64,000 bases of DNA, taken from the IMG/VR virus record IMGVR_UViG_3300050158_000056, positions 30,791 through 94,790 of that record, one strand, 5' to 3'. Origin of the DNA: a virus. Of the stretch, positions 1 to 64,000 are shown one piece after another. The position numbers were made by a program, and so were the translations under genes. Below the pieces are notes generated by a model. The model searched no databases and was not told where the DNA came from. It saw only the letters and a list, made by a program, of their open reading frames with translations. Numbering within the stretch: the stretch's first letter is position 1; each line of letters opens with the position of its first letter.

Positions 1-1
1 G

Positions 2-661
2 CTGATCACTATGTAGCCCCACTGACAGGTCTCGAGATACCGATGGACGGATGATATTCTCAGATGCGTATGTATTCAGATTGGTAAATGCACCATATGC
101 ACCATGTTCCACACTGGTACCCACAATAGTCTTATGAGTAATGACCATGTATGAATGAGGATTGAGCGTCTGACTCATAGCCGAGAATGTCGTTGTGTTA
201 AACGGTTCATCTACAAAGTATCCATTGTAGATACGACGAGTGTTGTTATTGGATCCAGTACTGATACTATTCATACCCAACAGACCACTGGTGGTCTCAG
301 TCAGAATTAATAGGAACCGCCATTTATCATTGAGGTGACTGGCCTTGAATTCGATGGCCGGTTGGATACTAGGCATTAGATTTTCATTGAGGTTGGATCT
401 ACCCATCAGATCTCTAATCATAGTACCTGCACCGACGGTACCGCGAGATGTGAGATCGCGAACCTCCGCAGCATTACTCAGGAAGTTTTCATCGAAACGA
501 TAATTAAATGGACGCAGTCCAACGTCGCCGAATTGGCCCGAGTATGGCCGGAAGAGGTATAGAATCGCGCGGGCGTTGGTGTCAGTGAGATTGTTCTTGT
601 TGCGCTGATCGACATAGTTGTTATTTTGGATATTTAGCCCTAGATTTAAATTGAGAGACAT
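2..661 (-). CDS. picA: PicA/Imp1-like phage-nucleus protein import factor (phiKZ gp69-like), 3' end runs off the window
   Basis: Not in the ORF track. Open frame from ATG at 661 (GGAG upstream): MSLNLNLG..LRPFNYRFD..NLMPS..KWRFLLILTE..TRRIYNGYFVD..LNPHSYMVITHKTIV..ASENIIRP. Fits the recalled gp69 motif order and lies downstream of the gp68-like gene. Confidence 0.65.
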   Translation of the reverse strand, partial: MSLNLNLGLNIQNNNYVDQRNKNNLTDTNARAILYLFRPYSGQFGDVGLRPFNYRFDENFLSNAAEVRDLTSRGTVGAGTMIRDLMGRSNLNENLMPSIQPAIEFKASHLNDKWRFLLILTETTSGLLGMNSISTGSNNNTRRIYNGYFVDEPFNTTTFSAMSQTLNPHSYMVITHKTIVGTSVEHGAYGAFTNLNTYASENIIRPSVSRDLSVGLHSDQ

Positions 662-708
662 GATTCACATACTCCTTTTTGTGCGTTATCAACCATTATG
701 TCAAATCA

Positions 709-735
709 GTAATATAGCGATTCGATGTGTTTGAG
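709..735 (-). promoter_or_regulatory. Early (virion RNAP-type) promoter CTCA-N15-TATATTAC
   Basis: TATATTAC at 709-716 (-), the phiKZ early promoter core; CTCA at 732-735. Confidence 0.75.
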
Positions 736-739
736 CTAT

Positions 740-1996
740 TCAATATAAATTAGGACAGAGTCTCACCAAAGATGTAGGAGCTATAGATGCTACTGCTATA
801 TCGAAGTATACCCCGCACAGTGGTTCATCCTTAGATGTACTATCATACCTGTACAACAAGATCAATGCTTCATCTGTGATCGTTTTGATGATCTTCATCT
901 TGACGGGTTCTGCGATTAAGATCTCTTTGATCTCATCAGTGATACTGGGATGATGATGTACAAACTTCTCGAGTATATTGATCAGTGTATCTGGGTAGAT
1001 ATGTAGATCATTGGTAAGAGCTGGACTCACTTCGTTGAACTCAGGTTCATCGAAGTGACTAATCCGATCCACTAACACATTCTTGTGAAATAGCGTGATA
1101 TCATCTTCAGCTACCATGAGATCGATGTTGATATCGGAAGCTGGTAGATTATCCAAGAACTCTATGACCTGGTGAAATGATTTAGGATTCCTAGCCATCC
1201 TAGGAATATGACTAGTGCGCAGCCTGCCTGTGGATCGTAGGTCCACACTATGCGGTATAGCCATGTTCCTGAAGTCATTAATGGTCCTCACCAATACATC
1301 ATCGCTACTGTAGTGTATGGGTAACAACGATGGATCACGGGTGACATGACCCAGTATCTCTTTTAGATGACTACTGGACATGTCGTAATACGGCATCCTA
1401 CCTATGTCCGATGATAACTTCAGTATGGTGTGCTCGATCTGGTCGGTACTGAAGTTAAGATCAGCTGTAGGAGTATCTGATATGGCTCTGATGAGATCAT
1501 TTTGAATCCAATCGATAATTGGATGATCTATCTTTTTCTTGAACACCTGATCGTGTAGAATAAGATCATTTAAGATAGTAGTCATCGGGTCACAGCTGAT
1601 AGGTCCCACACCTACTAATTCATTCCTGATGTAATTGAGACTAGGGAGATGATTGAATCGATATCCTTTCATCTTACCAGATTTAATCTTAGTCCTCACT
1701 GGGATGAGATACTTATTGTCTTTGTAGTAGTGGATAGTCTCTGAAAAGACATCTCCACCACCCCGACTATGATCCCTGAAATATTCGATAGTTTTTACCA
1801 GTGGGATACTATCACGAGATGATCCCATATCGCCAGTATGGAGTGGATGACCTAGTAGGATATTGGCGGTAGGATCACCCATCTCATCATCGCTATCACA
1901 TTCTCCTTCTCCGTAGAATAAGAACTGAGTATCACCTATCGACATCGGGGTATCTACTTCCCTGACGATAGGTTCTAAATGTAATATTGCTTCCAT
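740..1996 (-). CDS. hypothetical protein
   Basis: 418 aa ORF in operon context; no recognised motif. Confidence 0.7.
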   Translation of the reverse strand: MEAILHLEPIVREVDTPMSIGDTQFLFYGEGECDSDDEMGDPTANILLGHPLHTGDMGSSRDSIPLVKTIEYFRDHSRGGGDVFSETIHYYKDNKYLIPVRTKIKSGKMKGYRFNHLPSLNYIRNELVGVGPISCDPMTTILNDLILHDQVFKKKIDHPIIDWIQNDLIRAISDTPTADLNFSTDQIEHTILKLSSDIGRMPYYDMSSSHLKEILGHVTRDPSLLPIHYSSDDVLVRTINDFRNMAIPHSVDLRSTGRLRTSHIPRMARNPKSFHQVIEFLDNLPASDINIDLMVAEDDITLFHKNVLVDRISHFDEPEFNEVSPALTNDLHIYPDTLINILEKFVHHHPSITDEIKEILIAEPVKMKIIKTITDEALILLYRYDSTSKDEPLCGVYFDIAVASIAPTSLVRLCPNLY

Positions 1997-2018
1997 TTAA
2001 GGCGTCCCTAACGATACT

Positions 2019-3704
2019 TTAAAATGGCTTAGTCCCATCATGGAGAATCAGATACAGATTACAAAGATTACGCAGTGTGTTTTCATCAAACTTACACTCA
2101 GTACCTAACATGGGTCTATCTGATACACCACTGAACTCCCACAACGCTGGAGCCATATTCTCCTTATGAGAATAGTGGATAAGCCATTCTGCCATCTTGT
2201 TAATGTGATTGATGAAATCGATACGATTGACTTCCTGCTTTCTAGCAGAAGTCTTCTTACCGAATGTGTTTACTGGTTTTTCTACAAATCCCTTAAATAG
2301 ATCATTGCACCTATGATACTCAGCTGACTTTAGATTAGCCATCACACGTGAGCTCACACCAGATACACCCACATCAATTGGATTGACCGATGTAATGGAT
2401 GATGCTAACGCGCATAGATCTAACATACCGTGATTGATCAAGAAGATCTGGAGGATAACTACGATGCGCTGATAGATCGGTACTGGTAGATATCCTAGAC
2501 ACTTAGACCCACCAAACCTAGTCCCTATAAACGATGCCACCATGGCCTGTGTGATAGGAGTCACATCAAAGTTATTGGCGGCATAATACGAAACAGCCTG
2601 TTCGTACACATCGATTGGTGTATTGGTGTCGTGGAGGAGTTTAGGAAGCTCCCAGTGAGTGACAGCAGTGGTTACTAAGATAGGCACATCGATGGGCTTC
2701 TTAGAAGTCTTAGATGCATGATCTAGGATACTACTATTATCCTCAGTGTCATAAGACGGTAGTGGTCTACGAGGCATAACCGTCATATCTTTACGCATAG
2801 TCTTAATCTTAGTATCAGCAGTCTTTTTGATACCATCATCGATATAAACCATAGCGTTAGGTACATTACCATCGCGTAGTTTCGTAAAGCACTCATATGT
2901 AGCTAGACGTTTTACGATGATAGTCGCCATAACGATCGACTCAAACATCTCATCATCGACACCGCCACCGTGAGTGAGGATAAACCCAGTTTGAGCATTA
3001 CCCATTGGATTCTTGTCTATGGCTTTGCGAGTATCGGCAATCAAAGAACTTAAGTAATGAGAGAGCTTACTGTAGATGCGCTCCATAGCTCCTTCTTCAA
3101 GACTGGGTTCGATAAGATCAAACGCTAACTTCTCTCGTTGATTAGGACCGATGTTAATGCTATCTAATGCTTTTACAAACTCACCCCAGATAGGTACCAT
3201 GAGCTTACTCATGACACTTATGGCTGTCAGCTCAGCATAGTCGTCTTCTAAGAAAGTCTTTTCCTTGGTGTGATGAGCTTCTTTACCGACATTAGAAAGA
3301 TCAGGATAAAGGAATGGGGCACCTTTACAAAAGGTGATCATTCGAGCTCCGATATTGAGTCGGTTGGTAGTGTGGAAAACTTTAGTCTGGATATTCTCTT
3401 GAACAGTCCGACGATTCTCTTTGTTCATCCCATCGATCTGCTTTTTGGCATACCGATACATCTCGTATAGAGATTCATGTTCTTTTTGAGACAATAGCTT
3501 GTAGAACAAGTTAATGGGATGTAGAATCAGATCACCGATGTGCTTTTCATCATACTTAGCGATCTTTTCATATGTCTTAATCGAGAAGACGATGTCAGGC
3601 TTACCTTCGATGTTTACATTATGTTCGTCTCTGAGGCTCACAGAGGCATCCATGAACGTCGAAACAGATGTCCCTGGGGGGTTGGTGCGGAGAATGCTCA
3701 GCAT
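2019..3704 (-). CDS. non-virion RNAP sigma-like specificity subunit (phiKZ gp68-like)
   Basis: 561 aa; TFLEDDYAELTAISVMSKLMVPIWGEF segment; lies between the ChmC-like and PicA-like genes. Confidence 0.75.
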   Translation of the reverse strand: MLSILRTNPPGTSVSTFMDASVSLRDEHNVNIEGKPDIVFSIKTYEKIAKYDEKHIGDLILHPINLFYKLLSQKEHESLYEMYRYAKKQIDGMNKENRRTVQENIQTKVFHTTNRLNIGARMITFCKGAPFLYPDLSNVGKEAHHTKEKTFLEDDYAELTAISVMSKLMVPIWGEFVKALDSINIGPNQREKLAFDLIEPSLEEGAMERIYSKLSHYLSSLIADTRKAIDKNPMGNAQTGFILTHGGGVDDEMFESIVMATIIVKRLATYECFTKLRDGNVPNAMVYIDDGIKKTADTKIKTMRKDMTVMPRRPLPSYDTEDNSSILDHASKTSKKPIDVPILVTTAVTHWELPKLLHDTNTPIDVYEQAVSYYAANNFDVTPITQAMVASFIGTRFGGSKCLGYLPVPIYQRIVVILQIFLINHGMLDLCALASSITSVNPIDVGVSGVSSRVMANLKSAEYHRCNDLFKGFVEKPVNTFGKKTSARKQEVNRIDFINHINKMAEWLIHYSHKENMAPALWEFSGVSDRPMLGTECKFDENTLRNLCNLYLILHDGTKPF

Positions 3705-3964
3705 CGTTGAAATAGTCCTCTACAATGGTCACATAAGATTCTAACGAAAAGTATAATTATAAATATCGAAATTGATGACTTTTTTAACATCAAATGTTGG
3801 GTCATTCATATACGATCATTCTAGTAATGGTCTATCTCAAAATGAGATTTCCACAGGCACTTACGTAGCTGTAGCTTTAAACGGTCGACCCGACCGCGGT
3901 TAACTTATGCCGCCCTGTTATTTATAAATGAGTTTCATATATTACTAACTCCATAATCAAATCA

Positions 3965-3991
3965 GTAATATAGTGATTCGATGACAATGAG
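3965..3991 (-). promoter_or_regulatory. Early promoter CTCA-N15-TATATTAC
   Basis: TATATTAC 3965-3972 (-); CTCA 3988-3991. Confidence 0.75.
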
Positions 3992-3995
3992 TGGC

Positions 3996-4026
3996 TGGAG
4001 GTAGGAGGTTGCCCCTCCTACCTCCA
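3996..4026 (-). terminator. hairpin terminator
   Basis: tggaggtaggagg/cctcctacctcca inverted repeat after the ChmC-like stop. Confidence 0.7.
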
Positions 4027-4034
4027 TTAACCTA

Positions 4035-4709
4035 TTAAAGTAGATTGAGCTCAGATTCAGTATCTGGCGCACCGCCAAATGTAGAACTCTGCGACTGAGC
4101 GGGAGGACGGCTGTAGTTATTACCACCCCCGCTCTGGTTAAAGCCCCCACGGTTACCGCCGCCGCTAGGTGCACCACCAGTGTTCTGCCGCTTAAATGCA
4201 GTGAGCCGCTCAGCTACAGCTGAGTTCTTGAGTACATTGATGATAAAGCTAATATCAGCCTTAAGTGAGTCCTTCTCATTCATCGACGTATTCGAGAAGT
4301 CGAAGCGGCCATCCTTCTTGACGACAAACAGATAGCGATTGGGGAGTTCGTTCGCTGCGACATCGATATAGAAGCTCAGATTATCATCGATACCAAAACC
4401 GATACAACCATACTGCTTAAAACCCTTACGACCATCAGCTTCTTCAAAACGATTGAGGAACACTGGTTCACGCTTAGGACGAGGATCCGCGATCATATTC
4501 TCCAAGAGGATGATAAACGAATCGATCGTCTTACGAGGAAGAGTCAGCTTCCATGGCTTACCACCTTGACCAGTGAAGATACAGAAGCTAGAAAAGCCTC
4601 CGAATACATCGAATGACAAAGACACGTTCTTGTCTTCCTTAGAAGGGAGACGAAATAGTCCCGACTGAGTAAGATTCTCGAAACTATATTGAGTAGGAGC
4701 TTGTGACAT
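4035..4709 (-). CDS. chmC: ChmC-like nucleus-associated RNA-binding protein (phiKZ gp67-like)
   Basis: Beta-rich domain plus G/N/R-rich disordered tail (GGGNRGGFNQSGGGNNYSRPP); immediately upstream of the gp68-like gene; likely start MSQAPTQ. Confidence 0.65.
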   Translation of the reverse strand: MSQAPTQYSFENLTQSGLFRLPSKEDKNVSLSFDVFGGFSSFCIFTGQGGKPWKLTLPRKTIDSFIILLENMIADPRPKREPVFLNRFEEADGRKGFKQYGCIGFGIDDNLSFYIDVAANELPNRYLFVVKKDGRFDFSNTSMNEKDSLKADISFIINVLKNSAVAERLTAFKRQNTGGAPSGGGNRGGFNQSGGGNNYSRPPAQSQSSTFGGAPDTESELNLL

Positions 4710-4778
4710 AAATATCCTTTTTGGGGTTATAGGAGACTGGTTATACAATTGAAGACTAATCTGTCTAATATTAGATCA

Positions 4779-5693
4779 TCAAATGAAATCGTATTTTCTA
4801 AAAGTACTAGTAGGTAAGTTAAGCTTCCTAACTATCTTACCTAATAAATCATCATTACTTCTAGATGACCATCTCTCTTTTTCTGCTTGTTCTAACAACT
4901 CTCGTTTTATCTTAATACCGATCCAGGATTTAATCAAGACACCATCACCGAAGATGACGTGGGTGATGGGTAGGAAGGGAATCCTCCCCTCCTTATCTAA
5001 TTTTAAACCAAAATCACGAGGATGTTTTACTAAGCCAGTATAACTCTCTAAGAGCTGTACATTTCTGATACGAAAACTAAGGTACCAATCTAGTGGTATG
5101 TGTGAAATTAATCCAACGCTGTCTCCTGTAGAATACAGACTAGTGGGATGATTAGTGATCTCACGAAACTTACTAGCGACATCTTTGTGTGGGTAGGTAC
5201 TACCACCTGCTTTTATCCAGAAACATTTTACAAACTCGAGTTGTTTAACCTGTCCGGTATGATTACCATGTTTACCTAGAAACTTCTTATACATAGCTAA
5301 GAAAGCCAAGTGCTTTTCAGAACTATCTCTGAGGATCTCGTTCGGTAGGTCATGATAATCTGGAAAGTAAATTATCACTGGAGCCTGTTTATTCCTAGAT
5401 AGCGTACCTAACACTAACGATAAGTACGTATCATAATACTCTAGGAAAAGATTTACATCTTTTACAAAACCTTCTTCCATATCACTCATAGTGGGTTGTT
5501 TATGCATGGAATAGATATTTCGAAAAATAGTAAAAGCTGAAATCACAAAAGCTGAGAACTGGGGCTTCTTGTCGCTAGAAGCCCCAGCTACAAACTTGTT
5601 TAATATTCGGTTAAACCCGATACTACCACCGCGAATAAGCTCGCTGCCATCCTCAGATTTCGGCATGGTAGATTCATCTGGGAATGCTCCCAT
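4779..5693 (-). CDS. conserved phiKZ gp66-like protein (possible PIN/5'-3' nuclease-like fold)
   Basis: LLESYTG motif; lies between SbcD and ChmC. Confidence 0.6.
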   Translation of the reverse strand: MGAFPDESTMPKSEDGSELIRGGSIGFNRILNKFVAGASSDKKPQFSAFVISAFTIFRNIYSMHKQPTMSDMEEGFVKDVNLFLEYYDTYLSLVLGTLSRNKQAPVIIYFPDYHDLPNEILRDSSEKHLAFLAMYKKFLGKHGNHTGQVKQLEFVKCFWIKAGGSTYPHKDVASKFREITNHPTSLYSTGDSVGLISHIPLDWYLSFRIRNVQLLESYTGLVKHPRDFGLKLDKEGRIPFLPITHVIFGDGVLIKSWIGIKIKRELLEQAEKERWSSRSNDDLLGKIVRKLNLPTSTFRKYDFI

Positions 5694-5708
5694 ATCGCCC
5701 TCCTTGGA

Positions 5709-6851
5709 CTATGTAGGGGGAGTAGATAAATACTCATCTATCTGCTCGATGGTTAAGTCATAGTCTTCTGGTATATGTGCTCGTACAAATGAAGCTATCG
5801 TCTTGGGAGTAGGAGCCACCTGACGCTCTTTCTTAGTCACCACAACTGATGACATCAGTGAGAAGTTTTGTGACTTACTATCTACCTCAGTTTTGATAGT
5901 GCATTTTACTTTAGGATAATGTTCACCCAACCAAGCCTTGATGGCTTTTCCTAGTTCACTAGACTCAATCACGATCCTAAGTGAAATAGTCCTATAGGTA
6001 GTAATACTGGATAAGTATTCGATGATCTTAGTACGGATGATGTCAGTATCTGGATTATCTTTAAAATACAAAGTCGAGAATATAGCAGAGTTCTTGTTCT
6101 CTATGAACTGAGCTTTATACTTATCAGGATAATCTAATACTTTAACATATCCTTTGGGATCTTCATCACCGTGGTTGAGTCTATCGAAGCTACCATTGCT
6201 GACTACTTTACCACTGATACGATGTTGATGGACATGACCTACATCTATCATCTTTTTGATAAATGGAAACTGGGACTCTCTAAACACGATACAGTTTTCT
6301 TGACTGATAGCTTTAGGATAAGTAAAGTCAAAGAATCCATGCATACACCCATAATCCAATTCATCCCATCCACGCTCCACCATCCTGTCTTTAATAACAG
6401 AGACGATTTCGTCGGATGATTTAAATGGTAGATCATCTGGTACATACATCACTCGTATGGATCTATCTCCACGCGTGATTTCTTCTAACTCTATAGTGCC
6501 CATAAACTTAAAGTCAAATGTGAACTTATTGTTCTTATAAAAGGTAATGAACCTTTCGCATTGTTTTCTATCGTGAGTGAATGTACCTTGTAATACTCGT
6601 AGAGTCACATTGTGCATATCACATAATCTAAATAGTCCCATGATGACTTCATAGACTGGATCGAATCCATAGTTGTCAAACAACACTAATGTGTCGAAGA
6701 AGTCGCCATTCAAAAACATGATATCGGTTTCAGGTAATATAGGAAAGAATGCATCAGCAAATGCATCTGCCATTTCTTTTTGATCTATAGACCTAATACC
6801 AAGATGCAGATCACTAGCGAATAGTAGCCTAAGAGGCTCACTCATCGTCAT
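5709..6851 (-). CDS. sbcD: SbcD/Mre11-like metallophosphoesterase nuclease
   Basis: SDLHLG, GDFFD, GTFTHD, HG and GHVH motifs. Confidence 0.9.
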   Translation of the reverse strand: MTMSEPLRLLFASDLHLGIRSIDQKEMADAFADAFFPILPETDIMFLNGDFFDTLVLFDNYGFDPVYEVIMGLFRLCDMHNVTLRVLQGTFTHDRKQCERFITFYKNNKFTFDFKFMGTIELEEITRGDRSIRVMYVPDDLPFKSSDEIVSVIKDRMVERGWDELDYGCMHGFFDFTYPKAISQENCIVFRESQFPFIKKMIDVGHVHQHRISGKVVSNGSFDRLNHGDEDPKGYVKVLDYPDKYKAQFIENKNSAIFSTLYFKDNPDTDIIRTKIIEYLSSITTYRTISLRIVIESSELGKAIKAWLGEHYPKVKCTIKTEVDSKSQNFSLMSSVVVTKKERQVAPTPKTIASFVRAHIPEDYDLTIEQIDEYLSTPPT

Positions 6852-7506
6852 CTAACGATGTAGTACCCACCATAGCCTGATCTTCTTTATCCTGCTCTAC
6901 AGCGGCCACCAGATCCTTCTTGAGCTCTGGATTGAGGTTGTTCTCCACAAAGAGCTTTTGGATCAGAGCTGAATCATTCCTTACCTTCTTAAAGTAAGCT
7001 AGACTATCAGGAGCTGAGTTAGCAGTAGCTAGATCTCGTAGAGAGGCATCTAGGATCATCATGTCTCTGGTAACATTAGATGTGCGATTCACAGCCGCTG
7101 GTACACTATCACGATTGTTAGTAGTACCTACAGCATCACTCTTAAACCTAGTCCATACTCGATCTAAAAAGTACACCGCTCGTGGGTCTTCTTTACTAAA
7201 GATCACGATTGTGGGATGATACATGTTGATACCCAGACTGAGCTTATACTGGTTATACAAACGATGCATCTCTAGTTTGTAACCAGAGTCCTTATCGTAT
7301 CGTTCTTTGTCGTAATTGAATAAGGGGATATAAGGCTCAAACTGAGCATATGTAATGATGTTAGGACGCTCTGATTCTTCCAGTAGTTTGTTACCTTCTT
7401 TGGCCACGATAGCGGCTAGATGGTTTTTACTGATAGACTCCTTGATCTTATCATGATCCACAGTATCTGGGATAGGGGCATCTTTAATTTCAGGGGGGAT
7501 AGCCAT
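6838..7506 (-). CDS. hypothetical protein
   Basis: 222 aa; overlaps the sbcD start. Confidence 0.7.
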   Translation of the reverse strand: MAIPPEIKDAPIPDTVDHDKIKESISKNHLAAIVAKEGNKLLEESERPNIITYAQFEPYIPLFNYDKERYDKDSGYKLEMHRLYNQYKLSLGINMYHPTIVIFSKEDPRAVYFLDRVWTRFKSDAVGTTNNRDSVPAAVNRTSNVTRDMMILDASLRDLATANSAPDSLAYFKKVRNDSALIQKLFVENNLNPELKKDLVAAVEQDKEDQAMVGTTSLDDDE

Positions 7507-7571
7507 CTACTTAGTATCCTTTTTCGAGTATTACATAGTGTCATATATACCAGAATAATAACTAATGTAGA

Positions 7572-7985
7572 CTACAGATAGCTAGTGAGTAGGTTATTTT
7601 CAGGTATTACGAGTCTACCATTTTTGAGAGATATAGTAGCACCAGTCTGACCGATCTCTCCAGAAAGCATAGTGTAAATGATACTGATAGTGATATCATA
7701 AGTACCACTAGCATCAGTGAGTGCATTGGTTACAGCTACAGTGATCTTACGCTCTGCATCGAAGATACGATTGAAGCATCCCTGTAGGTCACTCTGTATG
7801 TTATTACAGAGCGTATCAGCATCTCTATGAAACTTAGCTACTAGCCAAGGGAGAGATATAATCAGATCTGGTACTATAGGTACAGTGTGTTGAGGGGTCC
7901 TAAAGAACCTATTGAGAGTATAGGCTATAACTGACTGTACGTCATCGACGTATAGTGATCCAGTTAGGCTAGGTACAGTTACCAT
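7572..7985 (-). CDS. conserved phiKZ gp62-like protein (possible gp25-like baseplate wedge fold)
   Basis: 137 aa; VPSL N-terminus; gene order. Confidence 0.5.
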   Translation of the reverse strand: MVTVPSLTGSLYVDDVQSVIAYTLNRFFRTPQHTVPIVPDLIISLPWLVAKFHRDADTLCNNIQSDLQGCFNRIFDAERKITVAVTNALTDASGTYDITISIIYTMLSGEIGQTGATISLKNGRLVIPENNLLTSYL

Positions 7986-8037
7986 GATTTATAACTCCAT
8001 ATATAGATATCATCACATCATGGTTCTGATACTTACC

Positions 8038-8262
8038 TTATAGATATTTCTTAGGACTTATATGACTCGTAGCTTTATCTATATTCGACATATTACGGAA
8101 GAAGCCTTTTCCGAATATACGATCGAATAATGACTCGTTCCTCTGGTCTTCTTTTTCGGATAGTAGCGTATAGACTTCAGCTAACCATTCTCTACGTACA
8201 GTGATCTTGTCGTCAGGATTACCCTGAGACATAGCCTTTGAGGATCCCATATCGATAGCCAT
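8038..8262 (-). CDS. hypothetical protein
   Basis: Likely start MAIDMG with GAGG RBS, inside the 101 aa track ORF. Confidence 0.5.
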   Translation of the reverse strand: MAIDMGSSKAMSQGNPDDKITVRREWLAEVYTLLSEKEDQRNESLFDRIFGKGFFRNMSNIDKATSHISPKKYL

Positions 8263-8263
8263 G

Positions 8264-8593
8264 TCAATACCTCTTGTTAATAGGTATGTAAATATCAGCC
8301 AAATCAAATCGAATGGTGATACTGTGATGGATTTTCTTAACACTAATAGAAGCGAATCTAAAATACCATCCTGGTTTAGCTATGTATTTACCCTCACCTA
8401 CATGATGGATAGCTACTAGTCCAAAACTCCACACTCTATGTAGGGCGTATTCCTCAGAGATCTTATTGTAAGTATAGACACACAATCCTCGAAACTTATA
8501 GAAAGGGAAGAGTCTAATGTGTCCAGCGATAACATTGCTGTTGTCGTACTTCTTGTAGATACCAGGGATACCTGATTCGGTGAATGTGTACAT
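8264..8593 (-). CDS. hypothetical protein
   Basis: 109 aa with AAGGA RBS. Confidence 0.55.
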   Translation of the reverse strand: MYTFTESGIPGIYKKYDNSNVIAGHIRLFPFYKFRGLCVYTYNKISEEYALHRVWSFGLVAIHHVGEGKYIAKPGWYFRFASISVKKIHHSITIRFDLADIYIPINKRY

Positions 8594-8627
8594 AATTACA
8601 TCCTTGTATCAGTAAAAAATAATGGAT

Positions 8628-8655
8628 GATAGTGGGGGTACATACCCCCACTATC
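8628..8655 (-). terminator. hairpin terminator with offset U-run
   Basis: gatagtgggggta/tacccccactatc; A6 on + at 8614-8619. Confidence 0.75.
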
Positions 8656-8664
8656 TGTATTTGA

Positions 8665-9279
8665 TTAGCCTCTACTCATTTCGATCGATGTCGGATCTCG
8701 ATCAGTCTTAGCTAGGATCTTATCACGGATAAAGTCCCTAGTCTTATTGATCGCATATAGCTCATCGTCTGTCAGATCGGGATCATCTGTATAACTAGTA
8801 CCAGAGATATCATACCACCCATCTTCATCACTATCACGTAACACATCGTGACATGTGAAGTTCTCGATGAGTCGTCCATAAACGTCCTCAGTTGGCAGCC
8901 AATCTGAATCCCATCCGAATCCTTCCATACGACCTTCCCTGACAGCCTTCAGGACAGGCTCATACATGAGGATCGGTATCTCCATCCGCAGTGGGATGGT
9001 CTTAAAGTCATCGATAGTACTCAAGATACGAATGTTATCCGGATTCATAATCGCATTAACCGTCCTAGAGATATCTAGGCCGAGCTGATCCATAGGAGCC
9101 ACATATCGACTGAAGAACTCCTGTCGTAAATGACCAAAGTCCTCCCCGAAGAAGCTTCTATGCCCCCCATTATTTATCGAGTTAAATACTTCATTACTGA
9201 CTCTCGAACCAGTAAGTACGCCCAGTGAAGGCATAGCGTTGCCTGAGCCTATTGTGATGGTGTCGTGAATTCTAGCCAT
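8665..9279 (-). CDS. phiKZ gp59-like core protein (Imp3-like)
   Basis: IRILSTIDDF..MYEPV..GRMEGF..YGRLIE..DPTS pattern; downstream of the beta' subunit gene. Confidence 0.55.
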   Translation of the reverse strand: MARIHDTITIGSGNAMPSLGVLTGSRVSNEVFNSINNGGHRSFFGEDFGHLRQEFFSRYVAPMDQLGLDISRTVNAIMNPDNIRILSTIDDFKTIPLRMEIPILMYEPVLKAVREGRMEGFGWDSDWLPTEDVYGRLIENFTCHDVLRDSDEDGWYDISGTSYTDDPDLTDDELYAINKTRDFIRDKILAKTDRDPTSIEMSRG

Positions 9280-9363
9280 CTGGTGTTCCTTATTATAAAG
9301 ATGTCATCTCCTAACATCATTGGACTTAGGAACTAAATTAGTTTTTGATAATTCCTAGTTAGT

Positions 9364-9387
9364 GACAGGGGTCATCTGACCCCTGTC
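9364..9387. terminator. hairpin terminator
   Basis: gacaggggtca/tgacccctgtc. Confidence 0.7.
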
Positions 9388-9411
9388 TTTTTGTGTATTC
9401 ACAGTATTCTC

Positions 9412-9463
9412 TTCGACCAGAGTATGGTCAAATCGTCCGTAAAAAGCTATTAATACTAATAGT
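9412..9463 (-). repeat. displaced duplicate of the RNAP beta' gene 3' end (other copy 10581-10632)
   Basis: Encodes TISINSFLRTI* versus exon 2 TVTINSFLRNL*; both copies end with TGGTCGAA the same distance past the stop. Confidence 0.85.
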
Positions 9464-9464
9464 G

Positions 9465-10526
9465 TCATTGACTATCATTCTTGATTTTACTTATAGTACT
9501 CAGTGATACCTGATAGTCGGAAGCGATCTCACGATAAGATCTAGGATCGTTTTTGATAGATTCCGCTTTTTCCGGATCTACCGGGCGACCTCGCTTGTTA
9601 TTATTCTGCTCTGTCCAGGTGGCCCACCTGCAGTTATCAGGACTATAACCTTTGTAATTATCGATGCGATCGATGGTCAGGTTCTCTTGATAGCCATGAG
9701 CCATAGACCAGTCATAGAACGCCTGAAAAGAGGCTCTCCATTCTGGACATACACCGATACCTCTGCCACCATAAGCAGGATAATTTGTGGAGTTTATATT
9801 CGTACATCGTTGTACTATACCACTCCAGATATTGTAGATACGGGTACCAAACATACCATGTGTTTTATGATTATTAGAAGCAGTCTCTTTGGCGTAACAC
9901 CCACAAGAAACAGTACCACCCCGCATTAAGTTGTTATAATTAACCACGGCGGTATTACCACACTCACACTGGCACTTGTATCTTGATCTACCTTGTTTAT
10001 TGGGACCATCGTATTCTACCACAGTTAACCTACCAAATACCTTTCCGATGACAGATTTTCTGACTTCATCTGCTTTCTTTTTAGTACTTTCGGAAGTCCG
10101 TTCTTTGTTATAACAACCACATGATTGGGTATTACCACTCACGAGATCGTGTCCTCTGACCGATACAGAATTACCACATTCGCATGCGCACTCGTATATG
10201 GAAAGTTTATTACCCACCCCACTAAACGATTTGACAGTTAATCTACCGAAAGTTTTACCTATCATCGATTCTCTTAGTTTGGCGTTCCTGACTTCTCTGA
10301 CTTTCGCCAGTGCTTCTCGTGATAAACACCCACATGATCTCGTAAGTTGTTTGGTTAGACTATATGTGTTAGTTATTCTGATATTACCACATTCGCACTG
10401 ACATACCCAGAGATTAGTTCGATGATTACCCCTCCCTTTGAAATACAATACTTTAAGTCGTCCGAATGTCTGACCCGTTAGATCTATACTCCCATTCGCT
10501 AGCTTTATATTAGTAGGACCAATCAT
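9465..10526 (-). CDS. free-standing HNH homing endonuclease with three Cys-rich N-terminal repeats
   Basis: 3x G.TFGRL.V..C.CECGN..SCGC; YGGRGI..W..TIDRIDN..GYSPDNCRWAT; C-terminal HTH-like segment. Confidence 0.9.
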   Translation of the reverse strand: MIGPTNIKLANGSIDLTGQTFGRLKVLYFKGRGNHRTNLWVCQCECGNIRITNTYSLTKQLTRSCGCLSREALAKVREVRNAKLRESMIGKTFGRLTVKSFSGVGNKLSIYECACECGNSVSVRGHDLVSGNTQSCGCYNKERTSESTKKKADEVRKSVIGKVFGRLTVVEYDGPNKQGRSRYKCQCECGNTAVVNYNNLMRGGTVSCGCYAKETASNNHKTHGMFGTRIYNIWSGIVQRCTNINSTNYPAYGGRGIGVCPEWRASFQAFYDWSMAHGYQENLTIDRIDNYKGYSPDNCRWATWTEQNNNKRGRPVDPEKAESIKNDPRSYREIASDYQVSLSTISKIKNDSQ

Positions 10527-10544
10527 AGTTCATCCCTAGAGAGT

Positions 10545-10578
10545 AGATAGAGGTAGAAATAAATCACTACCTCTATCT
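10545..10578 (-). terminator. hairpin between the RNAP stop and the HNH RBS
   Basis: agatagaggtag/ctacctctatct. Confidence 0.55.
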
Positions 10579-10596
10579 TGTTCGACCATATTATAG

Positions 10597-10761
10597 TCAA
10601 AGATTACGTAAGAATGAATTTATAGTAACGGTCAACGTCTTATGTAAACTGATCTCAGACGACACAGATCCGCTGTTTCTATCGAATATAAAATTAGCGG
10701 GCGATAGATTCTTCATCGCCCTTACCATATCTACTTCTGGAATTAATATTCCAGCTAGACT
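10597..10761 (-). CDS. nvRNAP beta' N-terminal subunit, exon 2 (54 aa)
   Basis: SLAGILIPEVDMVRAMKNLSPANFIFDRNSGSVSSEISLHKTLTVTINSFLRNL*; joins in frame after NADFDGD and is preceded by the terminal G of the intron. Confidence 0.85.
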   Translation of the reverse strand, partial: SLAGILIPEVDMVRAMKNLSPANFIFDRNSGSVSSEISLHKTLTVTINSFLRNL

Positions 10762-12571
10762 CGTTATGTTCAGCATAGCTCGTTAGGCTATACTCGCACC
10801 ATGACGTGCAGCTACTCCTCTCAGAGCAGACCAGATCATATCTTCACCTTTACTCATCTGAGTATTAAGGGCCCACCACTTCGGACTCACGCGAGTCCTA
10901 CTCCCTCTCGGGATGATCGTTGGAGTTTCTACATATCTCATAGAAGACTTAGTAGCTTACCTGCGGATTGAGCAATCTCACATATCTTTTACCGTACCGT
11001 AGGGATTAGCTACGCCATCAGCTATATTTCTATACTGACTTGGTGTATGGAGCTCTAAGCTTGTTCCCGTCAATTCAATGGGTTATTTTACTTATCATTT
11101 CTGATAAGGGCGACCTGTCTATATTTAGTATAATTTGATGATTTCTTTAGGATAGTCTTTTAGATCGATATGCGCGAAAACCCAATCGCGCCATCGACAT
11201 GGTGGTTTCTTACAGTGCTTTATATATCTAGCGATTACCGCTGGATCGCATCTACTAGGTCTATCTTCATTAGACCAACTGGTGATATTGGTGTAATACC
11301 GCACAGATCCATACTGATCAGTTATCTTAATAGGTCGATCAGATGCATGTATGTTAGAATATATGTTCAGTACATCTTGTGGATATATAGGCCACGTCAA
11401 TTCCTCGCGATTACCCGCAGATTGAAAACATCTACCTCTCCACGGAATCAACTCATCACTATCGAGTAGTCTGAATAATGTGTGATCAGTGATATCCTGT
11501 TCTCTGATAACATCAGTTATATTGTCGTATACGAGTACTTTTCGAGTATCCATACGCATACATGCAATTTTGTTTGGTGGAACTCGTCTCTGTACTGGCC
11601 CAGATGCAGTTAACTCATCCCATGATCTAGAATCTGAGGTATATTTAAAAACATACCCTTTATAAGGTCGTCCTTCGTAAGGTCTTCTGTCCATCACAGA
11701 ATGCGCTGAGCCAGGTGCTACCCCGAGATATCTGGCCATGTCATGATACCCAGAAAATATCTGTTCCTGCCCAGTAGCAAGATTCTTACCTACTATCTTT
11801 CGGATAGTTTCGCCTCTAGGACCTTCATTGAACGAATGAAAGTTATTGTCCGTATATGTAGCCCATTCTAAATTGGATATAGCATTATTCCGTTTATCAC
11901 TGTCCCTGTGATTCACGGTGAGGTGGACTGTGTCGATAGGATGAGATATAAAAGCTAACGCAATAACTCTATGCCATCTTAACCGTCGTTGGGTGTTTGG
12001 TATATTGATAGTACAATAACCATCTCCAGTTGGTTTATACCCAATCTCCCGATACGTTGCGGCGCATCTTGCTAATGGTACACCATTATGCAGTCTCACC
12101 TCTATCTCTGGATGATTAGGTACTGATATCCAAGTAGTAGTACCAAAATCAATTCCCAGTAGCGGATTTGGCCTATACCACTCATCGCTCCACTCTAGAT
12201 TAGAGATATGGATATTATCCTTATTACCATCCACAAACCTTACAGACATCCATTCGGGATCTTTATCTGGAGACAGTGGCTTGTAGGTCAGTAACATCAG
12301 TCTATCTAAAGGATGAGATGACGGTTTGTGAGATTTACCTCTAATCTTTACAGCACGTTTTCCGTGATGATTACGGTACTCTGGTATTACTGCATTGGTG
12401 GATATCAGACGGACTACACCATGTTCGTCGATATCATACATTGGGTTTGTAGGTATTTTCATGAAACTTTTCCTTAGTATGCAATTGGGTTTCATACTAA
12501 GGTATAAAAACTATCCTTATTTTGTTATATAAAATAACTTAAGTCATCAAATAACTATATTAAGAGGTCAA
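10762..12571 (-). mobile_element. group I self-splicing intron with HNH ORF in the P1 loop
   Basis: 5' exon GGCGAU pairs with IGS GUCGCC (11109-11114) with U-G at the splice site. P10: UAGAC (11117-11121) pairs with exon 2 GUCUA. P2: CUUAUCA-GAAA-UGAUAAG. P: AAUUGACGGGAA (11064-11075). Q: AAUCCGCAG (10961-10969). R/S form P7 GAUCAU/AUGAUC (10913-10918, 10834-10839). Ends in G at 10762. Confidence 0.9.
11125..12495 (-). CDS. intron-encoded HNH homing endonuclease (NUMOD4/HNH type)
   Basis: HRVIALAF..VNHRDSDKRNNAISNLEW plus a degenerate first HNH-like copy (FVDGNKDNIHISNLEW). Confidence 0.88.
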   Translation of the reverse strand: MKPNCILRKSFMKIPTNPMYDIDEHGVVRLISTNAVIPEYRNHHGKRAVKIRGKSHKPSSHPLDRLMLLTYKPLSPDKDPEWMSVRFVDGNKDNIHISNLEWSDEWYRPNPLLGIDFGTTTWISVPNHPEIEVRLHNGVPLARCAATYREIGYKPTGDGYCTINIPNTQRRLRWHRVIALAFISHPIDTVHLTVNHRDSDKRNNAISNLEWATYTDNNFHSFNEGPRGETIRKIVGKNLATGQEQIFSGYHDMARYLGVAPGSAHSVMDRRPYEGRPYKGYVFKYTSDSRSWDELTASGPVQRRVPPNKIACMRMDTRKVLVYDNITDVIREQDITDHTLFRLLDSDELIPWRGRCFQSAGNREELTWPIYPQDVLNIYSNIHASDRPIKITDQYGSVRYYTNITSWSNEDRPSRCDPAVIARYIKHCKKPPCRWRDWVFAHIDLKDYPKEIIKLY

Positions 12572-13858
12572 ATCGCCGTCAAAATCGGCATTTTGAAGAG
12601 CTACATCCAAAGGACTCATACCTACGGCACTGTCTTCTAGATCAGTCTTAATCCTAGTCCAGTATTTTAACATCACTGAACCATCTCTGATCGAAGGAGG
12701 TCTGTCCCACAAACAGGGTATACCTGGAAATGGAGATTCTTCGATCATCTGATCCATGATCTCTTTAATCAGTGGATCGAATGTATTAAGGGCTGTACGC
12801 ACTTTACTAAATGCGACATTCACATTCATGTCGTATCGTTTACACAAACGACCGATGATGTGTACTCGTAGAGTGTTTACTGCCATCTTCCATGGAATGT
12901 GGAGTTCATAGTACTGATGAGGTCCTACGATCGGTACGATCACACCTCGGAACGACCAGTGAAATCTAGCACCGAAGATATGTGTACGAGGGATAGCCTT
13001 TTTCGTAGCTACATACTTCTTGGTGGCTTCTTCTACATAGTCGATGATGTTCTTAAATGCTTTAAACGCGATGCGCTCAGCATAGATGGTTTGGTTCTTT
13101 CGTTTCTTAGGAGCAAACTCTAGCCTAGATAGAGATACAGCTGCTTTCATGATGTGGTCAGCGGTGGTATCACTATAGCGCTTCTTATTGGGTCCACCAC
13201 CTTCTTGTGTGATGATAGGATTGATTGCAGCATTGAGGATAGGGATATAGTGACAGAAGACGATGTCTTTGTAGAGTTCGATGCAGAACTTCATAGACAG
13301 AGTATCTGGCTTCTTAGAGATTACTGGATGATCGAAGTAGAAGAAGTTCATGATCCTATCAAAGTTATCGTACAAGTAGTTAAAGCCTCTACCATCGATG
13401 ATACCGATGAGGTCGAACGGTAGTACCGAGTCTACATCTAGGATATCATCTAGATAGTTTCGTTTACCTTTGTCGTACGACAACCATGCTGCCAGGTTAA
13501 GATATAACTTAGGTGCGAGCCATCCATTAGGTAGCTCTTTAGGAGCCATGAGCCAGTTTCGACAGATGAGATTGTCTTCGTCCAAGATATTGCGTTTGGA
13601 TACCTTAGTTTCACAGACCGGACACGTCATGTCGATCTTATTATTACCCTCAGTGTGACCACATTGACACTTTGCAATGAAATCGGCCCCAGTCCCATCT
13701 GAGAAAATTAGATCACTGAGTTGGTCGATATAATCCGTATCAGTAAGGTCAAATTTATTCAGAATGATCGGGTCTATATCAGATCTATTAAGTACTAGAT
13801 TAAACTGATCATCGTGAGAAACCAATTTCAGAACTCGTTTTGTGTCATCGCTCAGCAC
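12572..13858 (-). CDS. nvRNAP beta' N-terminal subunit (phiKZ gp55-like), exon 1
   Basis: Zn-finger CQCG..CPVC, FRGVIVP, RPPS; catalytic NADFDGD at the exon end; spliced product 483 aa. Confidence 0.92.
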
Positions 13859-13891
13859 AATGATTCTCCTTCTATTATGAATACCAAAACA

Positions 13892-13918
13892 GTAATATAG
13901 CGATTCATCGCTGATGAG
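13892..13918 (-). promoter_or_regulatory. Early promoter CTCA-N15-TATATTAC
   Basis: TATATTAC 13892-13899 (-); CTCA 13915-13918. Confidence 0.75.
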
Positions 13919-13921
13919 AGA

Positions 13922-14377
13922 TTAGCTTGCGCACTTCTTAAGTATACATTGCGCCAATGAATGAGCGACTGCGCTATCTAGTGCGCTTACCGTACACCAC
14001 TCGATATAAATATACATTCGATCAGGGTCGGTGGTGGACAGTTGTTTCTTGTTCTTCACTACTCCAGGGATACCTCTAGCTGAGCTAACTATGTCCCCCA
14101 CTATGATTTTGTCATAAGGGATACTACTGAGCGGGACCCACGATGTATCTCTGATTGAGTCTTTATTTCCTACGTAAAATACATCTAAGCTATCCGCTGC
14201 AAAATTATTCAACACGACTTTATCTTCGAACTCTATACTGACTCTATTTCTAAACTTACCAGTTCTGCACCCCTGAAGACTATCTGTGGCAGAGATTCTA
14301 CCATCGCTATGTATTGCGCAGTATACTTTATCGCCAACAACTACGTCGCTGAATTTAGTATATTTCAGAAGTTTCAT
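13922..14377 (-). CDS. hypothetical protein with two VGD.V repeats (KOW/SH3-like?)
   Basis: VVVGDKVYC and IIVGDIVSS. Confidence 0.6.
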   Translation of the reverse strand: MKLLKYTKFSDVVVGDKVYCAIHSDGRISATDSLQGCRTGKFRNRVSIEFEDKVVLNNFAADSLDVFYVGNKDSIRDTSWVPLSSIPYDKIIVGDIVSSARGIPGVVKNKKQLSTTDPDRMYIYIEWCTVSALDSAVAHSLAQCILKKCAS

Positions 14378-14811
14378 GAGGCTAGCTCGGGACTAGTCGT
14401 AGGAGGTTTACCTAAGTAGTACAGATCACTGCACTCACTGACTGGAACACTAAGATTACTATCATAACAGTCGTATTTTAGGATCAATATATTATCAGTA
14501 TCATCGATAGTCTGTACTGTGGCTATATGACCTCCGGATCTCACCGATGAACACACTAAGTCTCCTACCTTTATAGTATTCAGTGGAGTCAACCTGACTC
14601 CTACTAGACCGCTAGATCCGATACATACTAGGTCTCTAGTAGATTCTTTTTTGTAGCTATTAGTCCTACCCCCACTCCACGTCACAGACACTCGGGATCC
14701 ATTGATTTTCTTTTTGATACTCGTCAGTACGCCTATCCTAAGTTTGTAGGATGAGTATATTAGGTATCCTACCTTTAGAGTATCCCAATCGATGTCATGT
14801 AGGCTTTTCAT
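14374..14811 (-). CDS. hypothetical protein, paralog-like to the downstream gene
   Basis: LKVGYLIYSS and IKVGDLVCSS; likely start MKSLHDI with GAGGTG RBS. Confidence 0.6.
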   Translation of the reverse strand: MKSLHDIDWDTLKVGYLIYSSYKLRIGVLTSIKKKINGSRVSVTWSGGRTNSYKKESTRDLVCIGSSGLVGVRLTPLNTIKVGDLVCSSVRSGGHIATVQTIDDTDNILILKYDCYDSNLSVPVSECSDLYYLGKPPTTSPELAS

Positions 14812-14812
14812 A

Positions 14813-15280
14813 TCACTCACCTCGTTTAGAAGACAATCTACCAATCTGGAGACCATCGTCAGTGTCGTCGATGGTAGCTATGATGGATTGATTATAGATA
14901 GAGAATACTACTGGACTTGGTTCATCATCGAGGTTTACTTCGGTGTGTTTGGTACCATAAGCTTTTTGTTTGCGGAAGAGTTTCTTGTTAAGTTCATCTC
15001 TTTGATCGATATTGTTGATCAGTAGCGTAGTGTATTCAGTAGTATTCTTATAGATGATATCAGGATATCCTCTAGATGAAAGATCACTGATCTCTACATG
15101 AGCGTTGCCTTCTACTGTGATCTGTTTGGTATTCAGTGTGTTAATTACCACATGCGCGTCTACGACATATAGTTCTTTAGTGAAGACTCGTGGGTAACTT
15201 ACGATCTCATCTGATGTGGTGACACAAGTCAATCCAATTATCGTGGTCGAAGTACCATCGGAGTTTCTGCGAATAAGCAT
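14813..15280 (-). CDS. hypothetical protein
   Basis: 155 aa in operon. Confidence 0.6.
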   Translation of the reverse strand: MLIRRNSDGTSTTIIGLTCVTTSDEIVSYPRVFTKELYVVDAHVVINTLNTKQITVEGNAHVEISDLSSRGYPDIIYKNTTEYTTLLINNIDQRDELNKKLFRKQKAYGTKHTEVNLDDEPSPVVFSIYNQSIIATIDDTDDGLQIGRLSSKRGE

Positions 15281-15297
15281 CTGTGCTTTTTCCTAGA

Positions 15298-15462
15298 TTA
15301 AGTTAGTTTATTTTTAATGTATTTAAATTCAGTGTTATTATCACCTGCTCTCTGACGAGACTTTTTTACCTCGACTATACGACCAGTTATATTTGGTATT
15401 TTTGTGCTAGCATGATCGAGTAGGTGACCAGCCTTAAATACCGAAATCTTTTGTTTAGGCAT
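15298..15462 (-). CDS. small basic early protein (54 aa)
   Basis: MPKQKISVFKAG with GGAG RBS just downstream of an early promoter. Confidence 0.5.
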   Translation of the reverse strand: MPKQKISVFKAGHLLDHASTKIPNITGRIVEVKKSRQRAGDNNTEFKYIKNKLT

Positions 15463-15502
15463 ATATGCTCCAGCGAGATCAATTGACGCCATTGTCACAT
15501 TA

Positions 15503-15529
15503 GTAATATAGTGACATCTCATCTTTGAG
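15503..15529 (-). promoter_or_regulatory. Early promoter CTCA-N15-TATATTAC
   Basis: TATATTAC 15503-15510 (-); CTCA 15526-15529. Confidence 0.75.
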
Positions 15530-15569
15530 TTTATGAGGCGCTTGTTTTCACAAAAAAGAAATGAGAGAG

Positions 15570-15597
15570 TGTGTAGGAGGGCTAGCCCTCCTACACA
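15570..15597 (-). terminator. chimallin terminator hairpin
   Basis: tgtgtaggagggc/gccctcctacaca; A6 on + at 15552-15557. Confidence 0.8.
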
Positions 15598-15617
15598 TAC
15601 CCATCCCATCTAATCGA

Positions 15618-17243
15618 TTAATAGTTCGACCAGACCGATCCGACACTAAGACCACGGTTAACGATACCGTTCGAAACGATCGAACCGATACCCGAGGCAG
15701 AACCGAACCCACCCAGATAGCTACCGATCGACCGCGTTTCAGCGCGGCTGTTAGGATCGATGATAACCAGACGGCTAGCATCGGCCTTCGATACGATCCA
15801 CTTAATGAATTCAGGGTTCACTGCCGACACAGTGGTAAACCATGCTGGAGTGAACGACTGAGTAGCATTCTGGATGACCGTAGCACGATCCACCGGATTT
15901 TCCGAGCAACCCAAGAGGACGGCACGCATCTCACGGCTGATAGCACCATAACCATTGTGGGCTGCGACCCACAGATAGTCGATGTCACGCGAGTCAAGAA
16001 GAGTCGCCTTCTTGTCGCCATAGACACCTTCGAAGCGCTGCTCGAGGTTGATAGCCAGTTCGAACGACGAAGCGTTCTGCTCGACTTCGTCACCATAGAA
16101 GCGACCCAGACGATTGACGAACAGGTTCTTCTCGATTGGATCGGGAGTACCAAGACGCCACATACCAGGAATGATATCTCGACCATCCTGGAACTGGAAA
16201 GCAATGATAGGCTGAGCGAAATAGGTACGAACGAATTCGACCAGCTCATCCTGATCACCAAGTTCGATAGGACGACCACGGTTATCAGGATTCTCTTCCA
16301 GATGACCAGGGTTAGAACTACCCTTAGTGAGATCAGCCCACTGCTTAGCCCAGAACTGTGTATTGTAAATCGTAGGAGCAAACGCTGCCAGCATGATACT
16401 AGCTACACCCTCAAGCGGGATGATCGAGTTGCAGACCGTGATGTTAAACACCGGACGATAGAGGAGGACGCGCTGGCCATTGACGACATGCTCTTCCTTC
16501 TCACGGATCTCGGTGTAGCCACCGATAACGCCGACCGTGTGATATTCATTTTCGAATTCACGGAACTCACGACCATGTTCGTTCTTGATCTTGGCCTTGA
16601 AAGTCATGCCGACATCCATGCGAGGACGGACGCCATGAGGCGACAGTTCGTCTTCGACAGCACGAGCTTCGCTGATTCGCCAGTCTACGGTAAACTCATT
16701 GGAGAGTAGAGCCGAGACCTTGGAATTCTTGACTTCGTTATACGAAGTAGCCTGGAACGTACGCACGATGGTATCAGCCATCTTAAATGCGCGTTCCATG
16801 TCCTGAGGATAACCGCCGAACACGACGCGAGCATCCGAAATGCGGATACGCTTATCACCATATACCGTCTTAAGCTCTTCGTGGATAGCACGAAGCTTAA
16901 GCGACGACGGGTAGTAGTGCTGCGACACTGGATCCGAGAGCGAAGCGAAATACAGACCGAAGAAGTTCAGGTAACCATCAGGACCATTGAACTTAAACGC
17001 ATATGCATTGTTGAGCTTCGTGAGACGAACCATCTCAACGCTCTTGAGTTTGTCCTTGACCAGCTTTTCTACTTCGGTCAGATAAGGCTCGATCGTCGAG
17101 TCGATACGATCGATACCGAGGCCCGAGGAGAGTGTGAGAAAGTCCAGTGCGCCGATTACGGCACCTGGCGAACCGATAGGCTCGGCGGTAGGCTGAGGAG
17201 CTTCATTGGCGCTACCAGGAGCTTCGTGACTTTGAATGCCCAT
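15618..17243 (-). CDS. chmA: chimallin, major phage nucleus shell protein (phiKZ gp54-like)
   Basis: VIGGYTEI..YRPVFNIT..PLE..W..NPGHL..DSRDIDYL pattern; strong high-expression codon bias; upstream of the gp55-like gene; likely start MGIQSHE. Confidence 0.8.
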   Translation of the reverse strand: MGIQSHEAPGSANEAPQPTAEPIGSPGAVIGALDFLTLSSGLGIDRIDSTIEPYLTEVEKLVKDKLKSVEMVRLTKLNNAYAFKFNGPDGYLNFFGLYFASLSDPVSQHYYPSSLKLRAIHEELKTVYGDKRIRISDARVVFGGYPQDMERAFKMADTIVRTFQATSYNEVKNSKVSALLSNEFTVDWRISEARAVEDELSPHGVRPRMDVGMTFKAKIKNEHGREFREFENEYHTVGVIGGYTEIREKEEHVVNGQRVLLYRPVFNITVCNSIIPLEGVASIMLAAFAPTIYNTQFWAKQWADLTKGSSNPGHLEENPDNRGRPIELGDQDELVEFVRTYFAQPIIAFQFQDGRDIIPGMWRLGTPDPIEKNLFVNRLGRFYGDEVEQNASSFELAINLEQRFEGVYGDKKATLLDSRDIDYLWVAAHNGYGAISREMRAVLLGCSENPVDRATVIQNATQSFTPAWFTTVSAVNPEFIKWIVSKADASRLVIIDPNSRAETRSIGSYLGGFGSASGIGSIVSNGIVNRGLSVGSVWSNY

Positions 17244-17398
17244 GTGTTTTTTCCTATAGTTGATAAGATGCAATGCATGCGTGTACGTACAGATTACTCA
17301 AAACCAAATGATGGATCCCTATTTGGATCTGAGTCATATCAATCTGACCATTAAGAAAATAATAATTATACTTATCACTTCCTAGCCTGATCAAATTG

Positions 17399-17406
17399 GT
17401 AATATA
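17399..17406 (-). promoter_or_regulatory. Early promoter core TATATTAC for chmA
   Basis: Exact core; no CTCA at N15. Confidence 0.65.
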
Positions 17407-17566
17407 GTGTTTTAATTCGTTTCAAATTTTGAGCTATCTGTAAATATACGCATAGAGGGTGTCAGTAACGCATTCCAAATGGAATGCACTAGTGATCATG
17501 TAATAGTATACGCAAGTAATCTAAAAAAAAATATCTAATCAAGCCACGCTGCTTCTGATCGTATGA

Positions 17567-18742
17567 ATGATGTATATAGGTGAGCTTATGATCAGCGTTA
17601 ATTTTACAAAGTACCTGAAACCAGTTCCTTCCAGATATCTACCTCGAGTCAATTTATTTGTAGACTACCTAGGGTTAAAGATTAAGGATGGTATATCTAG
17701 AGCTAGTTACACATCTGTAAATAGTTATGGAGCCAGACTCCTTATTGAGATCACTAAGACTGTGGACTTATCAGAAGTCTTAAGTATGAAAGATCCATCT
17801 GATTATTTACTATCTATAACTAAAGATCTAGAGAAGTTTATAGATGTCCGTACAGGTAAACATACGACTAAATCTCTCTTTGTAAATACTAAGCAGAACT
17901 GCTTCGAACTCATCACTCCATCTAGACGTCGTAATCCTCTCCAGGAAATACCCTTAGAAAAGGATTATAATCATCCTGAGTGGAGTAAGATTAGACCACT
18001 GCGTATAATCGACATGAGCGCCTGTGATCTTACTTATAAGGTCTATAATGGTAGATTGGATTACTACTCCAGAGGACCTACCTATGTGGTGTATAGTCTA
18101 GACTGTTTTGCTCTAGTGGTTAAGTTCTTATCCTATTATAAATCTACTAAACATACCAATGATCTAGATCAGTTACTATTAGACTTTCTACATAATGAAA
18201 TCATAGTACCTACTCTCCTAAGTGACTCAGTGGCCCTGTGGTTACGCAATGTCTATAAGCAGCAATTAATTACCTCATCTAGACTAGAGTCTAGTACAGC
18301 TACTATTTGGGACAATGTGAATATAGACACATTAGGTACTGACTTTAGTGGAGCTATGGTGGATATACAGCATCTCAAAAATGATTTGCGTAATGAGAAT
18401 ATATCTACACTGACGGTATTATCGTCCTTAATAATGAGTCCAGATGGTAGTAGCTTTACCGATTACTATTTGGATATATGTGAGACTAGTATGCTACCTG
18501 ATCAACAGCCTTATGTCTGGGTAGAATGTTTGAAGCATTTAGCATGGGCTGAGTTTATATTACTGGTGTCTTCATATACACCTAGTTTACCCGACTCAGT
18601 ATCATTCAAGAAGAACCTCCTTAGAGATATTAGATTCTGGCTTATGATGAAACCATATCAGATGATAGCTGGATCTATACCTTATAGAAATATCATACGA
18701 GCTAAATTAGAAGGTATGTATGATTATCTCAAAGAACAATGA
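17567..18742 (+). CDS. conserved phiKZ gp52-like protein
   Basis: 391 aa, divergent from chmA; assigned mainly by gene order. Confidence 0.5.
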   Translation: MMYIGELMISVNFTKYLKPVPSRYLPRVNLFVDYLGLKIKDGISRASYTSVNSYGARLLIEITKTVDLSEVLSMKDPSDYLLSITKDLEKFIDVRTGKHTTKSLFVNTKQNCFELITPSRRRNPLQEIPLEKDYNHPEWSKIRPLRIIDMSACDLTYKVYNGRLDYYSRGPTYVVYSLDCFALVVKFLSYYKSTKHTNDLDQLLLDFLHNEIIVPTLLSDSVALWLRNVYKQQLITSSRLESSTATIWDNVNIDTLGTDFSGAMVDIQHLKNDLRNENISTLTVLSSLIMSPDGSSFTDYYLDICETSMLPDQQPYVWVECLKHLAWAEFILLVSSYTPSLPDSVSFKKNLLRDIRFWLMMKPYQMIAGSIPYRNIIRAKLEGMYDYLKEQ

Positions 18743-18752
18743 TAGATAGATA

Positions 18753-18780
18753 GTGAGTAGGGCCTTGAGGCCCTACTCAC
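18753..18780. terminator. bidirectional hairpin between convergent genes
   Basis: gtgagtagggcct/aggccctactcac. Confidence 0.75.
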
Positions 18781-18817
18781 CTAATTATACAAACCAGAGC
18801 ACTTATTCTCGACATCA

Positions 18818-20125
18818 CTACGTCACTACAGTCTCGTTCGTAGATAGTCTCAAAATCATATCACCACTACATCCGAATATATCATGTTTATCCACTCGTT
18901 GTATTCTAACAATTCGATAAGTAGCTTGTTCTATGATACCTGTCTTCTTCAAAACAGTACCATTACGGTCGTAGTAATACTTTACCACCTGACATGGATC
19001 GATTACAAACGGATTAGCATTCTGCCATGTTACACTCATCAAGCTAGCTTGATGAGCTGCTATTTCCGACATACTGGGATATGGATTATCGGTGTGTTTT
19101 ACATACTTCATATTAGTACTAGTACCACTTAACGGTCTTACCCCATCTAGTGATATTTTTAAAGATGGATCTTGAGTAAACTGCGCCCCATCTCTACTAT
19201 CTAGAGTAGTAATCCCATCTGTCATTCTAGAGGATCGCATAAACATAAATCCAGTACCTACGTTCTCAGCTCCAGCAATAGATAAGTCATATGAGTGAGG
19301 CTGGGTGTTTATGACTACTGATACTGTTTTACTATTATCCTCGATCGAATGATAGCTACTAGCCCCCGCATATCTACCGGTATCTACCTGATAGAAGTAA
19401 ATATGCTTATCATAGGTAATCGCAGTATCAAAAGCAGGATAGATGTATAACACTCCATCCGTGAAATAAGAGTTTATCCCCTTAGTATACACACCACATT
19501 TAGATTGTAGATACAAATAAATACTCTCGATACCCTGATAGGATCCTAAATCAATATGGTCATATACATGCGTATTATCAGGTTCTACTAGATGGATACT
19601 TTTGATATCGAACATATGAGTGATAGCTAAGATAACATCTTTCACACTGGCTTTTTGGAAGATGTTATTGATCTTAGTAGTCCGTAGAGTATATATCGTC
19701 TTCTCGATTAGTCTTACAGATATATACTCAGAAGGTTCTGTGTACAAATGCACATCAGGGACAGACTTCCTAATATCTCTAGGATTATTGATCATAGCAC
19801 AATATTGTTTTTGTACAGGAGCGATATGGTGGACACCGTTACCATACTTATCCAAATATGTAACTGTTAATACCACTATGAGATTTTGACCACTATCCTG
19901 GAGGATGGCATAGTCTTTTGGACTGATGATAAAATTCAGATCGATTTCATCAGCAAAGTTTCCAGCGTAGTCACGATTGATAGTGATGCGATCTATTCGA
20001 AATGGATAGAACGATAAAGTAGCACCTGGACTACTGCTCATGAAGTGAGCTTCTATCGTGAATTGATTTGGGTAGTCATACTTCATAATGGTGTCAGTGA
20101 GGTAGACTAATGTTTGATTTATCAC
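18818..20125 (-). CDS. baseplate hub/tail-tip protein (phiKZ gp101-like)
   Basis: RDYAGNFADEI, YLQSKCGVY..G, YIYP pattern; last gene of a four-gene virion operon. Confidence 0.6.
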   Translation of the reverse strand: MINQTLVYLTDTIMKYDYPNQFTIEAHFMSSSPGATLSFYPFRIDRITINRDYAGNFADEIDLNFIISPKDYAILQDSGQNLIVVLTVTYLDKYGNGVHHIAPVQKQYCAMINNPRDIRKSVPDVHLYTEPSEYISVRLIEKTIYTLRTTKINNIFQKASVKDVILAITHMFDIKSIHLVEPDNTHVYDHIDLGSYQGIESIYLYLQSKCGVYTKGINSYFTDGVLYIYPAFDTAITYDKHIYFYQVDTGRYAGASSYHSIEDNSKTVSVVINTQPHSYDLSIAGAENVGTGFMFMRSSRMTDGITTLDSRDGAQFTQDPSLKISLDGVRPLSGTSTNMKYVKHTDNPYPSMSEIAAHQASLMSVTWQNANPFVIDPCQVVKYYYDRNGTVLKKTGIIEQATYRIVRIQRVDKHDIFGCSGDMILRLSTNETVVT

Positions 20126-20131
20126 AATCGA

Positions 20132-20845
20132 TTACCTCTTTAAAAAGTCATCAAAATTAAAGTCTCTACCATCATCGTTAATCACATGGTCAGAAGATAG
20201 ACCTAGAGAGCTTCCTATATCGATTCTAACGTCCTCTACAGCCTCCTTAGGTACTATCGCCTCCACTGAGTAGGGAGGTTTAGCTCTGGCTCTCAGCGGG
20301 TCTAATTCGTCCTCATTGGATCTAAGGCCTCCACCCATCTTCATGAGATAAAGGAGATTCTGAGTAGGATCATTATTAGGATAGAGTCGCTCTAGGGCAC
20401 TCGGATTCATCTTCATAAATCGATAATAGTGTTTATAGACTTCAGCCCGCCATTTAAGCATGAGATTTACATAGTCGATGACTCTTTCACTACCCATCTC
20501 TACATCTACTTTAAGAGATACTAGATACCGATCTATCCCATCGAATACTTCGACGATCTCTTCTTCATACACTAGTTCAAATTCCACTTGCTTGTGGAAC
20601 ATGACTAACATACCTTCAAGAGAGAAAGCTGATTTGACTATCTGGTCATGCGATAAAGGTTGATAGAAAGGAGTCGTGTCTCTACGTCTAGTAGAGACAC
20701 TCTTCCATGAGTTAGGTCGTTCTAGTTTTCTAGGAGTGCGATTGATCATTTCACTAGGTGTATTTGGATCATAGTACGCAGGTATGAATACTTCAAACTC
20801 ACGCTTCTTAACAAACTCTACAGCTGATAAATATAGTTTAGCCAT
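20132..20845 (-). CDS. virion-operon protein (phiKZ gp100-like)
   Basis: gene order. Confidence 0.5.
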   Translation of the reverse strand: MAKLYLSAVEFVKKREFEVFIPAYYDPNTPSEMINRTPRKLERPNSWKSVSTRRRDTTPFYQPLSHDQIVKSAFSLEGMLVMFHKQVEFELVYEEEIVEVFDGIDRYLVSLKVDVEMGSERVIDYVNLMLKWRAEVYKHYYRFMKMNPSALERLYPNNDPTQNLLYLMKMGGGLRSNEDELDPLRARAKPPYSVEAIVPKEAVEDVRIDIGSSLGLSSDHVINDDGRDFNFDDFLKR

Positions 20846-20848
20846 ATA

Positions 20849-22147
20849 CTAGATCCCACCTGAATTATAACCCATACCTGGGGCATCGATACTACGGTAC
20901 TGAGCCTGAAGGCTTTGGTCTATAAGATGCATGTATAGCGGGATATAGTAAAATTGAGTATCGAGAGGTAGCGCATATACTGTATCTAGATAATCAGCTA
21001 TAAGACTAGTAAGATCTCCAGCAGTACGGATGGTGATAGCATCATATATCCGATGTTCAAACGCAGTCATATTCACAGTATCTTTAGAATAGAATGCTTG
21101 AGTAAACAAATAGAACTCACCAGCACTGGCATCACTAGTAGGTAGGAGTACCGATCTACCATGTAGTTCGGTATTGAATACCCCCAGTCTACCCTCTCTA
21201 CATGCCTGGATCTGCCCGTAAAAAGATACACCATTAAGGCTCGTGTTATATCGATCTTCTATCCTCGCCCAGATACTCTGATTGTACAGTAATGGATTTT
21301 TACCATAGAGATTCTTAGCTCTGATATTGACTTCTTCGAATGTAATCTTGTTAGATACAAACTGTACCAGATTAGGATCATATATCCCATCTGGTCTAGC
21401 ATAACTACAAATATTAGGATCGAAGAATGTCTGATGAAAGTATCTAGCTAGATTAGATCTGACAGCCTTTATCTTCTGTAGCTGTAAATAAGTAGTCTCA
21501 GATAAGAGCGCTGCTGTACCACCTAGATAATTCTCTTTACTAAATATTGAGGTGATCGTAACTGACCCCTCGATGGCTGACATATCAGATTCATCTAGGA
21601 ATGATTGGATAGAGAATCTAACGGCATAGACTCTATCAGTACGCCACGTCATAGGGGTGACGGAGGATATACGGAATATACCTACTCTACCGTCACCAGT
21701 ACCAGTTAAAAATATATCTCCGATGTTAGCATTCATGTTGGGATACATGACAGCTTCACCAGAAATATTAGCACTGGCATTTTCATTATTAGCGGTGAAA
21801 TCGAATGCCTTAGGTATAGTGATCTCTAGATTGATGATCTTTTGGTATTCGGCATTAAGGACATCTCGAGTGGTGGCATAGTCAGCTATGTTAGTCCTAA
21901 TGTTAGACCCTTGAGTATTGAGCTGTCTATAGTAAGTCACTAGAGTGCGCTTACCCTTAATAAACCCAGCTAGCATCTGAGTCGTCTCAGGGTAAGATGA
22001 TTTGTCTATAGCTAGTTTGTTTAAGTTACTGTCACCGACATATGGCATGTTGTTTACAACATCAGCCATACTGTTAGGGATCTCATTAGGTACGTTGTTC
22101 TGACCCGATGTTGTAAGTGAGAACCCTGAGCGGGGTGTTAAAGCCAT
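20849..22147 (-). CDS. virion structural protein (phiKZ gp99-like)
   Basis: TYYRQ..YQKIINLE..NIGDIFLTGTGDGRVGIF..YDP motifs. Confidence 0.65.
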   Translation of the reverse strand: MALTPRSGFSLTTSGQNNVPNEIPNSMADVVNNMPYVGDSNLNKLAIDKSSYPETTQMLAGFIKGKRTLVTYYRQLNTQGSNIRTNIADYATTRDVLNAEYQKIINLEITIPKAFDFTANNENASANISGEAVMYPNMNANIGDIFLTGTGDGRVGIFRISSVTPMTWRTDRVYAVRFSIQSFLDESDMSAIEGSVTITSIFSKENYLGGTAALLSETTYLQLQKIKAVRSNLARYFHQTFFDPNICSYARPDGIYDPNLVQFVSNKITFEEVNIRAKNLYGKNPLLYNQSIWARIEDRYNTSLNGVSFYGQIQACREGRLGVFNTELHGRSVLLPTSDASAGEFYLFTQAFYSKDTVNMTAFEHRIYDAITIRTAGDLTSLIADYLDTVYALPLDTQFYYIPLYMHLIDQSLQAQYRSIDAPGMGYNSGGI

Positions 22148-23963
22148 AGTAGCCTCCTGTGCCTTGGTAATACGGATAAATTACATCATTGGGTTTAAGA
22201 TACTGATCAGGCACATTCGTTAGATCTATAAAGCCTCGCTTTAGACACTCTTCGATAAACACTACTAACAATGACCTACCAGATACTGACGCTACTGTGG
22301 AATAATACTCACGCACCAACACACTAGTACTATCACTCCCGGTGGGTAGGGTATACGTGATATTTTGAGATTGAGTATATGCCATATAGTCAGCTAACTG
22401 ACTAGGATTTTGAGTATAGCTATATATCTCATTGGTGATCTCATTATTAGTGACCATACCAGATAACACTGACTTAATCTGACCATTGTTAAATAGTTTA
22501 GATATCAAAGATATCGTCCTATTCTCAGTAGCGATATAGAAGTACTTATTCTTAATCAGTCTTTGTATATTACGCTCGATAGTCATCGGGAAGAAGTATC
22601 TATATTTAACCAAGATATTGTCCCACAGCGTGTCTGTCTTTTGTAGATTAGTAGTTTCAGATACGACTAAGTGATACGACTTATCATTGCGATTGGATGT
22701 CACGGATAGATTTAGGTTTTCATCTATATTTAATAGATTCTTACCTAATCTAGTGTCATCAGCAAATACCCCTATATGAAACAAGCCACCAAAATCAAAG
22801 ACACTGCTTCCAGTCTGTTTTAATATATCCTGTACAATCGGATGTAAGGTTACATCGTCTAGTGTCGCTATATTAAATGTAGTCATAGGACCATCTAGTG
22901 TAAAGTGAGCTACTATCACTGGTCGATAATTATACCTAGCGTAATACGTATCAGCTACAAACCAGTCATCATAAGCGGGTAATCTAGTGATCTGATGAGC
23001 ATTATTGTAATTACCATAGGACCGTTTCATGAACTCATTACACATGAGGTCCTGATAAACACCAGCCACATTGGGATTGTAGGTGTAATTGATCAGACAG
23101 TTTTCAAATAAACCATATGGGAGTACTGTGTTATCCACAGAGACTGGTGTGTGGACAGCTATGAGATTAGGTCTACCAAACTGTACAGTCAAATTAAAGT
23201 TTACTGTAAAGCTATCTGGTAGCTGATCTACCATATGTCCTTCAGGTTCTCTTTGATCCATATTGAGCTGTGCTAAACAGTTTAACTGCTGACACCTGAT
23301 CATGAGCTGCTTATCAGCATTTGGTTTATCTAACTGAGACTTCCTGACATCGAAACTAATCTGAGTTTTCTTTTTGTCATTAATGTAGTCCAACAGAGTT
23401 TTACCATTGTAATCTGATTTAGCTTTCCATACTTCTGTGAGGAGCTGCAGTAGTCCAAATGATACTGGATAACTAAATGATAGATCGAATGGTTTCTGGA
23501 TGAGTGATCCAGTATACTTAGTTTTAATTGTATCAAATGTGCGACATGCGTCATCATACGTCTGAAACGACAATATGAAATCCATACTGATCCCACATGC
23601 GACAGTCAAATGTTCTATTAAGATACCGGCGTCTGTGTCAATTAGGATAGGTGTATGATTACCCTTCTGGTTATTTCTAATACCATATGCAGGAGTAGTA
23701 TAAGGACTATCTACTGGCCATGGTACCTGAGACTTATCCATGATGTAATCGACTTTGACATCACATCTGTTCTTGACTAGCGTAATAGCACCATTGCCAT
23801 CATTGTACTGAGAGTAGGCGGTGAACTCATTTAAGATATAAACTGCATTCTGGAAATATCTTACTAGATCGAGTTCGTCTAATAGACCTGTCACTACTTG
23901 ATTTGTGACAGTATTTAAAATATTTATTCCTGTGGATTCCGTATGAAAATAGACTGTAGGCAT
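22086..23963 (-). CDS. virion structural protein (phiKZ gp98-like)
   Basis: 625 aa; RLPAYDDW motif; gene order. Confidence 0.55.
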   Translation of the reverse strand: MPTVYFHTESTGINILNTVTNQVVTGLLDELDLVRYFQNAVYILNEFTAYSQYNDGNGAITLVKNRCDVKVDYIMDKSQVPWPVDSPYTTPAYGIRNNQKGNHTPILIDTDAGILIEHLTVACGISMDFILSFQTYDDACRTFDTIKTKYTGSLIQKPFDLSFSYPVSFGLLQLLTEVWKAKSDYNGKTLLDYINDKKKTQISFDVRKSQLDKPNADKQLMIRCQQLNCLAQLNMDQREPEGHMVDQLPDSFTVNFNLTVQFGRPNLIAVHTPVSVDNTVLPYGLFENCLINYTYNPNVAGVYQDLMCNEFMKRSYGNYNNAHQITRLPAYDDWFVADTYYARYNYRPVIVAHFTLDGPMTTFNIATLDDVTLHPIVQDILKQTGSSVFDFGGLFHIGVFADDTRLGKNLLNIDENLNLSVTSNRNDKSYHLVVSETTNLQKTDTLWDNILVKYRYFFPMTIERNIQRLIKNKYFYIATENRTISLISKLFNNGQIKSVLSGMVTNNEITNEIYSYTQNPSQLADYMAYTQSQNITYTLPTGSDSTSVLVREYYSTVASVSGRSLLVVFIEECLKRGFIDLTNVPDQYLKPNDVIYPYYQGTGGYYGFNTPLRVLTYNIGSEQRT

Positions 23964-24093
23964 TTATAATACCTTTGATATTTATATAGAGGAAGTCATA
24001 GCATGAAAATGATTTCTAGCTGCTATATTAAATAGCTCATGAAATCCTATGATAATCTTAATAAGTGCCGCCGAACTCGTGTGGAGTAAGCTG

Positions 24094-25344
24094 ATGAGTA
24101 ATAACCTTTTAAATTCCCCTAGACTATTCACATATGTTTCGTCTATAGTCGATCGTAAGATTCGTCCACTGTCTTTGAGTCTATCGACCTCGCTTGGACT
24201 ACTAAGATCACTAGTGACTTCATCTAAGACATCTGCTGATGCATCGGATGCATCAGCCTATGCTTCTAATCTTAGTGCCATATCCTCTCAGGCGGCGTTA
24301 GACTACTTTAAGTCGCACTTCATAGGTGTATACCCATCTGACCCTACAGTCGCGTCCTACGGTCACGCTATCGCTAATAACGCTATATATGTTAGATCGA
24401 CAGATGGCAGACTGCGCTGGGTCACTAGTGTAGATGGCAGTGGTAATCCTACATGGGGCGATGCTAATGTGTTAGCGTTCCCTGTAATGCCTGGCACTCT
24501 CACGATCCAGGGTACTGGTAATAATGCAGCATTGATTCTGGATAATCAAAATACAGCCACCGATTACCGCATCGTAGCTAAAGATGATGGTCATCTAGCT
24601 ATCGTGGATAATTCCAATGGTACTGAACTATTGGTTATTGTAGCTGGTATATTAAAGACTGGAGCAGGTGCTGTATTCTGGAATGCTAACAACGATGGAT
24701 CTGGATCAGGATTAGACGCTGATCTACTCGATGGTCTAGATTCTACAGTGTTTGCTAAGTGGGCTGGTGGTACATTTACTAACACCATTACTGTACAAGG
24801 CGATGTATACACTTACAAGTCTGGTGGTACTACAGGAGCGGTCTATCTAAATAGTGCCGGTACTAGATATCTATATAACGATGGTACTAGTTACTTCCTA
24901 CCCAGTCAACAATTGTATATCAATGGCGCATTGGCCTGGAACTCAGCTAATGACGGTAGCGGGTCAGGTATGGATACTGATTTATTCAGAGGCCAGACGG
25001 ATGCTATATTTATTAAGAAATCCGAAATCCTATATGGGTCAAATGCCAATGGTTATTGGCGCAGTGAGCCCGTATCCGGTGGTAAGTTTCTACTAGTACA
25101 GTATGGACCAGGTAGTGCTGGTGAACCAACCAGTGGGCCATTCACGTTCCCCAAAACATTTGATGTAGGAAGTATAGCTGAAATAGATTTTCAGGTAACT
25201 GCGACTGGGGGTAATGCTGGTGCCACCAGTGGCGATGATGTGGGTGGTAACGTGAATACTACTTCTACCTATACTCTATTTTCGGATGATGGTACCAAAG
25301 GGGTACGTTGGAGAGCAGAAGCTATTGTCAACAGTGTTCCTTAA
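24094..25344 (+). CDS. tail fibre protein
   Basis: Two WN..NDGSGSG.D.DL repeats; G/T/S-rich; gp53-like C-terminus (NGYWR..LLVQYG..FTFP..F). Confidence 0.8.
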   Translation: MSNNLLNSPRLFTYVSSIVDRKIRPLSLSLSTSLGLLRSLVTSSKTSADASDASAYASNLSAISSQAALDYFKSHFIGVYPSDPTVASYGHAIANNAIYVRSTDGRLRWVTSVDGSGNPTWGDANVLAFPVMPGTLTIQGTGNNAALILDNQNTATDYRIVAKDDGHLAIVDNSNGTELLVIVAGILKTGAGAVFWNANNDGSGSGLDADLLDGLDSTVFAKWAGGTFTNTITVQGDVYTYKSGGTTGAVYLNSAGTRYLYNDGTSYFLPSQQLYINGALAWNSANDGSGSGMDTDLFRGQTDAIFIKKSEILYGSNANGYWRSEPVSGGKFLLVQYGPGSAGEPTSGPFTFPKTFDVGSIAEIDFQVTATGGNAGATSGDDVGGNVNTTSTYTLFSDDGTKGVRWRAEAIVNSVP

Positions 25345-25360
25345 TTAATGGAGTAATCTC

Positions 25361-25798
25361 ATGACATATTCAATAGGAACATACGACAGCACTACACAGA
25401 CTGTCCCAGTGACATTCGATCTCAATGGTCGTACGTATGTTAGATCCATACAGGCAGTATTGGACAATGGTACTACCTATAATGCGGTGGCCACTGATCT
25501 AATAGTGCAGAAACTAGTATCTGGTCAGATGTATCGATCGGAAATCGAAGACTCATTAACAGGTGGCCATCTTAGTCCTACTAAATGGACCAGATTAGGT
25601 GCTATCTATAAGTTCATTTTAAATGGTACTGGCTTAGTAACGATAGACACACTGCTACGTGATAAAGTCACTATCAGTACATCAGTCACATCCTTTTCAG
25701 CTACTGGTACTGAGACTATCCAGTACTATGTGTTTAATACTAATGTCGGGTACATTAGAGCGACACTTACAGGTACTGCCACTGCTGAATTAGTATAA
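25361..25798 (+). CDS. tail-fibre-associated small protein
   Basis: Follows the fibre gene; N-terminal domain shared with 28409-28861. Confidence 0.6.
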   Translation: MTYSIGTYDSTTQTVPVTFDLNGRTYVRSIQAVLDNGTTYNAVATDLIVQKLVSGQMYRSEIEDSLTGGHLSPTKWTRLGAIYKFILNGTGLVTIDTLLRDKVTISTSVTSFSATGTETIQYYVFNTNVGYIRATLTGTATAELV

Positions 25799-25803
25799 TC
25801 GTC

Positions 25804-25839
25804 ATAATGGATTAGTGGGCTGTCCCACTAATCCATTAT
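25804..25839 (+). terminator. hairpin
   Basis: ataatggattagtggg/cccactaatccattat. Confidence 0.7.
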
Positions 25840-25873
25840 CTTTCTCTCACATAGATTAAATAGGGATATTTTC

Positions 25874-26590
25874 ATGGTAGATGTTACAGCCACACAGACG
25901 GCTCTCTTAGCCTTTGGTTACAATCCTGGTCCGATAGATGGATCATGGGGTAGAGGTACGATGACGGCTATCTTGTGTCACCAGGTACAAAGACAGCCTG
26001 ACGCGATGTTAAAGATGTTTGGTCAAGCGCTGGCTAATGAACTACCTAAACACGGTATTACCGCCACTAAGTTTAGACTAGCCGAGTTCATGGCAGAGAC
26101 ATCTCATGAGACGGGTGGGTATACCAGATTCGAAGAGAACATGCATTACTCAGCTAAGCGACTCATGCAAGTATGGCCTAATCGATTTAAGACGCTACAA
26201 TCAGCATTACCCTATGCTTGGGACCCGACTGATCCAGACAAAGAAGATGTAGCTCTAGCTAATTATGTCTATGGTACTCGCATGGGTAATGAATCTAATG
26301 GTACTAGCGATGATGATGGGTGGGATAACCGTGGTGGGGGCCTTATCCAACATACTGGCAAAGCTGAGTATGCCATCCTAAAGAGTCATCTAGGACTCAC
26401 GTCTGAACAAATTCATACAGATCCGGCATCTATGGTATTGGCCGTATGCGACTACTGGGATCGCGTTAAAGCTAATGACTATATCGATCGTAGTAACTTC
26501 GTCGATTTACGTAAGCGTGTGAATGGTGGCACGCTGGGTGTAGACGATGTAGCAGCTAAGCGTAATCGTAGTCTGTTAGTCATTAAGTAA
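25874..26590 (+). CDS. endolysin, glycoside hydrolase family 19 with N-terminal peptidoglycan-binding segment
   Basis: GYNPGPIDG.WG; F.A..SHETGG..EEN; RGGGLIQHTG; VNGG..G..D. Confidence 0.88.
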   Translation: MVDVTATQTALLAFGYNPGPIDGSWGRGTMTAILCHQVQRQPDAMLKMFGQALANELPKHGITATKFRLAEFMAETSHETGGYTRFEENMHYSAKRLMQVWPNRFKTLQSALPYAWDPTDPDKEDVALANYVYGTRMGNESNGTSDDDGWDNRGGGLIQHTGKAEYAILKSHLGLTSEQIHTDPASMVLAVCDYWDRVKANDYIDRSNFVDLRKRVNGGTLGVDDVAAKRNRSLLVIK

Positions 26591-26619
26591 TACTAGTATC
26601 CATCTTTAGGAGGATTACT

Positions 26620-27303
26620 ATGAACATAATTAGTACTATACTCTCTTTTCTAATGCCTCCTTTAGCGATACCGCTCACACTCTTTAAGAAACTATTCTCA
26701 TGGAGACCTCCTCTATCCACAGTAATTGTCGGAGTACTGTTAGTCCTAACTACATTAGGATTCGGTATTCAGACAATTAGGATCGATGGATTCCATATAA
26801 GACCTAACTTAGGACTGTTTAAGTTTACTCTGGTATCTATAGATGGATATAAAGAGATTAACCTAAAATTAACTAATGCTTTAGCAGAGCGAGAAAGACT
26901 AGAAAAAGTAGCCAGACAAGATCAAGCTACAGTCAATCAACAATCTGCTATTATCAGTAGACAATTAGCGGAGACTACTAATGAAACTCATCCAGTTTCC
27001 TCAGCTCAAATTAAAGATGCGATCGCTGTGTATGCTAGTACCCATCGCGCTCCTGAGTGCGTGCGGGGACCCGGCTCCAGTGTACTCGACGGGAAAGCCA
27101 GTGTGCGTGGACCCGATAGTCCTACCCCGAGTGGCGACCAGTCCAACGTGGCACCCAGAATGGTGGTCATTTCCGAAGACGAACTCAACCACTGGGCCAA
27201 CAATACCAAAGACCTCGACGAACTGCGAACGTATCTTAAAGGCTTAATCGATCGTGGTATAGCAGTACGATGGAACGATGGTACAGTTCATAGCGGTGAA
27301 TGA
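26620..27303 (+). CDS. i-spanin (Rz-like)
   Basis: N-terminal TM plus coiled coil; follows the endolysin; contains a nested lipoprotein ORF. Confidence 0.8.
   Translation: MNIISTILSFLMPPLAIPLTLFKKLFSWRPPLSTVIVGVLLVLTTLGFGIQTIRIDGFHIRPNLGLFKFTLVSIDGYKEINLKLTNALAERERLEKVARQDQATVNQQSAIISRQLAETTNETHPVSSAQIKDAIAVYASTHRAPECVRGPGSSVLDGKASVRGPDSPTPSGDQSNVAPRMVVISEDELNHWANNTKDLDELRTYLKGLIDRGIAVRWNDGTVHSGE
27017..27247 (+). CDS. o-spanin (Rz1-like) nested in the +1 frame
   Basis: Signal peptide MRSLCMLVPIALLSAC with lipobox; Pro-rich mature part. Confidence 0.8.
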   Translation: MRSLCMLVPIALLSACGDPAPVYSTGKPVCVDPIVLPRVATSPTWHPEWWSFPKTNSTTGPTIPKTSTNCERILKA

Positions 27304-27305
27304 TT

Positions 27306-27337
27306 TATAGTAGAGGGTCACATGACCCTCTACTATA
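27306..27337 (+). terminator. hairpin terminator
   Basis: tatagtagagggtca/tgaccctctactata followed by Ts. Confidence 0.75.
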
Positions 27338-27366
27338 TTTTGATTACTTTTGAAAAGGATCTATAA

Positions 27367-27624
27367 ATGACTAAGTTTAGCGCGTTTGGGAATGCCAATT
27401 CGATAAGCGGAAGTGAGCTTATTCCAGTAGCTGACGAAGGCGTCAATAAAACTATATCGGTGAATAGTCTACAGAATCATATCTTAACAACTCCTAAGAG
27501 TGGTACTACAGCTAATAGACCCACAGGTGTACCAGTGGGCTATCAGTATTATGACAGTACTCTGAGTAAGCCAGTATGGTACAATAGCGCGGTGTGGAAA
27601 GATGCGTCTGGTACGACAGTGTAA
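27367..27624 (+). CDS. mini tail-fibre-like protein
   Basis: SGTTANRP..GYQYYDSTLSKPVW..WKDASG, a common C-terminal motif of phage fibre proteins. Confidence 0.6.
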   Translation: MTKFSAFGNANSISGSELIPVADEGVNKTISVNSLQNHILTTPKSGTTANRPTGVPVGYQYYDSTLSKPVWYNSAVWKDASGTTV

Positions 27625-27632
27625 CCAAACAA

Positions 27633-27661
27633 GTGATACTGAGGCATTGCCTCAGTATCAC
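27633..27661. terminator. bidirectional hairpin
   Basis: gtgatactgaggca/tgcctcagtatcac between convergent genes. Confidence 0.75.
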
Positions 27662-27666
27662 AATAA

Positions 27667-28092
27667 TCATTTATCTTTCTCATTGTCGGAGATTTTTGAA
27701 ATAAATGGTGTAGGAGGTTTTATCTTCTTTAGTAATTGGATAGCTCTCATCAGTTTAAGATGAGTAATAAATCCCCCACTAAATATACTAAACACATAGA
27801 ACCATTTATATATTATAGTAGATATCCACCAGTTTACAAATATAGTAATCCGCCTAGACATTTTAGCGAGTAATATAATCGACTTACTACTATCACTCAA
27901 TGCAATAGTGAGCTCATCTATTTCAGGTACGGGGTATTTGTATTTAGGGACAGGTAGTAATTTATAAAATATAGATGTACTTCCCATAACACAAATGACT
28001 ATAGGCCCTATTGTTTCTAAATAACCCGATAACGATGGAAAGAAATACTCGATCCATCTGAAGACCGACAGTATTCCAAGTCCGGAATCCAT
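27667..28092 (-). CDS. membrane protein (holin candidate)
   Basis: Hydrophobic segments, basic C-terminus, near the lysis genes; opposite strand. Confidence 0.4.
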   Translation of the reverse strand: MDSGLGILSVFRWIEYFFPSLSGYLETIGPIVICVMGSTSIFYKLLPVPKYKYPVPEIDELTIALSDSSKSIILLAKMSRRITIFVNWWISTIIYKWFYVFSIFSGGFITHLKLMRAIQLLKKIKPPTPFISKISDNEKDK

Positions 28093-28227
28093 AACGAATA
28101 TCCTTTTTATTATATCTTACAATGGTTTAATAATCAATCTACCCTAAGATAAATAGAAATAGTTTATAATCACACCATTGTGCACAAAAAATATCATCAG
28201 TCAAGTATTATTTATAGGTATAATTAG

Positions 28228-28254
28228 TAGAGGGAGGGTATTCCCCTCCCTCTA
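28228..28254 (-). terminator. hairpin
   Basis: tagagggaggg/ccctccctcta. Confidence 0.65.
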
Positions 28255-28408
28255 TGGACTGCATTTAAACAGTCTTCTTGGATTTCTTTTTCGTCACAAT
28301 AAGTGTAGCGTCTGTGGGAATAGTGCTGTCCACCGCGCTAATATCATCTACGATACCGTCTGTAGCGGTGTCTTCGACTGCTGGATCACCGATATCGGTA
28401 TCCATGGT

Positions 28409-28861
28409 TTACTCAGGCTGAGAGTTATCTGTAATGGTATTTACCACTATGGATTCCGAGACTGAGTCGGTTGCATCAACAGTATCAGTAACCGTCTCAG
28501 TGAGTTCTGCCGCAGTAGACTCAGTCGGAGCGATAGCTACTTCATCAGCTGCTTCTACTACGACAGTACCGACTGGTTCCACAGGAGTTACCCCCGTTGG
28601 GACTGCAATTGGTTCTACGACTGGTGTGAGGGCTACTATCGGTTCCACCACGGTATCAGTCATTACGACTGATCCTACCTTGACCTTATACTCAACGCCG
28701 CGCCCCACCTCATTCACACGCTCTAGTGTGGCTACTTCATCATAAGCACCAGTATCATCTGTACAGATGTTTACATCGCGTGTGTATTCCTGAGTACCTT
28801 GAGTAAACGTCACAGTGACTTTACCAGTCCGCGTATTCACATCACCTAACTTAATATCCAT
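28409..28861 (-). CDS. protein with tail-associated N-terminal domain and acidic T/V/P-rich tail
   Basis: N-terminus paralogous to 25361-25798; VVEPI repeats. Confidence 0.65.
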   Translation of the reverse strand: MDIKLGDVNTRTGKVTVTFTQGTQEYTRDVNICTDDTGAYDEVATLERVNEVGRGVEYKVKVGSVVMTDTVVEPIVALTPVVEPIAVPTGVTPVEPVGTVVVEAADEVAIAPTESTAAELTETVTDTVDATDSVSESIVVNTITDNSQPE

Positions 28862-28916
28862 GTCGATATCCTTTTAATAACAATCAAACTATAGTTAGAT
28901 CGCGCCATAGACATAC

Positions 28917-29327
28917 TCAGTGATACACTCGCATACACGGTATACCATGCTCCTTAAGAGCATCGATTATCTGTTCTCGATCATCTACAAACATATCTGG
29001 TTTGATAGTCTCTTGACTCCACCATTCCAGTTTAAGATCGTAATCATCACGAGTATCTCCAGCCGATCTCATTCTGACAGTGAGATCCAGTAGACCTACC
29101 ATAGTGAGCCACGCTAGTGTATCTTCTTTAACTATATCACTCCGCCCTGTCCATAGTTCTACTACGTTACCAGCACTGAGTAGACTACGGATCATTTCGA
29201 CGACTGGATAATGAGGGATATCCCACTTGCATGCTTTGAAGTAACTATCCCAATCACCATCTTCACGCAGGTGTTCTCTATGAGTAGTGTCAGCTAGAGT
29301 ACCATCTAAATCGAATACATAATACAT
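28917..29327 (-). CDS. HAD-family phosphatase (PNK 3'-phosphatase-like)
   Basis: FDLDGTL, TGR, K and FVDDR motifs. Confidence 0.88.
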   Translation of the reverse strand: MYYVFDLDGTLADTTHREHLREDGDWDSYFKACKWDIPHYPVVEMIRSLLSAGNVVELWTGRSDIVKEDTLAWLTMVGLLDLTVRMRSAGDTRDDYDLKLEWWSQETIKPDMFVDDREQIIDALKEHGIPCMRVYH

Positions 29328-29348
29328 ATCTAAATCCTATCTAGGTAG

Positions 29349-29378
29349 TAGTAGAGGGTCTATATAGACCCTCTACTA
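29349..29378 (-). terminator. hairpin
   Basis: tagtagagggtcta/tagaccctctacta. Confidence 0.7.
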
Positions 29379-29391
29379 TACATCCATCATA

Positions 29392-30837
29392 TTACTTTTT
29401 AGTAGTACTTACTGACCAGAACTTAGGTTTGTAAGTACCATTTAAAATAGCTAGAATATCAGGCAGGGTCATGAAAGGACGATCCAGTCCTGCAGCTCCC
29501 TTATACGACCACCAGCCTCTAGAACTCAATATATCATCGACTGCATAGCCAGACTTTTGAAGCTGCTCAGCAAATGCATCTATACCGATAGAATAATCTA
29601 CAGGTTGACCCATAAGTGACCAATTGTTCTGAATGACAAAAAGCTGGTAAGTAAGCTCTAGAGCTCTTTCTACTTTGTAAGTCCGAGACAGATCGAAGAT
29701 CTTAGTCCTACCAATATCTAAGTTGTCGAGTAATGGGCTGCGCACTGATCTAGGATTACCTATCCCATAATACTTGTTATTGCGAAGATAGTTGTAATAG
29801 CTAAGGCCAGTCATGATACCGAACCGCTGTGATGATACCATCTGAGTCTGCGATCCTGATGGAGCATTCTTACACCGCACTAGCATCATAGATAGCTCTT
29901 GTAGCTCAGTACCAGATACATGAGTATCTGATGGGTAATCAGTAATAGTGCGATCAGCTGCGCCCACGAGAGCCTTAGTGCTGGAGATTTTAAAGATCGA
30001 TGACATCAGGAAGTTAAACTTAGGACCCATGGCCTTAGTCGTCTCATCCTGGTTCATGTACTGCATGTCTTTCTTGACCGGCTTACCGTCCATGGACTGC
30101 TTCCGACCCAAGTGACCTGTCATGATGCAGTAGATACCAGCCTTAGCACAGATACTAGGTAGCTGGCGCATAAGCCTAGCTTTGTTCCATCCCTCTTCCA
30201 TGAAGATAGTACGCATAGCACTCATTTCAGTACCAGCATTATGTTCTTCATTTTTGATATTGAGTTGGCGCACTAATGCTTCAGTCCAGCTATCGATACC
30301 TACAAATGTCGGGAGCATCATCCGATAGGGTTTACCAGTAGTCGGATCTAGGATCTCAGTCTCTACTTCCCAATCTTTAAACTGCTTGATCTTAGTATCT
30401 CGAAGCTGCTTCATGAAGTCAAACCAAGCATCCAGGTTCTCACCATGATCAGTGGTAGGATCAAATATCTTAATCCTTTTTTCTAGATCAGTGATATGCG
30501 CTTCACGCTTTTCTGGTTCATCGACATAAAGATTAGACATATTGGCCAGACGATTAGTATCGAGAGCCGCATACTCACTATCAAAGTCGTAATACTCTGA
30601 CTCTGGGAATCTAGCCATAGCGTTTACAGCTGTACCATGTAAACACGTCGACTTAAACTTATTGGCATCTGCGATAAATGCAGTGGTCATACCTAGACCA
30701 CCAGACATAGCCCACGTACCAGTGGTAGTAGGTACAAACTTACCATTAGTGATATCTAACGGAGTCCCAGTATTAATATAAGGACGATAGGTGGCGCCAT
30801 CGTCTTCCGATAGACTCATGAGTGTACGAGCATTCAT
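29392..30837 (-). CDS. uvsX: UvsX/RecA-like recombinase (phiKZ gp152-like)
   Basis: RPYINTG..LDI..G, NKFKST (Walker A), FDSE, GIDSW (Walker B), R.KN.PSG, SQ..G. Confidence 0.85.
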   Translation of the reverse strand: MNARTLMSLSEDDGATYRPYINTGTPLDITNGKFVPTTTGTWAMSGGLGMTTAFIADANKFKSTCLHGTAVNAMARFPESEYYDFDSEYAALDTNRLANMSNLYVDEPEKREAHITDLEKRIKIFDPTTDHGENLDAWFDFMKQLRDTKIKQFKDWEVETEILDPTTGKPYRMMLPTFVGIDSWTEALVRQLNIKNEEHNAGTEMSAMRTIFMEEGWNKARLMRQLPSICAKAGIYCIMTGHLGRKQSMDGKPVKKDMQYMNQDETTKAMGPKFNFLMSSIFKISSTKALVGAADRTITDYPSDTHVSGTELQELSMMLVRCKNAPSGSQTQMVSSQRFGIMTGLSYYNYLRNNKYYGIGNPRSVRSPLLDNLDIGRTKIFDLSRTYKVERALELTYQLFVIQNNWSLMGQPVDYSIGIDAFAEQLQKSGYAVDDILSSRGWWSYKGAAGLDRPFMTLPDILAILNGTYKPKFWSVSTTKK

Positions 30838-30983
30838 TATAGAGTACCTTTTGATAGCGTAATTATAGATAGATAGGTTAGTTAAATCATACAATCAAAC
30901 CTTTTGTAAAAATAATAATTACTTACCTTTTTGGTATAAGATAACCACTATCCTAGATGATATGACCTCTATTGACATGATAT

Positions 30984-32273
30984 TTGAAAGGATGTTTGAC
31001 TATGGTAGCCAACATCACGAACTACGTATCGTCTACTATAAATCGAGGAGATGTTTTATCTCCTACAGAGTTTTACTCTATAAACTCTATGATCCTAGGG
31101 ATCTTAAAAGATTATCGATACAGTAGTATAAAAGCTAACAATATAGCTTTGCAATCGCATAAGACTAATTACGATGATCCTCACAACACTATGGGTAGTC
31201 TATTTCCAGATATCGTAAACAGGGTCTACAGCTTTTATAGTACTATGACAGATACCCCTATGAGTCTATATGACTTTAACACTACTGTAGTACCTTCTGT
31301 GTCCTTTTTAGAGCTATGTCATCGGATAGTCCTGAATAGATATCTATACAACAGTATAAAAAGTGGTAACACTACTCTCACTACTACATTTTTAAACATA
31401 CCCAATGATGTGTTTCGTACTGATAATCCAGATACTGTTACTAAGGTCACATTTAGTAATAGCTTTAGTAATGAAGCTCAGTTTAATCAATATGGTATCG
31501 CCAGTACGACCACTCCTCCTAATCTCATACAGACTGCTACTGATCTCAGTTTACCATCAGATAGGCTCAAACCTCTGTTCTCTACATCGGCTAGTAATCC
31601 ATATTTCCCAGGACTCTCTCCTGAAAATGATTACACCATTAGTGTAGAAAGCAATGCTAAGTGGTATACAGTGCTTATGCAGGTAGTGTGGACTCCTCAG
31701 GTCAATACTGATATATTCACCATCGGTACGATTGATGCTCTCCTCACCGTCTATATGACTAGTAAGCGAGCTATCAATGTCAAATATAACAACATCGTGT
31801 TGTTCACTACTGATATACCTGTCGCTGATGGTAGAATTAGTATAGAGTTTTCTACTAGTGGATCACTGGCTGTAAAGACTGTGGTGAGCGGTATAGTGTA
31901 CACATACGCATTCAATCTACCGATTCCAGAATTGCTGACTACTGAGCAGGGCGAATATATCGTAACTGAAGATGGCTACTTTATACCCCTAGAAAATAAC
32001 AGTGGTATACACTGGGATTGGTCATATGAGTCCAATAAACAGCTTCGTGTTAAACTAGGCCTAGAGAGTACAACGGCTAGAGGAACTTGGAATAACGTAT
32101 CCATAACTAACTCCAATGCTCTACGTGATAACAATGGAGAACCATTGTTATCTGAGAATGGATATGTACTAACTTCAGAAGGAATCACTGGCTACGACTT
32201 TGGTGTTGGAGCTTGTAGTCTAAGAGAGCTATCGTTGTATAAAGGTACAGCGACATACCCTTACGCTGCATGA
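30984..32273 (+). CDS. virion/tail-associated protein
   Basis: H....DPH motif; beta-rich C-terminus; TE.G repeats. Confidence 0.55.
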   Translation: MKGCLTMVANITNYVSSTINRGDVLSPTEFYSINSMILGILKDYRYSSIKANNIALQSHKTNYDDPHNTMGSLFPDIVNRVYSFYSTMTDTPMSLYDFNTTVVPSVSFLELCHRIVLNRYLYNSIKSGNTTLTTTFLNIPNDVFRTDNPDTVTKVTFSNSFSNEAQFNQYGIASTTTPPNLIQTATDLSLPSDRLKPLFSTSASNPYFPGLSPENDYTISVESNAKWYTVLMQVVWTPQVNTDIFTIGTIDALLTVYMTSKRAINVKYNNIVLFTTDIPVADGRISIEFSTSGSLAVKTVVSGIVYTYAFNLPIPELLTTEQGEYIVTEDGYFIPLENNSGIHWDWSYESNKQLRVKLGLESTTARGTWNNVSITNSNALRDNNGEPLLSENGYVLTSEGITGYDFGVGACSLRELSLYKGTATYPYAA

Positions 32274-32308
32274 GCCATGATAGTAAGAATAATTAAAGGA
32301 ATATCATC

Positions 32309-33871
32309 ATGACCATAGACCCCAACGCCAATTACTATCAACCATCAATGGGTAGTATCACTGGGTTCGACAATCTAACGATCACACAGACTAATACTCC
32401 AGTACCAACATTGGGTTGGTCAGTCGATCAACTAAGACAATTTCTACTCAATCCCGATGAACAGAACTTTCCATCCAGGGACTGGGTATTTAATGTCGAT
32501 CAGGACATCTCTCATCACTTAGTTGACTTCAATAACCCTCACAATGTAACTATAGACCAACTCACAAATGATTTCATTAAGAACATCATGAGTAAGCTAG
32601 TGCCAGGTACTCTACCGTCTGGTCCGGCCATAGTGTCTTATGATGCAGCATGCGAGATACCGTTGGAGACTACTGAATACATCACCGATGAATCGGGTGT
32701 GGTTATCACTACTGAGAATGGTGAGAATATAGAGACAGGAAGTTCGTTTGTCGGCCTGTTCCCTGGATCAGCTATTTCTACAAATATGTATCGCCTCAAT
32801 ATCAGTGATCAGTTTGTCTATAGTCAGACAGCGTTCGATCACTCGATGGTCGATTACACTATCGGTAAAGCTGGTATCCCTCTATTTCCTAGTTATACAG
32901 CTGTGGCTCCTACCACGTGGGGTAGTGATACCACTACACGACTAAATACGTTATTGACTACTAGTGTAATTCCTACATCTCTACTAGCACCGTTTCCACT
33001 CTACGATGTTTTTGAAACATCTATGATCGGTGAGTTTGGACTCAATCTCCCTGTAACACAAGTAGCCGGTATGACGTATTATACATGCTTCTATATCGTA
33101 CCTACAGATAACACAGGTACACTGCGCATAAACCATCCTAATAATACTACAGACTTCGCATTGGTTTCATTATTAGATGGTTCAGTTATTAGATCATCGA
33201 GTAACGTACTAATCTCAGCTGCAAAATATACCAGTGGTATCGTTAGAGTAGGATTTGGATTTAAGTCTCCTGTTGGTAATGCCGCTACTAGCATTAAGTT
33301 GACATATGCGCCATTTGGTCAGAGCTCATATACACGCACTGGTGTCGATGCTCAACTCATGTTTTCGATCGGTGGACTATCGACATCGACGGCTCTCGTA
33401 GAGCGTCCTCATCTGGTAAACCAGACACTCCCAGCAACCAATGGTCAGTTCATTGTGGATATGACTAAGATTGTACAGAACACATTGATATCGCTCAATG
33501 CAGCTACTATCAGTGTCAGTACGTATATGAGCGATCTACTATCCGGTACTGATCTAGGTAATCCTACGATCATGACATTTGGTCCACTGTCACTAGTCAG
33601 AGGTAACACTCAGATTAATGTACTGGTATCTGGTACTCCCATCGGATCTATTCCTTTTGTACCTGGTAGTAACACATACGCGATCAGCTATAGTCCCACT
33701 ACAATCATCATTAAAGACTCTCACAGTGATAGACAGACCTTTACAGGTACTTATCCACTACTACCCCTCGGTAGTCTTTATTTTGAGAAGTTCAGTGGCT
33801 ATCTACTAGGCTTTGAGATCTATGCTGGACAAGACACTGCTCTAACATTGGAATATCTGACCAATGGATAA
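32309..33871 (+). CDS. virion/tail-associated protein
   Basis: HLVDFNNPHNVT motif typical of phiKZ-like fibre proteins; lectin-like beta-rich C-terminus. Confidence 0.6.
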   Translation: MTIDPNANYYQPSMGSITGFDNLTITQTNTPVPTLGWSVDQLRQFLLNPDEQNFPSRDWVFNVDQDISHHLVDFNNPHNVTIDQLTNDFIKNIMSKLVPGTLPSGPAIVSYDAACEIPLETTEYITDESGVVITTENGENIETGSSFVGLFPGSAISTNMYRLNISDQFVYSQTAFDHSMVDYTIGKAGIPLFPSYTAVAPTTWGSDTTTRLNTLLTTSVIPTSLLAPFPLYDVFETSMIGEFGLNLPVTQVAGMTYYTCFYIVPTDNTGTLRINHPNNTTDFALVSLLDGSVIRSSSNVLISAAKYTSGIVRVGFGFKSPVGNAATSIKLTYAPFGQSSYTRTGVDAQLMFSIGGLSTSTALVERPHLVNQTLPATNGQFIVDMTKIVQNTLISLNAATISVSTYMSDLLSGTDLGNPTIMTFGPLSLVRGNTQINVLVSGTPIGSIPFVPGSNTYAISYSPTTIIIKDSHSDRQTFTGTYPLLPLGSLYFEKFSGYLLGFEIYAGQDTALTLEYLTNG

Positions 33872-34637
33872 GTTATTCACGGTAATTGATAGATTGACAT
33901 TTATCGATTCTTCATTTATCGGGTGCGAGAGTATATCGTTGTCAGCTAGAGTACATGACTTCATGCACTACTACTTTTCTAGATTCTTGACTAATATCAA
34001 GGACACGATGAAAGAGTTCTCTCAATCTGAAATCAAAGATTATACCACTAGGTATCGCAGAGCCATCGATCTATCTATCGATGATCCATTGGTGGATATA
34101 AGATCTATGATCTTAGCCATACCTAAAGGGATGATCCGCTCTTATCCAGATACTATTTCAGTATTAGTGAAACTATTAACTGATATCAATTATACCACTA
34201 TCCCTAAAGATCTAAAAGCTATCGAAGATAATCTTAAGAATCCTGATAACATATCTACGATAGCTCCTTACTCTGCTAGTGATTTTAGTAGAGATAAGAC
34301 TTTACTCAGTGGTTTATTTACACAGGCTGGATTGATTCATAAAACTGGTGAGGTGTTGTTTAACAATAAACAAGATATCCACAAAGTAGAATCAGATCTA
34401 CTAACATTAACCAACGAGTGTTATCCACTGGTGTTTGATATCAAGACTATCTTAAAGTATTTAGAAGAAGCTCATGACAGAGCTAGTGATGTGCCTGAGC
34501 ATATGCCCAACAGTCTACTCTCAGTGGGATATAGATTATCTATATTTTCGGTGGTAGTAGATAACATACAAGCGATAGAACACAACTTCGTACAGTGCTT
34601 AGAATCGATTCGTAAACGTAGTCTTAGGAATAAATAA
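33864..34637 (+). CDS. putative virion head protein (phiKZ gp153-like?)
   Basis: GCES, a possible prohead protease site near the N-terminus; helical. Confidence 0.45.
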   Translation: MDKLFTVIDRLTFIDSSFIGCESISLSARVHDFMHYYFSRFLTNIKDTMKEFSQSEIKDYTTRYRRAIDLSIDDPLVDIRSMILAIPKGMIRSYPDTISVLVKLLTDINYTTIPKDLKAIEDNLKNPDNISTIAPYSASDFSRDKTLLSGLFTQAGLIHKTGEVLFNNKQDIHKVESDLLTLTNECYPLVFDIKTILKYLEEAHDRASDVPEHMPNSLLSVGYRLSIFSVVVDNIQAIEHNFVQCLESIRKRSLRNK

Positions 34638-34644
34638 GAAGAGG

Positions 34645-34674
34645 ATGATGAGAGGGCGTGAGCCCTCTCATCAT
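34645..34674. terminator. bidirectional hairpin
   Basis: atgatgagagggc/gccctctcatcat. Confidence 0.75.
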
Positions 34675-34683
34675 ATCTCTCAA

Positions 34684-35913
34684 TTAGAAGTTTACAGTAA
34701 GATAACGGAAGATATGATCTTCGGAGCCTACAGACGATAGTAGTAGAACTGAGCCATTCTCAATGAGATTGGATCCTACGATATCCTTAGTGGTAAGATA
34801 TGTTTCCACCAACTCACGATCGCCTAGAGTATTCTCGTGGAATCGCACGGCTCTAAATTCATCTTCTACAACCACACTACCGATATAGTACTCACCCAGC
34901 TTAAACAAACTAGCGATAGGTAGTTTGTTCTCTCGTGGACCACGACGCTTTTGTCCACGACGATCCTTCTTGGAATTATCCACTACTGGAGGAGAAGTAT
35001 CGCCTTTGGTGAGATCCTTCTTGATCTTAGCTTCTTTGTAAGCTAGACGGCAGAATTCTTCAAAGTCTTCATATCGACCATTGAAGATTCGAGGCTCTTC
35101 GTCGTTGTCGAGATTGAGAGTGATATCATCAAGTGACTTCTCGATAGCTTCTCGGTTATAACCATTGGGAGTGAACGGTAGAAAGTGAGGCTTCCACGGA
35201 TATGCTTCTGGAATATCATTCACCGAATTAAACAACCAACCAACGAATGGGCCTTCCTTGTCAGAGTAATCGTCTTCACTGAACTCTACCGTCATAGCAC
35301 TACCATCATCGTCGATCCGGTGGACTCGTGTCAAGATACAATTTACACTCGGAATCGAAAGAGGACGATCTTCGTTAGCGTTGTTCTGATTGAGTTGTAC
35401 TGAACATGTCCCAGCGATGGAGTACATCAGCACATATGTGTAGTTGTTCACCGTGTCGTAAATAGCAATACCAAGGGTATCACTCACTTCGATCCGATTG
35501 AGATGAATTCGTGAGACAGGTCGGGTATAATCCAAGAATGATGATGACACTACCACACGATTCATAGCAAGCGGAGAGTAGTCATTCTTGGCTGCCATAA
35601 TAACTGCGTTAAACGACTTACGCTGAATGGTGTTAAACAACACATCCCAGATAGCTAGGCTACCGCTACTGCGTTGATCTGGACGACAGGCTAGAGTGAT
35701 CTCAGTAAGAGCATCAAACTTCTCACGACTTACCTGACGCAGAATCTTTTCCGCATCGATGGAATAGATGTTACCAGTGGGATCTTCTGGGTTATTACTA
35801 ATGAGACGATTGAAACTCAAGGATGCATCAAATGGCGCATCCGCCCTAGTGATATTCTTAGATACGACATTGAAACTCGAGAGACGACCATTCGAGAAAT
35901 TAAGACCAGTCAT
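34684..35913 (-). CDS. hypothetical protein
   Basis: 409 aa downstream of the helicase; basic patch RRGQKRRGPR. Confidence 0.7.
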   Translation of the reverse strand: MTGLNFSNGRLSSFNVVSKNITRADAPFDASLSFNRLISNNPEDPTGNIYSIDAEKILRQVSREKFDALTEITLACRPDQRSSGSLAIWDVLFNTIQRKSFNAVIMAAKNDYSPLAMNRVVVSSSFLDYTRPVSRIHLNRIEVSDTLGIAIYDTVNNYTYVLMYSIAGTCSVQLNQNNANEDRPLSIPSVNCILTRVHRIDDDGSAMTVEFSEDDYSDKEGPFVGWLFNSVNDIPEAYPWKPHFLPFTPNGYNREAIEKSLDDITLNLDNDEEPRIFNGRYEDFEEFCRLAYKEAKIKKDLTKGDTSPPVVDNSKKDRRGQKRRGPRENKLPIASLFKLGEYYIGSVVVEDEFRAVRFHENTLGDRELVETYLTTKDIVGSNLIENGSVLLLSSVGSEDHIFRYLTVNF

Positions 35914-35949
35914 GTATAGATCCCTTATGAGAAAAAGAAAATAGGTTAA

Positions 35950-37509
35950 TTAAAATAGCGCGGCTTCGATGATCGAACTATCACTAGCTCCTTGAGGACT
36001 ACCCCAAGCATCGATATCGGTAACATACTGAGGCATCTCTTCTAAGTCATCCACAATACCAAACTCAGTAAAGGGATAAGCACAGAACTTATGATTCTCA
36101 GGAGTATCTTTACATCCACGGTTTTTACGATTGACCATCGTTAGAAATTTATGACCATCGACATTGTTTTCTAGTTGTAAGAAAAACAAGATATCCACAA
36201 TACGGTGGACGTCAGAGCTATCAGCCATCAGTGATGGATTAAACTTCTTTACTGGATAGCGAGTATCACGTGCTATCTCTTCGGCTTTCTTAGTGAGCTG
36301 ATGACCAGTGGCTAATAGATAACCACATGACTTTGCATGATTAGCAAACTTAAGATAATTCTCTTTGATGAGCTGTATCTGCCCCTGCGATGAAAATGAG
36401 TCACCAGGATCGATTCCGCGGGCCTCACTCATGTAGTCTAGGTCGAACAATACGACTTGATAACCTAAGTCCACAAATGAATTATATCTCTGAGTGAATT
36501 TCCTAAATGAAAACTCATGAGGAGAATATCGATCGATAAATAACTCTACATCAAACTGAGAGAAATACTTCTGTAACCAATCTGTGATCATCTCAATCGA
36601 TAGCGTATTGAGATCTACTTGACGTTTTTCGATACGACAGTAAAGGATCTTAAATACATCCATGAGGTTTTGATTGACTTCATTTTCTAGTGAGACAAAG
36701 TAAACCAGTGCTTTCTTATCGGGCTCTACAAATATTTTATTGTAGATAATAGTCCAGAGCATGATAGATACTAACATACCAGACTTGTAGTTATGTGAGC
36801 TAGCAGCAAAGACTACAGTCTCACCCAGTCCAAATCCACCTCGGCTACCTAGTGCCTTATTAAGACCTTGTAGACCAGTCTTAATGACACCTCTGATATT
36901 TCTATCCATAAATGTATTAAGAGCTCTCATGATACTGTCTTTATCAGACAGACTCACATACGTCTCTGAAGCTTTGGTATCTGAGACAGCCTGACGAGAT
37001 TCGATAGACTTTAAAGAGTCATCTAGCATGCTCTTTACTTTATTGAGTTCGATCTCTTGCTCTTCGACATCACTAATCTCAGAGATGTTCTTAGACTTAG
37101 CAAAGATCTTCCTAGCTACAGCATCGATACCTGAGAGTAATAACGCATTGTTGATGCGCTTAGTGTATTCATCGATTTGTTTAGCAGAGATAGGAGTATC
37201 CGCGGTCAGTACATCTGTGAGCAGATCTCGGATGACTGGATGCGCTTTGATAGTCTCATTACTCTTTACTTTGAGTAAGAGTATCTTAGAAGCAGTCACA
37301 TCTTCCTGATTGGTATTTTCAGCTATGACTGATTTGATAAGACTCTTATATACTTCAATGAGTTCATCATCACCAGTCTTGAATTCTTTTTTAGAAGATA
37401 GTTTATCTTGGACTTCGATAAACTCTTTTACAAGAGCACGAGGTCTATCTGAACTATCTCCTAGTAACAGGAATAGTGCATCTAAATAGGTAGAGGCAGA
37501 AACCAACAT
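35950..37509 (-). CDS. dnaB: DnaB-like replicative helicase (phiKZ gp118-like)
   Basis: TGLQGLNKALG..GG, HNYKSG, SLEN, LDYM, HQL and K.RG motifs. Confidence 0.9.
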   Translation of the reverse strand: MLVSASTYLDALFLLLGDSSDRPRALVKEFIEVQDKLSSKKEFKTGDDELIEVYKSLIKSVIAENTNQEDVTASKILLLKVKSNETIKAHPVIRDLLTDVLTADTPISAKQIDEYTKRINNALLLSGIDAVARKIFAKSKNISEISDVEEQEIELNKVKSMLDDSLKSIESRQAVSDTKASETYVSLSDKDSIMRALNTFMDRNIRGVIKTGLQGLNKALGSRGGFGLGETVVFAASSHNYKSGMLVSIMLWTIIYNKIFVEPDKKALVYFVSLENEVNQNLMDVFKILYCRIEKRQVDLNTLSIEMITDWLQKYFSQFDVELFIDRYSPHEFSFRKFTQRYNSFVDLGYQVVLFDLDYMSEARGIDPGDSFSSQGQIQLIKENYLKFANHAKSCGYLLATGHQLTKKAEEIARDTRYPVKKFNPSLMADSSDVHRIVDILFFLQLENNVDGHKFLTMVNRKNRGCKDTPENHKFCAYPFTEFGIVDDLEEMPQYVTDIDAWGSPQGASDSSIIEAALF

Positions 37510-37751
37510 TTCGGTTCACCTTTTGATAGAACATACAGAATAGGTCGACACAAGATCGTGCTGATATCTCTATTTATAAATATCAGGATCCAGTGTGGAA
37601 ATACAAGATATAAAGATAGTATGACTTTATTACCAACAGTAAAAGGGATAGACTCATCTGGGTCGTCCAAATCATAAATCCTTTTTGGAACTTTTTAATA
37701 ATCGATTGGTTTTGAAAAGTCTTAGATTTGTGAGGTCATGACCTATTTACA

Positions 37752-39263
37752 ATGAGGATCATCAATATGCTTTTCCTAAGAGACGAGAAAGTATTCTCGG
37801 TTTCAAAGACGATGGGAGCTGTCCCATACGACGACATCAAAACACTATTTAGTGAGTTCTTTTGTTACCTACTCATCACTGGGTTATATCTAGAGGGTAG
37901 ATCACATGGTGGTCTCCGTAGCAGCGCCGATAGACTCAGCGAAAACCAAGGTGTAGTTGGGCTATTCGATAATTGCTATAATTACAAATTAGGTAAAATC
38001 TATAGCGATGAACTCATAGCCAGGTACAAAGTACTCTTGGTTCATCCTGACATCATCGACTCTGAGTTAAAAGTATTAAGACAACTCGATGGTATCTTCT
38101 TAGATAAGAACGAGACTTATGGTTATCAGCTTTCAGCTAATGACATCCTAGGTATCGCTTATCGCCGTGTGTTTACAAATGATATGATGAACATTGCCCA
38201 TTACGTGGCAGTGACATTTGGACAGACTGAGTTTCCTGAAACTAAGAAACTACCAGTCCTTTATATTTCATTGTTTGGTAATATCCATCTTAGTCAATAC
38301 GACACCACTATGGTGTCTGCTCCTAAGTTACTATATGGTACACTGCGAGATGGCGTCCAGGTGACTGCGCTATGGTCATTACTCTCTACTCAGATTGACA
38401 GTATAGGTGAAGCTTATTGGCCAGGTAACTATCTAGGTGATCTACTGACCAGTCTATCATTCCTAGGAGCAGATGTCAATGATGGTAGAGCTATTTCCTA
38501 TCCCAGACTAGCCAATGCGCTAAGTGTCAGTGGTAGACTAGGGATCGATGGATTCAATCCCATCCCGATGAGTGCTCAAGCTTACAAAGAATTTCTATAT
38601 GGTACTATACGTGGAAACAGTGGTAAGATGGATGTCATCAATACCCCCATTTTCCTATATATACTAAATGTTATGATGGAAAAGGTTGAAGCAACTTCAC
38701 AAACCCATCTTTTCGCAGAAAATTCTTCCTTTAGAAAACTCTACCAGTTTAATCAAATAAACTACAAAAAGGTAGACCAACCCCACATCCTACAATACGC
38801 ACTCGAGGCTCTCGATGCTAAAGTAGATGACACTGAACAATCTTCTGAGGAGTCAGCCGATGGCTTTAACGAGGAAGATGATACTACAAAGCCTACTGAA
38901 GGTAGCACTGAAGATCCAATCGAAGAAGATCCTCAGACTGATGAAAATGGTTATGATCCTGCTTCTCCTCCGCCAGCTGTCCCTATCGGGGCACCTAGTA
39001 TGGATAAGAATACTATAGACATCATCTCGTTTGATAAAACGGGAGAAGGTGTTAATGAAGATCTATACCGAACCGCTGTAATCGCTTTGAATGATCGGCT
39101 TCAGAGAGATGACAGTATCGAGATAGAATCTGAAACTAAAGATGCTCTTAACTATTGGGTTAATGGCTTCTTATACAGAACAGCTATCTCAGCCACTAAA
39201 GATCAAATTTCTTCTCTGGGCCTTCAGCAACATCTGAAGATTTTAAGTAAAGTGAAAGGTTAA
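37752..39263 (+). CDS. virion head-associated protein (phiKZ gp119-like)
   Basis: Lies between the helicase and capsid genes; ALEAL site then an acidic linker; LYR..V..W C-terminal domain. Confidence 0.6.
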   Translation: MRIINMLFLRDEKVFSVSKTMGAVPYDDIKTLFSEFFCYLLITGLYLEGRSHGGLRSSADRLSENQGVVGLFDNCYNYKLGKIYSDELIARYKVLLVHPDIIDSELKVLRQLDGIFLDKNETYGYQLSANDILGIAYRRVFTNDMMNIAHYVAVTFGQTEFPETKKLPVLYISLFGNIHLSQYDTTMVSAPKLLYGTLRDGVQVTALWSLLSTQIDSIGEAYWPGNYLGDLLTSLSFLGADVNDGRAISYPRLANALSVSGRLGIDGFNPIPMSAQAYKEFLYGTIRGNSGKMDVINTPIFLYILNVMMEKVEATSQTHLFAENSSFRKLYQFNQINYKKVDQPHILQYALEALDAKVDDTEQSSEESADGFNEEDDTTKPTEGSTEDPIEEDPQTDENGYDPASPPPAVPIGAPSMDKNTIDIISFDKTGEGVNEDLYRTAVIALNDRLQRDDSIEIESETKDALNYWVNGFLYRTAISATKDQISSLGLQQHLKILSKVKG

Positions 39264-39266
39264 TCC

Positions 39267-41504
39267 ATGACGTACCCCAATACCGCGCTGCGCGAGCGTA
39301 TCCGTGAGGCAGCTAAAGAACTCGGCATCCAAGCCCCGCGCCAGTCGTTGGCCGCGCGCGTTAAGGATCTGACCGTCGACGTACTCAAGGGCTGGAATGC
39401 CGTTACTGCTCCTAAGGGCGCTGGCGCTTTGGGTCTGGAATCATTTGGTTCGGAAGCTCCTGTCCGTAACCCCAGCTTCGATGCTCTGCGCGATGCCGAT
39501 CCTCGTAAGCTCATGAAGGGCCTCAATGACATGGGTATGGCTCCTCGCCATATGGAACAGGTCACTGAGAGCATCATGGGTCTCTATGATAATTCCAGCT
39601 ATAACACGACTGACATCCTGCGTGGCGGTTCGTTCAACTCTGATTCGCATCAGCCTCTCTCGCGCGTCGTGGGCCGCACTTCGGCTTCGATCCTCAGTCA
39701 GCAGGACAGTGGTCTTGGTCTGGAAGCTTTTGGTGATGACATCAATCGTCTGGCTACTGACGATCGGCTGACCATGAGCCTCATCATCATGCGTCCTTGG
39801 GACAACATCATGGACAAGGCCCTGGCTCGCGTTAGCGAATCTTCGCCTGTCGTGACTGTACGTGTCCCTTCACCTGAAGCTTGGGATTGGGCTACGACTC
39901 AGCAGGCTAACTCGACTGCCGAATCGCGTAGCGGTTCTTCGAACACCTATCGCCTGCGTAACCTGTATCGTAACCCGACTCCGGTTAACTCGGCTCCTAA
40001 GAAGATCGTTGCTCTGACTGCTAACGATTCAGGCAGCGTCCTTTGGAACAGCACCACGCAGTTCTACAAGACCGCTAAGGACGTTTCGCTCCTCGATCTG
40101 GCTCGTGATAGCTCGCGCTTCACCTACGATCGTGTCGACCGTACTGACCTGATCGCCGATGGTGGTATCCTCGACAACGTGATCGTCGAACTCTCGGGTA
40201 CGGTTAGCTCTGCTACCGTTACGGAACAGTTCCTGATCAACACGCGTCCTTTCGATATGGCTTATTTCGTTGTAACGCCTTCGAACAAGACGTCTGGTGC
40301 TCGTCAGGTCATCCTGGAAGCAGTAGTACCGTTTAGCTCGGCTACCACCAAGTACAATGGCGGCGCCTCGACGCTTGCTGCTCAGCTCACTGATGCCAAG
40401 ATCAAACTCCGTGTCCGTATCACGGCTTCGCTCGACATCAAGACTGGACTCCTGTATGCTTCGGGTACGGCTGCTCTGACGCTGGTACAGCTCGCTGCTG
40501 GTACGGTTATCTCGGCTGGTACGAACACCTTCTTTGGTACGCTTACCGCCGCGGTTGTTGCTTACAGCACCGACCTGGCCTATGACGAAGAGAACCAGCG
40601 CAAGGCTAACCTGGCTGTCTGGGTCAACTACTCGGAACAGCAGTTCGTCGTTCCTCGTTCGCGCATCTATTTCACCGAATACGCCCTGACTCAGGACGTC
40701 GATGAAAACGCGATCGCCGCTACCTCGTCCATCGTTGCTCTTGGTAACGGTCGGCGTGGTCTCGACATCGTCGTGAACGCTCTTAACGATACGGCTAGTG
40801 GCCTGGCTTTTGCTAACGCTAACCCTGAGATCGCTTCGTGGAACACGACTGATGAGCAGTCGTTTGCTGGTTCGCTTGTGAAGCCCACCGTGGTCACCAC
40901 CACCATGGACTTTGCCACCGAAGAGCTCAACACTATGAACGAATCGACTCGTCTGTCGGAAATCCATGGTCGCTTCCGCGCTCGTTTCCTCTCGATGGTC
41001 ACGCAACTATTCGCTAAGTCGCTGATGCTCAATCAGTACAAGGCTGGTGAAACTCCCGTCATCAAGGCCTGGTGCCACTCGACGATCGCTGATCTGGTTA
41101 TCGGCATCCTCGACTATCATCCTGACCTTAAGGACAAGGAATCGCTGGCTACTGGCGCTGATTACTCGATGGTACTGCCTAACGGCTACCGCCTCGATGT
41201 CATCAAGACCAACCTGGACTGCATGCAACAGCGCATCTACGCGATCCCAGTGATCGAGAGCGATCCTGCTAGCATCATCTCGGGCGCTTCGATCCGCGAC
41301 TGCGGTACTGTCACCACGAACTACACCCCCACCAACGGTGGTGCTGTGACTCGTCGTGTCGCTACCACGACTCGTGAAATCGTGTTCGTGTCGAACCGCG
41401 TTGGTATCTGCATCAACCTTACGGGTCTGCAGACTCAGTTGGGTACGTTCGGTTACACGCCGGTATTGCTCAACGCCGACTACACGGCGTCGCTCACGGT
41501 ATAA
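39267..41504 (+). CDS. major capsid protein (phiKZ gp120-like)
   Basis: 745 aa; extreme codon bias; GLESF and GLEAF protease sites; TDLIADGG; gene order after the helicase and gp119-like genes. Confidence 0.88.
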   Translation: MTYPNTALRERIREAAKELGIQAPRQSLAARVKDLTVDVLKGWNAVTAPKGAGALGLESFGSEAPVRNPSFDALRDADPRKLMKGLNDMGMAPRHMEQVTESIMGLYDNSSYNTTDILRGGSFNSDSHQPLSRVVGRTSASILSQQDSGLGLEAFGDDINRLATDDRLTMSLIIMRPWDNIMDKALARVSESSPVVTVRVPSPEAWDWATTQQANSTAESRSGSSNTYRLRNLYRNPTPVNSAPKKIVALTANDSGSVLWNSTTQFYKTAKDVSLLDLARDSSRFTYDRVDRTDLIADGGILDNVIVELSGTVSSATVTEQFLINTRPFDMAYFVVTPSNKTSGARQVILEAVVPFSSATTKYNGGASTLAAQLTDAKIKLRVRITASLDIKTGLLYASGTAALTLVQLAAGTVISAGTNTFFGTLTAAVVAYSTDLAYDEENQRKANLAVWVNYSEQQFVVPRSRIYFTEYALTQDVDENAIAATSSIVALGNGRRGLDIVVNALNDTASGLAFANANPEIASWNTTDEQSFAGSLVKPTVVTTTMDFATEELNTMNESTRLSEIHGRFRARFLSMVTQLFAKSLMLNQYKAGETPVIKAWCHSTIADLVIGILDYHPDLKDKESLATGADYSMVLPNGYRLDVIKTNLDCMQQRIYAIPVIESDPASIISGASIRDCGTVTTNYTPTNGGAVTRRVATTTREIVFVSNRVGICINLTGLQTQLGTFGYTPVLLNADYTASLTV

Positions 41505-41532
41505 TCTTTTCGTATCATCGATCAGATGGATG

Positions 41533-41561
41533 GAGGTGGGGCGTAAAGCCCCACCTCTTTT
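41533..41561 (+). terminator. rho-independent terminator
   Basis: gaggtggggc/gccccacctc followed by tttt. Confidence 0.85.
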
Positions 41562-41632
41562 CCCTTTATGATCTTTATTCTATTATTTAACCTTAAGATG
41601 ATTTGATAAATAGTAGATAGGTCACACACCAT

Positions 41633-43384
41633 ATGAGTAATCCTGAAAACATAGTCGCTAGGACTATGCTCCATAGCACCTATGTATCTGATCTAGGTAA
41701 TGGTACTGATGCGATAGTGGTATCTGAGATAGTCGAGAATGAGAATGGTGATACTAAACCTAATCTAAGGATCATTAAATCACCTAAAGTATCCTTCTGG
41801 GTTACTCAGCCTCAGTATCGTAATCATACAGACAAAAAAGAATTAGAAGAGCTCAGAAAGTTAGATGAGTATATCGTACCTTATAAGGATAAAGATAAAG
41901 AGATCTTCAAAGTCCTTAATGGTTTCTATCCTAACTTCTTGACATTTAAGCAGAGGAAGGAGCTTTATCAGAGCCCTTATCTCTATGGCGCGAATATCGA
42001 TATCAGTGCATTAGTAGGTATTAAATATAAGCAGGATCTACTAAAAGCTAATAGGACGCCTCACACACCCACCACAGGCTTCTTCGACATTGAGAAGAGC
42101 CTCATACCAGCAACATATGGTAAACTGCCTCTAATGGCCTTTGTAGCCGAAGATAGAGTATATCTAGCTATGAAGCAGTCCTTCATGTATGAAGAACGCA
42201 ATGGTAAAATGGAATCTGTATCGATTGAAGATGTGGAAAAAGCAGCTCATGAATATATAGATCCTTTAGTAGAAAACATCTTTGCTACCAATAGTGATCT
42301 AGCTGACTATAAGTCCAGATTACCTTTTAAATATCATTTTTTCGCAGGTGAAACTGAAGTCGATATGATTAAGTGGATCTGGGGTAAGATGCATGAGACT
42401 CAGGTATCCTTCATCGGTATTTGGAACCTAGGCTTTGATATCCCTGAAATCATCGCAGTCTTAGATGAAGCTGGTATAGCTCATAAGGATGTATTTGCAC
42501 ATCCTAGTCTTAAGGGTACTCCATATAGCTATGCTAGCTTCCATGAGGATAAACGAAAGGTAGCTCACTTTACTCAGAAGTGGCATTGGTTATCAGCTAC
42601 TGGCCATTGTCAGTTTGTAGACTCTATGGCTCTGTATAGTTACATCCGTACTGTGGATGGCAAAGAAGCGTCATATGCCTTAGATGATATCCTAAAGAAA
42701 TATAATCTAGGGGGTAAGCTAAAGATTGATAAGACTAGCGAGTTAGAAGGTCTGCAGACAGAAGACTGGCACCGTGCTATGCTAGGTAGATTCTTCACGC
42801 TGTACGCTGTGTATGCGATGTGGGACTCTATGAGTCTGCAGCTATTAGAATGGCGTAACAACGATCTAACATCGCTTATGCTTGGATCAGATATATCTAG
42901 CCCTAAGTACTTTCCTAATCAAACCATTAGAGCCACGAATACCCTGTTTGAAGATTGGAAGCCCAAAGGGTTTATACTAGGAACAGGTACCGACGTTGAG
43001 GGTATTAGAGATGATGATCTACTAACTGCTGGCGGTGCAGTTTTGTCTCCTCAGAATCTAGTAGCTAAAGGGGTGAGATTGTTTAAGGAGTGGCCTAATC
43101 ATCACACGCACTGTTATGTGTGGCTCGGTGATGTTGATTTTGCCGCATTGTACCCTAATCTATCACTGTGCATGAATATCTCTAGACAGACTAAAGTATC
43201 CACTATACTGTCCATTAAGGCGCCTTGGGTACAGTCCAGGTATCAAAGTGACGTAGCCATCGAGACCTACTGTAGCTACCTTATTACGCCAGATTCCACT
43301 GGATACGAATTAGGAACTGAATTCTATAATCTTCCCACGTATCAGGAATTAGATCGGGAATTTGAGAAATATCTACAAAAATAA
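41633..43384 (+). CDS. split family-B DNA polymerase subunit: 3'-5' exonuclease plus motif A (phiKZ gp82-like)
   Basis: ExoI FDIE, ExoII WNLGFD, ExoIII YAMWD; PolB motif A DVDFAALYP; no motif B or C. Confidence 0.85.
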   Translation: MSNPENIVARTMLHSTYVSDLGNGTDAIVVSEIVENENGDTKPNLRIIKSPKVSFWVTQPQYRNHTDKKELEELRKLDEYIVPYKDKDKEIFKVLNGFYPNFLTFKQRKELYQSPYLYGANIDISALVGIKYKQDLLKANRTPHTPTTGFFDIEKSLIPATYGKLPLMAFVAEDRVYLAMKQSFMYEERNGKMESVSIEDVEKAAHEYIDPLVENIFATNSDLADYKSRLPFKYHFFAGETEVDMIKWIWGKMHETQVSFIGIWNLGFDIPEIIAVLDEAGIAHKDVFAHPSLKGTPYSYASFHEDKRKVAHFTQKWHWLSATGHCQFVDSMALYSYIRTVDGKEASYALDDILKKYNLGGKLKIDKTSELEGLQTEDWHRAMLGRFFTLYAVYAMWDSMSLQLLEWRNNDLTSLMLGSDISSPKYFPNQTIRATNTLFEDWKPKGFILGTGTDVEGIRDDDLLTAGGAVLSPQNLVAKGVRLFKEWPNHHTHCYVWLGDVDFAALYPNLSLCMNISRQTKVSTILSIKAPWVQSRYQSDVAIETYCSYLITPDSTGYELGTEFYNLPTYQELDREFEKYLQK

Positions 43385-43390
43385 ATGAAT

Positions 43391-43418
43391 AGATATGGGG
43401 GCAGTTGCCCCCATATCT
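43391..43418. terminator. bidirectional hairpin
   Basis: agatatgggggca/tgcccccatatct. Confidence 0.75.
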
Positions 43419-44401
43419 TACTTTTTATCAATCAACTCATCAATAGAGTATTTTTTAGAGTTAAGTATCACTGCTATTTCATTTGACGTCTTTCCTGACA
43501 GTAGACAAAGCTCAGCTCTAGTGTATGGTTTTAACTTATAGATATACTGTCTACCTGGTTCAAATGGATTGACTACGTAACTAGCTACTTCTGAATTATC
43601 GACGGTGTTCTTCAGTAGCTGTCTACCCGCATCCACATATCTATATTTTACTACCTTAAGATCTATACCAGTAACCGAACTAAGATCAATCAATGACACT
43701 TCTATACCGAGATACCACACAGTCGTATCATCTGGTATACCGAGTTTGTAAGATATATTATTTCTTTTATTATTAGCCTGTTCTAATTGCGTGGCCCAAC
43801 GACAGTTACTAGGCTCATAGTTACCATCCACATCTATACGATCTATGGAGTATTTGTACCTAGGCGCAGGGCGCGGCCCCATATCAGCTATGAAATTAGA
43901 AAACCCATCATCACCACGCCATCTATCACAGACGGTAATACCTCTACCACCATATTTACTATAGTTCGTATCGGTCGGATTGTCACATCGATATTTCATA
44001 CCTTCGTAGATGCGTTTGTCAGGATGCATCTTATCTTTACGATAGTCCTTAGCATACTGCTTACGTGTTTCAGTATTTTCCTGATAATAGATCTTGATCT
44101 TCTTATTTATGTGATCCTCATTGGCCTCTCTGTATACTTTCTTCTTGGCTTTTATTTCAGGGAGATGTTTAGCTCTATAGTCTTTTTGATGACTAGCTCT
44201 ATGTTCGACATGATCGGCTCTCCACTTCTTTTGATAGTTAGCTATGACATCAGTATTATCTACTCTGTACCTTCTTTTGTTTTCTCTTATCTCCGACTTT
44301 TTTCTCTGCCCATATTCTCTATTCCATTCTTTCCTCTTTTGGGTGCATATAGCACACTTACATCTAGTGGTGCCTAAACATGACTCATTAGTTTCGCTCA
44401 T
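43418..44401 (-). CDS. free-standing HNH homing endonuclease
   Basis: YGGRGITVCDRW..SIDRIDVDGNYEPSNCRWAT; N-terminal CKCAIC and K/Y-rich helical repeats. Confidence 0.88.
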   Translation of the reverse strand: MSETNESCLGTTRCKCAICTQKRKEWNREYGQRKKSEIRENKRRYRVDNTDVIANYQKKWRADHVEHRASHQKDYRAKHLPEIKAKKKVYREANEDHINKKIKIYYQENTETRKQYAKDYRKDKMHPDKRIYEGMKYRCDNPTDTNYSKYGGRGITVCDRWRGDDGFSNFIADMGPRPAPRYKYSIDRIDVDGNYEPSNCRWATQLEQANNKRNNISYKLGIPDDTTVWYLGIEVSLIDLSSVTGIDLKVVKYRYVDAGRQLLKNTVDNSEVASYVVNPFEPGRQYIYKLKPYTRAELCLLSGKTSNEIAVILNSKKYSIDELIDKK

Positions 44402-44476
44402 ATCACTTCTACTCTTATAAATTACATAGATCTGATTAGACTGTTTATAAAGACACAGTGAAGTCTATATCAATGA

Positions 44477-44503
44477 GTGATATAGAGATTCAGATTTAAT
44501 GAG
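44477..44503 (-). promoter_or_regulatory. Early promoter variant CTCA-N15-TATATCAC
   Basis: TATATCAC 44477-44484 (-); CTCA 44500-44503. Confidence 0.6.
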
Positions 44504-44556
44504 TATTAGATAGAAGTCTTTATTATGACGATGCTTTCTAATGAACGAGATAAATT

Positions 44557-44793
44557 ATGCTGTACTATATGACGTATATCGCAGTAGGGATAGTCTTACT
44601 TATATTCCTACTGGGTTATAAGAGTGTCGAACGAGGATGGTCTCCGAAGCACTTTCGATATAACATCGCCCGAGGAGATTGGGTAGATGATTTATGTAAA
44701 GTATTATTTGTGATATTTTGGTTTCCAGTGACTATATGGCATGTGGTCAGTATGATACTGTGGTATATTAAGATCGATGATCATCGTGGATGA
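44557..44793 (+). CDS. small membrane protein
   Basis: Two hydrophobic segments; FWP-like motif. Confidence 0.55.
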   Translation: MLYYMTYIAVGIVLLIFLLGYKSVERGWSPKHFRYNIARGDWVDDLCKVLFVIFWFPVTIWHVVSMILWYIKIDDHRG

Positions 44794-45382
44794 TCCTGTA
44801 TTACCACTAAAGATATTTAGTGTAGATCCGGCTACTGGTAAGTCAGGGTGGTCAGTATTACTCGTGGAGTCATTACGTCCTCTAGTGATTAGAGTGTTAG
44901 CTCATGGTCAATTAGATGGACAAAAGCTATTAAGGACTAAGAAGGAATTACAACTCAGCTTCCAAAAACAGTACTGCGTCCTCGATGCTCTATATGAAGC
45001 TTATGTGAATCTCATTACTGAACATAGTCCCGATGTAGTCGTAAGTGAAGGAGCATTCGGATATAAACATCTCAATGCTCTGATTTCACTGACATTAGCT
45101 ATAAACACATTGCGTAGAGCTAGTCATACGACTATCGGTAAGGATGTCTATGAGATAGCTCCTATGTCGACTAAGAAGGCTTTTAGTGGCGTTGGGAATG
45201 CCGATAAGGATATGATGAGGAGAGCTTATCTAGCATCCACATATCTCACTAGGACCGATGTGGTAGACATCAGTGAGCATGAGATAGACTCCGTTGCGCA
45301 TGCTGTAGGATACATAAAGATACATCTATTAAAAGATGTGGATCATAAAGCCAATAAGATTACTTTAAAATCTAACAAATGA
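44777..45382 (+). CDS. ruvC: RuvC-like Holliday junction resolvase
   Basis: SVDPA..SGW, VVSE, P..KK..G.GNA.K and HEIDSVA motifs. Confidence 0.85.
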   Translation: MIIVDDPVLPLKIFSVDPATGKSGWSVLLVESLRPLVIRVLAHGQLDGQKLLRTKKELQLSFQKQYCVLDALYEAYVNLITEHSPDVVVSEGAFGYKHLNALISLTLAINTLRRASHTTIGKDVYEIAPMSTKKAFSGVGNADKDMMRRAYLASTYLTRTDVVDISEHEIDSVAHAVGYIKIHLLKDVDHKANKITLKSNK

Positions 45383-45387
45383 ATGAT

Positions 45388-45417
45388 CATAGAGAGGAGC
45401 CTAGGCTCCTCTCTATG
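45388..45417. terminator. bidirectional hairpin
   Basis: catagagaggagcc/ggctcctctctatg. Confidence 0.75.
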
Positions 45418-45428
45418 TGCACTTATAA

Positions 45429-45749
45429 TTACTGTAAACTAAGTATTTCTGGGTAGTCGAAGACTCTACCGCAATAGCACACATCATCTGATTTATCAAA
45501 CGACCTACTAGTAGATGATACAATCTCCTCTCCTTGTACTGAAAATAACCTAATGGAGAACTTATTAGATTCTTCATTGAGAAAAGGTATATGATGCAGA
45601 GCCGACTGTATGATAGTCTCAGCCATATATCGCACAGGTGACGATCGTGTCATCACATCTAACTGATACACTCCCTCAGGGCTTCTGTGACGACTATGCG
45701 CACTGCCTTCTACTTTTACTAAAAAAGAGATATGACTCTCCATACTCAC
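45429..45749 (-). CDS. hypothetical protein
   Basis: 106 aa ORF. Confidence 0.5.
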   Translation of the reverse strand: MSMESHISFLVKVEGSAHSRHRSPEGVYQLDVMTRSSPVRYMAETIIQSALHHIPFLNEESNKFSIRLFSVQGEEIVSSTSRSFDKSDDVCYCGRVFDYPEILSLQ

Positions 45750-45852
45750 CTCATCACCACGCCATTTAGAGTACCGCCCGTACTCATATAGTGTATGGCT
45801 ATTTTGTTACAATGTTTATTTATTAGAAATTAAACAAAAAATAAAGAGAGCA

Positions 45853-45880
45853 TATGGGGGAGGCATCTGCCTCCCCCATA
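45853..45880 (-). terminator. hairpin terminator with offset U-run
   Basis: tatgggggaggca/tgcctcccccata; A6 on + at 45836-45841. Confidence 0.8.
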
Positions 45881-45898
45881 CTCACGTAAGACCGTTAA

Positions 45899-46411
45899 TT
45901 AGTCCTTGATGTCGAGCTTAGCACGGATCGCATCACGAGCCGTCTCACCATAGTTACCGATGATGCGGCTCTTAGTTGCGACTTGAGTCTTGATGCGACC
46001 ATAGGTCACCTTGATCTCACGTTCACCATTACCATCCGCATTACCACGCTGTGGAATGGGATTATGAGTCTCAGCAAACGCTGTGACAGTAGTGGCTCCC
46101 CCAAACGTAGGAATGCGTACTACGCCATCCAAAGCTATGCGGAAGTCTTCGTCCTTGAGTTGATCCTTGGTAGCCTGAGAGATCTTCTCTTCGACCACAG
46201 AAACAGCTAGAGCTGCAGCAGCAGTCGTTTCGAAGTTCACGGCGTCATTGACCCTCTTGAGGTCGGCTTCAGTGACACCATGCTTAGCGATGGCTTTGAC
46301 AAATGCTGCCTTGGGTACTTCTAGGATACCGGACGACTTAGTCTTTGCTTCACTGCGGTAGAACTCAACAGCATCATTGAGGCCTTCGATGGTTTCAGTC
46401 TGCTTTGTCAT
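45899..46411 (-). CDS. abundant early protein of unknown function
   Basis: 170 aa; capsid-like codon bias; own promoter and terminator. Confidence 0.75.
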   Translation of the reverse strand: MTKQTETIEGLNDAVEFYRSEAKTKSSGILEVPKAAFVKAIAKHGVTEADLKRVNDAVNFETTAAAALAVSVVEEKISQATKDQLKDEDFRIALDGVVRIPTFGGATTVTAFAETHNPIPQRGNADGNGEREIKVTYGRIKTQVATKSRIIGNYGETARDAIRAKLDIKD

Positions 46412-46492
46412 TTCTTTTTACCTTATTCATTTTTCGTGCACGTGAACAAAGGAAGTAGTGTAATAATAACATTTACTCTACTTTCCATATTA

Positions 46493-46519
46493 GTAATATA
46501 GGGTTATTTATTTATTGAG
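46493..46519 (-). promoter_or_regulatory. Early promoter CTCA-N15-TATATTAC
   Basis: TATATTAC 46493-46500 (-); CTCA 46516-46519. Confidence 0.75.
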
Positions 46520-46548
46520 ATTTTTAATAGGCAAAAAACAATAGATAT

Positions 46549-46573
46549 AGAGGTGGGACATTGTCCCACCTCT
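46549..46573 (-). terminator. hairpin terminator with offset U-run
   Basis: agaggtgggaca/tgtcccacctct; A6 on + at 46533-46538. Confidence 0.8.
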
Positions 46574-46580
46574 GACTCGA

Positions 46581-46829
46581 TTAGTCATCATCTAGTAGGT
46601 TGAAATGGAGTTGGAGAGTTAATGTATCGGATTCTGAGGAACTTACCTTGAGTGACTCAGATTTCCCGTAACACTTACGAGTTCGAAAATTAACGAATCC
46701 GGCCCCCACAATGTGGTCGCTAGATAGATTAAGTGACCTGGCAATGTCGGAGTGGTTATCACCTGCTCCAAACACAACGATTCTACTCACTCCACCGAGA
46801 TTATAGGTTATGTATTTTGGATCGTACAC
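46581..46829 (-). CDS. hypothetical phage protein
   Basis: KYI..F..H..GAGF..CYG.SESL pattern. Confidence 0.6.
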   Translation of the reverse strand: MYDPKYITYNLGGVSRIVVFGAGDNHSDIARSLNLSSDHIVGAGFVNFRTRKCYGKSESLKVSSSESDTLTLQLHFNLLDDD

Positions 46830-46831
46830 GA

Positions 46832-47281
46832 TTATTTATCCAACGACATTGCGACGAGGTCATTCATAGTGGGGATGTTCTTAAGACATCTTCCATCCGG
46901 TTCATATGTGAAATGTTCTGATCCCCCAACCATACCGCTCATCCACTGTAGAATGACTGGGTAACCAAATCGATTGAAGTAGATAGATCCTGGTGTCAAC
47001 CTGAACTGAATCCAATCAGATGGTATAGCCGATCCACGAGTGATACGTTTGTTCACATTGACCCGCACTTTGCTTGGCAGGGTATATGTCAGTATTTCAG
47101 CAGTAGCTGCTTCGCGGATGATCGAACCAGCCGACACCATAGCTCCCATCACAGTGACTCGCCTACCACGGTGGCTATATAGCGTACAATTTGAATCGAA
47201 GAATCTGGCCCCCTTCGAGTATTCGAAAGTACCTTCATCCACCTCACCGCGTATACGCACGACCTCATCGAGATCGGTCAT
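46832..47281 (-). CDS. hypothetical protein
   Basis: 149 aa. Confidence 0.55.
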   Translation of the reverse strand: MTDLDEVVRIRGEVDEGTFEYSKGARFFDSNCTLYSHRGRRVTVMGAMVSAGSIIREAATAEILTYTLPSKVRVNVNKRITRGSAIPSDWIQFRLTPGSIYFNRFGYPVILQWMSGMVGGSEHFTYEPDGRCLKNIPTMNDLVAMSLDK

Positions 47282-47387
47282 GTACTACATGACCGATCTC
47301 TAGTTTCAACAGTGTCTCGATCATTATAAATACCTTCTAACAGTTAACACACAATTGTAAGTAAGTGATTATTGTTAAATTAAAATC

Positions 47388-47531
47388 CTATCGATTCTTG
47401 AGCTTGTAAATGATCCCACCGGCGATAGCACCGATGACTGCTCCAGCACCCACGGTCACATAGATGTTGCTCAGTTCGAAAATGGAAGATTTGATTTGAT
47501 TGATGTCGATCTTCTTGACAAAGTCAGACAT
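47388..47531 (-). CDS. small single-TM early protein (47 aa, not in track)
   Basis: MSDFVKKIDINQIKSSIFELSNIYVTVGAGAVIGAIAGGIIYKLKNR*; AGGAGG RBS; TATATCAC at 47591-47598. Confidence 0.6.
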   Translation of the reverse strand: MSDFVKKIDINQIKSSIFELSNIYVTVGAGAVIGAIAGGIIYKLKNR

Positions 47532-47682
47532 GATATTACCCTCCTTTAAAACAACGTAGAATAAGATGGTCTATCTCATTCATCAAGCCAGTGATATAGT
47601 GTTTGTTATTTTTGATCTCGGAGGTTTTAAAAAAGATACCCCACCCAACGATACTACGACTAAGAATTTAAAGGTATCTAAT

Positions 47683-50214
47683 ATGCGATTTATAAGTCTA
47701 TCATTGACTGAGTATGAGTATGTACGCGACTCAGATATCAGTCACATCGAAGCTAAATTTTCATCTGATGTACAGTTAGTTATCGGGAGTAACGGAAGTG
47801 GGAAATCTAGTATGATGCGGATGCTGTCCCCCTATCCAGCTACTAGAACGATGTTTGGTAAGGGAGGACATAAATCTCAACAGATTGAAAAGGATGGTGT
47901 AGTCTACACACTCGAGTCCGACTTTTCAAAACCATCATCTCCTCACTTGTTTTATGAAGGAGATAATCTAGAGAATCTAAATATCGGTAGGACTACAGAT
48001 GCACAAAAGGATCTTATCGTAGAGCATCTGGGCATTACCCCATTTGTAGATGATCTGATTATGAACAGATATACTTTTCCCAAATGGTCAGCTACCAAAC
48101 GTAAAGAATTTGTCATGGCTAACAATCCTGATCAGATAGGATTTGTACTGACTCATTTAAAACAGATCTCATCCAAGATCAGAGCTTGTAAGAATAACTT
48201 AGCTAGATTACAGACACGTAAGATCTTACTAGAACAGGATCTATTGTCACCAGAGGTCACTCAAGAACTCATCGATGAGAAAGTAGCTATCGATAGTGAG
48301 CTGGGATTGTTTCAGAAGAACCTCATGGATATCGAGGTAGGTCTTAGGACTATATCTCATCAATCACATATGTCTATCGATATCAGTGGCCTTAGAAAGA
48401 CTGTGAGGAACTGTCGATATAAACTAGCATCATTGAGTCATGTGAGTAGAGACGACTATACACGTAGTCAGGATAGAGAGAATCTCATCGGTCGTATCGC
48501 TGGATGTGACCAAAAGATCCAGACTATCGAAGAGGATATCATCCGTATCACAGATGGCCTTAGAGATATGGAAGTGAGATATCTAGAGATAGCGCCTAAT
48601 GATGATTTAGCTAATATCGATCTTAGCATCTCTAAGTTAGAAGATGAGCGTAATAGATTACAAGTCACTCAGCCTCCATTCGAGATAACTCATGATGAGT
48701 TAGTCACTAAGTATGATGAATGGAATGAGGTCAGAGATAGACTATTGTTATTCACTGATTGTGAGGTGACCCTACTCAATCGGAATAAGAGGACTCATAG
48801 AGAGCAGCTACTCAATAACCTTAGTCATCGTAAGTCATCTATAGAGATGTCGCTGAGTGACTTTAGGACTCGATATGAGAGCCTATCTAAACGCAATAGT
48901 CTTAGTCCATCAGATATACCAGACAGTCCATGCGCTAAAGACAAGTGTCCTTTGTACAATCACTTTCTAGGTGAGTATACTACAGCTGAAGAACAACGGC
49001 AGACTTTGAAAAATAAGATAGCTAGACTAGAACATAAAGAGAAGAGAATCCATTTACTCTTAAATGCACTAACTGACTATCAGAAAAGATCTAAGCCTTA
49101 TTACGATGAGATTAGATGGCTAGTCTCCTATGCTCAGAGTAATCCGATACTCCATCATATCTTACGACAGATGGATATCATGAGTGCATTGCAGCACAAT
49201 AGTAATTCTATATCTAGAAAACTAAAAGATGCGTATGATCATATCGATCAGTGGATTAGATTGAAGTCAGTGGTATCTGATCTTGAAACAGCCTATACTC
49301 TTAAAACCCGTAAATTAGGCTCTCAGAACAATGATACGATAAACCTAGTTAAAGGTATAGAGAATGCTAAGAACTCACTGTACGAGCTCCGTGGAGTAAT
49401 CTATGGGGTATCCAACGATCGTAGTGTATTCAGGCAACAATTAACTGACATAAATACATTCGATAATCTAAAAAAGACCACTTTAGAAATTAAAGGTCAG
49501 TATATCAAGATCGCTAATTACTTAAGTGATAATCATGAGAAAGATAAGTTAGCTTTTCTTAAGAAATCCATAGAGTCAGTAAGATCGGAACGATTCCTAA
49601 GGTTATCTGATATAGAAAGGACTCTGCGTGCTCAGGAGTCTCTCCAATCTAGATACACCGAAGAAGTCGTATATGAGATTACTAGGATAGAAAAAGAGAT
49701 GAGTGATTTAGAGCAGATGGAAAAAGCTCTAATAGCTATCCCTAAGGAAAGTACTATCAACTTCTTGAATGATATATTTGAGCAAGCTAATAAGATTATC
49801 GAATCGGTATGGACTATACCGCTGAGGATAGAACTACTGTCTGATACAGATCAGCTCAATTATGAATTTACTGTGTCTGGAGATAACAACTCCAAGAGAG
49901 AAATAAGTGATTGTTCCGATGGTCAAAATGAGATCATTACATTGGCCATTAATCTAGCGTTGCGGATAAATCTAGGGCATTTGGATTTACCTATTGCGTT
50001 AGATGAGGCTGGTAGGACAATGGATGATACTCACAAAGAGAAGTTACTATATCTCTTAAAACAACTCCTCGATGATCGCATCATATCTCAATTGTTCTTA
50101 GTGAGTCACACAGCAGTAATACATGAGGGTTTTTCAGACGCTGAGACTCTAGTCGTCAGAGAGGATAATGTGTTTCTCCCTGAGATCTACAACAAACACG
50201 TTAAGATAATCTAA
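47683..50214 (+). CDS. sbcC: SbcC/Rad50-like ATPase (phiKZ gp165-like)
   Basis: Walker A GSNGSGKSS, coiled coils, CAKDKC hook, SDGQ signature, IALDE, H-loop VSH; start MRFISL. Confidence 0.9.
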   Translation: MRFISLSLTEYEYVRDSDISHIEAKFSSDVQLVIGSNGSGKSSMMRMLSPYPATRTMFGKGGHKSQQIEKDGVVYTLESDFSKPSSPHLFYEGDNLENLNIGRTTDAQKDLIVEHLGITPFVDDLIMNRYTFPKWSATKRKEFVMANNPDQIGFVLTHLKQISSKIRACKNNLARLQTRKILLEQDLLSPEVTQELIDEKVAIDSELGLFQKNLMDIEVGLRTISHQSHMSIDISGLRKTVRNCRYKLASLSHVSRDDYTRSQDRENLIGRIAGCDQKIQTIEEDIIRITDGLRDMEVRYLEIAPNDDLANIDLSISKLEDERNRLQVTQPPFEITHDELVTKYDEWNEVRDRLLLFTDCEVTLLNRNKRTHREQLLNNLSHRKSSIEMSLSDFRTRYESLSKRNSLSPSDIPDSPCAKDKCPLYNHFLGEYTTAEEQRQTLKNKIARLEHKEKRIHLLLNALTDYQKRSKPYYDEIRWLVSYAQSNPILHHILRQMDIMSALQHNSNSISRKLKDAYDHIDQWIRLKSVVSDLETAYTLKTRKLGSQNNDTINLVKGIENAKNSLYELRGVIYGVSNDRSVFRQQLTDINTFDNLKKTTLEIKGQYIKIANYLSDNHEKDKLAFLKKSIESVRSERFLRLSDIERTLRAQESLQSRYTEEVVYEITRIEKEMSDLEQMEKALIAIPKESTINFLNDIFEQANKIIESVWTIPLRIELLSDTDQLNYEFTVSGDNNSKREISDCSDGQNEIITLAINLALRINLGHLDLPIALDEAGRTMDDTHKEKLLYLLKQLLDDRIISQLFLVSHTAVIHEGFSDAETLVVREDNVFLPEIYNKHVKII

Positions 50215-50232
50215 CTATAAGGAGCACCGACT

Positions 50233-50634
50233 GTGAGTAAAGAAGAGGATATACTCAGACGAGAAAATAGATCTCTGAGAGATAAGTTGAATCTACTAGA
50301 AGAACAGAACCTCCAATTACGGGAACAGATAACTAAACTATCACTACCGACTGAGTGGGAAGTGCCCACTACACTTAACCTAACTCCATGTGAGCAGACT
50401 ATACTCAAACTACTGTACGAATCACCAGGAGTGGGGAGTAGAGAGAAGTTTATCAATTTACTCTATCTTAATAAGCCTAGTGCTGACCCACACAGTGGTA
50501 ATCTGATAGATGTGTTTATTTCTAAGATTAGGAAAAAGAGTAAGCCATTTGGTGTAGATATAGATTGTGTGCGGGCTAGAGGATATGTACTATCTAACGA
50601 TAGTAGGACTATCCTAGCTAACTGGGATAAATGA
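50233..50634 (+). CDS. OmpR/CtrA-type winged-helix DNA-binding protein with N-terminal coiled coil and no receiver domain
   Basis: LTPCEQTILKLL..LIDVFISKIRKK..VRARGYVL. Confidence 0.8.
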   Translation: MSKEEDILRRENRSLRDKLNLLEEQNLQLREQITKLSLPTEWEVPTTLNLTPCEQTILKLLYESPGVGSREKFINLLYLNKPSADPHSGNLIDVFISKIRKKSKPFGVDIDCVRARGYVLSNDSRTILANWDK

Positions 50635-50646
50635 TAAAAAGAAAGT

Positions 50647-50678
50647 ATATGAGAGAGGGCTCACGCCCTCTCTCATAT
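50647..50678. terminator. bidirectional hairpin
   Basis: atatgagagagggc/gccctctctcatat. Confidence 0.75.
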
Positions 50679-50725
50679 CTCTCACATAGATTAAAATGAT
50701 GTGCTGGACTCAGTATCAGGATTAG

Positions 50726-51250
50726 TCACATATGCGAATTCATAGTGGAAGCTGGTACGCCCAATCCATTGATAATAGATTTATCGATATAGTTAAGAAG
50801 ATCTGGATCAAAGTCTGTGGAACTAGTCTTAGCATCGGCTTCATTACAAACACTCTTTGTATATTCTTCATCTTTTTCTGGATCAGTTGTATGTGGATAT
50901 TCAGAATACAAATGTTTCTTTATATCTGCGCCCTGAATCTTATCTGCATATAGAGTATTTATATCGAGATCATTTGGCCACAGAGGTGTCTGACTACGTG
51001 CTACCGCATCGATGGTAGCCACTTCTTTCTTTTTATGAAGAGGGAGGCTGCGCACTAGATTGAAACACCACCATGATACCTCGTTTCCTACTGGCCATAG
51101 TAGTACCACTAGTATAAGCGCTGGATAAGCTAGCCATGGCCTAGGATTAGATCGACGATCTGACATCATAGGTAGGGTAGTATCACTAAACCGTTTCAGC
51201 CATATTAGACCAATGGTGAACCAAACTAAGAGTCCTGCTAAGATATACAT
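50726..51250 (-). CDS. membrane protein
   Basis: Two N-terminal TM segments. Confidence 0.6.
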   Translation of the reverse strand: MYILAGLLVWFTIGLIWLKRFSDTTLPMMSDRRSNPRPWLAYPALILVVLLWPVGNEVSWWCFNLVRSLPLHKKKEVATIDAVARSQTPLWPNDLDINTLYADKIQGADIKKHLYSEYPHTTDPEKDEEYTKSVCNEADAKTSSTDFDPDLLNYIDKSIINGLGVPASTMNSHM

Positions 51251-51259
51251 ACTCTACTC

Positions 51260-51808
51260 CTAATTATGTTTGATCATATCGACTACATGTTCCACCAGAT
51301 GTTTCACGTTAAATTGAAGATCGATTAGTGAGCCATTATTATCGAGTATGTAATCGGCATGCGCTCTAGTGACAGTACAAGACGACGTATCTTCGATCCC
51401 CACTCGCTTACTAGCATCTATCCACACGATAAGGTCGTACAGATCTTTGCTGGCTTCTAGCTCAGTCTCAGATCGCATACCGAGATATACACTAAATCCA
51501 TCATCGAATAACTCACGAGTGACTCTATTCCAGGTAGGCGAATTATAAGCTTCGATTTGTTGATACCAGACTGACCTATGATTCATTCGATCATTGTGAC
51601 AATCTTCTGCTGAGGTATATGGTTTACCGATACTCTCGAAATAAGGCATCATAATCTTAGTGGTGGCATATGCCGAACTAGAACAACATTTAAACCCATA
51701 GGTCTCTAGTAATTCACCTACCGTATCTTTGCCACATGTGGCGACACCTATGATTAGTAGTTTAGGATTCTTCTTGTGTAAAAACTCTAGATCTAATTGA
51801 CTGATCAT
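51260..51808 (-). CDS. dNMP kinase-like P-loop protein
   Basis: IIGVATCGKDT; GMR..E; D.ILDNNG. Confidence 0.75.
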   Translation of the reverse strand: MISQLDLEFLHKKNPKLLIIGVATCGKDTVGELLETYGFKCCSSSAYATTKIMMPYFESIGKPYTSAEDCHNDRMNHRSVWYQQIEAYNSPTWNRVTRELFDDGFSVYLGMRSETELEASKDLYDLIVWIDASKRVGIEDTSSCTVTRAHADYILDNNGSLIDLQFNVKHLVEHVVDMIKHN

Positions 51809-52017
51809 AGTGGAGTATCCTCAGCTTTTGTAGGCTTACAGTCTCTGACCCCACCATATACTGGGTCTTCATATAAGTCCAGAGCAAATGCATTGCATCT
51901 AATGCACTTACCATGAGCTGTATCTAATCGATGACCTTTCTCATATACGTAATCGATAGTGACTCCATCTGGAAATAATTTAGCTGTGGGAGTACTACTC
52001 TCATTTGTCAAACTCAC
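51805..52017 (-). CDS. hypothetical protein
   Basis: Coupled ORF; CIRC motif. Confidence 0.5.
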   Translation of the reverse strand: MSLTNESSTPTAKLFPDGVTIDYVYEKGHRLDTAHGKCIRCNAFALDLYEDPVYGGVRDCKPTKAEDTPL

Positions 52018-52211
52018 ATCACACTCCTCTCATCTGAGCGTCTACATATATTTGCACCCCGGCGGGCGTGTATTTCAGTATCGTAGTACTGGAGATCTTT
52101 GAACCCGAATGGGTAGTGTGTCTTCCAGAACCATTTACCTTTTATTTGGACTACCCACCCCTTTTTCTTTTTAACTACTCGGTATACAGGCAGTGAATTA
52201 GGCTGGACCAC
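52014..52211 (-). CDS. hypothetical protein
   Basis: Coupled small basic ORF. Confidence 0.5.
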   Translation of the reverse strand: MVQPNSLPVYRVVKKKKGWVVQIKGKWFWKTHYPFGFKDLQYYDTEIHARRGANICRRSDERSVM

Positions 52212-52596
52212 GGAGATTCCCCTCGAAGGTTACACGACTAGAAACTCCTATCTTTTCGATGAGTGTTAGAAATCTTGTAGATAGATCTCCTGTACATCCC
52301 GCGTTATCATCTAGATCGGCAATTAATCTACCCAAAACAATAGACTGTTGTTGGATGTACATTGGATCGTTATCTAAATTTCTAATCTGATCGATTAGAG
52401 TAACTATCTGTTCATGGATTGGGATGAGAGATTGGTTGTCGCTTTGAGGTTCTTCTTCGCTAGCTATCGCAGGACATGGTTTTTCTAGTTCTCCATACCC
52501 ACCGATGGTATCAGTGTTTGCGCATTTATCGCATATGTAGTCGTACGAAGACGCCCCAAATGAAAATCTTCGATCATGTGATGGATGGTAAGACAT
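52198..52596 (-). CDS. hypothetical protein with Zn-binding-like N-terminus
   Basis: H..SS.D.ICDKC.ATD-like..L..PCP. Confidence 0.55.
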   Translation of the reverse strand: MSYHPSHDRRFSFGASSYDYICDKCANTDTIGGYGELEKPCPAIASEEEPQSDNQSLIPIHEQIVTLIDQIRNLDNDPMYIQQQSIVLGRLIADLDDNAGCTGDLSTRFLTLIEKIGVSSRVTFEGNLRGPA

Positions 52597-52738
52597 TATC
52601 AGATTCCTTATTTTCTAGGAACTCCGCTCTACGTAAACACCGATCTCGAAACTTCAGTTTCTCATCGGCTTGACGCTGAGCACTGACAGCCATCTGACGT
52701 AGTGTCATAGGTTCCCATTTGTTAAAGTTACTGGGCAT
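52574..52738 (-). CDS. hypothetical protein (54 aa, not in track)
   Basis: MPSNFNKWEPMTLRQMAV.. fills the operon gap. Confidence 0.4.
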   Translation of the reverse strand: MPSNFNKWEPMTLRQMAVSAQRQADEKLKFRDRCLRRAEFLENKESDNVLPSIT

Positions 52739-52744
52739 GGAGTA

Positions 52745-53242
52745 TCACTCATGCTTGGAGGAGATAGCTTGATTCAGACAGTCGACTAGAGTATCTCCTC
52801 GAAACGTCTCATCTGTCCAAGCAGGCCCTCTAACTACAGTAATTACTTCATTAGGTAGACCATTGAAATCTGGATTAGGTCCTGAGAATGTCACAGTCGC
52901 TCCTTCTTCAGAAAGGATCTCATCTACCAATCGAGATACGCCAAACCATCGTTTCTCTGCAGTACTCATTACCGGCTGGCATAGTTCGATTGCGTTAGCT
53001 AGCGACATCTGCCAGTCGTCAGTTACCATAGGGCACTCTTTGTCCGCCATATCACACATGGTCTGAGTGATAATTTTCGATACCTCATCGAGCCTTTCTT
53101 CAGCATCCATGCTGTAACCTATAGCGAGAGCTTTGTACTTAGCGATCGCTTTATCTTTGGCTACAATCAACTGAGCTATTTGTACTAGGGATAAATCTAC
53201 CAAGTCATTGACCTTAGTTACAAAGTTATTAGAAACTTCCAT
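52745..53242 (-). CDS. hypothetical protein
   Basis: 165 aa with AGGAGG RBS. Confidence 0.6.
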   Translation of the reverse strand: MEVSNNFVTKVNDLVDLSLVQIAQLIVAKDKAIAKYKALAIGYSMDAEERLDEVSKIITQTMCDMADKECPMVTDDWQMSLANAIELCQPVMSTAEKRWFGVSRLVDEILSEEGATVTFSGPNPDFNGLPNEVITVVRGPAWTDETFRGDTLVDCLNQAISSKHE

Positions 53243-53329
53243 GATTATTTCCTCCTACATCTACTACTGACAATACCAAACAGACTATTAGGAATAAGAT
53301 TATAATGACACAATCAAACATATCCCATA

Positions 53330-53758
53330 TCACCCTCTGTCTCGTACTCTCTCAAACCCACCGAAGTATTTGGATAATGCGACAGCCTCCGGGCTGTTGT
53401 ACAAGCGGTTCACGTACTTACAACGAGGACATACAAATTGTCCTTCGCCATCTTTCCAGTAATCTCCACCTGTGCAGCCATGAGGTTCTACATACCACTG
53501 CGTTTGGATATAGGTGATCTCAGATATAGGAGACCACATTCCGCACGACCTACCTCTAGATGAGTGATTCTGAGTACATTGGATAAGAGCACCTTTATTC
53601 TGTTTCTCACTAGCTACCTTAGCTTTCTCAATGATAGCTAGCGCACTAGCTACTAGATATTTAGCAGGCCCTCGCCATTTGGGGAGCTTTACTTCACATC
53701 GTATTATATTCGGGTTCTTAGTCATATTGAGTCTCCTTTGGTTAATATATGTCCTCAA
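53330..53758 (-). CDS. Zn-ribbon-containing hypothetical protein
   Basis: C..C, YIQTQWY..PHGCTGGDYW..CPRC. Confidence 0.6.
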   Translation of the reverse strand: MRTYINQRRLNMTKNPNIIRCEVKLPKWRGPAKYLVASALAIIEKAKVASEKQNKGALIQCTQNHSSRGRSCGMWSPISEITYIQTQWYVEPHGCTGGDYWKDGEGQFVCPRCKYVNRLYNSPEAVALSKYFGGFERVRDRG

Positions 53759-53777
53759 TGCGATTTGTTAGATAAGT

Positions 53778-54248
53778 TTACTCAGCAATATCAGTCGTAG
53801 TACAAGTAAGTAGGTCGGATATATCTAAGAGATACGGATCGATTACTGACATAACGTCCTTAGCCATCTCTAGAGCACGTTTCTCATAGTTACCCACCCT
53901 ATCACCCATACTGACTCTATAGGTCTCGTAATCGGATCCTACGCCATTATACTGCTCTTGTTTCCATAGACCAGTCATGATAGATTTAGCTACCTGCTCG
54001 GTGAGTGACTCAGTAATAGTTTCATTTATGAGTTTAGTATCTGTATCTAGTTGTACGACCTTATAGTCGTAGTCTGTATCAGATACTTGATTGACTGGTT
54101 CAATGTCTTTTTTGTCATACTGCGGGTAATAACAAGATCGACCGGTTGTTTTGTTACGACCACAGTCTGGACAATACTCTACTTCAGTACCATCTCCAGT
54201 GTAGATAATCATAGCACTATAATGAGCGCATTCTAAAACAGTAGACAT
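53778..54248 (-). CDS. hypothetical protein
   Basis: C.H..CPDCG N-terminus. Confidence 0.55.
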   Translation of the reverse strand: MSTVLECAHYSAMIIYTGDGTEVEYCPDCGRNKTTGRSCYYPQYDKKDIEPVNQVSDTDYDYKVVQLDTDTKLINETITESLTEQVAKSIMTGLWKQEQYNGVGSDYETYRVSMGDRVGNYEKRALEMAKDVMSVIDPYLLDISDLLTCTTTDIAE

Positions 54249-54273
54249 ACTTCAAATCCTTACAGTAGTTTTA

Positions 54274-54585
54274 CTAGCAAGTGGTATTACCAGTGGATGG
54301 ATTGACTACAGTGCATGCGGTGGTAGGAAGTGAGAATGGCGGTGTACCTGTACTTGGTGGATTGATAAATCTAGGATCTATATTGGTTGGTAGAGGACTC
54401 GGACTAGTAAACTTAGGATCGATATTCCACTTAGGAATACTAATAGATTCTTTCAATTCAGGAGTCTCTTTTGTGAATACTAGTTTGAGATGCTCCTTAA
54501 TACAATCCCACTGTTCCGGAGTAGGTGGAGTACCATTGAGTTCTACAAACCCATTTAACCAGTAGGTGAAATTCTCAGGTGTCAT
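54274..54585 (-). CDS. conserved phage hypothetical protein
   Basis: MTPENFTYWLNGFVEL..QW..IKEHL.LVF.K.TP; Pro-rich tail with NIDP.F repeat. Confidence 0.65.
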   Translation of the reverse strand: MTPENFTYWLNGFVELNGTPPTPEQWDCIKEHLKLVFTKETPELKESISIPKWNIDPKFTSPSPLPTNIDPRFINPPSTGTPPFSLPTTACTVVNPSTGNTTC

Positions 54586-55078
54586 GTCCGAATACCTCTC
54601 TTTGGTTATCTCTACCTAACTCAATAATAGATTCATGATTACCGATATTGTTTCCCTGATTATCATGGGCCGTATATCGGATACTGATGTCATTGTTGTT
54701 AGGTGACTGATTGTCATTAATCAGCCTCCCATTCTCACCGATATCGATGGTGTAATATTCTTGACTATCGAAATCAATAATCAACAGCGCTCCTGAGAAA
54801 CTATCCAGTCGCGGTTTACTGCAAGTATATGCGAATGTAATAGCTTTACGGCCAGTTAACCCAAACTTAGCCCCTTGGGCTAGGATGAATATGGGCAGAT
54901 CTTCCCTATCCAGAGCCTCGTCGAAATCCCGGATAATCACTGACCTGGGGTCAGTGTGATCTCGGTGTACGATAAAACTAGCATCTTCGATAGCCTCCCA
55001 CGCGATGATAAATTCACTCACTTGATCTGGATTGTTGAGTTTGAGACTTGTGACGAAATTCGTATAATAATCAGTCAT
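54575..55078 (-). CDS. hypothetical protein, tandem paralog A
   Basis: MTDYYTNF..TGRKA..TCSKPRLDSFSG. Confidence 0.7.
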   Translation of the reverse strand: MTDYYTNFVTSLKLNNPDQVSEFIIAWEAIEDASFIVHRDHTDPRSVIIRDFDEALDREDLPIFILAQGAKFGLTGRKAITFAYTCSKPRLDSFSGALLIIDFDSQEYYTIDIGENGRLINDNQSPNNNDISIRYTAHDNQGNNIGNHESIIELGRDNQREVFGHDT

Positions 55079-55079
55079 G

Positions 55080-55544
55080 TTAGTTATCCAATTGTTCTAG
55101 GGTGACACAGTTGAAGTCGAGTGATAGTACCGATGAAGTTGGGTTGCTATTTATAGTCTCAGCAAGTCCTTCTATAGTCAGAAACCTAGTCAGCTTAGTA
55201 TCGAAGTCGAACACCAATAGTGTCCCACCAAACCCATCGAGACGATGTTTAGAACAGGTGTTGGCCAAGCTGAATGCTTTCCTACCAGTAAAACCAATCT
55301 GATCGGATAGATGGTACATGAACTTACAAAGTTGATCCTTATCCACTCCACCACCAATGTCTTCTATGATTAACATAGTTTCGTTGTCTGGATGTTTACT
55401 GACATCAAATGTCGCTTCGCCATCGGCATTAAGTTCTTTGTATAGACCGAGTGCTTTTTCGGCGGCTTCTTTATTTTCAAAATTAACTGGTTCAGCAAAT
55501 TGAGTATAGTAGTCAGCCATCTTTATATCCTCGTGTGTAAACAT
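55080..55544 (-). CDS. hypothetical protein, tandem paralog B
   Basis: MADYYTQF..TGRKA..TCSKHRLDGFGG. Confidence 0.7.
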   Translation of the reverse strand: MFTHEDIKMADYYTQFAEPVNFENKEAAEKALGLYKELNADGEATFDVSKHPDNETMLIIEDIGGGVDKDQLCKFMYHLSDQIGFTGRKAFSLANTCSKHRLDGFGGTLLVFDFDTKLTRFLTIEGLAETINSNPTSSVLSLDFNCVTLEQLDN

Positions 55545-55551
55545 AGGTAAG

Positions 55552-55577
55552 GTATAGGAGTCATATGACTCCTATAC
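55552..55577 (-). terminator. hairpin
   Basis: gtataggagtca/tgactcctatac. Confidence 0.6.
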
Positions 55578-55583
55578 ATCTAT

Positions 55584-55748
55584 TCAATTTATCAATAACA
55601 AATACATCAGTAGTAATAACGGGATCCAGGAGAAGATCACTTCTCCCCAATGACCTCTTAATCGATGATAAAACCTGATGGTCTTATCGGTCTTATACAT
55701 ATCGGCCCATGGACTAATGAATGGTTTATCTTTTTCACGATGTGGCAT
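55584..55748 (-). CDS. small membrane protein (54 aa, not in track)
   Basis: MPHREKDKPF..SWIPLLLLMYLLLIN*. Confidence 0.4.
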   Translation of the reverse strand: MPHREKDKPFISPWADMYKTDKTIRFYHRLRGHWGEVIFSWIPLLLLMYLLLIN

Positions 55749-55760
55749 GTGATCTAGCTA

Positions 55761-56090
55761 TCACTTAAACAGATCGGGTCGTGAGACTTCGAATACTTCG
55801 ATGATTCTAGCTAAGACATCTGAAGGCATATCTCGTTCACCAGCTAACATCCCAGCTAACACTTTACGTTTCACGTTCACACGCTCTGCTAATCGTCTCA
55901 CACCGATATTACAAGAGTACATCATATTGGCGATAGCTTCATGCACACTACTGGGTCCACCATTAGCCATCGACTCAGCTAAGATAGCCCGCTCACTCAT
56001 CTTAGACATCATAAGGTCTTCGCTGAGCTGAGGTAATGCATTATTGATATCAGTCATGATATCTTTTTCTACAGACTTAATATCATCCAC
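55761..56090 (-). CDS. XRE-family HTH protein
   Basis: NIGVRRLAERVNVKRKVLAGMLAGER..LARIIEVFEV. Confidence 0.7.
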   Translation of the reverse strand: MDDIKSVEKDIMTDINNALPQLSEDLMMSKMSERAILAESMANGGPSSVHEAIANMMYSCNIGVRRLAERVNVKRKVLAGMLAGERDMPSDVLARIIEVFEVSRPDLFK

Positions 56091-56150
56091 GATCTATCTC
56101 CTAATTACTCGTAGAATCGTCTATAAAAGATATATAAAAAACAATAGATA

Positions 56151-56177
56151 GGATGGAGGGGTAATACCCCTCCATCC
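56151..56177 (-). terminator. hairpin terminator with offset U-run
   Basis: ggatggaggggta/tacccctccatcc; A6 on + at 56136-56141. Confidence 0.8.
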
Positions 56178-56195
56178 ATACCTTAGATTACTTAT

Positions 56196-56396
56196 TCAGA
56201 TATAACTAGCTAGTTTCCAAACTGCTACGACAAAGAAACTCACTAAGCTTAGTACCGTGGACAATCCGGTCAGTGCCCCGACAGTGTGATATACGACGTT
56301 GCGAATACCAGTAGTCTCTTTATTGAATATCGAATTGCCTAGATTGATTACAAAGCTAACTACGAATATAAGGAGTGATAGCTGTAGAGTGGTCAT
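56196..56396 (-). CDS. small two-TM membrane protein
   Basis: Hydrophobic; directly downstream of phuZ. Confidence 0.55.
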   Translation of the reverse strand: MTTLQLSLLIFVVSFVINLGNSIFNKETTGIRNVVYHTVGALTGLSTVLSLVSFFVVAVWKLASYI

Positions 56397-56422
56397 GACG
56401 TATATCCAATCTTGCTATTTTG

Positions 56423-57505
56423 TTATAGGATGAGATCACTATCGCCATTAGTGGATGTATCCACTGACAGACGTGATACGTCCTGATACTTCTGAGCCTT
56501 TTCCTGATGCTGCATCTTTTCTACCTTATCGATAATCGATTCGATAGCCGAGATGTCGCTAGTTACTTTAGCCACAATCGGATGGTGAGGCTCTGCGTAG
56601 AAACCAGTCTTCTTCAATCGTGAGATAGGGAGAGGAGTGTTATCACGCATGACTTCATCTGGAGATGATTGGAAGATCAATACTGAGTCTACCATTTCTT
56701 TCGATGACGTACCCAATACCACCTTATTGTCAAATGGGTTCTTATCGGAAACAAACGACATGAGTTTGAGACCAGGGGTTGTGTCGATGACCTTAGATGG
56801 ATTAATCCAATTAAGACGATCATTGCGATCTACTTCATACACCGACTTAGTCAGAGTATCTAGCAGCGCCGATACGATATTTGCGCAGCTATCATTGACT
56901 ACCTGACGAGAATTAGCTTCGTCGTTAGATAGTACAATGAGAGGTAGATAGAGGTCATTGTTCTTTGCGATAGCTGTGAGAGTCTTTAAGGTATTGAGAG
57001 TGTTCTTAGCCCCAACTGCATAAGAAGTATCCGCAACTGCGACCCCAATGACTCGCATACCGCGCCGCGCATATTCGCGGATCATAATTGGTGCAATGAC
57101 AGAGCCACTGCCGCCAGCCAGTGAGAACATAACTACCGCTACATCAGAAGCACCGATTTCAAGGTCAGTGATCTGCGGAATGAGTCGCTCGATATCCCGC
57201 GCATGCTCAGCGCGGCGCGATCCGGAACCATGTCCTTCCCCGATAACGTATACATCTTCTCCGTGTCGGCTATTGGTCATGGATGTGTCGAAATACAGGA
57301 CGTTGGCGGCCTGCTTAGAAGGCTTAAACATACGACTTAGATTAATTCCACAACCGCCGCAGCCAGCAATCGTCAGCGACACAGCAGAATAGTTTTCAGA
57401 AACACTCATTGTAGTATTCTCCTCAGGGACAGAAACAGGAGTTGGTGGAGTCTTCTTAACAGGACGTTCAGAAGGAGTGGAAGGCGTAGGAGCAGTTAGA
57501 TCCAT
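56423..57505 (-). CDS. phuZ: PhuZ phage tubulin
   Basis: GCGGCGIN, DTS, GHGSG, tubulin signature SLAGGSGS, D..D in T7, acidic C-terminal DSDLIL. Confidence 0.93.
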   Translation of the reverse strand: MDLTAPTPSTPSERPVKKTPPTPVSVPEENTTMSVSENYSAVSLTIAGCGGCGINLSRMFKPSKQAANVLYFDTSMTNSRHGEDVYVIGEGHGSGSRRAEHARDIERLIPQITDLEIGASDVAVVMFSLAGGSGSVIAPIMIREYARRGMRVIGVAVADTSYAVGAKNTLNTLKTLTAIAKNNDLYLPLIVLSNDEANSRQVVNDSCANIVSALLDTLTKSVYEVDRNDRLNWINPSKVIDTTPGLKLMSFVSDKNPFDNKVVLGTSSKEMVDSVLIFQSSPDEVMRDNTPLPISRLKKTGFYAEPHHPIVAKVTSDISAIESIIDKVEKMQHQEKAQKYQDVSRLSVDTSTNGDSDLIL

Positions 57506-57710
57506 TCAAATTACCTTTTGGTTAGAGTAAACGAATTGGTGGGCTGATCTCCTGTTAGTCTGATAAACTAACAACCTCTTTCGTGAAGATCACTTTTGCA
57601 AAAAGCATTAGAAGATGTACCATCACTAGTACAACAACCCATAGTGACTAATGTTTTCTGGCGAGGGTTACCGCCCGCCTTAGAACATTAGACCGCGTTT
57701 ATGCATATCA

Positions 57711-57718
57711 GTAATATA
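57711..57718 (-). promoter_or_regulatory. Early promoter core TATATTAC for phuZ
   Basis: Exact core preceded by GAATCAC as in other copies; no CTCA at N15. Confidence 0.65.
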
Positions 57719-57759
57719 GTGATTCATAATTGATCATTTTTTAACCCTCCCATATTACT

Positions 57760-58758
57760 TTAGACAGATATGTCATCCATGGAGACAGAGAACGTATCAA
57801 ATGATCCCGTGCTGGGTATCAGACTCTGAAATATGATGATGTCATGAGTAGAGAGATATCGATAATCTTCCACGGTAGATATGTAATAGCCTAATAACAT
57901 TTCAGTCAAACGATATGTGTTAGCTGTAAGGGTCTTTCTGTCTTTTGATCGTTGATTCTCTATGATCATGGAAATCAGATTACTCATGATGTCATCTTGA
58001 GTTATATCGATTGGATCTTGTAGAGTATCTTCATGTTGTACATAGAGTTCTAGTACATTCTTAAATGATTCTCTATAGACGCGTTTAGCGTCTTGATGGT
58101 TCATACCGATGATAGGTAATGGATAGTAAGTGGTGTTACCTTCTCTAGGAGTATCTACTACCATGAGTATATGGAAGTGACTGTCTATCTCTCGGATATC
58201 TCTAACCTCATGGATCTTACCATAGAAGTCAGATAAGAAGTCATATACCATACTTCGATCTGGGAAACTAGGGAAGCTCACTTCTCTAGCATATTTAGAT
58301 AATTGTCTAGCAGTGTCATAAATGAACGAGTGATTAGTAGTGGATCTAGGACTACGAGATGTGAGTTCTATATAGCCATTTTCTAGTATGGATATATCCC
58401 AGTATATATCACAGTAGTCCTTAGTATTGCCATCGAATGTATAAAATATATCAACACTATCTGACTCAGCTGCCCAGAGTATATCTGTCACAAATCTAAC
58501 AAAGAACTTTTCTTGTAGAGCTCTTAATCGCTTTAAGAATATCCGAATAGGAAATATCTCACAGGGTCTATCTTTATAATTCACATTAACTGAAATAAGT
58601 ACTGGCACACTACTATGTTTAAATCTCACATTTTTAGTAGGTAGTATCTTAGTCAATAGTGAGTCTAAAGCAAACTCTACTCTTTGTGGAGATAGCGTAT
58701 ATTTAAAATTACGTCTATTCGATGTATCGCTCATGACCCCTACTTTCATTTGTAGCAT
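57760..58758 (-). CDS. hypothetical protein
   Basis: 332 aa. Confidence 0.65.
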   Translation of the reverse strand: MLQMKVGVMSDTSNRRNFKYTLSPQRVEFALDSLLTKILPTKNVRFKHSSVPVLISVNVNYKDRPCEIFPIRIFLKRLRALQEKFFVRFVTDILWAAESDSVDIFYTFDGNTKDYCDIYWDISILENGYIELTSRSPRSTTNHSFIYDTARQLSKYAREVSFPSFPDRSMVYDFLSDFYGKIHEVRDIREIDSHFHILMVVDTPREGNTTYYPLPIIGMNHQDAKRVYRESFKNVLELYVQHEDTLQDPIDITQDDIMSNLISMIIENQRSKDRKTLTANTYRLTEMLLGYYISTVEDYRYLSTHDIIIFQSLIPSTGSFDTFSVSMDDISV

Positions 58759-58800
58759 ACTGAAATGTTCAAATTATGGTAATGGAATAATATTAATGTA

Positions 58801-58834
58801 TATACTAGTCAGGGCATATGCCCTGACTAGTATA
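58801..58834 (-). terminator. hairpin
   Basis: tatactagtcagggca/tgccctgactagtata. Confidence 0.75.
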
Positions 58835-58848
58835 CCTAAGTTTATATA

Positions 58849-60285
58849 TTAAGCAGTAGCGGGTTCTTTGTCACCACCACTGACCAGGCTCGTAAGAGCA
58901 CGGAAGGTACCGAGGATGATCTTTACGCCACCTACCACAATCCACTTAATGAGCTTGTAGATAACCATAGACATGGCAGTTACTACAGCAAATAGTCCCG
59001 CAACCCCAACGACACCAGCTGCTGCTACATGTCTAAACGATTTACCTTCGTCTAGTTTAGCTCGCATGGTCGCACCGATTGCATTGTTGCCAGCTTCATT
59101 GTGGGCCATATACACATCAAGTCCATCTTTACCAACAGACTTAGCGCTGGAAGCAATTTTTGTGAGGCGTTCACCGAAGTGACCGATCGAGCTTTGGATG
59201 AGCTTCAGTACGCGATCGAGTTGGCCACTCACAGACTTAACGGCAGACTGAGTCCAACCCAGAGTTTTTGGGTCATAATCCGAATCTTTTACAAGTGTCT
59301 TCACAAACCCACCAGACGAATCTTGTGCCCATCTAACTTTAAGAGTAGAATGAGCCCCTTCAGCATATGCCTCTACTTTACCAAAGGGAGACTTGATCTT
59401 ATTGATCAATCCAACAATATGTTCATTGAACTTCTTAAAAGCGTCACCCTTAGCACCAGCAGCTGGGAAGTTACCAGTCGCATAAGCGATCACACCAGCG
59501 ACTGCTGCGATAGCTGCGATGATAGCCAGTACCGACTTAACCGGATGGGCCTTAATGACTCTCCCAGTAGCCTTAGTGGCGTCCCAAGCTTTACTCGTGA
59601 GCGTCTTAACCACACTACCGATCTTAGTAAACAGCGAGGTCACTAACGCAGCTACCTTAGATGCACCACCCTTGACCACTGAGAGGACCTTAGCTGACCA
59701 AGCAGCAGACTTCTCACCAGCCTTATCGTTAAGAGCCTCTAGAGCCAGATCAGCTTCAGCCTTACCAGCATCAGCAAACGATTCCAGAGCGATCGCTTCG
59801 AGCGACGTACCAGCCAGGAGACCAGTGATGCTCATGATAGCCATCGAAGACTGGCTTACACCGAAGTTCTCGATAGCCATACGTGCGTCGCTGAGCTGTT
59901 GGATTTCACCGAACAGAGCTTCGATACCAGCTTCTTCACCGATGAGTTGATTAAGAGCGGCTTCTTCCTCAGACTCAGCATCGTCTTCAGCGGTGTCGAG
60001 TTCTTCTTCCTCTTCGGTCTCAGGAGCTACTTCACCAGTATCAGTGTCGATCACTGCATCTTCCACCGGCTCTTCTTCTGCGACGATATCGGTAGGAGCC
60101 TCAGGAGTATCGTTAGGAGTGGGTTCGACATTAGGATCGATTTCAGGAGCTCCCACAGGTTCACCAGTCAGAGGATCAGTGACATCTACCACTGCATCCT
60201 GAGTGACTTCCTGTTCGACTTCTGGGTTAAGTGATTCCACAGCCGCTTCTTTAGCGATCTTTATATGATTTGCAAAAATAGACAT
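58849..60285 (-). CDS. inner-head/ejection protein, paralog 1 (role analogous to phiKZ gp93-97)
   Basis: Acidic propeptide with many A/S/G-X-E sites (AVES, GIEA, AIEN, ALES, ALEA); basic mature part. Confidence 0.7.
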   Translation of the reverse strand: MSIFANHIKIAKEAAVESLNPEVEQEVTQDAVVDVTDPLTGEPVGAPEIDPNVEPTPNDTPEAPTDIVAEEEPVEDAVIDTDTGEVAPETEEEEELDTAEDDAESEEEAALNQLIGEEAGIEALFGEIQQLSDARMAIENFGVSQSSMAIMSITGLLAGTSLEAIALESFADAGKAEADLALEALNDKAGEKSAAWSAKVLSVVKGGASKVAALVTSLFTKIGSVVKTLTSKAWDATKATGRVIKAHPVKSVLAIIAAIAAVAGVIAYATGNFPAAGAKGDAFKKFNEHIVGLINKIKSPFGKVEAYAEGAHSTLKVRWAQDSSGGFVKTLVKDSDYDPKTLGWTQSAVKSVSGQLDRVLKLIQSSIGHFGERLTKIASSAKSVGKDGLDVYMAHNEAGNNAIGATMRAKLDEGKSFRHVAAAGVVGVAGLFAVVTAMSMVIYKLIKWIVVGGVKIILGTFRALTSLVSGGDKEPATA

Positions 60286-60386
60286 GTACGTACTCCATTA
60301 ACGCGCGTTATGAAAAACTAAATCATGAGATTACTAGAGCTGGTCTAGAACAGCCCATCTCAATAGAATAATTGACACTATTGTGA

Positions 60387-60414
60387 TATAGAGGGAGGTG
60401 TGCCTCCCTCTATA
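60387..60414 (-). terminator. hairpin
   Basis: tatagagggagg/cctccctctata. Confidence 0.7.
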
Positions 60415-60423
60415 CTAAATAAA

Positions 60424-61587
60424 TCAATCAGTAGCACTAGGTACAAACAGATTGAAGATAGCTTTTAGTGTATTACCTATCAAACGGAGTCCACCGACTA
60501 TGACAAACTTTACGAGTCTGTACATAGCCCAGATGATGCGATTGATATTGATGTATACCATAAATCCTAGAGCTCCCCAACCAGCCAGTTTAGCGGTATG
60601 CGCTGCTTCATGGGATCCGGTGGCTTTTAATACAGTATTAGGAATGGTCTGGTTTACACCATGCTCTAGATGACCCCAAGCTTGTCGAGTATACTTAAAA
60701 CCTCTATTCGATAGAGCTCCTAAGCCTCCTTTTAGCTTACTCCACACCTGGTCAGTATGTACTCGCACTGTCTCGATTGTGGACTTAGTCCACCCTAGAT
60801 TAGAAGCAGTATTAGAAGGACCAGCCTTAAGACCGGCGATAGCCTCACCACTGTCCACCCATTTACCATTTACCAAGATCTGAGACGTCCACCCACTACT
60901 AGATGGCGTAACTGGACTAATGGTAGGAGCCGACCTTACAAAAGGCCACTTGATATTACTAGCCATCGAAGTAATCTTATTACGAAATACTTCCACAGAC
61001 TCTTTAGTGGAATTAGGTAGAGGTAGATTACCCCCGAAGTATACTACGATACCAGCCGCAGCTGTGATAGCTGCTAGTACAACTAGGATAGTCTTAAAAG
61101 GGTGAGCTTTAATAGTACGACCAGCGGCCTTAGTGACATCCCATACCTTATGACTGATCGTTCTGGCCGCACTGGAAATCTTAGTAAATATAGGACTCAA
61201 GATAGCCAGTACTTTACCAGAGGTTTCCTTAATAGATGTAAGGATACGAGTTGACCATTTAGTAGTCGTATCGGAAGCCTTTTCATCTAATGACTCTATC
61301 GCCAGTACAGTGGCTTCTTTGTGATTAGTATGGACATTCATGGATTCCATAGCGATGGCATCAAACGATGTACCAGCTAATAGATCAGTAGCTCGCAAGA
61401 TCATCACTGACGTACGATCGATACCAAATTGCTCTAGGGCACTCGATGAATCCATAAGCTGTTGGATAGTAGAGGACATAGCCTCTATTTCACTATGGTT
61501 TTTATCTAGATTATCGAAGAACTTATCAGTCTCTTCATTATCGATGTCATAGTCTTCTGAGATTTCTTGATTCAGTTTAAGAGACAT
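60424..61587 (-). CDS. inner-head/ejection protein, paralog 2
   Basis: AMES and AIES sites; shared HP.K..hydrophobic..LGWT.S. Confidence 0.7.
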   Translation of the reverse strand: MSLKLNQEISEDYDIDNEETDKFFDNLDKNHSEIEAMSSTIQQLMDSSSALEQFGIDRTSVMILRATDLLAGTSFDAIAMESMNVHTNHKEATVLAIESLDEKASDTTTKWSTRILTSIKETSGKVLAILSPIFTKISSAARTISHKVWDVTKAAGRTIKAHPFKTILVVLAAITAAAGIVVYFGGNLPLPNSTKESVEVFRNKITSMASNIKWPFVRSAPTISPVTPSSSGWTSQILVNGKWVDSGEAIAGLKAGPSNTASNLGWTKSTIETVRVHTDQVWSKLKGGLGALSNRGFKYTRQAWGHLEHGVNQTIPNTVLKATGSHEAAHTAKLAGWGALGFMVYININRIIWAMYRLVKFVIVGGLRLIGNTLKAIFNLFVPSATD

Positions 61588-61631
61588 GATTTACTCCGTG
61601 AGTATGGTATAAACGTTCAATATGATAGCAG

Positions 61632-61659
61632 ATACAGGGGTGGATTACCACCCCTGTAT
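61632..61659 (-). terminator. hairpin
   Basis: atacaggggtgg/ccacccctgtat. Confidence 0.7.
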
Positions 61660-61660
61660 G

Positions 61661-62707
61661 TCATCTAGTTCCCTTAAGAGTAGGACCATTTGGAATAAGA
61701 CCTATGGCATCAAATATCGTGTATAAAGTACTAGCTACTCCAGAGATAATGATTAGACAAATTACCACCAATGCTTTAACGATGTAGTATATAGCTTTGG
61801 CTATCTTCACTATATTGTCTACCACACTAGGGCCCTCATCGAAATCATCATAGCTCTCTCTACCTAATAGAGAGTTGATATTATATTCCATACTCTTACT
61901 AGTAGCGGCGCTGGTACTCTCAAATGATTTCCAACTACTAGACATACTGTCCATCATAGACTGAGTACTACTTATAAATGAGTCAGTCGCTGATTTAGTC
62001 CATCCTAAGTCTACGGCAGTACCCGACACCGGATCGACTGGATGAGTCATAGCCGATATGGTCAATCCAGTGGTTTTAGATATATCTGCTTTGATGGTAC
62101 CGACAGGACTTTTGATTCCATTGACCATAGTCTTGAGTCTGGTGTAGTAACTATCTACTGCACTAGTACTACTACCTGATTTAGGAAAGTGTCCTGTAGC
62201 ATAAGCTATGATCCCAGCTACTACTAGTATACTAGCTATAGCAGCGGCGGCTGTCTTATAGGGGTGAGTCTTAATGACGTCCTTACTAGCTTTAAGAGCG
62301 TTGTAAGTACCTTTACGTAAACCACTCATCTTTTCTTTAATCTTACTAAATATAGGAGTGGTGATATTGGTGAGTTTATCGATAGTACTTTTTACTACAG
62401 AGAGTATCTTAGTAGACCACTGAGAGAGCTTAATCTTAATAGCCTCTTTAATCGATTCTAAGGCTATCTCAGACGCAATACCGTTATCTGACTGAGTACT
62501 CAAGCTCTCAGTGGCGATAGTCTCTATAGCGCTACTAGAGAGTAATCTAGATAAACGTATAGATGAGAGTGTGCTATCAGTAAGTCCTAACCTATCTACG
62601 GTCAAGTAGATATGTGATAAATCATAGATGTGATTAGTTATCTTTCTAGTATCAGTCTTTAGTTCATCTAGATGAGTAATAAATGGATCTGATAAATATA
62701 CACTCAT
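61661..62707 (-). CDS. inner-head/ejection protein, paralog 3
   Basis: ATES and ALES sites; HPYK..hydrophobic..LGWTKS. Confidence 0.7.
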   Translation of the reverse strand: MSVYLSDPFITHLDELKTDTRKITNHIYDLSHIYLTVDRLGLTDSTLSSIRLSRLLSSSAIETIATESLSTQSDNGIASEIALESIKEAIKIKLSQWSTKILSVVKSTIDKLTNITTPIFSKIKEKMSGLRKGTYNALKASKDVIKTHPYKTAAAAIASILVVAGIIAYATGHFPKSGSSTSAVDSYYTRLKTMVNGIKSPVGTIKADISKTTGLTISAMTHPVDPVSGTAVDLGWTKSATDSFISSTQSMMDSMSSSWKSFESTSAATSKSMEYNINSLLGRESYDDFDEGPSVVDNIVKIAKAIYYIVKALVVICLIIISGVASTLYTIFDAIGLIPNGPTLKGTR

Positions 62708-62821
62708 GATAATCCCTTAGCCAAAAAAACAAATACTGTATCTTTGATATGATGGAGTAGCTATATTGAGTAGTATCCATATAATACGGGATTTGTTTTC
62801 AAGTTAGGAGAATTACGTCAA

Positions 62822-63238
62822 ATGAGTGTTCTTACAGATGTTCCTTTCTATACCAAATATGACGGAGTTATTGACAAAGCAGAAGGTGTAGTTTTATTGG
62901 CAGCCGACGGTTCTCAGTTGGGTACGCAAGACAATCCAATTCCTGTTCTGGGTACACTATCTCCCTCGAGATACCCCTCCGCAGTATGGGATGGGACGGC
63001 CCGTGATCTCAGCCAATATAGCTCCATTGTCATCTGGTGCAACACTGCGCCGACCGCCCAGCGTCCTATTGAGACAAGCGGGGATGGTATCAATTGGTTT
63101 CCCCAGTGGGCATTGCCCAGCACTAGTACCAATACGGTAACAAGCATTAGCGCGGTGGGAGGCTATGATGTGGCAGGCAATCGCTTTGTGCGACTTGGTG
63201 GCACAGGCGGAGCGTTTCTTCTGGTAGCGAGTAATTAA
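62822..63238 (+). CDS. small beta-rich virion/tail-appendage-like protein
   Basis: AGGAG RBS; ETSGDGINW..RFVRL pattern. Confidence 0.55.
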   Translation: MSVLTDVPFYTKYDGVIDKAEGVVLLAADGSQLGTQDNPIPVLGTLSPSRYPSAVWDGTARDLSQYSSIVIWCNTAPTAQRPIETSGDGINWFPQWALPSTSTNTVTSISAVGGYDVAGNRFVRLGGTGGAFLLVASN

Positions 63239-63240
63239 AT

Positions 63241-64000
63241 ATGTCACTTGATTTACAATCATACGTCGTGGGCCTTGGGGCCGCTGTAAGAGCGCGCAGC
63301 GAGTCCTTTACGGTCCCCCTGCAATCCGGCTTGATGGCTACCGTTAGCGCCTATGGCCTGCTGGCACCCGTGGTTTTTTCCAAAACGAGCGGCTCGGCTA
63401 ATTTGACGATTGATTCCAGCACTGGCGCGATCACCGCAGCGGCGGCGCTGTCTAGTGCTGGAACGCAGACCATTGTAGGTAAAGCGACTGGTAACGACGG
63501 CGTGGTCTTACCTTTTACGGTCAACCTGACTGGTCAGGTCGTAATCCCTACAGGCTTCTCAAACTCCACCCAATACTATGTGGGCAGCACTGGCCTAAGA
63601 TGGCCTAACAGGGCGTCGGCAATCTCAGGCTTCACGCCTTATCTGGCATCTTATTACGCCAACTATGTGATCAGGAAAAGCCCCCCGTGGGTTGTGCCCG
63701 CTGGCTCTTCGATGCTGGTCGCGCTCCCTTCGATCTACGTGCAAGAGCAGAACGCCAACATCAACGAGGGCCTGCTGTCGTCCGATGTGACGGTGACGCA
63801 TCTTTATATCAACTACGTTGATGCGCTTGGAGTCACGCGCAACGTGAGTTGCTCTCTACCCAACAGCGGCTTGCTGGCGGCAACAGGGGCGGGTGGTGGC
63901 ATCATCGCTACATCATCAGCACTGCCGGGTGATATTTCCCCCAATACGGACATTTGTTACGGCATCCAGCTTAGCTTTGCTGCCGGGGCGTCTTTTACCG
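63241..64000 (+). CDS. tail-appendage/adhesin-like protein with Ig-like segment, truncated by the window end
   Basis: Open frame MSLDLQSYVVGLG..LTIDSSTGAIT..VLPFTVNL to the window end; GC-richer than its neighbours. Confidence 0.6.
   Translation, partial: MSLDLQSYVVGLGAAVRARSESFTVPLQSGLMATVSAYGLLAPVVFSKTSGSANLTIDSSTGAITAAAALSSAGTQTIVGKATGNDGVVLPFTVNLTGQVVIPTGFSNSTQYYVGSTGLRWPNRASAISGFTPYLASYYANYVIRKSPPWVVPAGSSMLVALPSIYVQEQNANINEGLLSSDVTVTHLYINYVDALGVTRNVSCSLPNSGLLAATGAGGGIIATSSALPGDISPNTDICYGIQLSFAAGASFT

Follow-up and report, generated by a model that had tools for sequence, protein, structure and literature searches.

The window analysed here, a stretch of 64,000 nucleotides that forms the 3' two-thirds (positions 30,791-94,790) of the 94.8-kb viral contig IMGVR_UViG_3300050158_000056, is best explained as a genome segment from a lytic, phiKZ-like jumbo phage that has not been cultured. 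This phage would represent a deep branch of the Chimalliviridae-like nucleus-forming phages, one without cultured members to date, and would infect an alphaproteobacterium of plant litter. We give this reading, gene set and host together, a probability of about 0.7. The presence of the phage-nucleus gene set is close to certain, and an alphaproteobacterial host is likely. The contig is a fragment of an incomplete phage genome with a GC content of 41%, and its DNA is present in 23 runs from leaf-litter metagenomes. An earlier note, made from the letters of the window, had proposed strongly diverged ChmA-, PicA-, ChmC-, Imp3-like, nvRNAP and PhuZ genes, with the 541-aa protein as the shell protein; all of them were recovered by our searches (Table 1), ChmC with the weakest E-value.

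Table 1. Features of the window, in window coordinates, with the evidence for each assignment
Position	Strand	Feature	Evidence
2..661	-	PicA/Imp1 homologue, N-terminal 220 aa of a 554-aa ORF	hhalign and Foldseek
740..1996	-	ORF of 418 aa between the gp68-like and PicA-like genes	position
2019..3704	-	nvRNAP fifth subunit, phiKZ gp68-like	HMM, phmmer, phrog_3209
4035..4709	-	ChmC/Imp6-like candidate nucleus-associated RNA-binding protein	HMM, gp67 position, tail composition
4779..5693	-	phiKZ gp66-like conserved protein	HMM E 1.4e-15
5709..6851	-	SbcD/Mre11-like nuclease (phiKZ gp65)	phmmer 1.6e-35; matches in six cultured phages
7572..7985	-	phiKZ gp62-like small protein	phmmer 2e-4 to 8e-4 vs RAY, phiKZ, RP12
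8665..9279	-	Imp3-like import factor, 204 aa (phiKZ gp59, 203 aa)	six-phage HMM, position
10812..11150	-	group I intron core interrupting the nvRNAP beta' gene	Rfam RF00028
11125..12495	-	HNH homing endonuclease of the beta' intron	phmmer
12560..13858	-	nvRNAP beta' N-terminal subunit (phiKZ gp55-like), exon 1, ends NADFDGD	PDB match
15618..17243	-	ChmA, nuclear shell protein, compact 541-aa form	fold, profile-profile match, position
25874..26590	+	endolysin, PG_binding_1 and GH19/chitinase-like catalytic domain	Pfam, PHROG
26620..27303	+	putative i-spanin with nested o-spanin (26981-27247, lipobox LLSAC)	read from translations
39267..41504	+	phiKZ-type major capsid protein	Pfam PF25620
47566..50214	+	SbcC/SMC-like ATPase	Pfam SMC_N 2e-8
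50233..50634	+	receiver-less winged-helix (Trans_reg_C) protein	Pfam PF00486 3.4e-7
54575..55078	-	MADY-family paralogue 2 (P0078)	tblastn
55080..55520	-	MADY-family paralogue 1, 146 aa from MADYY	tblastn
56423..57505	-	PhuZ tubulin	phrog_4733, phmmer

The identification of the shell protein rests first on its fold. The AlphaFold2 model of the 541-aa protein (pLDDT 82, pTM 0.82) was compared with the PDB by Foldseek, and the best nine matches were all chimallins (E 1.9e-17 to 5.8e-13), while the tenth reached only E 1e-2. These alignments cover roughly 540 columns with TM scores of 0.56-0.63 and a probability of 1.00, at a sequence identity of 10-12%, and sequence searches do not recover the chimallins that Foldseek finds. 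A profile-profile comparison by hhalign of the alignment of its homologues (A1) with that of the cultured ChmA proteins gave a probability of 89.7% (E 1.8e-6; controls at most 0.5%), and the gene is a neighbour of the gp55-like one, an arrangement also seen in phiKZ, Goslar and RAY. Thus, the window protein has the whole-chain fold of the solved chimallins (Goslar 7SQT-7SQV; 201phi2-1 7SQQ-7SQS and 8IGG; PhiPA3 8FNE) and, like them, disordered N- and C-termini, but it is 84-170 residues shorter than the ChmA proteins of six cultured phages (625-711 aa), to which it is 15-18% identical. The terminal stretches modelled with low pLDDT (residues 1-33 and about 500-541) nevertheless include positions conserved in the clade. 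Folding the core and the C-terminal tail as separate chains weakly supported docking of the tail, with a score of 0.58 against 0.00 for the best control, a contact agreement between runs of at least 54% and a partner pLDDT of at least 33. Of the 80 solved complexes, 58 attained this mark, against 2 of 110 mismatched pairs, and passes at or below 0.60 included only 7 of the 80 solved complexes but both passing mismatches. Because chimallin lattices have already been solved, this pass may also reflect likeness to known lattices.

The partners of the shell are arranged around it as in cultured phages. The full PicA ORF, at contig positions 29787-31451, extends 1,003 bases beyond the start of the window. 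An alignment of 34 homologues (A2) matched the six-phage PicA alignment by hhalign with a probability of 91.5% (E 8.6e-7; cross-family controls at most 0.5%), and a search of BFVD with its model recovered 15 chimallivirus proteins, each some 500-567 aa long (E 3e-20 to 1e-15), among them the Eowyn ORF069 homologue and RP12 ORF278. In BFVD this fold matches only proteins at the gp69 position of chimalliviruses, and it had no match in the PDB, as expected for a family-specific fold; PicA/Imp1 has been described as a core gene exclusive to nucleus-forming phages. The six-phage Imp3 HMM selected a gene downstream of the beta' gene, its position in cultured phages, with E 1.3e-5 (runner-up 0.31). 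The corresponding ChmC HMM placed its candidate first with a weak E-value of 1.3e-3. The ChmC tail has been described as disordered, following a Whirly-type domain, and as N/G-rich and then S/D/E-rich (acidic). The candidate agrees with this description: in its last 59 residues G occurs 12 times and N 6 times, and the protein terminates in DTESELNLL. The gene also occupies the gp67 position. The 418-aa ORF beside PicA had no Pfam or PHROG match, and none of the six cultured loci contains a homologue; similarity was not detectable at the gp70 position.

The transcription, positioning and structural genes point to the same kind of phage. The gp55-like part of beta' matched phiKZ gp55 (PDB 7OGP chain A) with E 1.9e-38, and the gp68-like subunit was found by the six-phage HMM (E 5e-26), by phmmer against phiKZ gp68 (1e-8) and as phrog_3209. 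The contig encodes gp71-, gp73- and gp74-like subunits as well, upstream of the window, and as a whole it carries the split beta/beta' nvRNAP plus a gp68-type fifth subunit. For the virion RNA polymerase, phiKZ gp80 had no match on this incomplete 94.8-kb fragment. The intron core in the beta' gene scored 52 bits against Rfam RF00028 (gathering score 50; E 1.3e-11), and its HNH endonuclease matched phiKZ gp56 (4e-16) and gp72 (1e-18). PhuZ was recognized by phrog_4733, 'tubulin PhuZ' (E 9.8e-42), and in phmmer comparisons it matched five cultured homologues (Eowyn, RAY, Goslar, phiKZ, Noxifer), with E-values from 6e-24 to 5e-8. The capsid protein was recognized by PF25620, PhiKZ_MCP (E 3e-20).

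How far this phage lies from those in culture is clear from the sequences. Window proteins are 13-28% identical to those of the six cultured genera, and all eight proteins compared place the clade outside these genera, with identities below those among the cultured genera themselves. Neither BLAST nor HMMER matched ChmA, PicA or the capsid protein to cultured phages, a BLAST search of 50,697 phage records found nothing similar to ChmA or the capsid protein, and tblastn with the capsid protein found nothing in cultured phages. By contrast with these identities, the block order is that of the Chimalliviridae-type phages (phiKZ, 201phi2-1, PhiPA3, Goslar, RAY, RP12, Noxifer, Eowyn), with which the window phage also has PhuZ and the phiKZ-type capsid in common: ChmA, nvRNAP beta' with its intron and HNH gene, Imp3, SbcD, gp66, ChmC, gp68, PicA, the gp70 position, the nvRNAP beta pieces and the helicase. 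The phiKZ order is kept from ChmA to gp68 and PicA, and across the contig the genes track phiKZ gp54 to gp75, including a small gene that lies on the reverse strand between gp70 and gp71. The window phage differs in its shorter ChmA, in the extra 418-aa gene between gp68 and PicA, and in its probable host class.

Regarding the host, the earlier note had favoured an alphaproteobacterium on four clues, of which only the MADY family is informative, though as a clue it is strong. The winged-helix protein had been read as CtrA-type; it has a generic Trans_reg_C domain without a receiver, comes closest in the PDB to PhoB-family regulators and ArlR, and resembles clusters made up mostly of viral (phage) proteins, and its five marginal plasmid matches lie beside sensor kinases. 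None of this supports the CtrA label. The proteins with a tail-associated domain at 25361 and 28861 gave no taxonomic signal. The GH19 endolysin (PG_binding_1 1.4e-4; phrog_181 endolysin 5e-42) and nested spanin module is real, with an N-terminal membrane segment in the putative i-spanin and a lipoprotein signal in the ORF embedded in its +1 frame, but it indicates a diderm host only.

The unnamed MADY...TCSKPRLDGFGGGA family belongs to alphaproteobacterial conjugative plasmids and ICEs, and the two phage paralogues, 33% identical to each other, share its N-terminal MADY and TCSK.RLD.F.G motifs. The named relatives of paralogue 1 are all alphaproteobacterial, at 29-40% identity, and for paralogue 2 a tblastn comparison with 82 alphaproteobacterial loci gave a best E of 1.4e-12. 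Of the 72,556 plasmids searched by tblastn, which come mainly from outside Alphaproteobacteria, 89-92 records matched, and the 85 listed were all alphaproteobacterial. A search of one genome per species (185,579 species) found 561 relatives, the best 80 of which were alphaproteobacterial or unnamed 'Proteobacteria', except for one 3-kb MAG contig; in a random 400 Pseudomonadota, at least 4 of the 5 strong matches lay on alphaproteobacterial-type elements. The family had no match in phage records or in Pfam. In the collections searched, the matches listed are thus restricted to alphaproteobacterial mobile elements, as the earlier note had anticipated. The accessory block around the bacterial genes contains DUF932, RadC, DUF6878, ParB and an ArdC-like protein, and an 'antitoxin' gene comes directly after the MADY gene; the phage copies lie among small early-type genes, and this neighbour was not found. 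Since identity to the bacterial copies is only 29-40%, the acquisition is old.

A second line comes from IMGVR_UViG_3300049988_000124 (307,821 bp), a member of the same divergent clade but of a different species or genus, whose ChmA and capsid protein are 49% and 57% identical to those of the window. It carries an alpha_tmRNA (59.3 bits; cut-off 50), a model that among 14 control genomes matched Caulobacter alone, and ARAGORN describes this tmRNA as permuted, the two-piece alphaproteobacterial type. The MADY family is absent from this genome. As a distant relative, with a GC of 50-56% in two sampled stretches against 41% in the window, it may have a different host. The MADY relatives and the tmRNA are two independent lines, and together they favour an alphaproteobacterial host. 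This host is probable only, because there is no direct phage-host link: the contig has no CRISPR spacer match, no tRNA or tmRNA, and no isolate.

The same kind of nucleus-forming phage could instead have a leaf-litter host among the Gamma- or Betaproteobacteria, such as Pseudomonas, Erwinia or a member of the Burkholderiales or Xanthomonadales, with the MADY genes acquired long ago or indirectly; we consider this unlikely. In its favour, tblastn with the gp55-like protein matched 244 phage records, all below 30% identity, and every host named in the tally was gamma- or betaproteobacterial or Bacillus; the low MADY identity would also suit it. Host conservatism is, however, a weak argument, because none of the eight proteins compared places the clade within the six cultured genera. 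The best endolysin matches, to phages of Ralstonia, Pseudomonas, Erwinia and Haemophilus (33-42% identity), likewise say little because the phage collection is dominated by gamma- and betaproteobacterial hosts. Against it, no accessory gene had a gamma- or beta-specific signal, no MADY gene outside Alphaproteobacteria occurs among the plasmid matches listed, and the clade includes the relative with the alpha-type tmRNA.

Base composition bears on both this choice and a second one. The window GC of 41% is far below that typical of Sphingomonadales or Rhizobiales and near that of many Bacteroidota. Together with the leaf-litter source, this could suggest a host in another phylum common in litter with a GC near 40%, for example Bacteroidota, an idea we find highly improbable. 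A 50-kb stretch of phiKZ has a GC of 37%, and its Pseudomonas host is at about 66%, so window GC is weak evidence on the host and chimallivirus GC in general a poor guide. Moreover, Shine-Dalgarno cores precede 27 of the 54 genes (background 8.7%), whereas Bacteroidota largely do without such sequences; with the embedded spanin pair and its classical lipobox, these cores fit a proteobacterial host, and the MADY and tmRNA clues also point away from Bacteroidota.

Returning to the alphaproteobacterial phage, nucleus formation in its lineage is something we infer from homology, as is the infection cycle that would follow. After injection, early genes would produce the compact chimallin, which would use its flexible N- and C-terminal tails to self-assemble into a lattice enclosing the replicating phage DNA. 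The split multisubunit nvRNAP (gp55-, gp68-, gp71/73- and gp74-like) would carry out transcription within this shell. PicA/Imp1 and Imp3 would choose the proteins to be imported, and the ChmC/Imp6 candidate, as an RNA binder of the Whirly type whose tail is prone to form condensates, would handle mRNA at the shell. PhuZ would position the compartment, and the GH19-type endolysin and the embedded spanin pair would finally lyse the diderm host. That the homologues serve without any closed nucleus, the compact chimallin acting for instance as a partial scaffold, as its short length, its low identity to cultured ChmA and the undetectable gp70 similarity might suggest, is very improbable given the full-length chimallin fold (TM about 0.6), the conserved residues in its disordered termini, and the import, RNA-handling and positioning partners (PicA, Imp3, ChmC, PhuZ), all kept in the same gene order and making sense only with a closed shell.

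The nucleus-forming phages studied so far have Gamma- or Betaproteobacteria as hosts, and the reviews and surveys consulted name no alphaproteobacterial host for any chimallin-encoding phage. Our computational results suggest that, to a known kind of phage, the Chimalliviridae-like one, the window adds a second, independent host clue in the MADY family. On balance, we lean towards the view that the contig belongs, with some 40 metagenomic relatives, to a nucleus-forming lineage that is uncultured, falls outside all cultured genera, has a compact chimallin of about 540 aa and infects Alphaproteobacteria of plant surfaces and litter. Such a lineage would extend the hosts of this anti-defence strategy to a class that counts plant symbionts, plant pathogens and dominant leaf colonisers among its members, and, if true, the phage nucleus would be older than the split between phages infecting alpha- and gammaproteobacteria. 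Fold and gene order have persisted in ChmA, PicA and the capsid protein at an identity of only about 15%, which shows where the system is truly under constraint. The chimallin of 541 aa is a natural minimal version, and the proteins of such a lineage would provide a minimal shell protein for structural work.

According to its predicted structure, the 541-aa protein proposed in the earlier note as the shell protein of a phage nucleus adopts the chimallin (ChmA) fold. An AlphaFold2 model that drew on 33 homologues from metagenomes reached a pLDDT of 82 and a pTM of 0.82, and its best nine fold matches in the PDB are, without exception, the chimallins of Goslar, PhiPA3 and 201phi2-1 (E 1.9e-17 to 5.8e-13, probability 1.00, whole-chain TM ~0.6, identity 10-12%), the tenth match having an E of 1e-2. 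A local profile-profile comparison with six cultured ChmA proteins gave a probability of 89.7% (E 1.8e-6), with six unrelated family alignments, used as controls, at or below 0.5%. At the sequence level, neither tblastn against phages nor phmmer against the PDB matched a known chimallin, Pfam and PHROGs gave nothing, and the 33-sequence profile found no match in the PDB or in the whole phiKZ genome. Similarly, PicA (Imp1, the gp69 position in phiKZ numbering) gave no tblastn (phage), Pfam or PHROG match as a query, no locus in the viral contig collection when used alone, and no sequence-level match in phiKZ or the PDB as a 34-sequence profile. Thus, sequence-level searches having failed, both proteins were found by profile-profile and fold comparison alone. 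For PicA, the profile matched the cultured family with a probability of 91.5% (controls at most 0.5%), and the model (pLDDT 78), which had no fold match in the PDB, matched 15 BFVD proteins (E 3e-20 to 1e-15, TM 0.6-0.7; the next 2e-4), including the gp69-position proteins of Eowyn and RP12.

The ChmA termini (residues 1-33 and ~500-541) are modelled as disordered, yet carry residues conserved in the clade, a predicted arrangement in keeping with the lattice of solved chimallins, which the tails mediate. When the core and the C-terminal tail were cofolded as separate chains, the score was 0.58 against 0.00 for the best control, with at least 54% of contacts in agreement between runs and a partner pLDDT of at least 33. 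In the benchmark, 58 of 80 solved complexes and 2 of 110 mismatched pairs reach that mark, and just 7 of those 80 complexes lie at 0.60 or under, together with both passing mismatches. The modelling weakly suggests that the tail docks in trans, and the pass may reflect likeness to the solved chimallin lattices instead of being a separate test. A precomputed table gives PF25677 for three ChmA homologues (P0022, P0024 and P0039); a Pfam scan of these proteins, run at E up to 1, did not recover this family.

The surroundings of ChmA were examined by comparing the ChmA-to-helicase blocks of phiKZ, Goslar, RAY, RP12, Noxifer and Eowyn with the full ORF set of the contig (the whole record, 273 ORFs). 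The minus-strand gene order on the contig is that of phiKZ gp54 to gp75. One difference is a 418-aa ORF, with no Pfam or PHROG match and no homologue in the six cultured loci, which separates the gp68-like and PicA-like genes; these adjoin in all six cultured phages. The candidate ChmC (Imp6) is N/G-rich towards its C-terminus and acidic at the very tip, and a ChmC architecture with such a tail has been reported (bioRxiv 10.1101/2023.09.22.559000); judging by its sequence, it is a probable member of this family. Upstream of the window, the protein at the gp70 position has no detectable similarity to gp70; beyond it lie a small reverse-strand gene common to RAY and phiKZ, then gp71-, gp73- and gp74-like nvRNAP pieces, and then the gp75 helicase. 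Five cultured PhuZ (tubulin) proteins match the PhuZ gene, and tblastn of the major capsid protein against cultured phages found no match. The nvRNAP genes are interrupted by two group I introns, the one in the window standing directly after the NADFDGD exon of beta' and beside the HNH gene, a placement of intron and HNH gene shared with phiKZ (gp55 / gp56 / gp56.1) and Goslar.

Features of the contig, in window coordinates unless marked as contig coordinates
Feature	Coordinates	Strand	Evidence or remark
ChmA	15618-17243	-	541 aa; homologues use the same start
nvRNAP beta', N-terminal part	12560-13858	-	PDB 7OGP, E 1.9e-38
HNH gene	11125-12495	-	phmmer vs phiKZ gp56/gp72, 4e-16, 1e-18
Group I intron core	10812-11150	-	RF00028, 52 bits
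Imp3-like	8665-9279	-	HMM E 1.3e-5; runner-up 0.31
gp62-like	7572-7985	-	phmmer 2e-4 to 8e-4
SbcD	5709-6851	-	phmmer 1.6e-35
gp66-like	4779-5693	-	HMM 1.4e-15
ChmC-like	4035-4709	-	HMM 1.3e-3, top match
gp68-like	2019-3704	-	HMM 5e-26
Extra ORF	740-1996	-	418 aa
PicA-like	contig 29787-31451	-	554 aa; first 220 residues only in window (2-661)
Second group I intron	contig 23311-23645	-	110 bits; upstream of window, between gp71-like and gp73-like beta pieces
Major capsid protein	39267-41504	+	Pfam PhiKZ_MCP, 3e-20
PhuZ	56423-57505	-	phrog_4733, 9.8e-42
MADY paralogues, tandem	55080-55520 and 54575-55078	-
Winged helix	50233-50634		Trans_reg_C, 3.4e-7
Paired small protein, first	25361-25798	+
Paired small protein, second	28409-28861	-
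BCS1-like AAA ATPase	contig 502-2106		upstream of window
MYG1-family exonuclease	contig 9968-10924		upstream of window; E 5e-46
dCTP-deaminase-like	contig 11469-12176		upstream of window
DUF7194	contig 13697-14311		upstream of window
NYN-domain nuclease	contig 17573-18163		upstream of window

For all eight proteins compared, the window copy is farther from each of the six cultured genera than these are from one another on average. Identity to the cultured genera is 15-18% for ChmA, 13-18% for PicA and 24-28% for gp55, against 19-38%, 18-44% and 26-49%, respectively, among those genera. Public data contain few members of this clade: 41 ChmA and 34 PicA homologues, which are 38-70% identical and lie on contigs no longer than 308 kb. 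Its members include a 243.6-kb metagenomic contig whose ChmA is 61% identical, and IMGVR_UViG_3300049988_000124 (307,821 bp, rated 100% complete), whose ChmA and capsid protein are 49% and 57% identical to those of the window. Stretches sampled from this 308-kb relative have a GC of 56% and 50%, against 41% here, and so large a spread inside one clade may reflect different hosts.

The contig itself, of which the window covers bases 30,791-94,790, is a single viral record of 94,790 bp (GC 41%) in which no tRNA or tmRNA was found; it lacks a terminal repeat and is therefore a fragment. An identical ChmA occurs on 11 contigs, the longest of 107 kb. Near-identical DNA was detected in 23 leaf-litter runs, each with its own study code and one of which may be the source sample, and a small share of the contig DNA is also present in one freshwater run. 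A 20-kb stretch searched by megablast against 50,697 phage records had no match.

Which bacterium does this phage infect? An alphaproteobacterial host, as the earlier note proposed from several accessory genes, has in our estimate a probability of about 70%, and among those genes it is the family with the MADY..TCSK.RLD.F.G motif that is informative. In a tblastn against 72,556 plasmids, mostly from other taxa, 89-92 records matched, and all 85 matches listed are alphaproteobacterial (Rhodobacterales, Sphingomonadales, Hyphomicrobiales, Acetobacterales, Caulobacterales and Niveispirillum). Scanning 185,579 species, each represented by a single genome, gave 561 relatives, the best 80 of which are alphaproteobacterial or from unnamed 'Proteobacteria', the exception being one 3-kb contig of a 'Rikenella' MAG. 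That scan used a narrower alignment, the broader one being too diverse for a pattern scan, and favours the motifs TCSKPRLD and MADY, a bias from which the plasmid search is free. The Rikenella contig (3,066 bp, from an 'uncultured Rikenella sp.' MAG) shares 77% nucleotide identity with a locus of Mesorhizobium and probably entered that MAG as a binning contaminant. Of the five strong matches in 400 randomly sampled Pseudomonadota, at least four are on elements that share 89-100% identity with named alphaproteobacterial plasmids; the 5 and 6 matches in the 400-genome samples of the class and the phylum, too few for comparison, were placed via named loci.

The bacterial MADY gene belongs to the accessory block that conjugative plasmids and ICEs carry, where its neighbours are DUF932, RadC, DUF6878, ParB and an ArdC-like gene. 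The phage copies are 29-40% identical to the bacterial ones, so the transfer was not recent. No other contig ORF matched the 82 alphaproteobacterial MADY loci, and the family had no match in any phage record searched. Over the 6.3 kb around the gene, a Niveispirillum plasmid shares 97.7-99.98% nucleotide identity with other loci (among L096, L036, L027, L065 and L062) from Hyphomonas, Novosphingobium, Sphingobium and a Rhodobacteraceae MAG, which suggests, from these sequences, that one conjugative element has very recently spread across alphaproteobacterial orders.

A second clue comes from the 308-kb relative, whose tmRNA scores 59.3 bits with the alpha_tmRNA model (cut-off 50), a model that only Caulobacter matched among 14 control genomes. 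ARAGORN calls this tmRNA permuted, with the tag ...AANDNEMDIRLVA. Because the relative lacks the MADY family, the two clues are independent. Against an alphaproteobacterial host, this relative is distant and richer in GC, no direct link of the contig to any host was found, and the cultured relatives named all infect Gamma- or Betaproteobacteria, or Bacillus. Spacer matches may be scarce, as nucleus-forming phages escape CRISPR systems that target DNA. We consider a host from another proteobacterial class unlikely though worth bearing in mind. Any other host seems quite improbable; Shine-Dalgarno cores, which precede 27 of 54 genes against a background of 8.7%, argue against Bacteroidota. Nor do we take the GC of 41% to refute an alphaproteobacterial host, as phiKZ-type phages lie far below their hosts in GC (37% in the phiKZ stretch; ~66% in its host).

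The remaining clues of the earlier note did not narrow the host. The winged helix it had likened to CtrA is a receiver-less Trans_reg_C domain with no support for CtrA affinity: among solved structures, PhoB-family regulators and ArlR are closest to it, most of its look-alike clusters are viral, and its five plasmid matches are marginal (three Acetobacteraceae or Rhodobacterales, two Variovorax). The paired small proteins, taken there to share a tail-associated domain of alphaproteobacterial elements, gave no taxonomic signal. They are alike by eye over the first ~50 residues and flank the lysis/tail-fibre region; as a lead and no more, Atlas features (score 0.92-0.93) weakly suggest a likeness to XepA-like proteins from PBSX-type elements. 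No host signal came from ESM Atlas for the winged helix or the 145-aa protein, nor from tblastn of the endolysin and tail fibre against phages, where the endolysin matches (33-42% identical) mirror the make-up of the database. The lysis genes, also read as alphaproteobacterial, indicate a Gram-negative host and nothing narrower.

By homology, a chimallin shell would be built around the phage DNA, the phage's own split RNAP would transcribe within it, PicA and Imp3 would bring selected proteins in, ChmC would handle RNA, and PhuZ would centre the compartment (roles in PMC12908238; bioRxiv 10.1101/2024.03.27.586873). Lysis would then proceed via a PG_binding_1 and GH19-like endolysin, followed by an i-spanin with a nested o-spanin; the latter has an LLSAC lipobox, read from the translation, and such a nested pair implies a diderm host. 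Known from genes alone, this phage fits the nucleus-forming kind in every defining feature tested, though for ChmC only probably, vRNAP and cell-biological phenotype aside. A full-text literature search found no report of a chimallin or Chimalliviridae phage with an alphaproteobacterial host, Sphingomonas and Rhizobium included. The mechanism is not new; what is new is how far this phage has diverged, how compact its chimallin is, and the class to which its host probably belongs.

Follow-up and report, generated by a model that had tools for sequence, protein, structure and literature searches.

A homing endonuclease that invades a coding sequence is commonly held to depend on an intron or an intein for the host gene to go on working, or else to split the gene. 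A different arrangement, in which the end of the target gene is exchanged, has been described in yeasts and in fungal mitochondria. The WHO elements of Torulaspora and Lachancea home into the gene FBA1 (Coughlan et al. 2020, PMC7282813). The locus described here, in the RNA polymerase gene of an uncultured giant phage known from metagenomes only, resembles these elements in its organization: a free-standing endonuclease gene lies directly 3' of the target gene and involves no splicing; integration swaps the 3' end of the target for a diverged copy, which in WHO is resistant; the old 3' end is displaced downstream as a fragment, which in WHO is the right homology arm; and alleles are near-identical upstream of the cut (~99% in WHO) and strongly diverged downstream (PMC7282813). 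The two systems differ in the nuclease and its setting, as WHO proteins are intein-like LAGLIDADG/zinc-finger nucleases acting in a eukaryotic nucleus and at meiosis, whereas the phage protein is a PacI-like 'HNH' nuclease with CapR-like fingers. The replaced tract measures 55 nt here and ~415 nt in FBA1, the phage locus is a single cassette without the cluster of older fragments found in WHO, and cleavage, demonstrated for WHO, is a prediction here (PMC7282813).

In fungal mitochondria, mORFs produce 'gene hybrids' in atp6 of Allomyces macrogynus and in atp6, atp9, cox2 and nad3 of Glomus sp., and the same paper cites earlier work as demonstrating mORF cleavage for Allomyces atp6 (PMC3630166). 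As in our locus, a foreign C-terminus in phase with the resident gene is followed by the endonuclease ORF and then by the native C-terminus, and a close relative that lacks the element has nearly the same C-terminus as the native one; inserted and native mORF ends share 64-81% DNA identity, the proteins being much closer (PMC3630166). The mORF nucleases are of the LAGLIDADG or GIY-YIG type and reside in organellar genomes rather than in a phage, and their ORFs are often fused in phase with the host gene, whereas in the phage the host gene closes with a stop and hairpins of its own and the endonuclease has a separate start. Unlike in the mORFs, 19 nt of the native end are deleted here (PMC3630166).

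Among phages, the Seg and Mob endonucleases of T4 are likewise encoded by free-standing genes beside a presumed target gene, and their spread, like that proposed for this locus, runs through the repair of double-strand breaks when phages infect the same cell, flanking sequence being co-converted (PMC2988022). Seg and Mob genes, however, occupy intergenic positions or divide a gene so that it yields two polypeptides (Aeh1 nrdA, T4 gene 60); a review of T4 mobile DNA contains no case of a duplicate substitute gene end, nor the word 'duplicat' (PMC2988022), and our literature search found no published phage case of an end-replacing homing cassette. The jumbo phage PhiPA3 encodes within an intron the HNH endonuclease gp210, which nicks the polymerase gene gp178 of PhiKZ (Birkholz et al. 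2024, PMC11620839). Like the nuclease proposed here, gp210 belongs to a nucleus-forming jumbo phage and targets a co-infecting relative in one of its essential RNA polymerase genes, a parallel that offers a possible competitive role for our endonuclease; gp210 resides in a self-splicing intron, whereas in our locus a substitute end, not splicing, keeps the host gene whole (PMC11620839).

The layout of an end-replacing element is present in the phage: a complete, in-frame, diverged gene end lies 5' of the endonuclease ORF, and the displaced native end lies 3' of it. We consider it probable that the locus is a homing-endonuclease cassette of the type that replaces the gene end, as mORF and WHO elements do. 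The design is known from those elements; the setting is new, with a phage, a PacI-like 'HNH' nuclease and an end of 55 nt.

Organization of the polymerase locus

The window, that is, the whole stretch of phage DNA analysed, is 64 kb long, and all features of the locus lie on its minus strand. The ORF 13858..12560 ends in NADFDGDLTS and a stop; its translation and homologues identify it as the N-terminal part of the beta' subunit of a phage multisubunit RNA polymerase. Exon 1 of this gene (12571..13858) ends at the catalytic NADFDGD loop, has 52 metagenome homologues with identities up to 73%, and in tblastn searches resembles jumbo-phage genes annotated as non-virion RNA polymerase beta' (Noxifer, RAY). 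Polymerase homologues fall into two length classes, one of ~482 aa that is uninterrupted and one of ~430 aa that stops short at the NADFDGD loop. In the window the gene is interrupted directly after DFDGD by a group I intron (10762..12570, borders taken from the uninterrupted homologues), which holds an Rfam Intron_gpI core at 11150..10812 (52 bits, E 2.4e-11) and its own ORF at 12495..11125, a match to Pfam HNH_3 (E 7.6e-11). This intron with its HNH_3 ORF is an element separate from the end-replacing cassette. Exon 2 (10597..10761, 54 codons and a stop) restores the conserved C-terminal part of the protein, its translation aligning with the C-termini of the uninterrupted homologues, and it is the expressed gene end, terminating in SLHKTLTVTINSFLRNL and the stop.

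The order of features 3' of exon 2 is a hairpin over the stop codon, a 12-bp hairpin, an ORF of 353 aa, a second copy of the gene end with its own hairpin, a G+C-rich hairpin and a gene of 204 aa. Exon 2 ends at 10632..10597 with acc gtt act ata aat tca ttc tta cgt aat ctt TGA. The second copy, at 9463..9428, reads act att agt att aat agc ttt tta cgg acg att TGA and lies one base past the stop of the free-standing endonuclease gene (9465..10526); it comprises the last 11 codons and the stop of a polymerase gene end (TISINSFLRTI) and is untranslated in this genome. Over 52 nt (33 coding nt, the stop and 16 nt 3' of it) the two copies are identical at 37 positions in an ungapped alignment. Copy A, the one at the end of exon 2, was slid over both strands of the window (~128,000 placements); the second copy was the single best match, and the runner-up reached 30/52. 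Different codons are used at 9/11 of the identical amino-acid residues of the two ends, both serines included (AGT/TCC, TCA/AGC). In the 16 nt after the stop, 13 are identical, and one of the changes turns a C:G pair of the stem into U:G.

The stop-codon hairpins have 8-9 bp in both copies, with folding energies of -6.7 kcal/mol (z -4.6) for hairpin A at 10581..10601 and -8.9 kcal/mol (z -2.7) for hairpin B at 9412..9432. A search of the window with their motif returned zero-mismatch matches at these two sites only, other sites needing 3 mismatches. The earlier note had described a near-duplicate of the gene end one base past the HNH stop, different codons at most of the identical residues and a small hairpin over the stop in both copies, and these comparisons bear it out on each point. 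Between the new gene end and the endonuclease gene, the cassette carries a perfect 12-bp hairpin (10545..10578; the fold of 10540-10612 gives -24.7 kcal/mol, z -5.3). The hairpin after the native gene end (9364..9387) has 10 bp, is rich in G+C and is terminator-like, its T run being on the plus strand. Beyond it lies the conserved downstream gene of 204 aa (8665..9279), which belongs to no family. A scan for sigma-70 promoters gave matches at chance level; this consensus is not relevant to a phage with its own polymerases.

The arrangement could also be read as a spliced element, with the endonuclease gene in an undetected intron and the downstream copy as a real third exon. A genuine group I intron, complete with an endonuclease ORF, does interrupt the same gene 1 kb upstream, and jumbo-phage polymerase genes are known intron targets (PMC11620839). 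An Rfam search over 9400-10600 at E<=1 nevertheless returned no family except a chance microRNA match, and the upstream copy is already complete with its own stop, which would make splicing pointless or duplicate residues. Since in the empty allele described below the two copies are alternatives, they are not consecutive exons, and we regard a third exon as scarcely credible.

Empty and filled alleles in sister strains

The runs that hold the stretch (X1-X11) are all leaf-litter metagenomes. The share of sampled words found was 0.99 in X1, which is probably the source of the window, 0.66 in X2 and 0.45 in X3, and 0.33 in each of the eight runs X4-X11. An allele without 9464..10651 is expected to give a share of 613/1801 (0.34), so the value of X4-X11 fits an empty allele, while X1-X3 hold the filled one. 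Contigs of X2, X3, X4 and X11 were compared with the window over 7000-14500, and the empty allele was read from assembled contigs of X4 (17.5 kb, depth 31.7) and X11 (2.2 kb, depth 12).

In the X4 and X11 contigs, position 9463 is joined directly to 10652: 1188 nt of the window are skipped and 19 other bases, identical in both contigs, stand in their place. The flanks of the cassette are 99.9-100% identical between these phages and the window. Neither contig differs from the window over 10652-11131 (0 differences, 100% identical); the X11 contig shows 3 differences over 7989-9463 and the X4 contig 17 over 7000-9463, 14 of them in 7045-7318. The stranded end 9428..9463 has no listed difference in either contig, the nearest listed one being at 9028. 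On the gene strand the empty allele reads ...gag at, then ATCCCTCCACAGAAGCCTT, then act att agt..., and it translates to ...SSEISLHRSLTISINSFLRTI followed by the stop (also given as ...SLHRSLTISINSFLRTI and stop), which is a complete gene end that uses the stranded copy. This native end runs on directly into the downstream hairpins and the 204-aa gene.

The comparison establishes that the cassette, a 1188-nt insert at 10651..9464 made up of the substitute gene end, two hairpins and the endonuclease gene, took the place of 19 native nt in the polymerase beta' gene. In near-identical phages that lack the endonuclease, the true end of the polymerase gene is the copy that is stranded here; in the window's phage the polymerase gene now ends on the imported end, and the last 36 nt of the native end lie unused immediately behind the endonuclease gene. 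The imported end occupies 10651..10597 (1 nt, 17 codons and the stop), so that 55 nt replace 55 nt in the same frame. The repeat is visible as the last 36 nt only, because the genome with the cassette no longer has the 19 nt with which the old end began.

These alleles bear out the expectation of the earlier note that, in relatives lacking the HNH gene, the 9428-9463 copy would form the end of the polymerase gene and lead without interruption into the terminator downstream; the opposite outcome, an HNH-less relative with the 10597-10632 version, was not seen in the X4 and X11 contigs. The proposal that the cassette supplied an alternative C-terminus and stranded the old one likewise holds, as the empty allele joins 9463 to 10652 through 19 bases that complete the frame. 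Its extent needs correction: the earlier note had put it at ~12 codons, and comparison with the empty allele gives 18 codons replaced and 19 nt of the native end deleted.

All of these data are metagenomic assemblies, and either form could in principle be a chimeric contig. The empty joint, however, occurs in two independent runs at the depths given above and with the same 19 bases. The left junction of the filled allele is bridged by contigs of two further runs, X2 (10585-11305) and X3 (10541-10817), and its right junction was read from the window's own assembly; both alleles give intact reading frames. An assembly artefact is very improbable on this evidence.

A reversed history, in which the filled form came first and recombination between the repeats then removed the endonuclease gene to give the empty allele, can be weighed on the same junctions. 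Deletion between direct repeats that flank a gene is possible, but repeat recombination cannot make the 19 bases found only in the empty allele, and it would leave a hybrid of the two ends, whereas in the empty allele the gene end agrees with the stranded copy over its full length. The endonuclease is missing from this site in more distant relatives as well. Since the 19 bases are missing from the filled genome, the filled allele derives from the empty one, and we give the reverse direction almost no weight. Preservation of the pre-insertion state in sister strains is rare. The two alleles co-occur among runs of one habitat, which is compatible with homing or with its absence.

Divergence and relatives of the imported end

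Outside the replaced tract the two alleles are near-identical, and within it they are strongly diverged. The imported and native ends agree at 30/54 nt and 12/18 residues and differ at 24/54 nt and 6/18 residues; over the 19-nt stretch they agree at only 6 positions and differ at 13.

With a single polymerase protein as the query, no related loci were found in viral contigs. An alignment of polymerases as the query retrieved seven related loci (2 viral, 5 metagenome) with 47-70% protein identity. All seven show the order polymerase gene, 204-aa gene, 137-aa gene and 222-aa gene. The constant position of the 204-aa gene after the polymerase gene, traced by tblastn synteny in L002-L008, fixes the native gene order. 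The gap 3' of the polymerase gene in these loci ranges from 36 to 1544 nt and holds varied small ORFs, and the window's endonuclease occurs between the polymerase and 204-aa genes in none of the seven. The sequences after their stops lack the small hairpin, so these loci are too distant to tell which end is native, and it is the sister strains that decide. The imported end is slightly nearer to the seven loci than the native end is, a difference that carries no weight over 54 nt.

Both polymerase ends of the window contain T-I-N-S-F-L-R, whereas the relatives have T-W-N-x-F-L. The shared motif points to a donor from the same sub-lineage, and the saturation of synonymous sites between the two ends suggests that this donor was distant enough for saturation to be reached. 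The founding event, to judge from the two ends, probably drew on a more distant relative. Divergence of this degree is what would be expected for saturated synonymous sites of distant relatives, so 'recoding for immunity' is not required to account for it. The imported-type (A-type) end was found in none of ~20 full-length polymerase homologues, and the donor was not found among them; a blastn search of the locus against 50,697 phage records returned only short intron or HNH patches at 70-77%.

Two further leads were set aside. A 19-nt degenerate pattern of the hairpin matched two viral contigs, but the loci are unrelated and their number is close to our chance estimate. A partial extra copy of the 204-aa gene in L006 and L002 was considered as a further end swap; its reading frame is joined to that of a different N-terminal region of 200 aa, and it may be a domain-sharing paralogue.

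Proposed spread of the cassette and the predicted nuclease

We infer that the endonuclease drives the swap and that it cuts within the replaced stretch. In the mechanism we propose, which follows the model put forward together with cleavage data for the yeast WHO elements at FBA1 (PMC7282813), the endonuclease would, in a mixed infection, cut the empty allele within or beside the 19-nt stretch (ATCCCTCCACAGAAGCCTT on the gene strand), and the break would be repaired with the cassette-bearing genome as the template. The polymerase gene upstream of 10652 would serve as the left homology arm, and the stranded old end with the DNA downstream of it (9463 and below) as the right one. The recipient would acquire the endonuclease gene and, with it, a gene end in which 13 of the 19 target bases are changed, which would keep the gene whole without splicing and at the same time remove the target.

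A stronger reading, on which we are evenly divided, sees in the cassette a 'cut-and-rescue' element at work in a nucleus-forming jumbo phage: its endonuclease would break the essential non-virion RNA polymerase gene of co-infecting sister strains, with the 18 imported codons acting as the immunity determinant. If it is true, carriers would gain both drive and a competitive weapon, and homing by end replacement without splicing would be seen for the first time in a phage, in a system that offers both alleles from nature and a predicted target of 19 nt.

On a more passive view, ordinary or illegitimate recombination with a related phage delivered the diverged end along with the endonuclease gene, the nuclease being a passenger and the cassette not actively mobile. 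No microhomology exists at either junction, which would suit such an event, and the space between the polymerase and 204-aa genes, with its gaps of widely different length, looks like a general hot spot for varied cargo. The window also contains a second member of the endonuclease family (43418-44401), and a gene-end duplicate flanking it was looked for and not found. The insertion, however, is not in the intergenic hot spot but in conserved coding sequence of an essential gene; frame and length are kept to the base (55 nt for 55 nt), and its edge sits within 1 nt of the endonuclease stop. Such an in-frame, length-preserving, stop-abutting layout is expected of nuclease-driven end replacement (PMC7282813, PMC3630166) and unlikely from random recombination, and we consider the passenger origin unlikely, though deserving of some weight.

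With the cassette read as an end-replacing element, the locus shows a third route into coding sequence in a phage, that of carrying a spare gene end. It offers a small testable system, comprising a predicted target of 19 nt, a predicted immunity tract of 55 nt and a 353-aa nuclease from a very large uncharacterised phage family, and it adds to the view of jumbo-phage polymerase genes as battlegrounds of selfish nucleases. It also explains an annotation puzzle, namely short orphan copies of gene ends and locally hyper-diverged C-termini in phage core genes. If the layout is common in phages, it would be an overlooked driver of mosaic evolution at gene ends.

The endonuclease ORF has its own start and stop and lies past the stop of the host gene. 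It matches PHROG 374, 'HNH endonuclease' (E 6.6e-105), while a Pfam search of the 353-aa protein found no HNH family, even at E<=10, and no Pfam family at all; PacI is its only sequence match, a weak one at E 0.071. The structure model (pLDDT 88) has as its best PDB fold match the HNH restriction enzyme PacI (3m7k_A), over 75 aa at model positions 223-312 with an rmsd of 2.7 and a Z of 6.3, a middling value that is too low to stand alone. Foldseek returned PacI at a probability of 0.54; with the whole three-domain model as query, no PDB entry was found at E<=0.001. Among viral contigs no endonuclease homologue exceeds 47% identity, and cassette borders are therefore not definable by element-element comparison.

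From the N-terminus, the protein consists of three CapR-like Cys4 modules, a PacI-like nuclease domain and a C-terminal helix-turn-helix (313-353). The invariant motif of the nuclease domain is IDRID...NCRW..EQ..N, and the window protein keeps every family-invariant residue. Arg287, family-invariant and part of DRID, stands where HNH_3 has its first His, a correspondence read from the alignment by eye. The ORF is intact, and we read its product as a PacI-like endonuclease that carries modular DNA-binding fingers and is probably active. Its family counts 3947 homologues at E<=1e-10, the nearest of them 58% identical. Family members carry 1-4 Cys4 modules (FGRLxV...CxCxCGN...SCGC) in the alignment, and one member reaches the Pfam CapR model.

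Members of the cassette endonuclease family and the stop-codon hairpin

A second member of the cassette endonuclease family was located at window 43418-44401 on the minus strand (327 aa), where it lies antisense between plus-strand genes. It is 48% identical to the cassette endonuclease across the nuclease domain, and a search of the window for a gene-end duplicate flanking it found none. Window 9613-9680, the 68 nt of the cassette gene that code for its nuclease motif, recurs identically in an otherwise unlike contig of each of two other leaf-litter metagenome runs, X4 and X11; a related endonuclease gene elsewhere in both samples has exactly this stretch in common with the cassette.

Each of the two gene ends carries a copy of the hairpin over the polymerase stop codon (9412-9432 and 10581-10601), with 13 of the 16 nt after the stop identical and one C:G pair changed to U:G. 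Between the two diverged gene ends, the hairpin is better conserved than the coding sequence; it is not present in the relatives at 47-70% protein identity (L002-L008).

Intron-linked variation in the polymerase gene

Comparison with the endonuclease-less sister strain of X4 and X11, performed at a matching level of at least 85%, yielded 1 difference on the exon 1 side (12588-14500) and 0 differences in the intron core and exon 2 (10652-11131). Window 11131-12588, comprising the region of the intron's HNH_3 ORF and the final 18 nt of exon 1, was unmatched at this level, the sole match of the sister strain within it being a 38-nt patch at 87%. This segment represents a second endonuclease-linked polymorphism of the polymerase gene among near-identical phages.

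The intron endonuclease has a homologue in the related locus L005 (57% identical). Among the metagenome homologues P0006-P0044 and the relatives L002-L008, beta' ORFs are interrupted at several differing positions within the catalytic loop (after PNA, PNAD and DFDGD), which suggests that introns inserted at independent sites lying within a few codons of each other.

The region downstream of the polymerase gene in relatives

In the seven relatives L002-L008, the polymerase gene is separated from the 204-aa gene by 36, 55, 76, 449, 579, 656 and 1544 nt. This gap contains unrelated small ORFs and is a hot spot for variable cargo in these loci.

At L006 8487-10892, a cassette-family endonuclease (9167-10000) lies between a 270-aa ORF (10080-10892) and the 204-aa-gene homologue. 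The last ~60 residues of the ORF copy residues 136-195 of this adjacent homologue, including an identical 12-aa run, and the ORF is a domain-sharing paralogue or else the product of another end swap. A second partial copy of the 204-aa gene also occurs at L002 15212-15370.
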